From assembly GCA_030390025.1 (NCBI GenBank), contig CM059431.1, positions 104,100,001-104,164,000 on the forward strand: DNA of 64,000 bases, in the 5' to 3' direction. A program made the position numbers and the translations under genes. The DNA comes from Squalus acanthias (taxonomy: Eukaryota). Below the pieces are notes generated by a model that was given only the letters and a program-made list of their open reading frames with translations, was not told where the DNA came from and did not search any database. Shown piece by piece: positions 1-64,000 of this stretch (positions are counted from its first letter, which is position 1; every line of letters starts with the position of its first letter).

Positions 1-1548
1 TCATGGCTGAACTTAGTTGCCCAAAAATCTATCAATCTCAGTCTTGAATATGCTCAACGACTCAGCATCCACAGCTCTTTGGGGATGAGAATTCCAAAGA
101 TTCACAACCCTCTGAGTGAAGAAATTTCTCCTCATCTCAGTCTTAAATGGCCGACCCCTTATCCTGAGACTATGCCTCCTAGTTCTAGACACTCCAGCCA
201 GGGGAAACAATCTCTCAGCATCTACCCTGTCAATTCCCCTCAGAATCTTATATGTTTCAATGAGATCACCTTTCATTCTTCTAAACTCCAGAGAGTAGCT
301 GCCTAATCTACCCAATCTCTCCTCATAGGACAACCCTCTCATCCCAGGGATCAATTTAGTGAACCTTTGTTGCACCGCCTCTAAGGCATGTATGTCCTTT
401 CTCAGATAAGGAGACCAAAACTGTGCACAGTACTCCAGGTGTGGTCTCACCAAAGCCCTGTACAATTGTAGTAAGACTTCCTTACTCTTGTACTCCAACC
501 CCCTTGCAATAAAGGCCAACATGCCATTTGCCTTCCTAATTGCATGCTAACTTTCTGTGTTTCCTGTACGAGGACACCTAAATCTCTCTGAACACCAACA
601 TTTAATAGTTTCTCACCATTTAAAAAATATTCTGTTTTTCTATTCTTCCTACCAAAGTGAATAACCTCACATTTCACTCCATCTGCCACCTTAATGCCCA
701 CTCACTTAACCTGTCTATATCCTTTTGCATCCTTCTCACAGCTTACTTTCCCACCTAGCTTTGTATCATCAGCAAACTTGGATACATTACACTCGGTCCC
801 TTCATCTATGTCATTAATATAGATTGTAAATAGCTGAGGCCCAAGCACTGATCCTTGTGGCACCCTACTAGTTACAGCCTGCCAACCTGAAAAAGATCCA
901 TTTATCCCTACTCTCTGTTTTCTGTCCTTTAACCAATCCTCTATCCATGCTATTATATTACCCCCAACCCCATGAGTCTTTATCTTATGTAACAATCTTT
1001 TATGGGGCACCTTATTGAATGCCTTTTGGAAATTCAAATATACTCATTCACTGGTTCCCCTTTATTTACCCTGCTAGTTATATCCTCAAAAAACTCTAAT
1101 AAATTTGTTAAACATGATTTCCCTTTCCTAAAACCATGTTGACTCTGCCTAATCATATTATGATTTTCTAAGTGCCTTGTTACCACTTCCTTAATAATGG
1201 ATTCCAGCATTTTCCTGACAACTGATATTCCCTATTTTCTCTCTTCCCTCCTTTCTTGAATAGTAGGGTTACATTTGCTACTTTCCAATCCGCTGGGACC
1301 ATTCTAGAATCTAGGGAATTTTGGAAGATCTAAACCAATGCATCCACTATCTCTGCAGCCACCTCTTTTAGAACCCTAGGATGCAGGCAATCAGGTCTGG
1401 GGGATTTGTCGGCTTTTAGTCCCATTAGTTTCCCAAGTAACTTTTCTCTACTGATATTAATTACTTTAAGTTCCTCACTCTTATTAGCCCCTTGGTTCCT
1501 CACTATTTTTGGTATGTTTTCTGTGTCTTCTACTGTGAAGACAGATAC
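1..1548 (-). mobile_element. CR1-clade (HER1-like) LINE, degraded ORF2 RT / C-terminal part
   Basis: Minus ORFs 702-1037 (FQKAFNKVPH, VPQGSVLGPQLF, FADDTKL) and 13-522 (LVRPHLEYCAQFWSP, RRNFFTQRVVNLWN) are typical CR1 ORF2 motifs, with frameshifts. The element resumes at 7364. Confidence 0.95.
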
Positions 1549-1831
1549 TAAGGTCATGATTTTACTTACCTCGGTGGGTCTGTGGCAGGTGATGTCGGTG
1601 GCGGGTCCCAACCCTGCTGCTGGCTTCATCCCACTCTGTGAAATTACTTTCCGTTGATTGGACTTGTTAAGCCCGCCCAGCACATTTCCCGGCCAATTAG
1701 AGAAAGCGGGTCTGGTGATGTCATTTCATGTTACATCATCAGCAAATTTCTTTAAAGGGACCATGGCCAAATTTATTTTGACATTTGTGCTGTCAGTGTC
1801 CGACAGTATTGAGGTGCAGCAAACACTGACA

Positions 1832-2065
1832 ATGACTGCACAGAGGCAAAGGGCTGCACCCAGGTTCTCCGATGACTTATGCTTATGGAAGGAGTCACAG
1901 CATGCAGGGATGTCCTCTTCCCTTCCGATGGGTGGAAGAGACCTCCCCAGGAGACCAACACAGCCTGGTTGCACATTGCACAGGAGGGCACAAGCATGGA
2001 TGTCGTCAGGAGGACCTGGGTGCAATGGCGCAAATGTTTCAATAATCTCATTAGATCACTAAGCG
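1832..2065 (+). pseudogene. Frameshifted Myb/SANT-like DNA-binding exon of the Harbinger-type element
   Basis: MTAQRQRAAPRFSDD.. then (other frame) LMEGVTACRDVLFPSDGWKRPPQETNTAWLHIAQ..RRTWVQWRKCFNNL parallels exon 1 of the intact Myb gene at 43132-43368. Confidence 0.8.
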
Positions 2066-2494
2066 TTAGCACAAAGCCACACTTACCTTCTTCCTGCTGT
2101 GCCTCTCATCACATCCCCATCACTCTGCCTTCCCTACCCTACTCTTGCACATCCTTACTCACACCAACTTATCTTGCACCTCCACCCATCCCTCTCTCTC
2201 TATCTACATTATCACATCCCCATCTCACTAGCCACCCCTCACACTCACCCTCATCCTAGTGCAATCATACCAACTAACAACACACAAGGGTAGCCACTTA
2301 GGTGTTTTATGCAATGTTCATGTAAAGTTTCTGTTAAAGTGGTGTCAAACATTTAAATTTTTATTTTCAACACTTTCCGTTCTTGGACAGATTTCTGCGC
2401 ATCTTTGGAAGTGGCTTCGTGAGTCACAGTGAATGGTGAGACATAACGGTACCCCCCGCAATGGTGATGAGTGTGAAAGGAATGGCTTGGACAA

Positions 2495-3400
2495 TTTAAG
2501 ATCTTAATGATCTCTGAGTTCTTGGACAAGACACCAATAGGCAGCAGCCAGTATGTTTGAGCAACAGATCAAGATTTATTAAGCATACAGCGTAATATAC
2601 TTAATATTAGGCGATAGTTTTAACGAGTAGCTCACAGCCCTAGGTCTCTGGAACCTCTCTGACACAGATGATGTCGTCTTAATTCTGTTCCTTTGTTCTC
2701 GCAGTACATCTGTGTGAAGTTGTTCTTTGAGTATCGAGGTTTTAACCCTTTTCTTATCAAAAGTTGGTTTGGCCAGTGTCCATATATGGTCTTTAACAAA
2801 ATCACCTTTTTTAATTGGTTCTAATGGTCAAAATACCATTGTCACTCAGACTAAGGTAGCATCCTGTCTTTCCAGTATTTTTCCACCAACTTTGCCATGC
2901 TCAGTGTTATCTTGTTTATAGTTTATCACCCCATTGGAATTTACTTTATCTCTTTCATTTCTAGCTTCCCTGGTACAAGGCCTTTATACCAAGGGCCCAT
3001 ATCAGCACTGTTTCACTAGTCTTGAGGTATCCAGGCTATCTCACTTTAATCTACCAGATAAATACTTTATCTCCATGATCTCTCTCATTTTATGTCCTTA
3101 TACTAATTATTTTTTAAATATCGTTGCAATTAGTTTTGTTAAGCGAATTCTAATTTCTACTTAGCATCATAATATGTTATTTAATGATTTAACCTTCACT
3201 CGCAGTCTGTGACTGTTTGTTATCAAAACTTAGTCAAAACTGCTTTTGACTGTCCCTGCAGCTACATTCTGAACAAGTCTTAGCTTTTTAGTTACTCAGG
3301 AGTAATTATGGGTAATATTATTTGGTCAATGGCTACACTTGATGTTATACATATATGATTCTCATCTACTAAATATCTCTAAATATCAGCCTTTTGTACA
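2495..3400 (-). repeat. LTR (about 906 bp) preceded by a polypurine tract
   Basis: Minus strand reads GAGGTGGGGACT (PPT, 3401-3412), then TGTACAAAAGG..., with AATAAA at 2575-2580 near the distal end. Confidence 0.7.
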
Positions 3401-3946
3401 AGTCCCCACCTCGAGGATGAAATGTTTTAAACATTGATTCCTCGTCTACTTCAATCTACTCTCTGACTAGCGTTGCTGCAAATTGGAGTCCTCTAATTGA
3501 GGGGAACGGAGCGCTTCTCAAATGAGGTTTTATCCCCCTTTTCATTATAGGCCTGGGTGCTAACTATGACACTCACAGGAGCCGACCGCCTATCCTCATG
3601 GCTGGAGGACACCCCGGGGCCTCCCCAACCATCATGTTGGCCGTGCTGATATGTCTTGCCTTCTAGTGGGTCCCAGTCTATCCTTTCTCCTCCGCCCGCT
3701 GCTCCTATTGCTGCATCATACGATCTGGGAGAAATGGCCCTGATCTGACCCCTTACTCAAATTCAATTCACTGTTCCGGTGTTCCAATTCTGCCCCGCCT
3801 GGGGTATCCTCTGTTTCTTCTATCTTTCCTGATGTTACCCCGCCTGGGGTCTCCTCTACGTTGCTTCGGATCTTCTCTTTTGGTGTGCTCAATTAATTTG
3901 TTCGTGCTGGTTAGTCATAGGCATGAGTATACAATTGGCTTATGTA

Positions 3947-5300
3947 TCAAAGTCTTACTACATAGGTTGTTACATATATCAAATACACTATCATTACAAG
4001 CTGGAGAACTACCAGAGCGTGTGAAATAATATGAACGTAAGGGTGTGCTGATATATTAAGCCCAATATCCCACCAGTGTGAGTCATCCACTATGCTGTCA
4101 ATTTCAATATCTATTCTCGAGTTGTCTTGCTCCAAAACATAAAAATGCTTTAGGGAGGAGTTCAGTCGCGTCACGAGCTCACTGAAACCCTTAGACAACA
4201 GGGGAATGTAGTATCCGAATGGGACAGGTCCTGTTAGACCCATAAAGCATGGTAGTTGCGGTAGTAGTGACACACGAGTCCACCATAACCACCTCATACT
4301 GGATTCGTACTGGTTTTTCCCACGCTCTGTTACCTACAAAACACAATTATTAGTCACAGTTAAATTCAGTCTTACAATCATTTCAAGCGACATTACAGTT
4401 TAACATCTAATCAACAAATCATGGACTTAAAAGATTCTCCAGATCTCTCTTTTACTCGTATCCATCTTGTGGATAATTCATACTAAACATGATTTCTCCT
4501 TAGCCCTCAATTGTCCCAATCCAGATTCCATCTAACTCTCCACTTCAACTTCAATTTCAATCCCTCTAACAGGTACCAGTGTATTTAACTCTATTCTGAT
4601 TGTTTCATTAATTAGATAGTTTCTCGATGGAGTATGTGTCAATGCTTTAAAAGTTGTCTTGCTCTCCTGAGCCACATTAACCATTTCATGTCTTGCTGTT
4701 GTCAAGTAACTGAGCATGTCTGAGACCCGTTCTTCAGTGCAAACTCACCACGTATTTCCGGATGGTAATTGCTTCATACGTAACAAATCACATTTGCACA
4801 CTCATATCGGTATCTCCATATTATGCCACATGTGCCATCCGATACAAGCCTTTCTCGGGCTTTCAGGTGATCTTATCAAAAGATTGTCTGGAGGTCTTTG
4901 TTCATCTTCCACCGCATGGTCCCGATGTCTTGGATAGTGGCCAGACTATCATTCAGTTTTCTTAAAAAGTTAATTATAGGCAGGGACACAAATGTCTCCA
5001 AGAGAAAGCTATCAATTTACTAAACTTAACTACACTTTCCTGACTTTCACTGGAAAGTTTGGAAAATTCCCAATTAGTGGTGTAATTCTCCTGTTTCTAT
5101 CTCACACCCTCAATCACTTCCTCTCTCCATTTTACACATCCTATTAATTACCATTCATATCTCATTCATGAGCCCTGGAGGAACTTTACTGTCCAGTACA
5201 ATATTATAGGTAGAAAACATAGATCAAACATTCTCACTTGGCCCAAGTTATTAACACATTTTATTATCATTATTTTAGAGGATCTTTTATTTTCCCAAAA
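3947..5300 (-). pseudogene. Degenerate env-like membrane glycoprotein of an LTR element
   Basis: Lies upstream of the PPT/LTR. C-terminal ORF has a heptad-like helix, a WW motif and a hydrophobic TM stretch (HIISHALVVLQLVMIVYLIYV). Upstream fragments are Cys-rich with N-glycosylation sequons and many stops. Confidence 0.5.
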
Positions 5301-5311
5301 GTAACCCAATA

Positions 5312-5643
5312 CAGGAAACTTTCGTTTATCCGGCACCCTAATATCCGGAATTCTCGCTTAACCGGCAAAAATCAGGTAAGTTTTATTATCCAGACAAGAC
5401 CCCGATTCTGACCTTTCGCCCCCACGAAAGGGGGGTCAACGTTCTTCCGACTCCGACCTGTCGCCGCCACGGAGGAAACAGCCGGAGTCTCGTTTACCTT
5501 CCCTCTCCGGGTCCCAATTGTTCAGCCTGTGGCCGTGTACGGGGCTCTCGTACCTTGGTAAGTATACCTCTCTGTCATCCGGCACTTTCGATCAACCGGC
5601 ACCACGCCGGTCCCGTCGGTGCCGGATAAACGAAAGTTTCCTG
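5312..5643. mobile_element. Tc1/mariner (Tigger/pogo-like) MITE
   Basis: Perfect 26-bp TIR CAGGAAACTTTCGTTTATCCGGCACC; TA on both sides. Confidence 0.9.
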
Positions 5644-7363
5644 TATATAGTGCCTGAGTCCATTTTGTTATTTCAAAATTATCCCAAAATCCAAACAGCA
5701 GTATTGTTGAACTGACAGGTTTTGTCAATGTTCAATTTCATTTCTATCACTTTATCTTCTATTTCCAATTTCAGAAATGAGTGATTCCCAGGCTAGGTGG
5801 TTTACACAGTGTTTTAACATTAGAGACAGAAGTGCCGCAATCAGTTTACAAGGTAACTTCCATATAACAAATGAAAGAAGATGATCCATTGTGACACTAC
5901 ATAGAGCCCAAGGGGTTAATTTATCAAATCATAATTTTTCTTCTGTCACTGTGGGGAAATATTAACTTAAAATTAAGAAAATTAACTGTAATAATGTCCA
6001 ATATCTTTAAATTTCATACTAAAGTTGTTGCTCGGTGAACTTAAACAGCTGTCAGTGGGAAAGGTTAACTCCTTTGCAGGTTTTTAAGAAGGTGGAGCGA
6101 AACATTGTCAGGTGCACGCAATTGCGTCACTTCACGTAGATTAGGAAAAAACTTTCCCGATCGGGGGGGACAGTTGTGTTTTCACACTTTGGCTGGACAC
6201 GCGCAGAGCAGATGGAGCGGGGCAGGGTGGCAGAGGACAGTAAATTGCATTGTGTTTCTTGTTGTCCTTTCTTCAGGTGCCTTTCCAAAATACTGTGTAT
6301 AAGAAATACAAAGAACAACATCACACAGACGTACTGCGAGGACAAAGGATCAGACTTAAGACGACTTCATCTGTGTCCGAGAGGTTCCAGAGACCTGGGG
6401 CTGCGAGCTACTCGTTAAAACTATTGCCTAATATTAAGTATATTACGCTGTATGCTTAATAAATCTTGATCTACTGCTCAAACATACTGGCTGCTGCCTA
6501 TTGGTGTCTTATCCAAGAACTCAGAGATCGTTAAGATCTTACAACATTGTAGGGATGCTTTATGATGTTGGTGTGGGGTGGTGCCAAACTGAGGCATTAT
6601 GTGGCAGCCAGGGTGTACAGCGTCAAGTGAAGTAAATCTGGCCATGGTGAGGCCATCCCTGGCCTCCCGGCCAGCAATGTGCTCGGGTGCTGATGCCCTG
6701 TGTCCTGTGCAGCATCAGGTGATTGCGGAGAAGGTTGGTGTTGTTGTTGGTGCTGCTGGTGTGCCTGGTGCTGCTGGTGTTGGGGCTGATCATGGTAGGA
6801 TTCTGAGGACCAAGGTGAAGGGCACCCATGTTGATGGAATATATGGCAGGTGAAGTAGAGATGATAGAAGCATCCTGTCAATGGTGGGAGAGATCTTCCA
6901 AAGAGGTGATACTGGATGGAGAGTGGAAAGTGGGAAGCCTGCAGAATCTGTGCTGGAAATGGACTGAGAAACAGCTTGTGGCTGAGGAAAGTGAAGATCT
7001 GTCAGGTGAAAGCTTTTATAGCACATTTCAAGCTGTCAAATAATCAGCTGATACAATGGCCATTAAACTCCCACCTCAACTTAACAGACATGATTCCCCG
7101 AGCAGCATGGACCCCGTGGGCAAGCAGTTAAAGTGAAAAGGTAAGGTAAAATGTATTTTTAATGATCTCTCAACAAGGCAATAATCAGCTTAATTGGGTC
7201 CCCCGCCGCTGCCTGATGGGTCTATTCAGTGCTGACAGACCCGGCATTGGGAAAGGCATGTGGCAGCGGGTTGACAGCGGAGTCGCGACCCACTGTAAAA
7301 AAAAAACTTTCCCATCAAACCCGCCACTGATCCCACCCATTGACCCCCCGGAAAGTTCCGGCC

Positions 7364-7896
7364 AAAATATTTGTTTAAAGTCTCAGCCATTTCCTTATTC
7401 CCCATTATAATTTCACCTGTCTCAGCCTTTAAGGGACCAATGCTTACTTTTGCTACTCTCTTCCTTTTTACATACTTGTAGAAGCTCTTACAATCTGTTT
7501 TTATATTTCTTGCTAGTTTACTTTCATATTCTATTTTGTTCATCTTTTGCTGGTTTCTAAAGCTCTCCCAATCCTCAGGCTTACTATTACCCTTCGCAAC
7601 ATTATCAGCCTCTTTTTTTAATCTAATACTACCCTTAACTTCTTTAGTTAGCCACTGATGGATCACTTTTCCAGTGGAGTTTTTATTTCCCAATGGAATG
7701 TATATCCGTTGAGGATTTTGGAAATTTCTTTAAATGGTTGTCACTGCTTATCCACCATCATACCTCTTAATCTAATTTTCCAATCTACCTTAGCTAACTC
7801 GCACCTCATACCTATGTAATTGGCTTTATTTAAGTTTAAGACTCTCGTTTCCGGCTGAAGTATTTCGCTCTCAAACCCAATGTGAAATGTTATCAT
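7364..7896 (-). mobile_element. CR1 LINE, upstream continuation of the 1-1548 copy
   Basis: ORF KIEYESKLARNIKTDCKSFYKYVKRKR..MAETLNKYF is the typical CR1 region between endonuclease and RT. Confidence 0.9.
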
Positions 7897-7999
7897 TTTG
7901 TTTTTTAAAAACACATTAACAGAAGGCCATTCATTTCATTGCTGTTTTTGGGATCTTGCTGTGCTGTGTTTCCCAGACAGCAACAGTAGCTGCATAATG

Positions 8000-8352
8000 T
8001 GCAACAACAACAGCTTGCAATTATTCAGTGCCTTTAATGTAGTAAAACATCCCAGTTTGACACCGAGCCGCATAAGGAGATATTAGGGCAGATGACCAAA
8101 AGCTTGGTCAAAGAGCTAGGTTGTAAGGAGCGTCTTAAAGGAGGAGAGAGAGAGGTAGAGAGGCAGAGAGGGTTAGGGGGGCAATTTCAGAGCTTAAGGC
8201 CCAGGCAAGTGAAGGTGCGGCCGCCAATGGTGGAGCGAAGGAAATCGGGGAATGCGCAAGAGGCCAGAATTGGAGGAGTGCGGAGATCTTGGAGGGTTGT
8301 AGGGCTGGAAGAGGTTACAGAGCCAGGGAGGGAGGAGGCCATGGAGGGATTT
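8000..8352 (-). mobile_element. L2 LINE 3' fragment
   Basis: Reverse complement of the L2 end seen repeatedly in the window (..FKTLLKTYLFDQAF, tail TTGTTGTTG). Confidence 0.85.
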
Positions 8353-9869
8353 GCCAGATGTGATCAGAAATTATATACACTTTTATGTTTCCTGATGAGG
8401 TGAGGTTTTTTTTACTTATTAAGTACAAACATATTTTTATTCCTCCGAGAATATTAGCTGGATAGGTCCTGTAGAAATACTAATTTTCTTCTGGTGCTAT
8501 TGGATCGTATGAAGTTGCCAATGTAAGAAATCAGTTCCATACGACCACTAATAGTGTGCAGTGTGATGGGATTTTTCTGGCAAATATCAGAGTTCATTTA
8601 ATAAAGTGATCCAATACTCTCCTGCGACTCTGCCTTCCGCATCTCACTTAAAATGAAATTATCCGTATATTTTCTGCTTCAGTTGAGAGCGGAAGAAATT
8701 GCACCTTTTATTGTGGAGAGCCTGGTCAGAATTTAAATGCTTGCGATTCCGAATCTGTCAGGTAGCACCATCAGACTGCTGGAATTCGAAACTGAATAAT
8801 TAAAAAAAATTGTTCATGCCCCGGCAACGTTTTTGTGGGATTAAATTCAATGTGTAGGAACTGGGTAAATGCGTGGATGGCAATTTGGGATCGCGCCCAG
8901 GTTTAATTGGTCTCGTAATGGCAAAACAGCAGTGTTTTTTTTCTTCTTGATAAATAATGCTTGTAATAACGAAATGGCAACATTTATTAGCCTCACCACA
9001 GACGTATGGCTGTTTTCCGACTGTAGCCAGTTGCATTTATACCCACTGTGAACATCAGCTTAATTCACACAAATGGTTCTTTTCAAGTACAGCTTCTGGC
9101 AGTGGACTTATTGCAAATTACTTGCTCACTTTTTCCAGCCAGTGAGCCTAAAAGAAAAAATCACTAGGTTCTTGTTTCAATATATTTTTAAAAGTCCAGC
9201 AACAAAAATGTTTCTTTTCTTTTTCTTTGGTTCTTAGCATCAAAATGAATTACATAGTGCATCTTGAATTCCCGCCCCTCTTCCAAACTGGTCACCAAAT
9301 CTTCAAATAAAGTGCAACTTACACTGTTAACCATCTCAAGGTCATGGGGGCGGGCAGGGGGGAGGGGGAGGGGGAGGGGGCTTTAAAAAGAGAATTGATT
9401 TAGCTCTGAATGCCTTGCTTGTCTTGCAAGGCGTATTTCTCAACTGCCCTAAGGTTAATCACCGAACCCACCTCATGCTGGGGTCTTCCATTACATCATA
9501 ATTACAGTGCGGCAGGGAGGGAGAGGAAAGGCGGCTGAAATCATTCCAATTCTCTCCCCGTGGGAGCCAGATGTTGCTGGATGGATTTCATTTAATTCAG
9601 TGACAGCTGCGATAATGACCTCCGCGCCCGGAGAGTTGACAGTGACATCAATAATAGCCCCGGAAATAAGGAGAGCCAACCCGCTCGCTTGTTTATGTCT
9701 TTGCATAAAGGAAACCAAACATCCTCAGGATAAGCCAAATTCAAATTGTTATAGTTTCTTTAGATTGATGGTTCAACATTTAATATTGTAACTCTAGATG
9801 CCTTTTCCTATACCCTTTTCATTAGTCCTTTCTTCATCATTTGCCACCTATAGCCATCAGGCAGTAGAT

Positions 9870-10840
9870 TAAGCTCTGCTGCCCATATCCTAACTAGCAC
9901 CAAGTCCCGTTAACCCATCACCCACCTGTACTCGCTGACCTACATTAGCTCCCGGTCCGGTAATGCCTCGATTTTAATATTCACATCCTTGTTTCCAAAT
10001 CCCCGCATAGTCTCACCCTTCCCTATCTCTGTGGACTTCTCCAGCCCCACAACCAACAACAACAACACAACAACAACTTGTAGTTATATAGCACCTTTAA
10101 CGTAGTAAAACATCCCATGGCGCTGCACAGGAGTATTTTAAGACAAAATTAAAATTTGACACTGATCCACATAAGGAGAAATTAGGGCAGGTGACCAAAA
10201 GCTTGGTTAAAGAGGTAGGTTTTAAGGAGCGTCTTGAAGGAGGATAGAGAGGTGGAGAGGTGGAGAGGTTTAGGCAGGGAATTCCAAAGCTTAGGGCCTA
10301 GGCAACAGAAGGCACGGCCACCAAAGGTTGAGCGATTATAATCAGGGATTTTCAAGAGGGCAGAATTAGAGGAGCGCGGATATCTCGGGGAGTTGTGGGG
10401 CTGAAGGAGATTACAGAGATAGGGAGGGGCGAGGCCATGGAGGGATTTGAAATCAAAAATGAGGATTTTGAAATTGAGGCGTTGCTTAACTGAGAGCCAA
10501 TGTAGGTCGGTGAGCACAGGGGCGATGGGCCCTCCGAGATCTCTGTGCTCCTCCAATTCTGACCTCTTGCACATCCCCGCTTTTCATTGCTTCACCATTG
10601 GCGGCCGTGCCTTCTATTGACTAGGCCCAGGAATTCCCTGCCTAAACCTCTCCGCCTCTCTATCTCTCTCTCCTCCTTTAAGATGCTCCTTAAAACCTAC
10701 CTCTTTGACCAAGCTTTTGGTCACCTGTCCAAATATCTCCTGATGTGGCTCGGTGTCAAATTTTGTCTGATTGGACTCCTGGGAAGTGCCTTGGGACATT
10801 TTACTACATTAAAGGCACGATATAAATGCATGTTGTTAAT
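9870..10840. mobile_element. L2 3' end (+) interrupted by a second L2 3' end (-, about 10055-10530)
   Basis: The + copy stops at cagccccacaacc and resumes cctccgagatctctg at about 10530. The inner copy has a (CAA)n tail and ORF PVLTDLHWL..GGRAF..LWNSLP..FKTLLKTYLF. Confidence 0.85.
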
Positions 10841-11519
10841 CGAATATTTTTCAACAAGGATAAATAAATGTGATAGTCCTTGCAATGTTTTCACTTTCAG
10901 AATTTTTCACTATGTACAAAGACAGACAATAATTACTACCACAAGTCTAATGATTATCTGTGTACAAATTACTCTGGACGAACCTGAAGGAATTTTTAAC
11001 TGCTTAGTTTAGAATCTGAGATTTCATATTGTATTCGAAGAATATTACTTGATATTTTTACATTATGTTTCCCACCCCCCCATCTAGCCACAGTTCGTGG
11101 AGAATTATGAAAGATGGTCCAGAGAATATGTTGATGCTGACGAAGCCATAAGACATAATTTCAAAATTAGGAGGAGTAAATAGGAATTTGGGCAAATCTA
11201 TTTAATCTGTTTATCTGTATAAAAAGCTGGCATAAAGCTTGCTTATGTGTTCATTGCATCTGTGGTGTGACCCCTAAGGCATTACAATTAATATGCAAAT
11301 AATATACCACAGTTGGACTCTAATTATAAGGCAAAATATTAATATTAATATTAATATATAAAGTTCTGTTTAAAATTGTAGAAAAAACAGTTGGTTAACA
11401 CATGGAGAACTGTAGCCTGATTTGTGAGCTTTAAGTTATGTACTACAGGTTAGATAAAATATAGATTTTTAATATTGTAATGCCTGCAACTTTTAGAAAA
11501 TAATCCATTTCTCAGGAAA

Positions 11520-11820
11520 CCAAAAGGATCTGCCCATTTCATATTCAAGCTGGACGTATTCATTTGCTGGTGGATCCCCCACTCAGGCCTGAGTTAAAAT
11601 CACAGTCGGGTCTCAATGATGTCATCGGGCTGCAATGCGCTGATGTAAAGAAGGACCCTGTTGGCTCCGGGCGCCCGCCCTTGCTGCCTGCTCAGGAGAG
11701 CAGGTTAAAGTTGCAGATGTTGCGATCATCACGGCGGCTTTCGGACAGGTAAGAGCCAGGGGCGATTTTAACTGCCCACCCGCCGGGTTTCTGCTGAGTG
11801 AGTCGGGTTAAAATCGCCCC
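11520..11820. mobile_element. Harbinger-type MITE fragment ending in a 62-bp hairpin
   Basis: GGGGCGATTTTAAC (11759) and GTTAAAATCGCCCC (ends 11820) form a perfect 14-bp inverted repeat resembling the Harbinger termini in this window. Confidence 0.55.
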
Positions 11821-12399
11821 TGCGGCGGAATACAAGTGGTTGTTTTACACCACACCTGGATGATTTACCTGCCTAATTGTGTGTGTGACTGAGAGATGGA
11901 GACCTAGGCTTAGGTACTAAAAAAGATAGTAAAACGGCTCCAAGAATAACAATGTATAGTGTCTTTTATGGAAAGCCAAATGCCAGATTTTATTGTGGAA
12001 ATGTTGGTGTGCTTTCTCCCTAGTGACACATGAATGGACTTATTTATTCATGTAACTGTGGTGTGAGGGGAACTATTTTATTTCTTCTTATTTGCCTGCA
12101 GCGAGTAAGCAGAACACTAATTTAGTTATTTTCCGGGAATCAATCACAAAACCTTTACTTCACTGGCCAACTGCACATCTCACAAACTTCTTTCCAAATC
12201 CTCTCGGTAGCCATCCTCCACAATTTCCCACACCCTCTTCCCACAACAGCACAACCTCCAACTCATTGTGCACACGGCCATAGGAGACCCCCGCTAAGAA
12301 GTATACGAAATAAGTTAGCCGAGAAGATCGTTGAAACAAATAGAAATGGGTTCACGCATGTTTCTGAAGGAAGAAAGACTCACTAGAGATCAAAGGCGA

Positions 12400-13590
12400 A
12401 AGAACGAACTTGCATTTATATAGCGCCTTGCACGACCTCAGGACATCACAAAGCGCTTTATAACCAATGAAGTGCCTTTGAAGTGTGGTCACTGTTGTAA
12501 TGTAGGAAACGCAGCAGCCAATTTACGCACAGTAAGCTCCCACAAACAGCAATGTGATAATGACCAGATAATCTGCTTTGACTGAGGGATAAATGTTGGC
12601 CAGGATACGCGGGTGAACTTCCCTGCTCATTTTAAAATAGTGATTTGGGATATTTTACACCCACCTGAGAGCGCAAACAGTCCTTTGGTTTTATGTCTCA
12701 TCTAGTATTGCACTGAAGTGTCGGCCTAGATTATGTACTCAAGTCTCTGGATTGCAGCTTAAACCAACAGCATTCTTCCTCAGAGCTGAGAGTGCTACCA
12801 CTCTGCCAAGGCTGTCACTAATAAAAGAAAGACTTGCATTTCCATAGCATCTTTCACAACCTCCCAAAGCACTTTACTTTTGAAGTGTAGTCACTGTTGT
12901 AATGTAGGAAACACGACAGCCAATCTGCGCACAGCAAGCTCCCACAAACAGCAATGAAAAAGAAAGACTTGCATTTATATAACTCCTTTCATGACCACCG
13001 GATGCCTCAAAGCGCTTTACAGCCAATGAAGTACTAGCTTGAAGTGTAGTCACTGTTGTAATGTGGGAAACACGACAGCCAATTTGCGCACAGCAAGCTC
13101 CCACACACAGCAATGTGATAATGATCAGATAATCTGTTTTAGTGATGTTGATTGAGGAATAAATATTGGCCAGGACACCAGGGATAACTCCGCTGCTCAT
13201 CTTCGAAATAGTGGCCATGGGATCTTTTACGTCCACTTGAGAGAGCAAACGGGGCCTCGGGTTAATGTCTCATCCGAAAGACGGCACCTCCGACAGTGCA
13301 GCACTCCCTCAGCACTGCACTGGAGTGTCAGCCTAGCTTTCTGTGCTCCAGTCCCTGGCGTGGAACTTGAACCCACAACCTTCTGACGCGAGAGGCGAGT
13401 GTGCTACCCACTGAGCCACAGCTGACACGTGATAATAACCAGACAATTTGTTTTAGTGATGTTGGTTGAGAGATAAATATTGGCCCCCAGGACACCCGGG
13501 AGAACCCCCCTGCTTTTCTTCCAATAGTGCCATGGACTCTTTTACATTCACCCGAGAGAGCCTTCGGTTTAACTTCTCATGCAAAAGATG
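12400..13590 (-). mobile_element. Cluster of Deu-domain tRNA SINEs (SacSINE1-like), including a full copy (about 12958-13429) nested in another
   Basis: tRNA head GTGGCTCAGTGGGTAGC..GGTTCAAGT, Deu-like core ATCACATTGCTGTTTGTGGGAGCTTGCTGTGCGCAAATTGGCTG, and tail GGCGCTATATAAATGCAAG, all on the minus strand. Confidence 0.85.
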
Positions 13591-14334
13591 TTTAGATGGT
13601 GCAAAGGTGTGTTTCAACTCAAACTAAAAAGGATCAGCTTCTCGGACTGTGACTTGTCCTGCTCCGAACAGTGCTTTGTTCTTTTGCTTGTGGTCAATAA
13701 TTTATACTTTCACTGATCTACTAGGAGAACTTTTTAGTTCAGCACTGTCAACAGTAGTGTATAACGTGACTACCAAATGCGTAAACACGCATGTCAAACA
13801 TGTCGCATATATGATGAAATTAAAAGCACTGTGCAAACAAGTTCATCATTTTTTATGGAATGAATATTTCTCAATGAGCCTTGGAAACTCCATGAGATTT
13901 GCAAAGAAATCTCCAAAAATATACTCAAATTATTCTCCCCCATCCCTCACTACCCCAGATTCCACAGAATTTCAGCGACCCCACAGGAGAAAGTGCCCAC
14001 CATAATAAACGTGCGACTCTCTCAATGAACAAGTACCTTTACTTGGCCAGAGTGCTTTGCTTGTCTGTCTCTCATTAAGGATACGCAAGACAGGTGCAAC
14101 CAACTTGCTCCCAAGATCATAACCTCACCATCCAAAGTTTGAAGAGCAATGTCTAAATTATTGACAATGCAGCAACCAGCTGTAAACACCTGGACGGTAA
14201 GACTTTTGAAGAGGGTGAGGATGTGCTGACCAGGTTGCTAAAGCAAGAAAGTTGATGAAAACTGCCAGCAGTTCAGACTTGAGAGTTCTTGTGCATTTGA
14301 ATTAGGGGCATAACTCAGTGTGACACCTCTGTCG

Positions 14335-14960
14335 GTCTGTCTGTCCGCAAGTGTGATTCTGAATTCCTTGCCGTTTGCCACTTCAGCACTCCCACTCTGA
14401 CCTCTCTGCCCTTGGCCCTCTGCACTGTTCCAATAAAGCTCCGTACAAGCTCGGGGAAGAACTGCTCATCTTTCCACCCCGTGCTTTGTGCCATCTGGCC
14501 TTAACATTGACCATAACAACTTCCAACCTTAACGGTAGCTCCCATTTTCTCTCTGGCGGCCGTGTGCTGGTAATGTAGGATGGGGTGTACCAGCGCATCT
14601 GGAGGTGGGGGAAGTTATGAGTTGGTGCTCGGGATGGAGGTCCCCTATCGGTACACGGCCAGTGTGGATGGTCTGCACCCCTGGTGTCTACCTGCCCTTT
14701 CTTTCCATCAAACCCCAAGGTCTCTGGAGCTTACTTCGCTCTCCCTCTGCTATTCTGCTTTAATCATTCACACATGCTCTGGGCCTCATATATCTACTAT
14801 TTCTCTAATTTCTCTCATCATGCCTCATTTTATTTTGCCCTATCAATTCTGCCATTTAACCATCTCCTGTTCCCCACCTTGTCACTTCACAGTTCTTTCT
14901 TTTTCTCTTTTCTTGTATATATGGTCACATTTTTCCCTGCCTCCCCTCCCTTTGCTAGCC
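14335..14960 (+). mobile_element. Penelope-like element remnant (GIY-YIG C-terminus and 3' region)
   Basis: Fragments CHF..HSHSDLSALGPLHCSNKAPYKLGEELLIF..GLNID match the end of Penelope GIY-YIG domains. Followed by a pyrimidine-rich region similar to 22151-22410. Confidence 0.7.
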
Positions 14961-14994
14961 AAGAGCATAAAAGGATATGGAGCCAAGGCGGGTA

Positions 14995-15385
14995 GTCCTT
15001 GTTTTCAAATCCCTCCATGGCCTCGCCCCTTCCTATCTCTGTAATCTCCTTCAGCCCCACAACCCTTTGAGATATCTGCGCTCCTCTAATTCTGCCCTCT
15101 TGAGGATCCCTGATTGTAATCGCTCAACCTTTGATGGCCGTGCCTTCTGTTGCCTCGGCCCCAAGCTCTGGAATTCCCTGCCTAAACCTCTCCGCCTCGC
15201 TACCTCTCTTTCCTCCTTTAAGACGCTCCTTAAAACCTACCTCTTTGACCAAGCTTTTGGTCACCTGCCCTAATATATCCTTATGTGGATCGGTGCCAAT
15301 TTTTTTTTTGTCTTAAAATACTCCTGTGCAGCACCTTGGAACGTTTTATTACGTTAAAGGCGCTATATAAATACAAGTTGTTGTT
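14995..15385 (+). mobile_element. L2 LINE 3' end
   Basis: LVFKSLHGLAPSYL..GRAF..LWNSLP..FKTLLKTYLFDQAF; tail GTTGTTGTTG. Confidence 0.9.
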
Positions 15386-15885
15386 GCCTGACCAGCTGAG
15401 TGCTTTCAGCAATTTCTGCTTTTATTTTGGTGCGAACTCTCTGTGGAATTGTTGAAAAGATTATCAGACTTTCAAAGAGATGTACAAGCAAATAAAGGCT
15501 TGGCAGGATTTTCACAGGATATTGATGTGCGTTATTATTTAAATTTGACAATTGTTAAAAGTGTCACACGTGAAACTTTGCACTTTGAAATCTTGACATT
15601 GTTTACTTTTGATATATTTTTGCATTGTATTCTAATATGATTCAAACAGCTGCATTTCTTTTATTATTTCTTCCTCAGAGAGAATTGTAACTTCTGGAAG
15701 GACTGCACTATGCTTAGAGTTTCGGGGGAGGTTCAGAATAAAAGTCCTGGATTTAAGCATGTTTTCATTTAAGCAGAAACCTTTCGTGGCAGTAAGTACT
15801 GTGTCAGAGATAGGCTAGTCTTTTCTTCAGATCTACTCGTACTTCGTAGGACTGATGGAGAGCAACAACTATAATTTTACATTTA

Positions 15886-16389
15886 CAGTAAACTCTTTCG
15901 TATCCGGCACCGGGATGGTGCCGGTTGATTAAAAATTCCGGATAACGGAGAGGTATACCTACCGAGGCAATTTATATATCGGCTGACCTCAGACCAGAAG
16001 AAGGTAATTCTGTGGGGGTGTTCCGAACTCAGGAGGGGAGGTGGGACATGGAGTGGCAATGGACCCAAGCTGGTTTTGTAAAAGCCGAAGGAGCACACCT
16101 GCTTATTCTGGCCCCACAAATATACAGTAAAACTTACCTTTGGGTTCCTCTTTGGCTGGATGGCCAGCTGATACTGTGCGGGGCATATGCACACTCTGCC
16201 TAGTACTGTCCAAAAATGGCTACAGCGACGGCGGGAACAAGTGGTAAGTCATTCCCCAGTCATTGTGCCATGTTTCAATGCCACACATGGAATAAACATG
16301 CAGTCAGAATGTGCATTAATCAGAATACAATTTTGCCGATTATTAAAGAATTCCGGATGATTAAGTGCCATTTAAACAAGAGTTTACTG
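15886..16389. mobile_element. Tc1/mariner (Tigger-like) MITE
   Basis: TA-CAGTAAACTCTT ... AAGAGTTTACTG-TA; related to 5312-5643 and 57550-57904. Confidence 0.85.
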
Positions 16390-17029
16390 TAGTTGGTTAA
16401 GCCAGATAATTGCGTCAGGAGTGGTTGGAGTAGCAGAGAGTATCGTTGTGATGCCTCCTTCGTATTTGTGAAGTGGGCATCGAGTCATTAAATCTTCAGA
16501 TCTTGGCCTCTGTATAAAAAAACTTGCAACCTAAACAAATTTTTCTTTGCATTGTGGGGCAAGGTGTTAAATTAATATTATTTTTCGCTTCAAACGTTGC
16601 TTTTCATCTGAAAGAAACATAGAAAGAATTGTAAGACGAATATTAACGTTTAAAAACTGTGTTTAGAAAAACTGTTGCTTAAATAGGGTGCTGTGATGTG
16701 GGTCACGCACATTGGTTTGTGTAATGTAATCAGATGAATATAGATTTTTATATAATAGCTTACCAATTTGATATTGTAGCTAGCAGGTGATAAGCCATCC
16801 CAATTAAGCCACCTCATAACCAAATAAAGCAGCTTTTTAAACCATGCCTCGCTCTCTTCTGTGTCTAATTTTCCGGGAGATCGTAAGACAGCTTGACCTT
16901 TGACTCACCATAAACAATGGCATGAAAGGTCTACCTGTACTTCAAAACTCTTTGTTTGTACTGTCTAGATTTGGAAAATAAAGCTAGGAATTACTGTTAT
17001 CGATAACAGACAAATACTTAATGTTATGT

Positions 17030-17512
17030 TACCAGGATGTTACCAGGATTGAGGAAATTTGCTTATGAGGAGAGGTTGGAAAAAGTCGGACTGTTCTCCT
17101 TGGGACAGGGAAGGTTAAGAGGTGACCTAATAGGGGTTTTCAAGATGATGAGTGGTTTTGATAGAGTAAATATGGAAAAAGAATTCTCTCTGGCGAGTGG
17201 GTCAATAACTAGAGGTCATAGATTCAAAATCATTGGAAAAAGGACTAGACGGGAGATGAGGAGAATTTTTTTCACTCAGAGAGTTGTGGGGATCTGGAAC
17301 GCTCGACCTGAAAAGGTGGTGGAAGCTGATTCCATCAATAATTTTAAAGGGAGTTGGACGGTTCTGGAGGATGAGGAACTGACAGGGTTACGGTTAAAAA
17401 GCGGGGATGTGGGACTAAACACGACTGCTCTTTCAAAGAGCCAGCACAGGCACGACGGGCCGAATGGCCTCCTTCTGCGCTGTAAGTTTCTACAATTCTA
17501 TGATTCTATTCT
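17030..17512 (+). mobile_element. CR1 3' fragment
   Basis: YEERL..LFSL..RLRGDLI..FFTQRVV.IWN; tail TTCTATGATTCTA. Confidence 0.9.
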
Positions 17513-17774
17513 ATTTCCATTTGACATTCCTCTGATATTTAAATGGAGGTATTAACCTGTTTATTTTAAATGAGATAATGCTTCCATTTAAGTGACAAGA
17601 CAGAAGTATGTCATACAAAAGCACCAATGGTAATTTCCAACATTAATCTCCAGCCTATAATGTGAACTTTTTCAACAGATTATTCATTATTGATCCCAAC
17701 TAATGTTATACATACCAGTTTGGAATTATATTTTATCAGACTGTGAATTATCTTACATTCCTCAAATACTAAAA

Positions 17775-18021
17775 GGGGTCGCCCATTTAAAACTGAGATG
17801 AGGAGGAATTTCTTCTCCCAGAGGGTCATAAATCTGTGGAATTCTCTGCCCCAGAGAGCTGTGGAGGCTGGGTCATTGAATATATTTAAGGTGGAGATAG
17901 ATTTTTGAACAATAAGGGAGTGATGGGTTATGGGGAGCGGGCCGAGAAATGGAGCTGAGCCCAAGATCAGATCAGCCAAATGGCCTACTCCTGCTCCTAT
18001 TTCTTATGTTCTTATGTTCTT
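17775..18021 (+). mobile_element. CR1 3' end
   Basis: FKTEMRRNFFSQRV.NLWNSLP; tail TTCTTATGTTCTTATG. Confidence 0.9.
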
Positions 18022-18484
18022 ATAAGCCCATCTGTAGATCTCTAATTTCTATATAACTCGGTATTTAAAATCCAAATAGCTGGTTTTTGACATTAAGGTC
18101 ATTTGCAAATAGCATCAATAGCAGGGTCATAGGTTTTTTCTCTCAGGTCATATGTTGGTATCAGATGTCTAATTTGAACGATATGTGTTGATCACTGTCC
18201 TTTATTTATTGTTAGTTAATCAATTCATCATCCAATTTACTGCTTCTTCATGGATCCCAGGAGCTTTTACAAAGGATCTTATCAAATACTTCAACCATAA
18301 TACTATCATCCACCAACTCTGTTGCATACTCAAATAATTCTAATACATTTATTAGACATGCACCCACCCCTCATTTCAAAAATGCACATTGGTCTGGAAT
18401 CACCACCATTAATCTGATTAAGTGCACTTCATGCTCTTCCAGACCAATAGTTGAGCAGCTGTGGCTCAGTGGGTGGTGCTCTCT

Positions 18485-20515
18485 AGGTGGGAGGGGCTAG
18501 GAGTGAGCAGGTGCTGCTGGGTGCTTGATTACTGCAGGGAGTTGGAGTGAGTTTGTAACAAGTTGGTGTTTTTTTTCAGATTTTAGGGCCTTTTTGGTCC
18601 TTAATTAGCAGCCAGATGGTTGCTGAGGGGCCAGGAGTGCCGGTCCCTCAGAGGACAATGTTCCCAGGATGAATTTTATCAGGGGGAGAAAATGTTGGGG
18701 GAAGGGAGGAAAAAAGGCCCAAAAATTTGGTCCGGGACCCAAGTAGGTTTGGAAAAGAAAACACGGTGGTGGTTCAGTGCGAGGATAAGGAGAAACGAGC
18801 TTGGGATATTATCCAGGTGGTACATGAGGACTGCGGCGAGGGAAGCTGCTTTGCCTGCTGACCAAAGCCAAATGTTGGGTTCAAGGTGATGGTCAGTGGC
18901 CGAGAGGAGATGGAAAGACTTATACTGAGTTTGAAGGTTGGAGACAAGTTCTTGGAGATTTCTCTGCTATATTCTGAAGAGGTGGTGGTCTCATTCTTAA
19001 ACCTGCCGGTTTATATTGAGGACGATGTGCTAATAAAAAAGTTGTAGTCGTGGGACATTAAAATTTGCTCGGCAATAAAGAGGAGATACTATCCAGGAAC
19101 GCGGGTAGCAGATGGAACCCATTATGTAAAGGTGCGGTTCCCAGAGAGGGTGAAGTCATTGCCGTATAGCATGAAATTTGAGACAATGGAAGGAGTGCAG
19201 TACTTCCGGGAACTGCATGATAACCAGGTGACGGTTTGTTATTATTGTCTTGGACACGACCATCTTGTAAGAAGCTGTCTAGACTTGTACTGTTATAACT
19301 GCGGCGAGTCTGGACACATCACTCGCAGCTGCAAGGTGGAGAGCTGTGGGGTGTGTCACAAAGGCCCCACTGGCTGTGAGTGTGAGGCAGAAGGAAGCCC
19401 CTCGAGTGATGAGGAGACGGGAGAAGGAGAAGGAGAAGGAGCAGGAAGTGTGAGTGGAACGGCCGGAGGAGCGGAGCAGGCGGAGGACACAGCTGGTGAA
19501 TGGAAGGAGGAAAGAGCGCAGGAAGAGGCAGAAAATTGCGGATCAGCGAACAGGATGGAGATGGTGGAAGACACACCAAGTACGGTGGAAAAGGACAAAG
19601 ACAGCAGCGGGCAGCACGGGTCGAGGGCAGAGTCGAGCCATAATACGGCTTGGCTCTCCCTAAAGAATCTGGTGCCCGCAGGGGGAGAGGAGGCGGGAGT
19701 GGGGTGCGGGGTAAGTATAAGTATTCCAAAGAAAGACGGGGAGTCGGACATCTCGGGGAGCAGGAGGGGGCAAGTCAAGCAGAGGGTGCAAGAGGCAGGA
19801 GCCTTAAAGGGGCAGCAGGACGGGAGCGGGGAGACAAAGACACCAGAAGGGAGCAAGATAGGTGCAGATGCGCCATTGTCCCAGAGAGAGAAGAAACAGG
19901 GAGCAAAGGTCAGCGGTGGAGATGGGGCCGAAGGGAGCGGCATTGTTGGAGAAACCGTGATAGCAGGAAGACTCTCTGAGGGAGATTAAGTATCTGACAG
20001 GGAGCAGGGACGGGAGGTTACAGAAGAGCTCGAGAGTGAGGAGTCAGAGAGGGACAGAGACATGGAAGTGGGGTTGGTGTGGCATTGTGTGGAAAGGGAG
20101 AGGTTAGTGAGGGGCAGAAGGAGGGAGAAGGGGCAGCTTCTCGGCCCAAACCCAATGTAAGGAAGAGGCTGAAAGTGCAGGGAAGGTTCAAACAGGAGGT
20201 GAAAAAGAGCCGGAGGCTGCAGGAGAAAGCAAATGCTGCCCAAAAAGTTGGGAAGGAGCAGGAGAGGAGGGAAAGGCCGGAGATTAAATGATGGGGGAAT
20301 TATCAGGCACACTTCCCTAATTCGGAGCCATGATTACTGATCAATTTTTAAAGTACAATAGATTAGTATATGTTATGGGAGACAAATTAAACTTCAGGTT
20401 TTGATGTTAATATGTGGTGGAGGAATGGCTGTGCAGAGCGGCGGAATGGATTTGTATGATACAATGGAATGATCACAATGTTGTAAATGTTTTTAATGTT
20501 CAACAATATAAAAAA
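18485..20515 (+). mobile_element. ORF1-only L1/Tx1-type retroposon (HAL1-like or internal deletion) inserted in a SINE head
   Basis: ORF1 is followed by only about 225 bp and an A-tail (20510-20515). SINE head GTGGCTCAG lies at 18461, and the SINE resumes at 20516. Confidence 0.7.
18616..20291 (+). pseudogene. L1/Tx1-clade ORF1 (ZCCHC3-like, CCHC zinc knuckles), with stops and frameshifts
   Basis: VSFLNLPVYIEDD..RRYYPGT.VADGT.YVKVRFP..SLPYS..CYYCLGHDHLVRSC..CYNCGESGHITRSC..CGVCHK..CEC, then a low-complexity E/G/K-rich tail. Confidence 0.8.
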
Positions 20516-20970
20516 GTTGGTTGCAGTATTGACTCTGAGCCAGAGTGTTTGTGGGTTCAAGTCCCACTCCAAGGACTTGAGTGCAATATTTGGGCTGACA
20601 CTCTACTGCAGTACTTGAGGGAGTGCTGCACTGTTGCGAGTATCGACTTTTAGATGAGACTTTAAAGCGAGGCCCCGTCTACTCTCTCAGATGGATGTAT
20701 AGGACCATGGCACTATTTTGAAGAAGAGCAGGTGAGTTCTCCCCGGTGTCCTGGCCAATATTTATCCCTCAAACTAAATCACTAAAACAGATTATCTGGT
20801 CATTATCACATTGCTGTTTGTGGGAGCTTGCTGTGCGCAGATTGGCTGCCGCGTTTCCGACATTACGACAGTGACTCCACTTCAAATAGTACTTCATTGT
20901 CTGTAAAATGCTTTGGGACGTCCTGAGGTTGTGAAAGGCGTTATAAAGATGCAAGTCTTTCTTTCTTTAT
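20516..20970 (+). mobile_element. Deu-domain SINE (remainder of the split copy)
   Basis: B-box GGTTCAAGTCC, Deu core, tail AAGTCTTTCTTTCTTT. Confidence 0.85.
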
Positions 20971-21296
20971 AATGAGCCGATATTCTTACCATTATATATG
21001 TTGAGGTTACATGGTGAGAATTTTTTAAGAGAATAATTATTAAAAGGGAAGAAGAATAATTATTTTCCAATTCGCTGAACTGTAATTATTTTGTGCTACT
21101 GCTCTACCTCTACCTTCATTTCTTTAAGTATGCATTATGAACCCATGCAATCTCAGCCTGGTGCCTTGTTCAAGTCGTCTGAATTCTTAATGATCAGCAA
21201 TTTCTCCAGTAGCTTGCTCAAGACCCTTACAATTACTCGATAGGGAAAACTCCTGGGGCTTTATTCCAAACAAAATGAAACCCAGACCTAAATAGA

Positions 21297-21421
21297 TTGA
21301 TACAAAAGCAAAACCCTGCGGATGCTGGGAATCCGAAACAAAAACAGAAAATGCTGGAAATGTGCAGCAGGTCAGGCAGCATCTGTGGAGAGAGAAACAG
21401 AGTTAACGTTTCAGGTCGATG
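21297..21421 (-). mobile_element. Penelope pLTR fragment (family B), truncated within the hammerhead motif
   Basis: AATGCTGGAAA..CAGCAGGTCAGGCAGCATCTGTGGAGAGAGAAACAGAGTTAACGTTTCAGGTC is shared with 27540 and 51720. Confidence 0.65.
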
Positions 21422-21427
21422 CCGCTC

Positions 21428-22148
21428 TAGTGCAGTGCTTGAGGGAGTGTGGCCCTGTTGCAAGTATCATCTTTCGGATGAGACATTAAACTGAGGGCTG
21501 GTCTGCTCTCTCAGATGGATGTAAAAGATTCCGTGGCCACTATTTTGAAGAAGAGCAGGGGGTGGGGGGGAGCATTTCTATGGTGCCTTTTACAACCTCA
21601 GGGTGTCCAAAGCGCTTTAAAAAGAAAAGACTTCCATTTCTATAGCGCCTTTTATGACCACCGGACATCTCAAAGTGCTTTACAGCCAATGAAGTACATT
21701 CACTGTTGTAATGTGGGAAACATGACGACTAATTTGCACACAGCAAGCGCCCACAAACAGCAATGTGATAATGGCCAGATAATCTGTTTTGTTATGTTGA
21801 TTGAGGGATAAATATTGGCCGAGGACACTGGGGGATAACTCCCCTGCGCTTCTTTGAAATAGTGCCGTGGGATCTTTTACATCAACCTGAGAGAGCAGAC
21901 AGGGCCTCAGTTTAACGTCTCACCTGAAAGACAGCACCTCCGACAGTGCAGCGCTGCGCTCCCTCAGCACTGCACTGGAGTGTCAGCCCAGCTTTATGTG
22001 TTTAAGTCCCTGGAGTGGGACTTGAACCCACAACCTTTTGACTCAGAGGCAAGTGTGCTACCCACTGAGCCACTGGCTGACATTGCAGTACTTTACAGCC
22101 AGTGAAGTACTTTAGAAATGTTGTCCCTGTTGTAATGTAGGAAACGCG
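21428..22148. mobile_element. Deu-SINE cluster: partial + copy, and a full - copy (about 21620-22082) nested in another - copy
   Basis: Same SINE motifs as elsewhere in the window. Confidence 0.8.
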
Positions 22149-22150
22149 GC

Positions 22151-22410
22151 AGAACTGGAAGATGTTCGAGATGAACAGCTTTTAAGCAAGTACAGAGCCA
22201 GGGAAAAGGGGAGGAGGGAAAGAACAAAAGGGGAAAGGTCTGTGATAGGGTGGAGGGCAGGAGTGATTAAATGACAAAAAGGGATAATGGTGCAAGGCAA
22301 CAGGGGATGGCAATAGGCCAAGTAAAGAAACAAAAGTTGGGTCCAGAGGAGCTGTGAATGATTGCAGCAGAATAGCAGAGGGGGAGAGAAGTAGATCGAT
22401 GGAGCATTGT
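22151..22410 (-). mobile_element. Penelope 3' region fragment
   Basis: Reverse complement resembles 14730-14950. Confidence 0.55.
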
Positions 22411-22819
22411 ACAAAGTACAAACAGACAATCTGGCAACACAAGACTAATCTGTAGATTTATATCCTTCTAAAAGTGGACTAATAAACAGTACATGAAAGC
22501 CTTTTATTTCGCATTCTAAGGTAGTGAGGAACTTGTGTAGCATTCCCCCAAATCATGAAGCAAATATTTCACTCAGGGACAACCGTGGCATTAGTGATTA
22601 TAAAGACTGGAAACATTTCTAAATGTCATCACAGCAGTGAGAGCCTTGAATAAGATAATCCGATACGGAGAGGGGATGGCAGTTAGGAAGTTCAAATGAA
22701 AGCTAGCAAATTAAATGCAACCCACGTGGAAATGCTGAAGGGGTGAACGCCTTCAGGTTTTTTCTGTTTCTTTTAATCAGTGTGGTGCAGCTGTAAGTTA
22801 TTCATTGTTAGTTTTGCTC

Positions 22820-23440
22820 ATGTATGCTGCTGCTGAAACCCTCATCCATGCTGTTGTTACCACCAAACTTGACTCTTCCAACGCTCTCCTGTCCGGCCTC
22901 CCATCTTCCACCCTCCGTAAACTCCAGCTGATCCAAAACTCTGCTGCCCGCGTCCTGACTCGCACCAAGTCCCGTTCACCCTTCGCTGACCTACACTGGC
23001 TCCCGGTCCGGCAACGCCTCGATTTTAAAATTCTCATTCTTGTTTTCAAATCGCTCCGGGGGCCTCGCCCCTTCCCTATCTGCTCCAGCCCTACAACCCT
23101 CCGAGATCTCTGGTGCTCCTCCAATTCTGGCCTCTTGCGCATCCCGATTTCCTTCGCCCCCCCGCCCCCCCTCCTCCATCGGCGGCCGTGCCTTCAGCTG
23201 CCGAGGCCCTCCACTCTGGAATTCCCTCCCTAAACCTCTCCGCCACTCTACCTCTCTTTCCTCCTTTAAGTCTCTCCTTAAAACCTACCCCTTTGACCAA
23301 GCTTTTGATCACCTGTCCTTATATCTCCTTATATGACTCGGTGTCAAATTCTGCCTGATTACCCTCCTGGGCAGCGCCGTGGGACATTTTCCTACGTTAA
23401 AGGCGCTATATAAATGTAAGTTATTTTGTTGTCGTTGTAT
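22820..23440 (+). mobile_element. L2 LINE 3' end
   Basis: AETLIHAVVTTKLDSSNALLSGLP..LQLIQNSAARVLT..LHWLPV is a classic L2 ORF2 C-terminus. Confidence 0.92.
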
Positions 23441-23481
23441 GTTGGATCCTGCCAGCAAAGGGGATGCATTTGCAGAAAAAT

Positions 23482-24226
23482 GGTGCAGAAATTCTGATCC
23501 CTACGGGTGTGTACGCGCTGTGTACTCACCCGTAGGGACATCAGAAATGCCGATTTCAGGCATGCACTGCGCATGCGCTGGAAACCGGCATTTCCCATCT
23601 GTCAAGAAGGCTCTTGGCAGCTCCTCCGGCTGCCCTGGAGAAGGGCCTCTGCGGGTGGAGAGTTCTGCTTTTTGGAGACCCTCCGCCTGCAGAAAACACT
23701 TACAATTCTTGCGCCTGGTAAAAGCAGGGATAAGGCCTGCTTTTACTATGATAAGAGTTGAAAAAAGTTTTTTTAAAAATTTCCACTGATTTATCATTTA
23801 AAAATACTTTAAAGAAAAGTAAGTTTATTTTTAGCCCCGTTAAAAACTTTAATTATTTTTTTCAAAAAATAAAATTTTTGTTTATTGTAATTTAAAGTCA
23901 TTTTAAAAATGTGATTTAAAAAAAAAAAAAATATTTAAAGTATTACTATGTTTTGGGGGTGATCTCGATTCATATATTTGACAGGTCTTCCTGTCAAATG
24001 TATGAAGGGAGATTCCCTTCTCTGATTGGCTCCCCATGGCCCACATGATCCCAGGGACGCTGCGAACCGCCTGCGCCTCTGGGGTACGTGGGCCCTGCAC
24101 ACCGGCAGTTTGGAGAGGCCCGGCAGCGGAACTCTGCGCCTCCCGGGAGCCCTCCGGTCTTGGCGCAGATTTTTCCAGATCGCAGTACACCGCCCGCGGG
24201 AGGCCTGCGATCGGAATATCTGGGCC
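23482..24226. mobile_element. Harbinger-type MITE
   Basis: AAT TSD on both sides; termini GGTGCAGAAATTC / GAATATCTGGGCC; GC-rich arms with an AT-rich core; related to 29114 and 31273. Confidence 0.8.
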
Positions 24227-24597
24227 AATACTTCACAAGGCAGCAGTTTGGTTCTTAACTGGGTGAATATTTGACGTAGATAATAATGGGACATGAGAAG
24301 TTAAGGGCAAGAGCATTAAGAATGTTAGAGAAGAATATCTGTGCTGGCATAATAAAGGAGGAATAGCTAAGGGAGTTGGAGATTATTCATTAAGATACAT
24401 GTTAATATATGTAAGCGCAGTCCTACTCACTTAATGCCATGTTTATTGTTATGTTTGGCACTTTTATTGATCTTTCACATCCGTTTTCACACTGCTGTTT
24501 TGTTTGGAAGCTTTCTAATCTGGTTAAAATTTACAAAAAGAATAACCACCATCACTGCCACTAGCCAGTTTCACTTTCAGAATGAAGGCGCACCCAA

Positions 24598-25270
24598 GAG
24601 TCATAGTCATAGAGTCATAACGGCACAGAAGGAGGCCATTCAGCCCATCGAGTCCGTGCCAGCTCTCTGTAAAGCAATCCAGTCAGTCCCATTCCCCCGC
24701 TCTATTCCCGAAGCCCTGCAAGTTTATTTCCCTCAAGTGCCTATCCAGTCTCCCCTTGAAAACTTTGAGTGTCTCCGCTTCCACCACTTCCATCGGCAGC
24801 GAATTCCAGGTCCTCACCACTCGCTGCGCAAAAAGGTTTTTCCTCACATCCCCCTGAAGAACCTCACTTCCACATGTGGCAGCCACACAAAGGACAGGCA
24901 GATCTCAACAACAACAACCTGCATTTATAGAGCGCCCTTAACGTAGTAAAACATCCCAAAGCGCTTCACAGGAGCGATTATCAAACGAAATTTGACACCG
25001 AGCCACATAAGGAGATATTAGGGACAGGTGACCAGAAGCTTGTTCAAAGAGGTCGGTTTTAAGGAGCATCTTAAAGGAGGAGAGAGAGGCGAAGAGGTTT
25101 AGGGAGGGAAATCCAGAGCTCCGGGCCCCCGGCAGTTGAAGGCACGGCCGCCAGTGGTGGAGCCATGAACATCGGGGATGCTCAAGAGGACGGAATTGGA
25201 GGAGCGCAGATATCTCGGAGGGTTGTGGGGTTGGAGGAGGTTTCAGAGATAGGGAGGGGCGAGGCCACGG
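24598..25270 (-). mobile_element. CR1 3' end (24598-24860) and L2 3' end (24905-25270)
   Basis: [17 protein letters not shown] with a (CTATGA)n-type tail; L2 with a (CAA)n tail. Confidence 0.85.
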
Positions 25271-25653
25271 AGCGAATCTCACCATGAGGGAATGTCAAGC
25301 GTGGCCAGCTGGAAAGGAAGCACATCACACTGAGGATTGTTCCAGTGTCGACAGTCTGTCTTTCAGACAGAGAATGATGCAATGAGCGTTGCTACATCTG
25401 CGGGTGTTTCCAAGTGACAGATGAATTTAGAAATCTACGGAAGGAGAATGAAGAAGGCGATGATAAAGCCTGCACATGGTATCTTCTGTTTTACTCCGGG
25501 AAACATGGGGAAGGGCTGGGTCTGATAATACAGGACGACACCAGGGTTGAACAGAATGAAAGAAGATGCTTTTATCAAGTAAAATCAACAGTGGTTATGT
25601 CATGGTCGCGCTAGGATTTTAAAAGCCTATCGATTGCAGCTATCTTAAATATA

Positions 25654-25865
25654 GGCCATGATGCGGAGATGCCGGTGTTGGACTGGGGTGGACAAAAGTG
25701 AGAAGTCGCACAACACCAGGTTATAGTCCAACAGCTTTATTTGAAATCACGAGCTTTCGGAGCGCTGCTCCTTCGTCAGGTCACCTGACGAAGGAGCAGC
25801 GCTCCGAAAGCTCGTGATTTCAAATAAAGCTGTTGGACTATAACCTGGTGTTGAGCGACTTCTCA
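25654..25865. mobile_element. Fold-back Penelope-type short insertion (family A)
   Basis: 12-bp TSD ATCTTAAATATA (25642-25653 / 25866-25877); near-perfect palindrome centred on 25782. Confidence 0.85.
25781..25817 (+). ncRNA. Minimal type I hammerhead ribozyme motif (mirror copy on minus strand, 25747-25783)
   Basis: TCAC-CTGACGA-A-GGAGC agc GCTCC-GAAA-GC-TC-GTGA: stem I, CUGANGA core, stem II, GAAA, palindromic AGCU, CUC triplet. Confidence 0.75.
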
Positions 25866-25939
25866 ATCTTAAATATACTCAGTTCTTAACGTTTGAGCCT
25901 AATAACAAATTTGGTTCATAATAAAATGGCAAGGTTAAA

Positions 25940-27152
25940 AAAGAAAAGACTTGCATTTCTATAGCGCCTTTCACAACCTCAGGACATCCCAAAGCACTTT
26001 ACAACCAATGAACTACTTTTGAAGTGTGGTCATTCGTGTAATGTAGGAAACACGGCAATTAAGCTCCCAAAAACAGTACTGTGATAATGACCAGATAATC
26101 TATTTTAGTGATGTTGGATTGAGGGATATATATCAGCCAGGAACCAGGGATATCTCCCCTGCTCTTCTTCAAAATAGCACCAGAGTATCTTTTAACTTCC
26201 ATTCAGAGGTTAGAGAGGGCCACGGTTTAACATCTCATCTGAAAGGCGGCATCTCTGACAGTGCAGCACTCCGTCAGTACTGCCTCTCCCACAGTGCAGC
26301 ACTCCCTCAGTACTGCCCCTCCCACAGTGCAGCACTCCCTCAGTACTGCCCCTCCCACAGTGCAGCACTCCCTCAGTACTGCCCCTCCCACAGTGCAGCA
26401 CTCCCTCAGTACTGCCCCTCCCACAGTGCAGCACTCCCTCAGTACTGCCCCTCCCACAGTGCAGCACTCCCTCAGTACTGCCCCTCAAAGTGCAGCACTC
26501 CCTCAGTAATGCCCCTCTGACAGTGCAGCACTCCCTCAGTACTGCCCCTCTGACAGTGCAGCACTCCCTCAGTACTGCCCCTCCAAAAGTGCAGCACTCC
26601 CTCAGTACTGCCCCTCCCACAGTGCGGCACTCCCTCAGTACTGCCCCTCTGACAGTGCAGCGCTCCTTCAGTACTGCCCCTCCGACAGTGCAGCACTCCC
26701 TCAGTACTGCCGCTCCGACAGTGCAACGCTCCCTCAGTACTGCCCCTCCAACAGTGCGGCGCTCCCTCAGTACTGCCCCTCCGACAGTGCAGTGTCCCTC
26801 AGTATTGACCCTCCGACAGTGCGGTGCTCCCTCAGTGCTGCCCCTCCGACAGTGCAGCGCTCCCTCAGTGCTGCCCCTCCGACAGTGCAGCGCTCCCTCA
26901 GTACTGCCCCTCCGACAGTGCAGTGCTCCCTCAGTACTGCCCCTCCGACAGTGCGGTGCTCCCTCAGTGCTGCCCCTCCGACAGTGCAGCGCTCCCTCAG
27001 TGCTGCCCCTCTGACAGTGCAGCGCTCCCTCAGTATTGCACTGGGAGTGCCAGCCTAGATTTTGTGCTGAAGTTCCATGGAGTGGGACTTGAACCAACAA
27101 TCATTGCGGGATTCAAAGGTGAGAGTGCTACCAACTGAGCCAAGGCTGACAC
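25940..27152 (-). mobile_element. Deu-domain SINE containing a minisatellite expansion
   Basis: SINE tail at about 25940, head at about 27150; array at 26255-27040. Confidence 0.85.
26255..27040. repeat. 33-bp minisatellite, about 24 copies
   Basis: Unit ACAGTGCAGCACTCCCTCAGTACTGCCCCTCC(C/G), which gives 11-aa repeats in the ORF track. Confidence 0.95.
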
Positions 27153-27409
27153 CACAAGGTACAAAAAGAACGCTCCTCACCACTGCAATGTTTTGCATCT
27201 TTACTCATCAGGTTGTGTTTATTATTTGAAGCCAATGAAAAGAAAGTAGATACAAAGAGAAATGGAGCAAATATAAAGAAACAGTAAAACAGATGCAATG
27301 AAAATAGAAAACGTGGGTGGAAAGATTAAAGATGAGTAACCATGCGTTAATGACAGGATTTAATGCAGTTTTCCTGTCTTGCCCATTAAAAAGCAAATGG
27401 CAGCCTTAA

Positions 27410-28530
27410 CTGTTTTAAGGAGCATCTTAAAGGAGGAGAGAGAGATAGCAGAGAGGTTTAGGGAGGGAATGCCAGAGCATTGGGCCCAGGCAGCTGAAGG
27501 CACGGCCGCCGATGGTGGAGCGATGAAAATCGGCAATATAAACAGAAAATGCTGGAAACACTCAGCAGGTCAGGCAGCATCTGTGGAGAGAGAAACAGAG
27601 TTAACGTTTCAGGTCAATGACCTTTCGTCAGGATTTATTCCTAAGGAGCCCACAGACCCCCAACCCCCCCGCTCCCCACCTGCACCCGCCCCCCCCGTGC
27701 GTGAATTGCTGAGATGTGACGCTCTGCGCAAACTCTTAAAATTGTTTGTAGACAGGATCTCTGGGCACTTTCAGAAAATCAGGGATACATAGAGACCAGA
27801 ATTGGAGGAGGGCAGGAGGCTACAGAGAGAGGGAGGGGGGCGAGGCCTTGGAGGGATGTGAAAACAAGGGATGAACATTTGAAAATTGAGGCGCTGCATA
27901 ACCGGGAGACAATGTAGTTCAGCGAGCATAGGGGTGATGGGCGAGCGGGACTTGGTGTGAGTCAGGACACGGGCAGCAGAGGTTTGGACCAACTCAAGTT
28001 TACGGAGGGTGCAAGTATGGAGGCTCCGCTACAGTTGCCAGATTCTAAAGTATACCCGGAAATGTCTGTATCTGGCTTGCCTGAGTGTTCAGGAGACCAT
28101 CTTCCAGTATCGAGGTCTCCCACATGACCAATTATTATTGAATGATGTTACTTCAGGTATACCCATGCTGCCACAGCTATGAACACAGTCAGCTGTCCAC
28201 AGGGAGTGCAGTTATGTGTAAAGCCCATTCATCTGTAGCCTTCCCTAAATCTATGCCATCTTTCAAAGAGAATTCCAGAGCTTGGGGCCCAGGCAGCTGA
28301 AAGCACGGCCGCCAATGGTTGAGCGATGGAAATCGAGGATGCTCAAGAGGCCAGAATTAGAGGAGCGCAGATATCTTGGTGGGTTGTGGCGCTGGAGGAG
28401 ATTACAGAGATAGGGAGGGGGCGAGGCCATTTGAAAACAAGGATGAGAATTTCAAAATCGAGGCATTTCTTAACTGGGAGCCAATGTAGGTCAGCCAGCA
28501 CATGGGGTGATGGATGAACGGGACTTGGTT
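27410..28530 (-). mobile_element. L2 fragments (about 27410-27535, 27775-28025, 28268-28530) with a Penelope pLTR piece (27540-27635)
   Basis: L2 motifs SAARVLT.TKSRSPITP.LA.LH.LPV; pLTR family B sequence. Confidence 0.75.
27599..27635 (-). ncRNA. Hammerhead-like motif, family B (stem I 5' strand degenerate)
   Basis: Minus strand CTGACGA-A-AGGTC att GACCT-GAAA-CG-TT-AACT. Confidence 0.6.
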
Positions 28531-29113
28531 CGAATCGGCCGGATTATGTATTGGACGTCTTCAAATATTTTGAGTTCATTCTTGTCCGCGGCAGCTTTTC
28601 ACTGACACCTTATTTCACTGTTACGTGCTTGATGATCTTATATTCTGGATATATTCCTGGCCCCATGCAGCTAAATTCTGCCAAGGGACTTCACGCTATT
28701 CCACCAACCTTTTCCAGAAATCAAGCTGTTAGCAAGGTTTGTTAAAGCCAATCTAATTATCCTAGAGGGAACACTCTATAATTCATGTCAGAACCCAGCG
28801 TGGGCTATAATATGAACAGGTTGTATCTTTCTGTCAAGTGACCATTTGGAATACTGACATGAATAATGGTGCCATTTTTGTTTCCCACTTAAACTTCAGT
28901 TATTCTGTCTCACGCTATTTACAGACACCGCTTTTTAACAGAAAGCGCATTTGCAAATGATTATTTTCTCAGTGCATGCAAATTAATTAGGTGATAAAAG
29001 CTGCAAAACCATGTAGGTCGGAGAGTGTGCAATTTTTTAAATTTTTGTTTGAAGGTGATGTTTGGTGAAACAAGGAATTCTAACAGAATATTGACTGCTG
29101 AGGTCAACGTATT

Positions 29114-29857
29114 GGCCCTGAATTTGCGGTTGGAGGCTTCCCGCGGGGAAAGGCCTCCGATCCGCAAATAAAATGCCCGCGTACCTGGGGCCTCAGGAGC
29201 CAGGGATACTCGCGGTCCTGGGGCTCTCCGGGTACCCGCGGGCAGAGGCCCACGTACCCCAGGGGCGCGGGCGGTTCATGTGGGCCGGCCCAACTAATGA
29301 AAGAAGGGGGATCCCCATTCATGCTTATGGGGATTCCGTACGTACAGAAACTCCATAAGTATGAATGGGGATCACATAAATAATACTCCTAGACATCAAA
29401 TAAATTCAAAAAAAAAATCACATATTTAAAATTAATTAAAATGGCATTTAATTAAATATTTAAATCAAAAAATTAATTTTTTGAAAAATAAATGTACATG
29501 TTTTAAAGGGGCTAAAAATAAACTTACCTCATTGAACAATTTTTTAAATGTATAAATTATTGATAAAATATTATTTTTCTGTTTTTCAAAACTCTTACGC
29601 TGTTAAAAGCAGGCTTTACTCCTGCTTTCACCAAGTGTAAGAATTTCACGGGCCATATGCTGGGCAGCAGTTGGGCAAATAGCCCGACTCTCCGCCCGCG
29701 GAGGCCCTTTTCCCAGGGATGGCTATGATCCGTCAAGAGGATTCTTGACAGATCGCAAGTCCCGAGTTTTAGCGCATGCCCAAACCCGGAACTCGCGCGA
29801 CCCCTACGGGCGCGTATGCACCTCGTACACACTCGTAGGGGCCGCAAGTTACGGCCC
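29114..29857. mobile_element. Harbinger-type MITE
   Basis: ATT TSD on both sides; termini GGCCCTGAATTTGCGG / CCGCAAGTTACGGCCC. Confidence 0.85.
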
Positions 29858-29999
29858 ATTAAGTAATTAGGAGTGTAACAGCCATTCAGTGTGCACTATG
29901 TACACTGGCATGTGTACTCTAACTGCAAATTTGTAAATCCTAGTCGAAGCTGAGCGTATTTGTAGGCTAAAGAATAAATATTTTCTTTGTAATGTTTTT

Positions 30000-30870
30000 G
30001 CCTCTCCTCTGAGTCAGAACATTGTGGGTTCAAGTCCCACTCCAGAGACTTGAGCACAAAAATATCGGCTGACACTCCAGTGCAGTACTGAGGGAGTGCT
30101 GCACTGTCAGAGGGGCAGTACTGAGGGAGTGCGGCACTGTCGGAGGGGCAGTACTGAGAGAGCACTGCACTGTCGGAGGGGCAGTACTGAGGGAGTGCTG
30201 CACTGTCAGAGGGGCAGTACTGAGGGAGTGCTGCACTGTCAGAGGGGCGGTACTGAGGGAGCGCCGCACTGTCAGAGGGGTAGTACTGAGGGAGCGCCGC
30301 ACTGTCGGAGGGGCAGTACTGAGGGAGAGCTGCACTGTCAGAGGGGCAGTAGTGAGGGAGCGCTGCACTGTCGGAGGGGCAGTACTGAGGGAGCGCTGCA
30401 CTGTCGGAGGGTCAGTACTGAGGGAGCGCTGCACTGTCGGTGGGGCGGTACTGAGGGAGTGCTGCACTGTCGGAGGAGCAGTACTGAGGGAGCGCCGCAC
30501 TGTCAGAGGAGGAGTACTGAGGGAGTGCTGCACTGTCGAAGGTGCCATCTTTCGGATGAGACATTAAACCGAGGCCCCGTTTGCCCTCTCAGGTGGACAT
30601 AAAAGATCCCACGGCACATTTTCGAAGAAGAGCTGGGGAGTTCTCCCCGGTGTCCTGGACCAATATTTATCCCTCAATCAGCATCACTAAAACAGATTAT
30701 CTGGTCATTATGTCATTGCTGTTTGTGGGAGCTTGCTGTGTGTAAATTGGCTGCTGCGTTTCCTACATTACAACAGTGACTACACTTCAAAAGTACTTCA
30801 TTGGCTGTAAAGCGCTTTGGGACATCCAGTGGTCGTGAAAGGCGCTATATAAATGTAAGTTTTTCTTTTG
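30000..30870 (+). mobile_element. Deu-domain SINE with an internal 33-bp minisatellite (about 30083-30540, about 14 copies)
   Basis: Unit GCAGTACTGAGGGAGTGCTGCACTGTCGGAGGG sits at the same SINE position as the 26-kb array. Confidence 0.9.
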
Positions 30871-31272
30871 TTCTCCTCCTTTTGTCCCTTTCTCTATATG
30901 ATTATCTTTTCCTTTTCAAAAGCAAAAAAGACTCACTTAACACATTTATCATTTATAAAAAAAAAGAATAAATATTAATTCACAGCTGAAAATAATTGTG
31001 AAAAGCCATGGGAAACCTACATTTTTATCTTTCTCTCTGTATTAATGTTTGTGATCTGTAGACGCAAAACAATAACCCTGGCTTGAATTCACTTTCAGTT
31101 AACACTCCATTTCGCTTTATAGCAAATTGTTATAGAAGGTCAAAGAAAACTAAATCAAGATTAATTTAAAAATATACTAAGTTAATACTGTCTGAGTTAT
31201 CTTATACTGAAGGGTAATCATTGAAGAACATTCAGTCAGATGCAAGGTACTGAACATCGACCTGAACACTTT

Positions 31273-31994
31273 GGGCCGTAACTTGCGCCCCCTACGGGTG
31301 CGTACGAGGTGCACACGCGCCCGTAGGGGCCGCGCAAGTTCCGGGTTTAGGCATGCGCGAAAACCCGGAACTTGCGTTCTGTCAAGAAGCTTGACAGATC
31401 CTCCACATCCCCGGGAGATGGGCCTCTGCGGGTGGAGAGTTGCGCTATTTGCCCAGCGAATGCCCGTGAAATTCTTACGCACGGTAAAAGCAGGAGTAAG
31501 GCCTACTTTTACCAGCGTAAGAGTTTAAAAAAACATAAAGAAATTTTTTTTCAATCATTTATACATTTACAAACCTGTACAACAAGGTAAGTTTATTTTT
31601 AGCCCCTTTAAAACATATATATTTATTTTTCAAAATTAATTTTTTGTTTTAAATATTTAATTAAATGCCATGTAATTTTTTTAAATGTATTTGATGTCGA
31701 GGTATATTTTTGGGGGTAATTCCCATTCATACTTATGGGGTTTCTGTACGCAGGGAATCCCCTTAAGTATGAATGGGGATCCCCCTTCTTTCATTCGTTG
31801 GTCCAGCCCACATGATCCCAGTGGCGCTCGCGAAATGCCTGCACCCCTGGGGTACGTGGGCCTCTGCCCGCGGGTACCCGGACAGCCCCAGGACCGCGAG
31901 TCTCCGTGGATCCCGAGGCCCCAGGTACGCGGGCATTTTATTTGTGGATCGGAGGCATTTCCCCGCGGGACGCCTCCAACACAAATTCAGGGCC
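31273..31994. mobile_element. Harbinger-type MITE, inverted relative to 29114-29857
   Basis: Colinear reverse complement of the 29-kb copy; termini GGGCCGTAACTTGCG / CAAATTCAGGGCC; flanks TTT/AAT do not match. Confidence 0.85.
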
Positions 31995-32036
31995 AATGCT
32001 TCAGCATTAACATTGTCTTTTGCCTCGTTAATTGGT

Positions 32037-32610
32037 TGGACCACACTTGGAATGCTGTGCTCAGTTCTGGTCTTCATAATAAAAAAAAAAAGGGTTTAGA
32101 GGCACTGGGGAAGGTGCAAAAAAGATTTACAAGAATGATCTCAGGACTGAGAGGTTAGACCCATCAGGAAAGTTTGAACAAGCTGGGGCTCTTTTCTCTA
32201 GAAAAGGGAAGGCTGAGGGGTGACCTGATAGAGGTCTTTAAGATTATGAAAGGGTATGATAAGGTAGAAGTAGAGAAGATGCTTCCACTTGTGGGGGAGT
32301 CCAAAACTAGAAACCGTAAATATAAGATAGTCACTAATAAATCCAATAGGGAATTCAGGAGAAACTTCTTTACCCAGAGAGTGGTGAGAATGTGGAACTC
32401 GCTACCACAGGGAGTGGTTGAGGCGGATAGCATAGGAGCATTTAAGGGGAGGCTAGATATGTACATGAGGGAGAAAGGAATAGAAGGATGTGCTGATAGG
32501 TTGAGATAATGAGGGGTGGGAGGAGGCTCGAGTGGAGCATGAACACCAACATAGGCCAGTTGGGTCGAATGGCCTATTTCTGTGCTGTAAATTCTATGGA
32601 ATTCTATTTT
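32037..32610 (+). mobile_element. CR1 3' fragment
   Basis: LGLFSLEKGRLRGDLIEVFKIMKG..FRRNFFTQRVVRMWNSLP; TTCTATG tail. Confidence 0.92.
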
Positions 32611-33353
32611 ATAAGATGAGGCTGAACAGTTTGGATGTCGACAGTATGGAGCAGAAGCAGTTCTATTGTAATTCTTAATGTAACCCAGCATCACTTGTCA
32701 ATTTTTAAAAAGCAGATTAACATAATTTCACTCTTGGATCAATGATTGCAGGCAGCTTAGAATCATTAACGTAGTTTAGAACACGAACTATTCCATTTGT
32801 GGCATAGAACAGGAGAATTCTCAACAAGAAAATAGCCAGTCAGCGTGGAAATTTAGGTGATGTGCAATTTATTTATACTTGTAGTTTATTATCAGACCAT
32901 CTAATAATCAGTCTCTGTGTAAAAATGATTGCATTGCATGCTTAATCTCAACAATGATGGCAAAATCCAAGTGTTGCAGTTGCAACACAGACCAATCCTT
33001 GCATTCTCAGAATTTTAAATAGATTTAGAAACTTCAGCCCCATGATCTGCGGTCATTCATCAAACGTAATTCGAGTTCAATAACACCGCCGGTTTCAAAA
33101 CCCAAAGCTGAAGATAAAGATTGATAATGGAAACATATCCTTGATTTTCAGCTTTATATTTCCACGCTCAGTGAGTCAGCCCACAGTATTTCCTTCCTGG
33201 TAAGCAAAAAGAAAGCATCATTGAACAGTGACAAGACTCCGTCATAACATCAGTGCCTGAAGGAAGGTATCAAAGTGGATGTGCGTCCTGCATTTTTTGA
33301 ATCATGGAGAAATGCTTCATTGCATTTTAAGCGACACTTTGCAGTTTAGCCTC

Positions 33354-33938
33354 TCTCTCTTTCTCTCTTAGGCAGTCCCTCGGAACCGAGGATGACTTGC
33401 TTCCACACTAAAAATGAGTTCTCAGGTGACTGATGAGTCCAATGCGGGACCTACAGTCTCTGTCACAGGTGGGGCAGACGGTGGTTGAAGGGGCGGGTGG
33501 GTGGGGTGCTTGGGTTGACGTGCGCTCTTTCCGCTGTTTGCGCTTAGCTTCCGCTTGCTCCCGGCGAAGAGACTCGAGGTGTTCAGCGCCTTCCCGGACG
33601 CTTCTCCTCCACTTTGTGCGGTCTTGGGCCAGGGATTCCCAGGTGTTGCACTTTTTCCAAGGAGGCTTTGAGGGTGTCCTTGAAGCGTTTCCTCTGCCCA
33701 CCTGGGGCTCTCTTGCCGGGTTGGAGCTCCGAGGAGAGCGCTTGATTTGGGAGTCTCGTATCGGGCATGCGGACGATGTGACTCGTCCATTGGAGCTGAT
33801 CGAGCGTGGTCAAAGCTTCGATGCTGGGGATGTTGGCCTGAGCGAGAACACTGTCTTTGGTGCGCCTATCCTGCCAATGGATTTGCAGGATCTTGCGGAG
33901 GCAGCGTTGGTGGTACCTCTCCAGTGCTCTGAGGTGCC
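33354..33938 (-). mobile_element. RTE-clade (BovB-like) LINE 3' end
   Basis: LERYHQRCLRKILQIHWQD..LQW.SHIVRMPDTRLP..GGQRKRFKD..WESLAQDRTKWR..CPTCDRDCRSRIGLISHLRTH; TAGCCTC direct repeats at 33347 and 33939. Confidence 0.9.
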
Positions 33939-34499
33939 TAGCCTCACGCACCCATTGACAACATGGCTTATTCAACCTGGCATTTTGGTTCAAAATCTTA
34001 GATTTTATATTGTCAAAGCTTTATTTACAAATGTAATTCAGGGCTTTGTGTCAGAGAAAGAAAACGATACACGATACCAGAGAAAGTAATCAGCAATTCT
34101 AAATTGTTAAATATGCTGCGGAAACAAGTGACTTTAATTGATTGCATATATTAATTAGATTCATACATGTGTTGCGGCTGATTAATTCACATATTTACAC
34201 ATATGGCGCAGACAGCAGGGCTTCTAATATATTTTGCTTCCATTGATTTCAGAGTAAATTATTGTTTCACCGTAAATAATCAGGTAACCAAAATAGAACG
34301 TTTAATGTGATCAGCACAGAGTGAATAATTAGAAGTAAATGCAGATGTGTTCCTCCAGTTTCCTTCATCCTTCCACAGTTTGTATATTATGGATTGGTAA
34401 TCCAAAGGGAATTCACAGACGTGGAATAAGGGAAAGGTCAGATGATAGGTGCACCAGAAAGATGCACTGAAGCAAAATAGAGTAGCAGAGAAGATAAAA

Positions 34500-34835
34500 C
34501 AATTCTCATCCTCATGTTCCAAACCCCTCCACCTCACCCCCTCCCTATCTCTGTAACCTCCTCCAGCCATACAACCCTCCGAGATCTCTGCGCTCCTCCC
34601 ATTATGGCCTCTTGTTCATCCCCCACTTCCTTTGCCCCACCATTGGCGGCTGTGCCTTCAGCTGCCGAGGCTCTAAACGTTGCAAATTCCCTCCCTAAAT
34701 CTCTCCGCCTCTCTGCCTCTCTCCCTTCCTTTAAGATGCTCCTTAAAACCTATCTCTTTGACCAAGCTTTTGGACACCTGTCCTAATGTCTCCTGATGTG
34801 ACTCGGTGTCAAATTTTGTCTGATTACACTCCTGT
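34500..34835 (+). mobile_element. L2 3' fragment
   Basis: NSLPKSLRLS..FKMLLKTYLFDQAF. Confidence 0.85.
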
Positions 34836-35365
34836 GTCAGGAGTGTTATGGAATACTCTCCACTTGCCTGGATGAGTGCAGCTCCAACAACACTCAAGAA
34901 CCTTGACACCATCCAGGACAAAGCAGCCCGCTTGATTGGCACCCCATCCGCCATCTTAAACATTCACTCCCTCCACCACCGGCGTACCGTGGCTGCAGTG
35001 TGTACCATCTACAAGATGCACTGCAGCAACTTGCCAAGGCTTTTTTGGCAGCACCTCCCAAACCCGCGACCTCTTCCACCTAGAAGGACAAAGGCAGCAG
35101 GCGCATGGGAACTCCACCACCTCCAAGTTCCCCACCAAGTCACACACCATCCTGACTTAGAAGTATGTCGCCGATCCTTCATCGTCACTGGATCAAACTC
35201 CTGGAACTCCCTACCTAACAGCACTGTGAGAGTACCTTCACCACACGGACTGCAGCGGTTCAAGAAAGCGGCTCACCACCACCTTCTCAAGGACAATTAG
35301 GGATGGGCAATAAATGCTGGCCTTGCCAGCAACGCCCACATCTCATAAACAAATAAAAATAAAAC
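34836..35365 (+). mobile_element. LINE 3' end, CR1/L2/Jockey group (clade uncertain); further copies at about 35810-36210 and 37690-38215
   Basis: MEYSPLAWMSAAPTTLKNLDTIQDKAARLIG..SLHHRRTVAAVCTIYKMH..WNSLP..FKKAAHHHL, followed by AATAAA and an A-rich tail. Confidence 0.85.
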
Positions 35366-37689
35366 ACAAACGGTAGTGGAAATCTGGACCTCTCTCCCTC
35401 ATAAAGCTGTTGAGGCCAGGGGTCAATTGAAAATTTCAAAACTGAGATTGCTAAGATTTTTGTTGGGTAAGGGTATTAAAGGTTACGGAACCAAGGCAGG
35501 GAGATGGAGTTAAGATACAGATCAGACTTGATCTAATTGAATGGCGGAACAGGCTCGAGGGGCTGAATGGCCTCCTCCTGTTCTTATGATCCTAGAATGG
35601 AGGGGGTGCTTCACTGTTGGAGCTGATGTCTTTCAGACGAGATGTTAAACTGAAGACCCGTTTGCTCTCTCAGGGAGATACAAACAATCCCATAGCACTA
35701 TTCTAAGAAGAGGAGGGAGTTTTATCCCTCAATGAACACCATCAAAAACAGATTTATGTCATTGCTATCTGTGGAATTTTGCTAGGCAAAAGCTGGATGT
35801 TGTGTTAGCCAACACTCCCTCCACCACCGGTGCACCGTGGCTTAAGTGTGTACCATCTACAAGATGCACTGCTGCAACTCGCCAAGGCTTCTTCGGCAGC
35901 ACCTCCCAAACCCGCGACCTCCAGCATCTAGAAGGACAAGGGCAGCAGGTGCATGGGAACACCACCACCTCCAGGTACCCCTCCAAGTTACACCCCAACA
36001 TGACTCGGAAATATATTGGCCGTTCCTTCGTCATCGCTGGGTCAAAATCCTGGAACTCCCTCCCTAACAGCACTGTGGGAGCACCTTCACCACACGGACT
36101 GTAGTGGTTCAAGAATGCGGCTCACCACCACCTTCTCAAGGGCAACTAGGGATGGGTAATAAATGCCAGACTCGCTAATGACGCCGATATCCTGAGAATG
36201 ATATATATATTTTTTTTAAAGCAGCCATTTTGCACACAGCAAGATCCCACAGATAGCAATGCGATAAATGACCAGCTAATCTGTTTTTAGTGTTAAGGGA
36301 TAAATGATACCCAGGTTACCAGTAGAACTCCCATACTCTTCTTTGAATAGTGCCGTGGGAATCATTTACATCCTCCCAAGAGGGCAAATGGAGCCTCAGC
36401 TTAATGTCCTGTCCGAAAGATGGCATCGCCTACAGGGCAGCATTCGCTCAGTACTGCACTGAAACAGTGGCTCACACGCAAGAAGAATGGCCATTTGAAT
36501 AAGGTCCTAAAGTTATACTGGTGCTTGTAGAACTGTAACCCAGTAGGATGCAAGCTTTCAGAAAAGGAAGGGAGAAGATTGAGAAGAGAGGAATTAAATA
36601 GAATGTTAATTGTATTGCAGCAAAATGTTATGCTTATAGATGCTAACAAAAACATTCTAGTGCTAGATTCTTCAACTCTGCTTCAATTGGTATCAAAAAA
36701 TACTTCCAGCCTTTTCAATGACATTGATCGATGCTTGTGTAAACTACAAGTGAAGCAGCAAATTTGCTTATACATGTGATAGAAAAACAAATCTTGTTCA
36801 CCCATTTAATGTCCCAGGAAGCTATCACTGATATCCAGACTGAAGGATTAACAACTGTATTGTAATCAGTGTTTACTGAATGATAAGCAATAGCTGATTG
36901 CCCCCCCAAAAAATTACACTGTCAGTACATATTATAAAAAAGATGAATTACTCGATGGTGTTAACATCATTTCAATGGGAGATTACGGTTGCTCGGGGGA
37001 AGAGGAGTCCTGCACAGCCATGCATCATATTCATTGCAATAACATCTCACAACAGATACATGTTGATGCTTCCCAATTCTAATTACATCACGATATCATG
37101 CATTTATTAAAACATAATAGTTCTCATGACAAAGTACCCCTTTAATTGAAAAGAATAATCTGTCATAGTTAACCAACCTGCTATTCCTCCATTAGACCCA
37201 TTACTTAAACTTGCACATTGATCATGCAGAATATTAAATAATACAGACTAGTTCCATCGTTCATGACTATTTGTGCTGGAAAATGACTTTCATATAGGAT
37301 ACAACATCGATCTCATTAAATGTAGATAACCTAATTAAAGCACATTATTTGAACAGGATTACAATAAAAGAGAAACATATTACTGTACAGTACCTCTTAA
37401 ATCCCGAATGCTTTAAAGCCATATTACTCTGGTTACCATATTTCACGCCTTACAATTGATGTCTGGAAACAGTTGCACAAGGGATAGTTTTGCGAGGCAC
37501 TGCTCCCAGCATGGAGTCTCACTCGACGGGAGTGCAGGTCAAAGTTTCAACCCAATAGTGTCATAACCCTAACTACATTCTGCGCTTCATTTACCATAAT
37601 GCCAAGTAGGGAGCAGAGTCTTGCCAAATTACCCTTTCTTGTATAGAACTTCTTCTGATTAACATGAAGTTCTGCTGCGGTGGATATTA

Positions 37690-38215
37690 TCAGTCAGTGA
37701 TGGAATACTCTCCACTTGCCTGGATGAGTGCAGCTCCAACAACACTCAAGAGGATCGACACCATCCAGGACAAAGCAGCCCGCTTGATTGGCACCCCATC
37801 CACCGCCTTATACATTCACTCCCTCCACCGCCAGCGTACCGTGGCTGCAGTGTGTACCCTCTACACGATGCACTGCAGCAACTCGCCAAGGCTTCTCGGG
37901 CAGCACCTCCCAAACCCACGACCTCTTCCACCTAGAAGGACAAAGGCAGCAGGCGCATGGGAACACCATCACCTCCAAGTTCCCCTCCAAGTCACACACC
38001 ATCCTGACTTAGAAGTATATCGGCCATTGCTTCATCGTCACTGGGTCAAAATCCTGGAACTCCCTCCCTAACAGCACTGTGGGAGCACCTTCAACACACG
38101 GACTGCAGCGGTTCAAGAAGGCGGCTCTCAGCACTACCTTCTCGAGGGCAACTAGGGATGGGCAATAAATGCTGGCCTTGCCAGCGACGCCCACATCCCA
38201 TAAGTGAATAAAAAT
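37690..38215 (+). mobile_element. Same LINE family, 3' end
   Basis: SVMEYSPLAWMSAAPTTLKRIDTIQDKAARLIG; A-rich tail. Confidence 0.85.
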
Positions 38216-40036
38216 AAGTCAGACGGGTAGGATTATGAGTGGCACATTGGGTTCGTGTCACCTGAGCTCAACTTCGATCTAATCAGATCAAGGGGGGGCT
38301 TCACACAAAATTCCACCCCTCAGTTCTCCAGTATAGTAGAGGTAGGAGTTCATTATAACTTTGATGGATTAACAGAGGACTGAAAATGTGCCACTTGCTA
38401 AGTTTATTTTGTGTCAATCTATTTACTTTTGCTTTACTCTTAAGGTGCAAGTCTTTGCAATGTATGAGTGACTGCCATAAAGGAAGAAAAGTTTCACTGA
38501 GTTTTAACAGTCACTCCACACGAGTAAGCAGCAAAGTCATTGGTGGACATTCCTAGAAGAGAAGTGCCACTTCTATTCCAGGAATGCCCGCCTTGAAGAA
38601 GTCCTGCTCTTCTCTCTGACGGGATTTCCGTTCGTCATTGCTTTCAGTTTCCCTTCTCGTGTTTGATCAGGTATCTGCCAAGACTCGTTTTCACAGCCAC
38701 ATCTCTTTCCTCAGCAACTGTCTCCGGTTCTGACTTATTCCACATGGATTCCAACTGAGATTCCACCCTTCGTGCTTCGGATCCACCCAGGATTACAGAT
38801 ATCTCTGGGATATTCAGCGTTCCTCGAACTACTGCTCTCGCCGCATCCTGAGATCCATGCTCAACGCCATGCGTCGCCTCAAGTAATTGGTTGGTGTTGG
38901 ATGAGACATGATTTTGTTGAGAAGTACAGTTAAATAAACTTTTTAAAAATTTGTTCATGGTATGTGGGCATCGCTGGCAAGGCCTCCTCCTTGAACCACT
39001 GAAGTCCATGTGGTGAAGATACTCCCACAGTGCCGTTAGGGAGGGAGTTCCAGGATTTTGACCCAGCGATGATGAAGGAACGCCGATATATTTCCAAATC
39101 AGGATGGTGTGTGACTTGGAGGTGAACTTGGAGGTGGTGGTGTTCCCATGCGCCTGCTACCCTTGTCGTTCTAGGTGGTAGAGATCGTGGGTTTGGGAGG
39201 TACTGCTGAAGAAGCCTTAGCGAGTTGCTGCAGTGCATCTTATAGATGTTACATATTGCAGCCACGGTGCACCAGTGGTGGAGGGAGTGAATGTTTAAGG
39301 TGGTGGATGGGGTGCCAATCAAGCGGGCTGTTTAGTCCTGGATGGTGTAGGGGGTGGTGGTTTGTGTCAAGTTCGCCTCTGACTTCTGAACGGTTTGAAT
39401 CGCTCCCACTCCCTTGGTTCTAGACCTTGGACTTATTTGGGGGTTGTGATAAAAAGTGCAGCAGACAACTGGTTTTGATGCAAGAACTTTGATCTTTATT
39501 TAAGAAAGTAAAACACAACACAAAGGGATAAAAATTCACTTGGTTGCGCCTCCCGTTAGCGCCTTAAGAGGGCGCTAATGGGGCGTTAAGCCGCTAACGC
39601 CCGGGCGCAGCGCTGTTTGCGCCGCTCGAGAACTTAACTTGAGATTGTGCGGCGGCGCTAAAACTTACTGCTGCGACCACCTGCGCGCGCAGATTGTGAC
39701 GTCATTCCATGGTGCAACGCCCTTGGGGCGCCCCAGAGCGGAAATTGAGTGGCGCCCCCTGCCTTACCGCCTAGCGCTTCCAACGACCGGAAGACTGGAA
39801 CGTTATCAATCGGTGTGGGGCTGGGGGGGGCGCTATTTAAAGGGGGCCTCTTCCTGTCTTTTTCTGTGGTCGACATTTATGCACCACTCGTTCTGAGAGA
39901 GAGAGAGAGATTCGGAGAGAGAGAGAGAGAGACTTCTACATTGACTCAATGCTTTGTGAGGTAGTTTTGCCTAGTTCATCCTAACTTTGTTGCTACTTTA
40001 GTTGCTGTACCTCATTACTTTTCTGGCAAAGAGAAT

Positions 40037-41197
40037 ATGGGGGCTGCAGTGATTGGGGGCGTCGTCCTGCTCCAGCTGAATCGGAGGATACCGAGACGCA
40101 GACAGAGAGTGGCAATGATGGCCAGACGGAGGAGGGCCATCAGGCGCATGTACAGGAGAGCTTACCCTCCCAGGGTATATCGTGAACAGCTCTCCTACAT
40201 CCATATGTCCGAGGAGCTGTGTTTGCGAAGGCTGCGATTCAGCAAGGAGGTGGTCACTGAGCTCTGCCACCTGCTGCAGCCAGATCTGCAGCCTCAGCTG
40301 AGGTCCAGGACGTCTCTGTCGGTGGCAGTGAAGGTCACAGTGGCTTTGAACTTCTACGCCACTGGCTCATTCCAAGCTGCTGTTGGGGACCTCGCCAATA
40401 TCTCCCAGTTTGCGGTGCATCGCTGCATCCGGCAGGTCACCAATGCCCTCTTCAGAAGGAGACGAGACTTCATCTCTTTCCCTATGACCCCAGACAAGCA
40501 GCGTGACCGTGCTCTGGGCTTTGCGAGGGTAGCGGGCTTCCCCATGGTGCAGGGCGCCATTGACTGCACGCATGTGGCTTTGCGTGCTCCGCGAGAGAAT
40601 GCAGAGGAATTCAGGAACAGAAAGGGGTTCCATTCCTTGAATGTGCAGTTGGTCTGTGACCACAGACAGCTGATACTCGCTGTCAATGCCCACTATCCGG
40701 GCAGCTGCCACGATGCTTTCATCCTGCGCCAGACTACTGTGGCAGAAGTTTTCGAGGCACCGCATCAGCCAGTTGGTTGGCTTCTGGGGGACAAGGGGTA
40801 CGCATTGAGCACCTGGCTGATGACACCGCTCCGTACGCCAAACACCCCTGCTGAGCTGCGGTACAATGAAAGCCATCAAGCAACCAGGAACATTATTGAG
40901 CGCACAATCGGCGTGCTGAAACAACGGTTCCGCTGTCTGGACCATTCCGGAGGAGCCCTGCAGTACTCGCCTGAGCAAGTTTCGAACTTCGTAGTCGTGT
41001 GCTGCATGTTGCACAACATGGCAATCCTCAGGACCCAGCCAATGCCACCAGGCCTTGTAGCACCACCAGAGGAGGAGGAGGAAGAGGAGGAACAGGACGA
41101 GGACGATGATCATCAGCAGCACCAAGGCGGGAGGGCGGCCCACAATGGTCAAACTGCAAGGGCCGTCCGTCAACGACTAATAGCAAGCCACTTCTAG
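40037..41197 (+). CDS. Harbinger DDE transposase (HARBI1-family nuclease), 386 aa, open
   Basis: Motifs LNFYATGSFQ, GAIDCTHV, NRKGFHSLNVQLVCD, YPGSCHDAFIL, WLLGDKGY, RNIIERTIGVLKQRFRCL, CCMLHN; acidic tail. TATA-like CTATTTAAA at about 39833. Confidence 0.95.
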   Translation: MGAAVIGGVVLLQLNRRIPRRRQRVAMMARRRRAIRRMYRRAYPPRVYREQLSYIHMSEELCLRRLRFSKEVVTELCHLLQPDLQPQLRSRTSLSVAVKVTVALNFYATGSFQAAVGDLANISQFAVHRCIRQVTNALFRRRRDFISFPMTPDKQRDRALGFARVAGFPMVQGAIDCTHVALRAPRENAEEFRNRKGFHSLNVQLVCDHRQLILAVNAHYPGSCHDAFILRQTTVAEVFEAPHQPVGWLLGDKGYALSTWLMTPLRTPNTPAELRYNESHQATRNIIERTIGVLKQRFRCLDHSGGALQYSPEQVSNFVVVCCMLHNMAILRTQPMPPGLVAPPEEEEEEEEQDEDDDHQQHQGGRAAHNGQTARAVRQRLIASHF

Positions 41198-41491
41198 GGC
41201 CCCTGCCATTGCTACAAACACTAATCAACCCAGCACGCAACCCCGAAGCCTGCCAAGGCACCAATAATTCCAACCACCAGCCATGTATATTTTGAATACA
41301 GAAACTTATTTATTTTACAAACTCTGTGTGTGTCAATTCCTCATGACAAACTCATAGAAATAAACACAAAAAAACAGTCAATAACATAACTGGTTCTCAC
41401 AACCTGGAGATAATGTCCAAAACACTAAACAAAAGTTGGACCATGAACCTCGGCCTTTAATAAAAAAATGACCAGCATTTTGGCACACCTC

Positions 41492-43368
41492 CTACTTTTT
41501 GCCCTTCGAGGGTGATCTCCTTCCCTTGCGCACTTCCCCCCTTCTAACCCTACTGCTCCTCCGTAATGGGACCTCAGTGGCTGCAGCAAGGCTGGTGGAA
41601 GGCTGCTGCTCGTCAGACCCTGACACTGCAGATGCCCCTGAAGGACGGCCTCGACCACTTCTGGGCCTGGAGGGCCCGGCTGCAGACTGCACCAACTCTG
41701 CATGGGCGGCAGCAGTCTGTCCTACAGGCGGTGGCAAGTGCAGTGGAGAAGTGACAGTGTTGGCAGCAGGAATGCTGTCATCGTGAGAGAGGCCAGCAAC
41801 TCCCTGCTCGCCCGACACACTGGCACTCCCACGGGGCAGCACTTCAGCATCCGGAGCAATTTGCCGGAGAACAGATTGCTGGCCTGCTGCGGCGCGGTGA
41901 CAGCCCCGGGGACATGTGCACGAACCATCGAGGTTGGCAGCAGTCTGTGCTCGCGTGGCCTCCATCTGAGTCTGTATGAGAGCAGTCAGAGGTGGGATCA
42001 CGGCAGCCAGTGACTGAATTGCAGCACTAAGCGTTAGTGTGGCATCCGCCTGTGCTACAGCGAAGTGCTCCACACTCCTTGCCAGTGACTCAATGCAATC
42101 GGGCACCCTTCCCACTGCACCCATGAGCTCAGTGTGCATGCCCACCGCCTGGGTGTTCATTTCTGCAATCAGCCGCTCCTCCTCTGCGTCCATTGCAGTA
42201 GGAGTGTCTGGCATACTCTCCCTCTGGGGAGAAGGCCCCCGTTCTTCCCTACCCCCCCCATGGCGTTGCTGCAGCCCGCTGGGTCCTGGAGCTTCACCAT
42301 CATCAGCCCCTTCCCCCCTGCTCCCCTCCGGGGAAGGCGTGTTCCCAGTGTGGGCATGGGCTTCCTCGGGAGAGGGTGGCACTGATGCTCTGGCTTCCTC
42401 TTCCTCCTCAGCTGCAGCATCACTCCCAGTGGCAGCTTCAGGGCCCGTCTCCTCAGCTGGTGAATCACCATCTGAAAGCAGGGAGGTACAAGAGTGGCTT
42501 TAGCGTGAGGACAGGGTGGCAGTAAGGGAGGAATAAGTGCAGCGAGTTAGCAAGTTGGATTGAAAGTGTCAAAGGCTGGTATTGTGAGGGACAAGTGGAA
42601 GGACAGAGGACAAAAAGGTGATGACCTTACCATTGCTGTCCACAACGGGGTCGGCGTCTCCAGTGGCGACGGGACCGATCACCCGGCTTGCCACAATCCT
42701 GTGGACGCGCTCCTCCAGATCGCTGAGGGGTTGCAGCTGAAGCCGCCCTCCACCTGTCCGTTGCTGCTGTCTCCGATTATGAGCCAGCTTAGCCTGCAAG
42801 AAAAAGGACAGCATCTGAGTAAATATACAGCCATGGTCTTGCCTGATGTGCCTCCCATAGGTGAATAGCCCTTACAATATACAGCCATGGTCTTGCCTGA
42901 TGTGCCTTCCATAGATGAATAGCCCTTACAATATACAGCCATGGTCTTGCCTGATGTGCCTCCCATAGGTGAATAGCCCTTACTGTATGCAAAGTGTGGA
43001 ATGTGTGTGTGTGTTTGATGAAAGGGCCATCGGTGTTGGATGAGTTTTGTGCATTGGGGTTTTAAGACCCTCTGGCCATAGAGTGAGGTTGAGATGGAGG
43101 GATGGAGAGGTATTGAGAAAAAGCCACTCACCCTGACGACCCGAGTGAGGTCGTTGAACTTTTTGCGGCATTGAGTATGGGTCCTGGGCACCATGCTCCT
43201 GGAGGAGACGCTCTGAGCCACCTCCCTCCACACTCTTCTGAACTCGCGTGGCAAAGGCCTCCTGCCACTCTCAGGGAACAGCATACATCGTCTGCGCTCC
43301 ACTGCGTCAACCAGAGCATCCAAGGCCCGCTCGGTGAAGCGATGAGTGCGTTCTCTCACCCTCTCCAT
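41492..43368 (-). CDS. Harbinger Myb/SANT-like DNA-binding protein; exons 43368-43132, 42793-42631, 42471-41492; 459 aa
   Basis: Exon 1 RFTERALDALVDAV..LF..W.EVA..RTHTQCRKKFNDL. Junctions AGG|GTGAGT, TTGCAG|GCT, G|GTAAGG and TTTCAG|AT give 237+163+980=1380 nt in frame. Exon 2 has the RTGGG motif; the C-terminus is basic. Confidence 0.85.
42822..42983. repeat. 54-bp tandem repeat x3 in intron 1 of the Myb gene
   Basis: AATATACAGCCATGGTCTTGCCTGATGTGCCTCCCATAGGTGAATAGCCCTTAC three times. Confidence 0.95.
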
Positions 43369-45525
43369 GCTTGGCAGCAAAATGGATTACAGGTCTCTCC
43401 AGGCTGAGATTCAAGGCTGCAATGAGCAGGGTGTGGCTGGGGAGCAAGTGCCCCCCCCCGCTTTAAGAAGTGGCCGGCGCCAGTGTGTCTGTGTTCCCTC
43501 ACTAACTGGCAGCAGCTGCGCTGTGCTCGTGCGCTGAGTTAGCGCCTCACTCCTTGACCTTTGCGCCTTAAGAGAGGCGTGCAACGCCTGCTTTAGCGCT
43601 CCACTCACCTCCCGGGGCGGTAAAAGTGAAGTTTCCTGTCAGTGCCGATAATTAGCGCCAGGCGCTAATATTTGCGTCCGGACGATATTTGCGCCCCAAA
43701 TGGGGCGCGACCTAATTTCTACCCCAAACACTCTTATCACTCTAAAGGTGGGGAACACTTCGGTACAAGCGAGGGAAATAACATTAAAAGAATACTTCAC
43801 CCCTCCCAATCCCATTTTACTAGCTAAGTTGGGCTGTGGAGGACCCAGGGATAATGGTCACCAAACGAATCCTTGACAGTTGAGAGTTAGGGTTTAGAGT
43901 CTTTTGAATAAAAGTTTCGTAAGGCCCTTGTTGCCGCGAGGTGTCCGATGGTCACTGAAGCGGTCGCTCTGGTCTCTTCTTGCGTGTCGGCCTACTTCTG
44001 GAGCTGTTGGCCTTCTTTATTGAACTTCTTTCTGTTGCCCCCTCGCCTTGTTGAACTGTCTTCTTTAGAGCTGTGGAACTGCCTTCTTGCAGAACTGTGG
44101 AACTGCCTTCTGCCGGACTGCTTGCTGAATTCCTTGCTGCTGTGTAACTGTTGAACTGCTTGTCTCCTTGAACTGCCGTGTAACTCTACTGGAGAACTCG
44201 AACTTGAACTGTTAAGAACGGGCCTTTAATTATACCCATTGAAGCTTCCTTATCATTGTAAGATTTTGGAGGGCTCGTCAACAGTAACGATTTTAATAAG
44301 TGTCAAATGGCTTTTGGGATGGCTTGCGTCCTGTCGATCTCCTTGGTTGATTACAGGTGATTGGTTTTGTGTTTGGTTTTCTAGGCTGGACTCGGTCTTT
44401 CTATAGAATGGGCCTGAGTGGTTTTTATTATGCATGTTTCTGATGGGCCCTGTAATCGGTTTTGATGGGGCCTGTATTTTGGGTGGGACTGTCTTCTCCC
44501 AGGGTCTATTGTTCAAATGTTAATGTCTGCTGGGGCTTGAGTGAGGTCATCCCGGTTCCCCAGACAGTGTAATTAACTGCAATAACCAAACTGCTTTTAC
44601 AGAGGTCGAACCCATCTCCTTGTCCCTTTACAGGCCCAGACATGGTTTTAAAATGCCAAAACTTGTTTTTTGGTCTTAAATTCCTTATGTTAGGCCCAAA
44701 TGCATTTTTATCACTCTGAGGTAGTTCCAAATTCCTTTTTCCTTAGGTTTTGGAGATCTGTAAATTTTGGAAACCTTACAATGGTGTCGAGCTTCTTGAG
44801 TGCTGTTGGAGCTGCACTCATCTAGGCAAGTGGAAACTATTCCATCACACTCCTTACTTGTGCCTTGTAGATGGTGGAAAGGCTTTGGGGAGTCAGGAGG
44901 TGAGACACTCACCGCAGAATACCTAGCCTCTGACCTGCTCTTGCAGCCACAGTATTTATGTGGCCAGTCCAGTTAAGTTTCTGATGGAATGATGTCTTGA
45001 AAATTACAAAGTTAGATAGCATCAATCTGCAATGTTGAAAAGCCTATTCGACATTACCCAAGAGACAACAAGAGATTATTCTGCATTGATGGGAGAACTG
45101 ACTGTGACATCTAAACCTTTACTGAGAGATCATCTCTCCATTAACATGAATTTTATTTTTGATGCCTCACGCTTTAGCTAAATCATATCTGCTGAAATGA
45201 TAGCTGTCTGCTGCTGCATAGCACAGGCTACTCTCCTACAGGTACTAAACCTGATCATCATCCAGCTGTTGAACATTTTATTGAAGGGCTGGAAATATAA
45301 AGTAAGGATATTTATGTGGCTGTCAGGAACCGTGCCCCACAGTTAGTCATTTTTGGCTACAGTAAGAACGTGGCCAGATAATATCAACAGTTAAACACAG
45401 AATAAAATCAGAATTTAGGCAGTCAGCTGGAACATTCTTATGTAGGGAGTTTTTTTAAATCGCAGTATGCAGTTCCGAGTAAACAGAATACTTACTGCTA
45501 TTTGATGGTAAGTCTTTGTTTTTTA

Positions 45526-46003
45526 AGTGTCAGCCGTGGCTCAGTGGGTAGCGCTCTCGCCTCTGAGTCAGAAGGTTGTGGGTTCACAGTCCCCACTCCA
45601 GAGACTTGAGAGCATAAAATCTAGGCTGACACTCCCAGTACAGTGCTGAGGGAGTGCTGCACTGTCGGAGGTGCCGTCTTTCGGATGAGACGTTAAACTG
45701 AGGCCCCGTCTGCTCTCTCAGGTGGATGTAAAAGGTCCCATGACACTATTTTGAAGAAGCGCAGGGGAGTTCTCCTCGGTGTCCTGGCCAATATTTATCC
45801 CACCACCAATATCACTAAAAAAAATAGATTATCTGGTCATTATCACATTGCTGTTGGTGGGAGCTTGCTGTGCGCAAATTGGCTGCCGCGTTTCCTACAT
45901 TACAACAGTGACTACACATCAAAAAGTACTTTGATGGCTGTAAAGTGCTTTGGGATGTCCAGTGGTCGTAAAAGGCGCTATATAAATGCAAGTTCTTTCT
46001 TTT
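45526..46003 (+). mobile_element. Full-length Deu-domain tRNA SINE
   Basis: GTGTCAGCCGTGGCTCAGTGGGTAGC (A box), GGTTCA (B box), Deu core, tail ATAAATGCAAGTTCTTTCTTTT. Confidence 0.9.
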
Positions 46004-46016
46004 GTATGTACCCATC

Positions 46017-46964
46017 AGCCTGGAATTTTCTCCGAGCTGCTCCTACCCTGCTTTAACTCTGCAACGTAAAATTCTCTTTTATTTCCAGCGAAGTTCTGGG
46101 GTGCGATCTTACCTTTTGGTGCGAGTTGGGAGCGGATCATCTGCCTACCAGGTTCTGATCCCGCCCCCAATGACGGCCGATTCACAGACGCTATTTTGCA
46201 TCAATTGGCCTTGTTAAGCCCGCCCTGCGGGCTTGCCGGCCAATTAAGAGAAAGCCGGTATCAGATGACATCAGTTGATGACGCGTCATCTGCCGGTTTT
46301 CTTAAAGGGGACATGCTCTTTTTTTGACAGCTGATTTTTCAGTGTTTGACAGTATTGAGGTGCTGCAAACACTGCCAATCACTGTACAAAGGTGAGCCCT
46401 TGCACCCAGGCCCTCCAGTGACTCTCTCCTTAGGATAAAATGGATGTCAGCTGCAGATGAGGTTACAGAAGCGATCTGTCACTTTTGAAAGAGGTTCTCC
46501 CAATGAGGTGGGACTACACATACAATTGAAAACTTGTTACCTACAGAAAAGTCTAACTGCATTAAAAATGAATTTCCCAACATTTTCTTACCTCTGAAAC
46601 TCACCAGTGCACCATTGGATCCTTCACACCACTTCTGCAGCTGTCATCAATGCAGAAACATTACAGTAGACTCACAACAAGCCACACTTACCTGGTGTGG
46701 TGTCCGGACGTCGGGAAGCCCGAAGTAGAAGTGTCAAAATTGCAAAAGAGCCTGTTAACAACCTGTTAACAGGCAGTTAAGTGGCTTTAATCCTCTTCCC
46801 GCCGCTAGGTGTTGGGTCCATGTGCAAACCGGGGACCCGACACTTGGGAAGATTGATTGGAGGCGGGTTGACAGCGGGTTTCCTGCCCGCTGTCAATCTT
46901 TGCGATTTTGCCGGATGTCCCGCCTCCAAAACCCGCCCCCTGAGCGCCGGCAAAATTCCGGCCC
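46017..46964. mobile_element. Harbinger-derived non-autonomous element
   Basis: Termini AGCCTGGAATTTT / AAAATTCCGGCCC. 46200-46410 resembles 1650-1865, and the whole resembles 62169-63015 reversed. Confidence 0.7.
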
Positions 46965-47424
46965 TGCTGTCAGAACGGGAGCAGCTGCAAGGAAATTGAT
47001 TTCTCCTCTAACAAGTACTGTATTCAGGATGTAGCACAGAATGTGACCCAATCGCTTATTACATTATTGGATGCTATGCACCACCTAAAAACATAAATAA
47101 AATCATTATATATATTTAGCAAAGCAATCAGAGTGAAATTATTATTGATTGACTGAATACACATCCCCCCTCCCCCAGGACCCATTAAATTTGAAAAAAT
47201 GTTCAACTTGTAAACTAACCTTCACAATCTACTTGCCACTTAATTTTCCGAAAGGTCACAAGGTCAAATTAGTTGAATATTTTTCAGCAGTCAAAAGTTC
47301 CCCGGAGGATAACTGCTCAATGCAATATTTCAAAGTTGGATTGAGTTACTTACTGCATGCTGCCATTATAATCTTACAGTGGAATTGCCTCTGTGAGAGG
47401 AATTATCTGATCAAGATCACACTA

Positions 47425-47920
47425 ACAAAGAAGAAAAGAAAGACTTGCATTTATATAGCGCCTTTCACGACCACCGGACGTCTCAAAGCGCTTTACAGCC
47501 AATGAAGTACTTTTGGAGTGTAGTCCTTTTGGAGTGTAGTCACTGTTGTAAAGTAGGGAAACGCGGCAGCCAATTTGCGCACAGCAAGCTCCCACAAACA
47601 GCAATGTGATAATGACCAGATAATCTGTTTTTGTTATGTTGTTTGAGGGATAAATATTGGCCCAGGACACCGGGGATAACTCCCCTGCTCTTCTTCAAAA
47701 TAGTGCCTTGGGATCTTTTACGTCCACCTGAGAGGGCAGACAGGGCCCTGGTTTAACGTCTCATCCGAAACACGGCACCTCCGACAGTGCAGCACTCCCT
47801 CAGCACTGCACTGGAGCGTCAGCCTAGTTTTATGTGCTCAGGTCCACTGGAGTGGGAATTGAATCCACGAACTTCTGACTCAGAAGTGAGAGTGCTGCCC
47901 ACTGAGCCACGGCCGACACT
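47425..47920 (-). mobile_element. Full-length Deu-domain SINE
   Basis: Reverse complement of 45526-46003. Confidence 0.9.
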
Positions 47921-47994
47921 AATGATTAAGGACAAAAGATCGTGTCACCATGCAACACCACCTTACTGCATCTATGCAACTTAATTGTGTACTT

Positions 47995-49530
47995 GGAATC
48001 ATAGAATGATACAGTACAGAAGGAGGCCATTCGGCCCATCCTGCCTGTGCCGGCTCTTTGAAGGAGCTCTCCAATTAGTCCCACTCAGCTGCTCTCTCCC
48101 CGTAGCCCTGCAGATATTTCCTTTTCAAGTATTTATCCAATTTCCTTTTGAAAGTTACTATTGTATCTGCTTCCACCGTCCTTTCAGGCAGCACATTCCA
48201 GATCACAACAACTCGCTGTGTAAAAAATATTTTCCTCATTTCCCTTCTGCATTATTTGCCAATTATTTTAAATCTGTGTCCTCTGGTTACCAACCCTCCT
48301 GCCACTGGAAACAGTTTCTCCTTATTTACTCTATCATAGGATATGCGGCACAGAAACAGGCCATTCGGCCCAACCAGTCCATGCCAACGTTTATGCTCCA
48401 CTCGAGCCTCCTCCCGTCTTTCCTCATCTAAATCTATCAGCATAACCCTCTATTCCCTTCTCCCCCATATGCTTGTCCAGCCTCCCCTTAAATGCATCTA
48501 TGCCCGTCGCTTCAACCACTCCCTGTGGTAGCGAGTTCCACATTCTCACCACTCTCTGGGTAAAGAAGTTCCTTCTGAATTCCCTATTGGATTTCTTGAT
48601 GACTATCTTATATTGATGGCCTCTAGTTATGCTCTTCCCCACAAGTGGAAACACTGGCCACTATTTCACCGACCGAAGTGGGTCCGGGGCGGCCGGGGTG
48701 GGTGTCGCGGTCCCAGCCCGCTGCCTGCTCCAGCCCGCACTCTCCAAGCGATTTTTCGTTGATTAGAATAGAAACATAGAAACAAAGAAAAATAGGAGCA
48801 GGAGTAGGCCATTCGGCCCTTCGAGCCTGCTCCACCATTCAATATGATCATGGCTGATCCTCTATCTCAATACCATATTCCCGCTCTCTCCCCATACCCC
48901 TTGATGCCTTTTGTGTCTAGAAATCTATCTATCTCCTTCTTAAATATATTCAGTGACTTGGCCTCCACAGCCTTCTGTGGTAGAGAATTCCTATCAAAAC
49001 CCTTCATAATTTTGAACACCCCTAGCAAATCCCCACTTAGCTTTCTCTGCTCTAAGGAGAACAACCCCAGCATCTCCAGTCTCTCCACATAACTGAAGAA
49101 CTCATCCCCTGGTACCATTCTGATCCAATCTCCCCTGAACCTTCTCTGCTTTAAGGAGAACAGGTGTTCTGATGCGTTGGACCCCCTGGGACACATCTCA
49201 TTGTCTTGGCTGTGCTCTTAGTGTGTCTTTGATGTAGGGAAAGATTTAATCTATGCATTTTCTCTGTGTTTTTATATTCTGTGAATTCTGATAGATTCTC
49301 TCACAGTAACTTTGCCTGACGAAGGGGCGACAGCTCCGAAAGCTTGTAATTTTAAATAAATCTGTTGGACTATAACCTGGTGTTGTGCGACTTCTCATTT
49401 TTGTCCACCCCAGTCCAACGCCGGCATCTCCGCATTAAGGAGAACAACCCCAGCATCTCCAGTCTCTCCATATACCTGAAGTCCCTCATCCCCTGGTACC
49501 ATTCTAGTAAACCTCCTCCGCACCCTCTCC
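47995..49530 (-). mobile_element. Stack of CR1 3' fragments
   Basis: Three 3' ends (about 47995, 48336, 48768) with the AGGCCATTCGGCCC stem-loop region and CR1 C-terminal peptides. Confidence 0.85.
49163..49434 (+). mobile_element. Penelope-type short insertion (family A) with hammerhead motif at 49312-49349
   Basis: 12-bp TSD TTAAGGAGAACA; TTGC-CTGACGA-A-GGGGC gaca GCTCC-GAAA-GCTT-GTAA. Confidence 0.85.
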
Positions 49531-50236
49531 TTTTACCTATTTACTTTGGAAATATCTGCAGAAGCTTTTCTTCACACAGGCCCAGCCTTCCCTCTCGGTC
49601 CTTGGCTGGTGTTTGACTGGGACCTCACTTCTAGCAGTGTTTGCCCAGGCGTTACTCTCAATATAATCTGGGCTCTGACCGCTGTCCATCTCGGTTTTCA
49701 GCCTACGGTAATTGGGAGACTGACAACTTTATGCCTTGATAACGTACTCCGGCCAAAATCTCACTCCACGCTACCGCAATAATTAACTAATGTCAGGAGT
49801 TTATGAAGCCCAACTTTATTCATTTCTGAAAGCCCCATTGCCAAAAAGAAAGGAATATATTCAGGCTACACTGTAGAAAGGTGGACTACCGGCCAGTGTT
49901 TGGCTGACTAACATGGGTCTTTCTTGGGGACCAGGGGTAGTGACAGTAATGGAGATATTTTGGACCTGAGTATGCAATGGTAAAATAAAAATATTGCTTA
50001 AGTGAGTAGGTTCATTTTGGTTTGTTTAGTCATCTGATGTGACAAAGGCTCAGGCTGTAGCCTTATAATTGAACTGTAGCTTCCAACCTATACAGCATCA
50101 TTACCAATCAATCAGTGTAGAATGGAGGCAAATCAGTCTGTTGCTGTAACAGTTAGCATCCAGAACAATACATTTACATGAAGATTTTAACAAAATGGAT
50201 AATTCCCTTACTTTTTCTGTGTACAATTGAAACAAT

Positions 50237-51120
50237 GGCCCTGATATTTATGGGGAGATGGGGAGGGAGCGGGGTGGGGCGGGGGGGGAGGCGGTGGGTG
50301 GGGGGGGCGCGCTGTTTAATGCTCAGGAAACCCATAACCCAGAAGAACAGTTTTACCTCAGCTCCTGCCGAATTTAACGGCAGGAAATGACTACCATTTT
50401 TGGACTCCGGTTCCTGGCCGCAGCCAGCCAGATTGAGAGGCTGGCTGTCGGGTGAGTAGACCTGTGGCAAAAGGCCGCAGCCGGGGAGTGGAGAGAAGGG
50501 AGGGCGAGATTGGGAGTCGGGGGCGGGGGGGGCGGCGGGGGGTGGACGGGACATTGATCGGTGGGGGGGCCCGAACAGATCGGGGAGGAGAGGAGAAGAT
50601 CACGGGGGGCCCCTGGAGGAGATCGGCGGGGTGGGGGCAGGGAGGAGCTTGTGGGCCGTGGAGGGCATCGGGAGGGCATAGGATTTGGGGGGGTGGTGGT
50701 CTGATTGCTGGGCCAGTTAACAGGCTTGCTTGGTGGGCCAGGGGGTTGGGGGGGGGGGGAGGGGAAGCACTCCTGCTCCTCTTGGCCCACAAGCAGCGCT
50801 GGAAAGGCACTTACCTCTATCCACACAGCAGTCCTCGCCTCCCTTCAGCTGCCGGGTTTCCCGAGGCCTGGGAAACCCAGCCGGCCAGTGTTAAAGCTGG
50901 AAGAGAGATAAAATCTGATGGGCGCGCAGCCTCATTAGAATATTTAAATGAGGGGCCCACCTCCTGGGAGTGGGTTGGTTGCCTGTCAACCCGTCCCGCC
51001 TCCATTAAAACCGGAAGTGGGCGGCTTCGAGGCGGTTTGGGTTTGGGTTTGAAATGTTTTACATTTTAACTTCCCACCCGAGCCAAACCCATCCGATTAT
51101 GGGGGTTAAATTTACCCCCC
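50237..51120. mobile_element. Harbinger-type MITE, G-rich
   Basis: AAT TSD on both sides; termini GGCCCTGATATTTA / TAAATTTACCCCCC. Confidence 0.75.
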
Positions 51121-51774
51121 AATGTGTCGGAGCACTGTAGTGTCCTTTTTAACAAACAAAAAAAAGCACTGTTTAGCTGTTAGGCATCATGCTAAGCTTA
51201 GTCATCTGATTGCAGGTCCTCCACTGCTTAGCAGGTGAGTCATCTAATCAGAGGAAAATGAAGCTAGACAGATCTTCATATATATTTCCTTTTGATAAAC
51301 GAAGAGGTAACCCTTCTGAGCATACCTGTCTGGAACACTACAGAAAGCTTTATTAATGCATGAAAGCAAATTGCTGTAATTTAAATTTTACACCTTGAAA
51401 GCACTCCTCCAAGGGAGGTTTTTTTAGCCCTTGTACTAACTGACATGTCTAATGAGTTCTATCACTGTGGGCTGTTATACTCAAATGAGAGCGCGTCAGA
51501 ATTTTGGTACAACAAACACGTGTACGTCCCTGACTACACTATTAGCGAGCCACTTTAGAGACTTTGATGGATTTTTAAAAGTAGTTGAATGATGCCCAGT
51601 CTTCGGCGTGTTTTAAATATATAAAAAAAATGCCAAGCTGCATTACTTGAGAGTAGCCAGATTGTTCTTTAACAAAAAGCATGTTACCGCGGATGGTGGA
51701 AATCGGGAATGAAAACCGAAAATGCTGGAAAGCGCTCAGCAGGTCAGGCGGCCTCTGTGGAGAGAGAGAGACAG

Positions 51775-51811
51775 AGTTAACGTTTCAGGTCGACGACCTT
51801 TCATCAGATTT
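51775..51811 (-). ncRNA. Hammerhead-like motif, family B, in a Penelope pLTR fragment (about 51690-51811)
   Basis: Minus strand CTGATGA-A-AGGTC gtc GACCT-GAAA-CG-TT-AACT. Confidence 0.6.
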
Positions 51812-52005
51812 ATAATTTAGCTGTTCTAAAAAACATGTTGACGCTATTAATATTTGAGATAAACTACCCGTTGTCAAACCTGCTACATTCGAAAAAATGC
51901 TGCTGAGTTTCAGTTTACCTTCTGAAAATTGGCAGGATTTGCAAAAACCTCCACACGAATTCTCAGTCCAACTCCTTCAACTTTCAGGCCATCAGCTGTG
52001 CATTT

Positions 52006-52866
52006 TAAGAACATAAGAAATAGGAGCAGGAGTCGGCCATTCGAGCCTGCTCCGCCATTCAATAAGATCATGGCTGATCTTTGACCTCAACTCTACTTTC
52101 CCGCCCGATCCCCATATCCCTTGATTCCCTTAGTATCCAAAAATCTATCGATCTCAGCCTTGAATATACTCGATACAGAACGTGACTTGACATCATGGCC
52201 GGTCTTCCCAGGTGTTTTTTTTTTTAAAAAGACTAACACAAGAACACAAATTGACAGGATATGCAGCCAGCAGGTGGTTTGACACGTTGGACCCCCTGGG
52301 ACACATTTCATTGTCTTGGCTGTGCTCTTTGTTGTAGGGAAAGATGTGAATAGATTTTGTCTGTGTTTAAATTGTGAATTCTGGGAGATTCTCTCACTGC
52401 TAACTTACCTGACGAAGGAGCGAACTGCTCCGAAAGCTTGTAAAATTAAATAAATCTGTTGGACTATAACCTGGTGTTGTGCGACTTCTCATTTTTGTCC
52501 ACCCCAGTCCAACGCCGGCATCTCCACATCTTGAATATACTCAACAACTGAGCATCCACAGTCCCTCTGGGGTAGAGAATTCCAAAGATTCACCACCCTC
52601 TGAGTAAAGAAATTTTTCTTCATCTCAGTCCTAAATGGCCGACCCCTTATCCTGAGACTGTGACCCCTGGTTCTAGACTCCCCAGCTAGGGGGAAACAGC
52701 CTCTCAGCATCTACCCTGTCAAGCCCTTTAAGAATTTTATACATTTCAATGAGATCACCTCTCATTCTTCTAAACTCCAGAGAATATAGGCCGAGTCTAC
52801 TCAATCTCTCCTCATAGGACAATCCCCCCATCCCAGGAATCAGTCTGGTGAACCTTTGTTGCACTC
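52006..52866 (-). mobile_element. CR1 3' fragment, interrupted at 52172-52529
   Basis: YEERLSRLGLYSLEFRRMRGDLIE..FFTQRVVNLWNSLP; TAAGAACATAAGAA tail. Confidence 0.9.
52172..52529 (+). mobile_element. Penelope-type short insertion (family A, longest copy) with hammerhead motif at 52405-52443
   Basis: 13-bp TSD CTTGAATATACTC; TTAC-CTGACGA-A-GGAGC gaact GCTCC-GAAA-GCTT-GTAA. Confidence 0.85.
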
Positions 52867-53059
52867 CATTTTGATTTCCTATTTCATTCCCAGGTTATTT
52901 TCTTCCCATTTTCCCTTGGTCTCCACACCAGTTTCTGCCATTTTCTGCAGACTTCCATTTTGAGACAACTTGTGCCAAAATTGAATCTTTAGCTTTAACT
53001 TGGTAACAGTTCCTTTAATTCAGCCGCAATACTCAAGAGGTTTAAAAACCAGCTCCGTT

Positions 53060-53905
53060 CAACAACAACAACAACAACAACTAACATTTATATAGCGCCT
53101 TTAACGTAGTACAACGCCCCAAGGCGCTTCACAGGAGCGTTATCAAACACAATTTGACACCGAGTCACAGAAGGAGATAGTAGGACATGTGACCAAATGC
53201 TTGGTCAAAGGGGTAGGTTTTTAAGCAGCGTCTCAGGGTACAGAGGAGATTTACAAGGCTGTTGCCAGGACTGGAGAATTGTATCTATGAGGAAAGACTG
53301 GATAGGCTGGAGTTGTTTTCTTCGGAACGGAGGAGGCTGAGGGGAGACTTGATTGAGGTGTATATAATTATGAGGGGCCTGGATAGAGTGGATAGGAAGG
53401 ACCTATTTCCCTTAGCAGCGAGGTCAATAGCCAGGGGGCATAGATTTAAAGTAATTGGTCGGAGGATTAGAGGGGAGTTGAGGGGAACTTTTTTCACCCA
53501 GAGGGTGGTGGGGGTCTGGAACTCACTGCCTGAAAGGGTGGTAGAGGCAGAAACCCTCATCACATTAAAAAAGTACTTGGATATGCTCTTGAAGTGCCGT
53601 AACCTACAGGGCTACGGACCAAGAGCTGGAAAGTGGGATTAGGCTGGAGAGCTCTTTTTCATCCGGCACAGACGATGATGGGCCGAATGGTCTCCTTCTG
53701 TGCCGTAAATTTCTATGATCCTAAAGGAGGAGAGAGAGGTGGAGAGACAGAGAGGCTCAGGGAAGGAATTCCTGAGCTTAGGACCCAGACAGCAGAAGGC
53801 ACGGCTGCCAGTGGTGGAGCGATGAAAATCAGGGATGCGCAACAGGCCAGAATTGGAGGAGCGCAGCGATCTCGGAGGCATGCAAGGCTGGAGGAGGTCA
53901 CAGAA
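53060..53905. mobile_element. L2 3' end (-) interrupted by a CR1 3' end (+, about 53234-53721)
   Basis: L2 gcagcgtct...aaaggaggagagagagg is continuous across the CR1 ORF at 53262-53642. Confidence 0.85.
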
Positions 53906-54319
53906 GCATTGCCTCAGTCTTAAGCCTATAGGAATGTTGTAAAGACAATTCAGTATCTCAGAAGCTGTTCTCTTGATGGTAGAATCCAGCCTGTACATTT
54001 CAAACACAAGTAACTGTGAAACTCGTTCAGTTCCATGAGTGACTGGCAGGTCCTGAAGATCTGACAGTTATTCACAATTATGAAACTGCAGCAACTATTT
54101 CCAGTTAATTATTTGGCTTGCACTGCCCAAATTAGAAGGAATTGGCTGGAAGTTATGAAGAGAATAAGTCAGGCCAATTAATCCCCGCCGTTGGTAAGAA
54201 CAGAAGAGACATATTACTGTGTATATACTTATAAAATATATCTTAGTACGAGAGATTGTGGACCATTTTTGTTATTTTCTTTATTTTGAGGAGTTAATAC
54301 AGTCCAACATTTACTGTAA

Positions 54320-55510
54320 GTCATAGAGTCATAACGGCACAGAAGGAGGCCATTCAGCCCATCGAGTCCGTGCCGGCTCTCTGTAGAGCAATCCAGTCAG
54401 TCCCATTCCCCCACTCTATCCCCGTAGCCCTGCAAGTTTATTTCCCTCAAGTGCCTATCCAGTCTCCCCTTGAAAACATTGAGTGTTTCCGCTTCCACCA
54501 CTTCCGTCGGCAGCGAGTTCTAAGTCCTCACCACTCGCTGCGTAAAAAAGTTTTTTCTCACAGCCCCCCCGTATCTCTTGCCCAAAACCTTAAATCTGTG
54601 TCCCCTAGTCCTTGTACCATCAACTAGTGGGAACAGCCTTTCCCCGTCTAGCCTATCCAAACCCGTCATAATCTTGTACACCTCGATCCTTTGCTCTAAT
54701 GAAAACAAATCCAGCTTCTTCAACCTGTCCTTGTAGCTTAGATCCCCCACCCCCGGAACCATTCTGGTAAATCTCCTCTGCACCCTCTCAAGGGCCTTCA
54801 CATCCTTCCTAAAGTGTGGTGACCAGAACTGGACGCAATACTCCAGTTGTGGCCTAACCAGCGCTTTATAAAAGTTCAGCATAAATTTCTCTACTTTTGT
54901 ACTCAATACCTCTATTTATGAATCATGATACGGAGATGCCGGCGTTGGACTGGGGTGGACAAAAATGAGAAGTCGCACAACACCAGGTTATAGTCCAACA
55001 GTTTTATTTAAATTTTCGAGCTTTCGGAGCTGCTGCTCCTTCGTCAGGTAGAGGTACAGTGAGGGAATCTAATACACAGTATATATACACAGAGAGCGAC
55101 TTGACTGCAGAGATACAATCCATCAGGAAGGCACTACATCAAAGAAACATCAGAGCACAGCCAAGACAATGAGGTGGGTCACAGGGGGTCCAACGTGTCA
55201 AACGTTAGACCCCCTGTGACCCACCTCATTGTCTTGGCTGTGCTCTGATGTTTCTTTGATGTAGTGCCTTCCTGATGGATTGTATCTCTGCAGTCAAGTC
55301 GCTCTCTGTGTATATATACTGTGTATTAGATTCCCTCACTGTACCTCTACCTGACGAAGGAGCAGCAGCTCCGAAAGCTCGTAATTTTAAATAAAACTGT
55401 TGGACTATAACCTGGTGTTGTGCGACTTCTCATTTCTATTTATGAAACCCAAGATCCCATATGCTTTGCTAACCACACTCTCAATATCTCCCGCCACCTT
55501 CAGGGACCTG
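54320..55510 (-). mobile_element. CR1 fragment split by a palindromic insert
   Basis: YKALVRPQLEYCVQFWSP..; CR1 resumes at 55435. Confidence 0.9.
54923..55434. mobile_element. Fold-back Penelope-type insertion (family A); hammerhead motifs at 55014-55051 (-) and 55347-55384 (+)
   Basis: 12-bp TSD TCTATTTATGAA; near-perfect arms of about 233 bp around the loop GTCAA (55197-55201). Confidence 0.9.
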
Positions 55511-55784
55511 TATCAGGGAAGCATATCTTACTCTTATTTATTTGCTTGTTCATCTATTCCAATAAATGTGTTTGGCAGTTAAAGCCTACATCAAAATCTG
55601 CTGTTATTGTCTCTCTGCTGCTTCTTGAAGATAAGAATCCTGTGGAGGCACAGAGTAGAGCCAAGGGAGAATGAAATCTAAAGAAAAGAGGCTAGAAATT
55701 CCTGTCACGCCTCAATGGCACCAACTCCCTGGTGGGACGGGACTTCTGCCCACCAGTCTGGAGTGCCACTGACCCCATTCATAG

Positions 55785-56912
55785 GATTACATTACATAGT
55801 ATTACATGGCACAGAAACAGGCCATTTGGCCCAACCAGTCCATCCCGGCGTTTATGCGCCACACGAGCCTCCTCCCGTCTTTGAGATGAGGAGAAATTTC
55901 TTCACTCAGAGGGTCGTGAACCGTGGAATTCTCTACCACAGAAGGCTGTGAAGACCAAGTCACTGAATATATTTAAGAAGGAGATAGATAGATTTCTAGA
56001 CACAAAATGCGTCAAGGGGTATGGGGAGAGCATAGAAGCATAGAAGATAGGAGCAGGAGTAGGCCATTCGGCCCCTCGAGCCTGCTCCGCCATTTATTGA
56101 GATCATGGCTGATCATCCAAATTCAGTACCCTGTCCCTGCTTTCTCCCCATATCCCTTGATCCCTGCTTTCTCCCCATATCCCTTGATCCCTTTAGCCTA
56201 AAGAAATATATCTATCTCCTTCTTGAATATATTTAATGAATTGGCCTCAACTGCCTTCTGTGGTAGAGAATTCCACAGGTTCACCACTCTCTGGGTGAAG
56301 AAATTCCTCCTCATCTCAGTCCTAAATGGCTTACCCCTTATCCTTAGACTGTGACCTCTGGTTCTGGACTCCCCCGCCATCGGGAACATCCTTCCTGCAT
56401 CTAGTCTGTCTAGTCCTGTTAGAATTTTATAAGTTTCAATGAGATCCCCTCTCATTCTTCTAAATTCTAGCGAATATAAGCCTAATCGACCCAATCTCTC
56501 TTCATACGTCATTCCTGCCATCCCAGGTATCAGTCTGGTGAATCCTCGCTGCACTCCCTCCATGGAAAGAACATCCTTCCTCAGATAAGGCGACCAAAAC
56601 TGCACACAATACTCAAGGTATGGTCTCACCAAGGCCCTGTACAACTACAGCAAGACATCCTTGCTCCTGTACTCGAATCCTCTCGCTATGAAGGCCAACA
56701 TACCATTTGCCTTCTTAACCGCCTGCTGCACCTGCATGCTTACCTTCAGCTACTGGTGCACAAGGACACACAGGTCTCGTTGCACTTCCCCTTTTCCCAA
56801 GAGAGAGCAGGAATATGGTATTGAGATAGAGGATCAGCCATGATCATATTGAATGGCGGAGCAGGCTCGAAGGGCCGAATGGCCTACTCCTGCTCCTATT
56901 TTTCTATGTTTC
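55785..56912. mobile_element. Nested CR1 fragments (a - copy at about 56030-56795 inside a + 3' end)
   Basis: + copy ggggtatggggagag...gagagcaggaatatgg is split by the minus ORF 56198-56644. Confidence 0.85.
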
Positions 56913-57549
56913 TAAATCCATTCAGGAAAAGTTGGTTCTGCCTTTGCTACTTTGTGATGCCCCCATGTGGCTGTCTGGCACAAATGCAACCGCCTTTAAT
57001 AATCCATCAGAAAATCTGTTACACTTTGATTTCAAATTCATTTTTTCCCAGGACTATGTCCCAAATGAAAAATTCATTGCAATGGTAAAATTCAGATGGA
57101 ATTGTGCATGACTTGGTGCTCACTTTTCCATCCGTACTCACTTAGGGAGAAGAAAGGACCATCATTTATTTTACAGTATGATATTGAATTTTTTTTTAAA
57201 GTGCAGATATATTTTTTACGATGCCATTACATATTTATTGCGCAAGGTTTGCACGAGGAGTGTGTACGGATAGGTTCAGGTTTCTTGGCATGTCTGTGCT
57301 TCTCCTGGGTGAATGATGGATTGTGACCCTGTCGCATTCCTCCAGTTTGAAGCAGAGGTCGAACATCACTCAATCTAACTGGCTGAGCACAACATCTGCT
57401 TCAGCCACACACGCAGGGAAAGATGAACATTCTTGTAGCCAGTGGAGAGAGTTGGGCTACCCTCCTCATTGTGGGATTCTCACTCTCCTGCGTGCAGGCC
57501 CAGCAAACACTGAGCTCGCTCCTTTGGGATCACAAGATGATTCATAGTA

Positions 57550-57904
57550 CAGGAAACTCTTTGGTATCCAGCACCGACGGGACCGGGATGGTGCCGGTTG
57601 ATTAAAAATTCTGGATAATGGAGAGGTATATCTACCGAGGCTATTTTTAAAAAACAAAAATAAAAAAATCAAGAAATGTGCAGTATAATTGGGTACTCCC
57701 CGACAGAATGTTGTGTTAAATGGATGGTAGAAAATGATTGATTAAGTACAGTAATGCCAGTTGAGGGTAATCCATAACTCTTTAATTACTTAACAGTAAA
57801 ACAAAACTTATAAACGACTGTATACTGTAGATTTCGGAGTATGAATTCTGCCAGTTATTAGAGAATTCCGGATATTTAGGTGCTGTTTAAACGAGAGTTT
57901 CCTG
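57550..57904. mobile_element. Tc1/mariner (Tigger-like) MITE
   Basis: TA-CAGGAAACTCT ... AGAGTTTCCTG-TA. Confidence 0.85.
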
Positions 57905-58398
57905 TACTTAGTATCCTCCTGGACTGCTATTCAGACAGGCTGGATATGGGTGGGGTGGGGAGTGAGGTTTGAGAAAGATAAGGAAGACCTTGCATTTATA
58001 TAGTACCTTTCATGACCTCAGGATGTCCACCAGTGTTTTATAGCCATTGAAGTACCTTTGAAGTGTAGTCACTGTTGTAATGTAGGGAATTACCTCAATA
58101 AGTAGAGGAGATCCACTGGCCGCAGTCCCCTCCTGCAATTGTCTGGTATGGAGGGATAACACCTGTACAGCTTCTTTTGGATATGTGTGATACATGATCT
58201 TCAACTAAACTTTGCACATTTCTTTGCAAGTGGCAGTGTTAAAGAGCTGCCTCTATAGCTCACATCACTTCTCCTCTGTTAACTGATGACTTAGGTCTTG
58301 TTTCCAGATTTAACTCAGATTTCCTGTCCAATCTCTGATCATGAAGGTGAACATGGTGCAGAGGATAGGAATGTGTTCAAAGGGGAGTGGGGTAGGTG

Positions 58399-59120
58399 TT
58401 CCATGGGGAGAACAGATAGAGATATATGGGGAATGGAGATAGAGTTCCATGGGGAGAGGAGAAATAGTTCCATGGGGTGAGGAGAAAGAGCTCCATGGGG
58501 AATGGAGAAAGAGTTCCATGGGGAATGGAGAAAGAGTTCCATGGGGAATGGAGAAAGAGTTCCATGGGGTGAGGAGAAAGAGCTCCATGGGGAATGGAGA
58601 AAGAGTTCCATGGGGAATGGAGAAAGAGTTCCATGGGAATGGAGAAAGAGTTCCATGGGGAATGGAGAAAGAGTTTCATGGGGAAGGGAGAAAGAGTTTC
58701 ATGGAGAATGGAGAAAGAGTTCCACGGGGAATGGAAAAAGAGTTTCATGGGATGAGGAGAAAGAGTTCCATGGGGAGAGAAGAAAGAGTTCCACGGGGAA
58801 TGGAGAAAGAGTTCCATGGGGAGAGGAGAAAGAGTTCCATGGGGAGAGGAGAAAGAGTTCCATGGGGAGAGAAGAAAGAGTTCCACGGGGAATGGAGAAA
58901 GAGTTCCATGGGGAGAGGAGAAAGAGTTCCATGGGGAGAGGAGAAAGAGTTCCATGGGGAGAGGAGAAAGAGTTCCATGGGGAGAGGAGAAAGAGTTCCA
59001 TGGGGAATGGAGAAAGAGTTCCATGGGGAGAGGAGAAAGAGTTCCATGGGGAATGGAGAAAGAGTTCCATGGGGAATGGAGAAAGAGTTCCATGGGGAAT
59101 GGAGAAAGAGTTCCATGGGG
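58399..59120. repeat. 23-bp purine-rich minisatellite, about 31 copies
   Basis: Unit CCATGGGGA(AT/GA)GGAGAAAGAGTT. Confidence 0.95.
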
Positions 59121-60007
59121 ACTTGCTCACACTTAATTCTGAAGGTCGTGCCTCATCTAGAAATAGCAGCATTGGTCATGTTGGGATAGGTGACATTTGA
59201 TTCCTTTTGTAGAGGGTGGCATGTTTCAGTGTAAGATCCACACAAGGTATTTAAAGCTGGCTCCTGACCATTCAAAGGGGTAGAATTCCCATATTTATGT
59301 GGCATGTCCCGTATGACAGATACGCCCTCTGTTTTAGAGTAGTTGAGTTGGTCCCTGGATAATTAGCCAAACTCTTTAATACTTTGAAAGAGGCTGGACA
59401 GTGAGGGGGTTAAGTTAATCATGTATGCTGTCCGTATATTTTTTTTATTCGGTTCTCCTGCATGTACTCAGTGGATGCCTGGGTTCACTCTGACACATAT
59501 CACTAGAGGTTACTGCTGAGTATTTCCAGCATTTTCTGTTTTTATCACTGGAGATGCTATTGCCAGGGCAAGCAGGAAGGGTGATAGGCGCATTCCTATC
59601 CGGTCTCTCGGTGGAATGTGAATGCAAAGGACCTGAGTCCATTGGTGTACACTGTAGATGTGGGGTATGAGGGCAGGAATTTTAATCCACTTCCATGTGT
59701 CGCCAAAGGCTATTCTCTTGAGTGTGGTGGGGAGGAATTTCCACTCCAGAAGATCGAATTCCCTTGCTGCATCCAGGAAGGGTACCAGGGCAGGCATCTT
59801 GGTGTCATTACAATGGTGCACCACAATAAATAGCTGCCTGGTGTTGTCCATCAGGCAGCAGGCCCTTATGAGGCATGTTTGGTCTGGTGAACCAGCCCAG
59901 GGATGGCTGCATCTTGTCTGAAGACTTAGAATTTGGTCAATATTTTATAGTCAGCAAAAGGAGAAGCTAGATAAGTACAGGAAGGAGAAAGGAATAGAAG
60001 GCTATGT

Positions 60008-60640
60008 TGTCAGCTGTAGCACTCTCGCCTTTGAGTCAGAAGGTTGTGGGTTCAAGTCCCATTCCAGAGACCTGAGCACATAAAGCTAGGCTGAATATAT
60101 TTAAGAGGGAGATAGATAGATTTCTAGACACAAAAGGCATCAAGGGGTATGGGGAGAGAGCGGGAATATGGTATTGAGATAGAGGATCAGCCATGATCAT
60201 ATTGAATGGCGGAGCAGGCTCAAAGGGCCGAATGGCCTACTCCTGCTCCTATTTTTCTCTGTTTCTATGTTTCTGACACTCCAGTGCAGTACTGAGGGAG
60301 TGCTGCACTGTTGTAGGTGCCATCTTTTGGATGAGACATTAAACCACGGCCCCGTCTGCTCCCTCAGGTGGATGTAAAAGATCCCAAGGCACTATTTCAA
60401 AGAAGAGCAGGGGAGTACTCCTGGCCAATATTCATCCCTCAACCAGCATCACTAAAACAGATTATCTGGTCATTATCACATTGCTGTTTGTGGGAGCTTG
60501 CTGTGTGCAAATTCGCTGCCGCGTTTCCTACATTACAACAGTGACTACACTTCAAAAAGTACTTAATTGGCTGTAAATCGCTTTGAGACGTTCCCTAATT
60601 TCATTAAAAGGCGCTGTATAAATGCAAGCCTTCCTTGTAC
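60008..60640 (+). mobile_element. Deu-SINE interrupted by a CR1 3' end (about 60093-60272)
   Basis: SINE ctaggctga|...|cactccagtgcag reads continuously across the insert. Confidence 0.85.
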
Positions 60641-60864
60641 AGGATAAGATGAAGTAGGGTGGGAGGAGGCTCATGTGGAGCATAAACACTGGCATGGACT
60701 AGTTGGACCGAATAGCCTGTAAAATTCCATGTAAGGAGGGATATAAACTGTATGACAATCATGGAGTGGCATCCTTACCTTTTTTATATATTAACATGAC
60801 TGCGATTGTCTTGAAGATGTCTGGGAGGGTCTTTGTCCCCAGTGCATAGTGTAGGAGTTTCAAT

Positions 60865-61332
60865 AGAAAGACTTGCATTTACATAGCGCCTTTCATGAGC
60901 ACCGGACGTCTCAAAGCGCTTTACAGCCAATGAAGTGCTTTTGAAGTGGAGTCACTGTTGTAATGTGAGAAATGCAGCAGCCAATTTGCGCACAGCAAGG
61001 TCCCACAAACAGCAATGTGATAATGACCAGATAATCTGTTTTTATTATGTTGGTTGAGGGATAGATAATGGCCCCAGGACATCGGGGAGAACTCACCTGC
61101 TCTTCTTCGAAATAGTGCCGCGGGATCTTTTACGTCCACCCGAGAGAGCAGACGAGGCCTCGGTTTAACGTCTCATCCGAAAGACGGCACCTCCGACAGT
61201 GCAGCACTCCCTCAGCACTGCACTGGGAGTGTCAGCCTAGCTTTCTGTGCACAAGTCTGTGGAGAGGGTCGTCAACCCACAACCTTCTGACTCAGAGGCG
61301 AGGGTGCTACCCACTGAGCCATGGCTGACACT
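60865..61332 (-). mobile_element. Full-length Deu-domain SINE
   Basis: Same motifs as the other copies. Confidence 0.9.
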
Positions 61333-62168
61333 GAACACAGAAGAAGAAGAAACTCCAAGAGTAGGGCCTTGTAGCATAGCTATTAGCCCCTGGAGCTTTA
61401 CCAAAGCTTTTTACCCCCAGTTTGACCTCATTAGCTGACTGTATCTTTGCTGGGAGAGTCGGGGGGAGGTTGAAGCAATGTTGTGAAGTTTCTTGTTGCG
61501 TGTCCCTGATATTGAGAGAAGAGCACGGTGTGCTAGTTTACAAACACCTTGTTGCTCTCACATTTTTTCTTTTTAAGCAGCTTTGGGGCATTTAAAACTG
61601 TTTTGTTCTGGAGTAGAAAGTTGTTACATTATTAATGTAACTTTTAAGGATCGTCACAGGATTGGATCCATTATAAAGGACAGAGAAACTATCGGGTGGA
61701 TTAGCAAATGATGTAAGGACCAATAATAAATGCTTCGTTTTAGTCAGTGTCAAGGGGCAGACTGGCGGATCATAGAATCATAGAAGATAGGAGCAGGAGT
61801 AGGCCATTCGGCCCCTCGAGCCTGCTCCGCCATTCAATGCGATCATGGCTGATCATCCAAACTCAGTACCCTGTCCCTGCTTTCTCCCCATATCCCTTGA
61901 TCCCTTTAGCTTTAAGAAATATATCTAACTCCTTCTTGAATATATTTAATGAAACGTTACATTTGCAAACACTGGAGAATAAATGATCAAAAGAGCCTGA
62001 GCAAAGGATGAGGTCTTGTGCATTAACAACTCCAATTTTGTCTATTTTTGTATAATCTTGGGTATAGTCAGATTTGTGTATTGTTTATTATGAGAATATT
62101 CAAAGAGCCGGCACAGGCACCAAGGGCCGCTTGGCCTCCTTCTGTGCTGTAAGTTTCCATGATTCTGA

Positions 62169-63015
62169 GGGCGCGATCTTGCCAGCCCTGAGAAGGCGGG
62201 TATGGAGGCGGGACTGCCGGGAAAATGGCAGAATCTGGGGGCGGGTGCCCATCCTGCCCCCAACCCACCTCCGTGCCATTTTCCCAGGAGGTGGGTAGCC
62301 GACCCGCGCCGGGTCCCATCTCCTTGGAGGCGGGAAGGGGATTAGTGCCACTTATCTGCCTGTTAACAGGTAGTTAACAGGCAGATGAGAGGATTATCAC
62401 CATTTTACCCACACAAGTGCGGGCTTCCCGAAGGCTGCGAACCCTGCCAGGGTCACCGAGGCGAGCAGTGGGTCTGCGGGGGTCGGAGGGGTGCAAAAGT
62501 GCACTGTGAAGGTAAGTGAAGGGTGCAAGTGTGGAGAGGTGAGTATGTGAGGTGAGTGGAAAGTGTTAGAAAACGTTTACTTACCTTTGTTTCTTCCTGC
62601 AGGCTTCAATCGGTGGGGATGCGGAGAGTTTCGCACCTCACCGGCAGAGATGACAGATGGCCGCTGCATTCTCCAATGTAGCAACCATCTAATTTCTGCA
62701 AAAGAAAGAGTTTTGATGAGGTCTTGAATTCAAGAACTCATCAAGCTACAGAGAATGTCAGTGTTTAACGGCTTCACAGAGCTGTCAAACACTGACAATT
62801 CATCTGTCAAAAATCTTTGACAGCTGAAACATCATATGTTGACGTTCTCTGTAACCGGCTTTCCCTTAATTGGCCTGCTGAGCCCGCTGGGCGGGCTTAA
62901 CAAGGTCAATCAAGGGAAAATAGCGTGGGTTGGCCAGAAGTTGAAGGAGGCGGGACTAAAACCCGACAAGTGGGAGTCCCGCCTCCAAAAGCTCCCCATT
63001 GGCAAAATCCAGCCC
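62169..63015. mobile_element. Harbinger-derived non-autonomous element
   Basis: Termini GGGCGCGATCTTGCC / GGCAAAATCCAGCCC; shares CCTGTTAACAGG and GGGCGGGCTTAACAAG with 46017-46964. Confidence 0.75.
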
Positions 63016-63489
63016 AATGATTCCAAGTGGTTAACAGTGCTTGTATTCAGACTAATGAGGAGGTTGTAATGGCAGCAGTAGGCTCCTACATTGTCAGCTA
63101 TAGGTCGCTTAGTTAAACGTACATCACTTCATATAACCGGGTGTGATCCTGCCTGGCCTGGATATGGGCAGAAACTCTTTTGCATTCACTTTGTAATGTT
63201 ATTTTCTGATGTTTCACGATTCCCTTTAGCCTTTCAAGTCTTCAAGAATCTTTTGCAGCTGTACCATTCACTGACCGCTTAAATAAACACCGCGGGCTAC
63301 TTAAAATTATTCTCGTGTAGATTGCAGAAATAACAGGTCTATAAATTTCTCATTTACTCCAAAGTGCAAGTTAAACACGTATGGTGAAATTTGTTTCATG
63401 AACTGCAATAGTAATAACACCACATACAGGAGGCTATCTCCGCCTCCTAGGCATGAGAAAAGTATTTTATTATGTATTGTATTGCAAGA

Positions 63490-63820
63490 GAAGATGTTTC
63501 CATTTGTGAGGAATCCAAAATGAGGGGCCATCAATATAAGATAATCACTAATAAATCCAATAGGGAATTCAGGAGAAACTTCTTTACCCAGAGAGTGGTG
63601 AGAATGTGGAACTTGCGACCACAGGGAGTGGTTGAGGCGAATAGCAAAGATGCATTTAAGGGGAAGCTCGATAAACACATGAGGGAGAAAGGAATAGAAG
63701 GTTACATTGATGAGGTGAGATGAAGTAGGGGTGGGAGGAGGCTGGTGTGGAGCATAAACACCGGCACGGACCAGTTGGGCTGAATGGCCTGTTTCTGAGC
63801 TGTAAATTCTATGTAATTCT
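63490..63820 (+). mobile_element. CR1 3' end
   Basis: RGHQYKIITNKSNREFRRNFFTQRVVRMWN; TTCTATG tail. Confidence 0.9.
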
Positions 63821-63898
63821 ACTTAAGCACGCTTAATCGTATTTAGCTAACTATTAAACTATGTGTTTGTTATAAAGAATTTTATTTTGTAAATTCAT

Positions 63899-64000
63899 GG
63901 GGGAAAAATTCAGTTGGATTGCGCCTCTCGTTAGTGCCTTAAGAGGGCGCTAATGGGGCACAAAGCAACTAACGCCTGTGCGCACCGATCTTTGCGTCGC
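63899..64000 (+). mobile_element. Left end of a second copy or relative of the 39525 Harbinger, running off the window
   Basis: GGGGGAAAAATTCAGTTGGATTGCGCCTCTCGTTAGTGCCTTAAGAGGGCGCTAATGGGGC closely matches 39525-39585. Confidence 0.85.

Follow-up and report, generated by a model that had tools for sequence, protein, structure and literature searches.

Four short insertions in a 64-kb window (the whole stretch of DNA analyzed here) each carry a motif resembling a hammerhead ribozyme, which raises the question of whether they represent a small mobile element in its own right or the ends of a larger one. A preliminary description of the locus had offered both answers: a retrozyme-like, non-autonomous family, or 5′-truncated pseudo-LTRs (pLTRs) of a Penelope-like element (PLE).

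Four insertions flanked by exact target site duplications

The anatomy of the insertions and their target site duplications (TSDs) were observed directly, and all four sets of coordinates originally proposed, with exact TSDs of 12–13 bp, were confirmed on the sequence (Table 1). When intervals of the same sizes were drawn at random, a direct repeat of at least 12 nt was present at both ends in 851 of 200,000 draws. The TSDs are AT-rich (67–92%, vs. 54% in the whole window). Insertion 3 lies within a host repeat that has four uninterrupted paralogs in the 64-kb window, and it is therefore a true insertion.

Inverted duplication was found in insertions 1 and 4, each of which has two hammerhead motifs, one per strand. 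Their arms are nearly identical (82 of 83 aligned bases in insertion 1; 231 of 234 in insertion 4, with a 2-nt overlap at the junction). Identity between the arms of one insertion is thus 98.7–98.8%, higher than the 87–95% found between insertions, where alignments contain up to 39 gap columns. This difference indicates young insertions from different sources.

Table 1 Features of the four insertions, in window positions
Feature	Position	Strand	Description
Insertion 1	25654..25865	.	212 bp; element 3′ end as head-to-head inverted duplication
Insertion 1 minus arm	25654..25781	-	Hammerhead motif (C3 at 25779) to full 3′ end
Insertion 1 tail	25654..25698	-	45 nt; minus arm only; self-inverted match spans 25699–25865 only
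Insertion 1 plus arm	25781..25865	+	Hammerhead motif 25785–25813; tail-less end
Insertion 1 TSD	25642–25653 (left), 25866–25877 (right)	+	12 bp; exact
Insertion 2	49163..49434	+	272 bp; single 5′-truncated copy with tail; hammerhead motif 49316–49345
Insertion 2 TSD	49151–49162 (left), 49435–49446 (right)	+	12 bp; exact
Insertion 3	52172..52529	+	358 bp; longest copy, with tail; hammerhead motif 52409–52439
Insertion 3, 5′ 100 nt	52172..52271	+	Only in copy 3 within the window; repeated in public assemblies
Insertion 3 TSD	52159–52171 (left), 52530–52542 (right)	+	13 bp; exact; within host repeat
Insertion 4	54923..55434	.	512 bp; head-to-head inverted duplication
Insertion 4 minus arm	54923..55203	-	C3 at 55047; 40-nt tail 54923–54962
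Insertion 4 plus arm	55202..55434	+	Without tail; hammerhead motif 55351–55380
Insertion 4 TSD	54911–54922 (left), 55435–55446 (right)	+	12 bp; exact

Inverted copies with a one-sided tail

The two arms of each inverted copy do not end alike. By direct observation, the terminal 40–45 nt are present on one arm only in both inverted copies (two of the four insertions): the plus-strand arms of copies 1 and 4 end at ...GACTTCTCA(TT), at points no more than 2 nt from the same base, while their minus-strand arms reach the full ..GGCATCTCC end. The 3′ end said to be shared by the four copies is accordingly present as sequence, but its strand differs, since copies 1 and 4 carry it on the minus arm. 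The same tail-less end also occurs in public contigs, as a joint from 52494 to 52531 in three of four sequencing runs.

This layout has a published counterpart. PLE insertions have been described as an “inverted 5′-truncated copy” with a 30- to 40-bp extension, or tail (Craig et al. 2021, PMC8557442), and Pen2a_Av shows a matching inverted-copy arrangement (Arkhipova et al. 2013, PMC3846280), although that study attributed head-to-head palindromes to self-priming on an antisense template. Tails here measure 40 and 45 nt, the latter slightly above the published range. The link to Penelope drawn in the preliminary description is thereby supported by an inverted copy plus tail in two of the four insertions.

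Two further features of this region were noted by eye, a candidate 3′ splice site of an intron within the tail and an AATAAA just downstream of the hammerhead. A 3′-terminal hairpin (GTTGGACT with AGTCCAAC) was present in three of four folds, but we rejected it as a selected structure, its stability being no better than that of shuffles (z −0.37 to −1.14).

The same anatomy bears on whether the copies could be monomers left by a true non-LTR retrozyme, in which tandem arrays elsewhere would be transcribed, dimeric hammerheads would cut the transcripts, and unit-length or circular RNAs would be reinserted. The size and composition of the copies (272–358 nt, 43–47% GC, for copies as found) fall inside the range for such elements of 150–450 nt and <50% GC (PMC7229834), and families with a mean of 363 bp and monomer derivatives have been reported in one chondrichthyan (Li, Clavereau and Pollet 2026, bioRxiv 10.64898/2026.07.22.740005). 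However, none of the four insertions in the window is organized in tandem, and even the closest motifs on one strand are separated by about 3 kb and belong to insertions with TSDs of their own. The hammerhead cut site forms neither end of any insertion, no insertion is circularly permuted, and among the 15 of 132 joints listed for public contigs, none runs from 3′ to 5′ end. Tail asymmetry, moreover, suggests PLE-type priming. We therefore consider a retrozyme origin highly improbable.

A minimal hammerhead motif

Six occurrences of CTGACGA-N(8-30)-GAAAGC were observed in the window, all within the four insertions, compared with a mean of 0.07 in shuffled sequence (0 of 100 shuffles reached six). 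This bears out the earlier statement that each insertion carries the motif, and the cut predicted after C25813 is correctly placed on it. A further motif at 6982 was without stems and was set aside as a chance occurrence. Core nucleotides are also kept across copies as described, with 11 of 11 core bases identical in all six arms, and the same constancy applies to the bulge between positions 9 and 10.1, the G10.1-C11.1 pair, and the palindrome (AGCU, self-complementary in the four arms tested). Helix III is absent, and the length of loop II ranges from 3 to 5 nt. In a survey of metazoan PLEs (PMC4209133), the minimal hammerhead is marked by a 9/10.1 bulge, G10.1-C11.1, a palindromic 15.2–16.2, and family-level variation, and all four marks were found in the present motif. 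On these predicted features, present in six of six arms, identification as a minimal type I hammerhead is supported at the level of sequence. It is this minimal PLE type, rather than the canonical type of characterized retrozymes (PMC7229834), which further argues against descent from a retrozyme.

Helix I is less regular. It has at least 4 bp in three of the six arms and 3 bp in one; in the other two it is broken or cut off. Stem I has a mismatch in the minus arm of insertion 4, and the junction leaves 2 bp of it in the minus arm of insertion 1. The stem I covariation reported earlier holds for one compensated pair (1 of 10 predicted pairs across four copies), alongside one G-U change, but the outer pair of copy 4 is broken.

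It is improbable, in our view, that the motif is a neutral or protein-binding hairpin in the repeat end rather than a ribozyme, a reading that bears only on activity and does not conflict with a PLE origin. The Rfam hammerhead search put forward as a check on the motif returned no hammerhead match at E ≤ 5, consistent with such a hairpin. (Three Rfam matches were to unrelated families, all below their own gathering scores; the MIR396 match among them, of 34 bits against a gathering score of 80, reflected only the fold-back of insertion 1.) Copies 2 and 3 also have a CUU triplet, a weak one for hammerheads. In public contigs, none of the 29 substitutions listed falls in the 11 core positions, which is not significant alone (P = 0.39), and four of nine indel rows, which are not independent events, fall in loop II. 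Moreover, eight of nine Xenopus dimers showed no cleavage in vitro, and PAc, a Poseidon element of Anolis carolinensis, inserts without cleavage (PMC11167929). Set against these points are the core, bulge, G10.1-C11.1, and palindrome held constant in every arm while loop II changes length, as well as weak cleavage by the same architecture in other PLEs, as a dimer or with protein (PMC11167929, PMC4209133).

Coding potential and 5′ ends

No ORF is present within the 212–512-bp insertions, and 5′-truncated copies would not be expected to hold one; copies 2, 3, and 4 have stops in all three frames. Protein searches with element-derived frames matched no PLE protein. The first open frame of copy 3, considered as a possible GIY-YIG C-terminus, had no match among longer proteins, and the frame open over the 3′ terminus, considered as a possible ORF start, had no match either. 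A marginal match (P0001, E = 9e-4) was discarded as tandem-repeat sequence without a BLASTP alignment to the query. The word-index protein searches are weak negatives because they produced only one and four candidates. Viral, metagenome, and prokaryote contigs were also scanned for exact 22-nt patterns, with 0 matches in each set.

The six arms have six different 5′ ends, at 2, about 4–7, about 149, 153, 156, and 237 nt upstream of C3, so that two stop at the hammerhead. Three of these fall in an interval of about 12 nt, some 150 nt from C3 and just upstream of CGTTGGAC, a motif complementary to the tail, and this clustering suggests something tighter than random truncation would give. Copy 3 continues past the cluster, and its additional 5′ 100 nt are repeated in public assemblies; the family therefore does not start at the ~140-nt segment shared between copies. 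Instead, family sequence extends at least 90 nt upstream of that segment and is repeated in three of three contig runs. Within this upstream part, positions 52191–52200 match the last 10 nt of the minus arm of insertion 1, and the length of a T-run at 52215–52247 differs among other copies in public contigs, indicating that this stretch is non-coding.

Summed contig depth climbs toward the 3′ end in all three contig runs (0.69, 1.20, 1.77, and 4.97 million in X1) and is flat over two upstream segments in X3 (0.51 and 0.50 million), bearing in mind that contig depth is not copy number and also drops wherever the sequence of another subfamily departs from that of copy 3. From run X21, which comes from another organism, only 16 raw reads mapped, to the flank and the 3′ 100 nt, a number too small to use.

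These observations are relevant to a further explanation, in which a non-coding, SINE-like PLE derivative of roughly 360 nt or somewhat longer would be dispersed as monomers that keep the pLTR end, be mobilized in trans by PLE protein, and share the same priming and tail mechanism. We regard this as unlikely but not far-fetched. It is consistent with no ORF in up to 358 nt, the non-coding 52215–52247, the 5′ ends gathered near CGTTGGAC, and the recurrence of a 10-nt 3′ terminus in the 5′ part of copy 3; such derivatives have been reported in Chlamys (PMC8557442), and pLTRs alone are enough for mobilization in trans (PMC3846280). Yet copy 3 passes the 5′ cluster by 100 nt of sequence repeated in all three contig runs, at least three diverged source lineages share a common design, and coding PLEs normally have a 3′ UTR and pLTR that together span a few hundred bases (pLTRs of 193–218 bp, PMC3846280). 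In a more specific version, which is distinctly unlikely, the lineages of copies 2, 3, and 4 would form a high-copy dispersed non-coding “Penelope SINE,” a few-hundred-nt RNA with hammerhead and tail, in which the 3′-terminal motif ACATCATGGCC is duplicated near the 5′ end, the RNA closes on itself by CGTTGGAC-tail pairing, and PLE protein inserts it in trans, often priming both cut strands.

Proposed origin and mechanism

The four insertions are probably 5′-truncated retro-copies of the 3′ end (3′ UTR plus pLTR) of EN+ PLEs from about three source lineages. The alternative raised in the preliminary description, truncated pLTRs of a PLE, was thus the best fit among the readings. The retrozyme-like small non-autonomous family that it placed beside this was not upheld, with 0 of 4 insertions in tandem, a different 5′ end in each arm, family sequence at least 90 nt further upstream, and an ordinary PLE layout in two of four. 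Most likely, these are hammerhead-bearing ends of PLEs, an ordinary kind of element already known in many animals.

We infer the autonomy of the source, the priming scheme, and any cleavage, modeling the mechanism by analogy on PAc, in which there are two RT start sites and two strands are cleaved and extended at AT-rich DNA (PMC11167929). An RT/GIY-YIG protein would make a staggered cut in AT-rich DNA, giving the 12–13-bp TSD. Reverse transcription would then begin inside the element's own RNA, at one or the other of two sites separated by about 40 nt, and in most cases end after 80–360 nt. Priming of a single strand would produce a single copy with a tail (copies 2 and 3). If both cut ends were primed, one per start site, the cDNAs could join at a 1–2-nt overlap to give a head-to-head insertion with one tail (copies 1 and 4). 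The hammerhead would be a passenger in the insertions; selection would presumably maintain the motif in the source elements, whose tandem units could complete stem III by pairing the palindromic AGCU. Solo and fold-back copies are predicted to be inactive in cis because they have no adjacent same-strand partner.

On the most likely reading, the genome sampled here joins the other animal genomes in which young PLE ends are abundant, and with four insertions in 64 kb the locus is a handy place to compare genomic copies with the model of PLE insertion by two start sites and two-strand priming. Were the non-autonomous reading true, the copies would be a clear vertebrate case of a dispersed, monomeric, PLE-dependent non-coding retroposon, modestly extending the 2026 preprint that ties animal retrozymes to PLE termini.

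Comparison with known systems

Like EN+ PLEs of the Penelope/Poseidon and Neptune groups (PMC3846280, PMC8557442), the present insertions combine heavy 5′ truncation, a head-to-head inverted copy, a one-sided tail of 40–45 nt, a TSD, and a hammerhead motif in the terminal repeat. They differ from EN+ PLEs in being copies without an ORF and in TSD length, 12–13 bp here vs. 8–10 bp in published rotifer examples. Resemblance to PAc (Frangieh et al. 2024, PMC11167929) extends to a pair of 3′ end points separated by roughly the length of a tail, AT-rich targets, end homology of no more than 1 nt, and a hammerhead about 80–125 nt upstream of the ends. Unlike PAc, whose ORF begins in hammerhead stem II, the corresponding stretch here has stops and 1–2-nt indels, and any ORF would therefore have to begin downstream of it; an ATG at the very 3′ terminus of copies 1 and 4 is one candidate.

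Small non-coding relatives are less close. Animal non-LTR retrozymes (PMC7229834; bioRxiv 10.64898/2026.07.22.740005) are likewise non-coding, about 300 nt long, low in GC, PLE-related, and equipped with a type I hammerhead, but their defining traits are units in head-to-tail tandem and circular RNA, whereas the present copies are all solo or inverted. By contrast, the minimal hammerheads of metazoan PLEs (Cervera and De la Peña 2014, PMC4209133) share with ours the type I core, the bulge and its adjoining pair, the absence of helix III, and the palindrome; helix I, of about 4–5 bp there, reaches 4 bp or more in three of our six arms. That survey also describes opposite-strand pairs 100–700 bp apart, comparable to those in copies 1 and 4, with most motifs occurring singly and being “probably related to truncated PLEs.” No shark family is among those named in the passages cited, and helix II is 5–6 bp here vs. 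7–8 bp in the Schistosoma family.

Structure and age of the insertions

The four insertions lie where the preliminary description placed them (see table), each flanked by an exact direct repeat (12, 12, 13, and 12 bp), the target-site duplication (TSD). When intervals of matching size were drawn at random 200,000 times, 851 had a boundary direct repeat of such length. Target DNA at the TSDs is 67–92% AT. Copy 3 splits a host repeat that has four uninterrupted paralogs within the window. Copies 1 and 4 have no uninterrupted paralog spanning the insertion site within the window, and the sole site-spanning paralog of copy 2 lies in its own duplicated flank; because copies 1, 2, and 4 thus lack an independent uninterrupted paralog, their evidence of insertion is the TSD. 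The host flanks of copy 2 (49044–49146 and 49427–49529) are a ~100-bp direct duplication, 84% identical, which predates the insertion. Copies 1 and 3 sit in target sites (25628–25881 and 52147–52545) that share CTT[AG]AATATACTCA and, upstream, CTATCGAT, possibly a hot spot for insertion. A close variant of this motif has four further, unoccupied occurrences in the host repeat, and an element end is joined at the copy 3 site in other contigs as well.

The preliminary description had overlooked that copies 1 and 4 each consist of two arms, or element copies, meeting at a head-to-head junction with minimal central overlap (at most 1–3 nt in copy 1, 2 nt in copy 4). In both, the minus-strand arm carries the full 3′ end, and the plus-strand arm ends ...GACTTCTCA(TT), without the last 45 nt (copy 1) or 40 nt (copy 4), hereafter the tail. 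Copies 2 and 3 are tail-bearing single arms. Arm-to-arm identity is 82/83 in copy 1 and 231/234 in copy 4, yet identity between insertions is only 87–95%, and their alignments contain as many as 39 gap columns. The insertions must be young, given that their TSDs are exact and their paired arms almost identical, and the differences between them therefore reflect different source lineages rather than decay. On this sequence comparison, the four are a set of related subfamilies rather than one recently expanded small element.

Features of the window
Feature	Position	Strand	Details
Copy 1	25654–25865	plus and minus arms	
Copy 2	49163–49434		single arm
Copy 3	52172–52529		single arm
Copy 4	54923–55434	plus and minus arms	
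Second hammerhead-motif repeat family	27524–27631, 51689–51807, 21318–21421	-	GGTC/GACC stem II, palindrome ACGT
Second hammerhead-motif repeat family	59513–59545	+	GGTC/GACC stem II, palindrome ACGT
Harbinger-like DNA transposon, DDE_Tnp_4 open frame	39965–41197	+	410 aa; E 3.5e-39
Harbinger-like DNA transposon, Myb/SANT frame	41492–43386	-	faces DDE_Tnp_4 frame; E 1.8e-08
Open frame with CCHC zinc knuckle, retroelement ORF1/gag-like	19048–19989	+	313 aa; E 5.7e-05
Minisatellite arrays	26253–27039, 30082–30545, 58352–59121		~33-nt and ~23-nt units; long spurious frames

The hammerhead motif

CTGACGA-N(8–30)-GAAAGC occurs six times in the window, all within the insertions (0.07 expected). All 11 core bases are unchanged in all six arms, in which the A that bulges out between positions 9 and 10.1, the G10.1–C11.1 pair, and the palindromic AGCU are also invariant. 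Helix II has 5 bp (6 bp in copy 3) and a loop of 3–5 nt; helix I has at least 4 bp in three arms and 3 bp in one, and is damaged or cut off in the two minus arms. The covariation noted earlier for stem I is real but thin: across the four plus-strand motifs, one of ten predicted pairs changed on both sides, against two G–U changes and one pair broken in copy 4. The 29 substitutions listed for other copies in public contigs all lie outside the core, a result short of statistical significance (P = 0.39), and an Rfam search at E ≤ 5 returned no matching hammerhead model for the insertions.

Because each inverted copy has one motif per strand, read-through RNA would contain one motif and its full antisense. 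Judging from this layout, the predicted hammerheads would have an adjacent dimer partner in none of the four insertions. Three same-strand motifs (49316, 52409, and 55351, plus strand) are spaced 3.09 and 2.94 kb apart, an evenness that looks like chance because the TSDs are separate. The second hammerhead family comprises two motif-bearing copies, a third copy truncated within the motif, and one short fragment; no convincing TSD was found at its copies.

Where the element begins

Relative to core position C3, the arms begin 2, ~4–7, ~149, 153, 156, and 237 nt upstream, three of them within ~12 nt of one another. This clustering and the failure to find a link to an open reading frame (ORF) were counted against simple 5′ truncation. 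Copies 2, 3, and 4 contain stops in all three frames, and searches with element-derived frames found no Penelope-like element (PLE) protein, although these are weak negatives.

Of 24 listed public runs, four were aligned to 52110–52590, three as contigs (24,842, 20,057, and 2,740) and one as 16 raw reads. Over the 100 nt that no other copy in the window has, copy 3 was covered by contigs about as deeply, to within an order of magnitude, as over the shared segment: summed depths, which do not equal copy number, were 0.69 vs. 1.20 million in run X1, 0.51 vs. 0.50 million in X3, and 4.9 vs. 12.3 thousand in X7. Whole contigs aligned to copy 3 from 52182–52189 onward. The family therefore starts elsewhere than at the shared ~140-nt segment. 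Sequence 5′ of 52172 was absent from the loose ends (18 of 718), joints (15 of 132), and pieces (24 of 48,271) listed. We infer that the source element is autonomous; a dispersed non-coding PLE derivative, the boldest alternative, is less likely.

Depth peaked in the last 70 nt, at 3–22 times the hammerhead bins. At 52450–52517, 3′ of the predicted cut, depth was ~22 times that of the hammerhead in X7, a presumed RNA run, vs. 3–6 times in two DNA runs. RNAs with their start at this point, or the presence of other subfamilies, could account for this excess, and contigs cannot distinguish between the two. Positions 52191–52200, in the 5′ part of copy 3, exactly match the last 10 nt of the copy 1 tail; the match contains an ATG with a favourable Kozak context.

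A possible route of insertion

The layout of the insertions matches that of published PLE insertions, for which PMC8557442 and PMC3846280 describe 5′ truncation, an adjoining inverted truncated copy, and a one-sided tail of 30–40 bp. Purified protein of PAc, the Poseidon PLE of Anolis carolinensis, is described in PMC11167929 as cleaving and extending both strands of AT-rich DNA and reverse transcribing from two internal sites, whose spacing equals the tail. By analogy, a 12–13-nt staggered cut in 67–92% AT target DNA could be followed by priming at the distal site, yielding copies 2 and 3, or by priming at both ends, each from a different site, with two short cDNAs joined to give copies 1 and 4. 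In contigs from three of the four runs, an end without the tail is joined to the host-repeat site that copy 3 occupies. This joint supports the second end point and suggests that the target has been used repeatedly. Alternatively, the inversion may arise through self-priming on an antisense template, as proposed in PMC3846280.

Comparison with known elements

A search of published papers found no description of this particular family, but it or a related family could be among the supplementary alignments of PMC4209133 or the retrozyme-family tables of a 2026 preprint (bioRxiv 10.64898/2026.07.22.740005). That preprint already traces animal non-LTR retrozymes to the termini of PLEs, and one chondrichthyan is among the animals in which it describes them. 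At PLE termini, minimal hammerheads have been described mostly as single motifs and sometimes as opposite-strand pairs (PMC4209133, 2014), and dimer cleavage is treated by Lunse et al., as cited in PMC6765202. The earlier reading of Penelope-derived ends agrees with the PLE features that could be tested. Retrozyme-like membership fared worse: tandem units and circular RNA define animal non-LTR retrozymes (PMC7229834), and tandem units are absent within the window. The insertions are real, well preserved, and of an ordinary, already known kind, behaving like PLE ends and, without tandem units in the window, unlike animal non-LTR retrozymes.

Follow-up and report, generated by a model that had tools for sequence, protein, structure and literature searches.

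The 64-kb window, the whole stretch of Squalus acanthias DNA analysed, contains a complete and unbroken two-gene Harbinger copy of 4,201 bp (39525–43725). It is probably an ORF-intact, full-length copy of an abundant elasmobranch Harbinger family (PHIS superfamily), which lies in an older LTR-like repeat and has been drifting since its insertion; the case for drift could miss membership of the copy in a small young sub-lineage. We regard it as a typical member of its family that may or may not be active at present, and probably not as a fresh insertion. An earlier sequence-only reading had proposed an intact, young and possibly active two-gene Harbinger. Identity, structure and open frames are borne out, whereas youth and activity are harder to sustain for this copy, given its divergence and the frequency with which such frames stay open by chance (see below).

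The element is flanked by matched AAA triplets (39522–39524 and 43726–43728, forward strand). Two contigs of run X18, which represent paralogous empty sites, skip exactly 4,204 bp, corresponding to the element plus one AAA, and thus confirm the 3-bp target-site duplication (TSD) that had been read from the sequence. The 12-bp terminal inverted repeats (TIRs; left, 39525–39536, +; right, 43714–43725, −) both start with G and are identical at 10 of their first 12 bases, imperfect as already recognized. Their length is below the usual 25–50 bp (PMC9179366) and inside the range of 5–1042 bp (PMC4482050). Each subterminal region carries three exact copies of the 8-mer TTAGCGCC, at 39556, 39571 and 39654 on the left (39556–39661) and at 43539, 43652 and 43661 on the right (43539–43668). 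The two terminal 200-bp stretches thus hold six copies, against none in 63,500 bp scanned elsewhere in the window, and by analogy with zebrafish Harbinger3_DR they are likely to be Myb binding sites. The insertion splits a solo-LTR-like repeat (39346–44780, of which 1,231 bp belong to the repeat itself; TG...CA ends) that is bordered by a 4-bp ATGG duplication and is itself nested in a LINE-like repeat, both labels being assigned from shape and copies rather than from a repeat library. The repeated motif at both ends and this nesting are new relative to the sequence-only reading.

The transposase gene is a single exon on the forward strand (40037–41197), stop-free from the ATG at 40037 to the TAG at 41197, and encodes 386 aa as first reported. 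Pfam DDE_Tnp_4 (PF13359) matches it above the cut-off (E = 3e-39). Its GAID, GDKGY and IERT motifs point to D176, D252 and E288 as the putative catalytic triad; these residues are kept in 33, 34 and 22 of 40 aligned homologues, respectively, and all three in 19. Only two positions, S93 and T233, depart from residues common to at least 75% of the 40 homologues, and either residue also occurs in 4 of them. The predicted structure (pLDDT 88.6) has a DDE/RNase H fold, aligning with piggyBac (Z 10.2, rmsd 4.5, 230 aligned) and with Tn5 (Z 8.9, rmsd 5.8, 246 aligned). A PDB sequence search returned low-complexity or chance rows only and Foldseek returned nothing at E ≤ 0.001; no solved Harbinger transposase structure was found in these searches or in the fold comparisons.

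The second gene lies on the minus strand, convergent with the transposase, and its three exons join through GT–AG sites into the 459-aa Myb/SANT frame that had been predicted. Exon 1 (43132–43368, 79 aa) contains the Myb/SANT domain (Myb_DNA-bind_5, PF13873, E = 2e-9), intron 1 (42794–43131) is 338 bp long, exon 2 spans 42631–42793, and intron 2 (42472–42630) measures 159 bp. Exon 3 (41492–42471) encodes an acidic linker, a predicted helical region and a basic C-terminus and ends with TAG. Exon 3 alone gave no homologue in a word-indexed search; homology came instead from full-length Myb relatives, and the spliced protein aligns with P0124 across residues 5–456 (37.5% identity, E = 2e-63). A 54-bp unit is present about three times inside intron 1 (42822–42991). 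The two genes share a 3′ region (41198–41491) with AATAAA motif matches at 41359 and 41459 (+) and at 41309–41314 (−).

The sequence-only reading had named the two splice junctions as a test in RNA, and they fared differently. The intron 2 joint (42471>42631) is present in contigs of the RNA-like runs X15 and X18 and absent in X2 and X16, so that splicing of intron 2 is supported at the family level. Of 34 joints 15 were listed, the intron 1 joint not being one of these, and two RNA-like contig records pass unspliced over its donor; intron 1 is a prediction from protein homology, junction 1 being spanned by 53 of 76 Myb relatives, 49 of them gap-free. In P0007, a model from the sawshark Pristiophorus japonicus, the counterparts of Myb exons 1 and 2 are joined at the identical junction. 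None of the listed runs holding element words is recorded as RNA. We also considered, and rejected, a compensated frameshift peculiar to this copy in exon 3, since contigs X16-13 and X18-22 cross this stretch without a gap.

The family was compared through contigs of four of 21 runs (X2, X15, X16 and X18). It is very abundant, with 58,174 contigs from run X2 alone aligning to it, contig depth not being equivalent to copy number. The copy differs from the family sequence in other samples by ∼ 0.5–1.7%, with 46 of 2,742 (X16), 34 of 1,925 (X15) and 41 of 1,600 (X18) bases differing in the listed contig pieces; these values are upper bounds, as the contigs come from other samples and mix subfamilies. 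In simulations, both frames stay stop-free with probabilities of 0.68, 0.46 and 0.25 at 0.5, 1 and 1.7% substitutions, figures that overstate chance survival because indels are left out. The open frames are most simply explained by chance survival in a slow-mutating genome, and the copy may therefore still encode working proteins even if it does not move at present. The earlier statement that CpGs are retained is literally true (observed/expected 0.56 in the element versus 0.47 in the remaining window). However, seven of 32 2-kb bins, one of which covers the left end of the element, also reach at least 0.56, so CpG retention is uninformative on age and we reject it as a marker of youth.

That the copy is young, autonomous and part of a sub-lineage still transposing today seems unlikely, though this reading has the strongest claim among the alternatives. 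Both frames, the splice sites, the subterminal motifs and the TSD are intact, the Harbinger is the youngest layer of a three-level nest, and in two studies the Myb transcripts of the family seem to have intron 2 removed. At position 43501 the base of the copy is in no X2 contig, which would fit an insertion lacking there, contigs showing presence only. Against youth, the copy carries a base unlike > 90% of family depth at six of 28 displayed sites, two of which alter Myb residues (G360 and P294); contigs lose rare variants, and alleles absent from them are therefore not proof of private mutations. The best holder runs contain just 0.81–0.86 of the sampled words, and the imperfect TIRs and the evidence on intron 1 count in the same direction. 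No contig joining flank and element was found among the 32 contig records listed.

Horizontal transfer of an element common to unrelated hosts would account for the runs labelled with eight different organisms that hold at least half of the sampled words, but we judge it highly improbable. The ratio of depth between an adjacent LINE piece and the element is 2.9 in X16 (organism H, the only such run tested) and 3.0 in X2, and this similarity is what one would expect if X16 sparsely covered the genome of this shark or of a related one; its contigs give zero cover of the LTR-like flanks. Close protein relatives are moreover spread across many elasmobranchs: sharks and rays supply 112 of the 120 transposase matches listed, none of these 120 being more than 71% identical. 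The closest among them are elasmobranch 'putative nuclease HARBI1' models, such as P0001, P0002 and P0007 of P. japonicus; these models are distinct families, and many are truncated or devoid of catalytic residues. Such names, the two open frames and the recurrent co-domestication of such pairs, as described in PMC9710019, could suggest a domesticated HARBI1/NAIF1-like gene pair under host selection. Yet these names were assigned automatically, a single sawshark annotation supplies 70 of the 120 listed matches, and fewer than half of the aligned homologues retain the complete acidic triad. TIRs, TSD, paralogous empty sites, the position inside another repeat and the great abundance of the family are the reverse of a single copy lacking TIRs and TSD, and domestication, already largely refuted, is the least credible of these explanations.

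The copy belongs to the PHIS/Harbinger superfamily in the broad sense (PMC9179366), having a DDE transposase, a Myb/SANT second ORF, a 3-bp TSD and TIRs. Han et al. (2015) (PMC4482050) take a TWA duplication as the defining trait of the PIF/Harbinger group, whose mean length is 4,124 bp. The shark copy resembles it in its two ORFs (DDE+HTH and Myb/SANT), in its short TIR starting with G and in length, but duplicated AAA at the single insertion examined. This triplet also departs from the CWG of the NuwaI group of the same authors, while the flanks resemble the CWG-centred target of zebrafish Harbinger3_DR. The latter is a reconstructed element (Sinzelle et al., 2008, as cited in PMC9710019, PMC3016246 and PMC8151067) and, as reported there, likewise combines a transposase, a Myb-like protein, a repeated subterminal motif and a 3-bp duplication. 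The shark flanks agree with AAACAC-CWG-GTCTTT at 8 of 12 positions, a post hoc comparison in which 365 of 63,985 window positions do equally well; the central triplet is AAA rather than CWG, and the subterminal motif is 8 bp long, against 9 bp reported for Harbinger3_DR. The likeness considered here is one of features, and the shark copy is natural and known from sequence alone, whereas the vertebrate Harbinger cited as tested is a reconstruction. Harbinger-Snek of sea kraits, compared by description only, is likewise abundant in a vertebrate host and includes naturally occurring copies in which both genes are fully intact (269 in L. colubrina and one in L. laticaudata); it is described as expressed, with non-autonomous derivatives, and as horizontally acquired (PMC8437027), unlike the shark element with its widespread elasmobranch relatives. 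The copy is a natural ORF-intact candidate system, as had been suggested, but ORF-intact vertebrate Harbingers were already described in that paper. Harbingers in sharks are likewise known: a 2022 paper (PMC9179366) raised the question of their presence in cartilaginous fishes, and papers on the whale shark and the grey reef shark report them. Our literature search, which covered mainly open-access main texts, found no paper on this copy's family.

By analogy with Harbinger3_DR, the spliced Myb protein would bind the TTAGCGCC repeats and also the transposase, and both would enter the nucleus. The transposase, through D176/D252/E288, would cleave the GGG ends, and insertion would follow with a 3-nt stagger, preferentially at flanks resembling the Harbinger3_DR target. 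It is doubtful, but conceivable, that the copy or near-identical siblings form a naturally working two-component shark Harbinger that transposes in vertebrate cells as found, with TTAGCGCC as a readable Myb site and flank-guided, triplet-tolerant targeting. If, in that case, its unshared sequence of at least 0.5% were truly private, function would have been kept for millions of generations, and slow-clock shark genomes would be a store of ready-made transposons. Of more modest value is a natural shark Harbinger fully annotated with exon structure, likely Myb motif and target flanks, and the caution that intact frames do not imply youth in slow-mutating genomes. The related left end noted earlier at 63899 is present (63899–64000, +, ended by the window edge) and, at 84.5% over 97 bp, belongs to a distinct Harbinger.

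The Harbinger element occupies 39525–43725 (4,201 bp) with AAA flanking each end, as the sequence-only reading had claimed; its termini are identical at 10 of 12 bases. Contigs from four of the 21 listed sequencing runs were aligned to 39200–44300. In X18 (an RNA-like run) two contigs pass over exactly 4,204 bp, which corresponds to the element and a single AAA; in X2 one empty-site joint reads a single AAA and then the right flank, and another skips 4,205 bp. The joints come from paralogues of the host repeat that lack the insertion, and because they skip the element and one AAA, they confirm the 3-bp target-site duplication (TSD). Together with the transposase, Myb ORF and terminal inverted repeat (TIR), this makes the element a member of the Harbinger/PHIS superfamily. 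The TSD triplets TWA and CWG are described as defining Harbinger groups (PMC4482050). AAA fits neither, so the element is placed at superfamily level only.

The single-exon transposase ORF runs on the forward strand from the ATG at 40037 to the TAG at 41197 (386 aa; DDE_Tnp_4, E 3e-39), and is open as claimed, with D176, D252 and E288 present. On their motifs we take these to be the putative catalytic triad. Of 40 homologues, 33, 34 and 22 respectively retain them (19 retain all three), and D226 is conserved too (28 of 40). Aligned with 40 homologues, the protein departs from a residue common to at least 75% at two positions only, S93 and T233, each found in four of the 40. The predicted structure is confident (pLDDT 88.6) and matches those of the DDE enzymes piggyBac (Z 10.2, rmsd 4.5, 230 aligned) and Tn5 (Z 8.9, rmsd 5.8, 246 aligned); residues ∼ 67–147 of the model resemble HTH domains. 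Sharks and rays are the named source of 112 of the best 120 homologues, among which identity is at most 71%; this indicates an elasmobranch host. Seventy of these 120 are ‘putative nuclease HARBI1’ models of one sawshark annotation, many truncated, and transposon copies seem to have heavily inflated HARBI1 annotation in sharks.

The Myb/SANT gene lies on the reverse strand and converges on the transposase gene across a 294 bp spacer with AATAAA on both strands. Its exons, 43368–43132 (Myb/SANT, PF13873, E 2e-9), 42793–42631 and 42471–41492, are separated by GT-AG introns of 338 and 159 bp, and joining them reproduces the open 459-aa frame claimed earlier. Junction 1 is crossed in alignment by 53 of 76 relatives (49 gap-free), and a sawshark gene model joins exons 1 and 2 at the identical point. 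Junction 2 is spanned into exon 3 by six of the 76; P0124, a full-length database relative, aligns to residues 5–456 (37.5%). A joint 42471>42631, exactly intron 2, was seen in one contig each of X15 and X18, two studies taken by guess to be RNA, with shorter sides of 18 and 29 letters, and is absent from the X2 and X16 contigs. Intron 2 is thus spliced as predicted in members of the family, a statement about the family and not about this copy. The 15 of 34 contig joints listed do not include that of intron 1, whose donor is read through unspliced by a single contig in each of the two RNA-like runs, so the support for this intron comes from homology. Within intron 1, a 54-bp unit occurs about three times (42822–42991), each with a donor-like GTGAA on the forward and GTAAG on the reverse strand. 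At ∼ 41880–41930 (reverse strand, residues ∼ 313–330) a shifted frame (F-x5-GL) fits homologues about as well as the main frame; family contigs are gap-free here, so this would, if real, be an old compensated frameshift common to the family.

The 8-mer TTAGCGCC has six exact copies within the two terminal 200-bp stretches and none in the remaining 63,500 bp examined; the sole further exact match is the second Harbinger left end (63899–64000). The Myb protein of Harbinger3_DR, a reconstructed zebrafish Harbinger, is reported to bind a 9-bp subterminal motif and to bring the transposase into the nucleus (PMC9710019), and by analogy TTAGCGCC is the likely Myb binding site here. The six bases each side of the TSD agree at 8/12 with the target given for Harbinger3_DR, AAACACCWGGTCTTT (PMC3016246), a post hoc comparison at one site; agreement is as good at 365 of 63,985 window positions.

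This family is clearly both abundant and diverse: 58,174 X2 contigs aligned on the 5.1-kb stretch (13,449 at 99% likeness or more, 21,775 at 95–99% and 22,950 at 90–95%), with depth throughout the element, although contig depth is not a copy number. Among the eight pieces listed per run, 46/2,742 (X16), 34/1,925 (X15) and 41/1,600 (X18) bases differ from this copy. The best holder runs contain 0.86 and 0.81 of its sampled 31-mers, or ∼ 0.5–0.7% unshared if differences are evenly spread. At six of 28 element sites, among 40 of 211 difference rows listed, this copy's base differs from that of > 90% of X2 depth, and two of these six differences change Myb residues (G360, P294). If 0.5% divergence were private, the epaulette shark mutation rate reported as 7e-10 per base per generation (CI 1.4–14.1e-10; PMC10587355) would give ∼ 7 million generations (3.5–36 million). 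Alternatively, the differences may be the signature of a small young sub-lineage, or contig simplification may have discarded them. Open frames also survive by chance: after random substitution at 0.5, 1 and 1.7%, both were stop-free in 68%, 46% and 25% of 2,000 trials, figures overstated because indels were ignored. The CpG o/e of the element (0.56, against 0.47 outside it) is reached or exceeded in 7 of 32 2-kb bins and is therefore uninformative on age. Of the young, possibly active copy proposed earlier, the intact two-gene Harbinger stands, whereas its youth and activity are weakly supported. We think it unlikely that the element is young and belongs to an active lineage; more probably it is an ORF-intact member of an abundant shark Harbinger family that has been drifting rather than newly inserted. 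Half or more of the sampled words occur in runs from eight coded organisms, a spread that horizontal transfer among hosts could produce; however, LINE piece depth relative to element depth is 2.9 in X16 (the single such run analysed) and 3.0 in X2, as would be expected if a similar shark genome had been thinly covered rather than if the element had moved horizontally.

By analogy, the element would work in the manner of Harbinger3_DR. Published accounts list PIF-Harbinger in the whale shark (PMC8455134), place it among the commonest DNA transposon types of the grey reef shark (PMC12498223) and give it as absent from the elephant shark (PMC9179366). The sea krait is credited with 269 natural, fully intact, expressed copies in one species (PMC8437027), and Han et al. 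report 88 potentially active PIF/Harbinger families by the identical two-ORF criterion (PMC4482050). A literature search, with Repbase, Dfam and supplements outside it, found no publication on this family.

The element sits in a repeat at 39346–44780 that has TG...CA ends, is flanked by a 4-bp duplication (ATGG), itself amounts to 1,231 bp and splits a LINE-like repeat whose copies elsewhere in the window run on across the site. From their shapes, the host is inferred to be solo-LTR-like and the outer repeat LINE-like. The three-level nest spans 39346–44780 and flanks 38950–39345 and 44781–44860, and the Harbinger, inserted in the LTR-like repeat that itself lies inside the LINE-like one, is its youngest layer.

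One X15 contig, joining 39973 to 43452, represents a non-autonomous derivative of roughly 0.7 kb with an internal deletion; in X2, X15 and X18, depth is also greater at the element ends than inside. Contig loose ends at 39862, 43388, 43448, 43497 and 43534 point to related elements whose interiors differ. The left end noted earlier at 63899 (to 64000, preceded by CAT) exists, but its closeness is limited; being only 84.5% identical over 97 bp, it is assigned to a different subfamily or family. Behind 43707, an X15 loose end appears to be its right-hand counterpart and suggests that the TIR of that Harbinger is longer. Elsewhere in the window are minisatellites of 23 and 33 bp (58277–59211, 26154–27113 and 29983–30642), the two 33-bp arrays being inverted relatives of one another, and a near-perfect hairpin (54963–55435) with 234-nt arms, 99% complementary and 5 nt apart.
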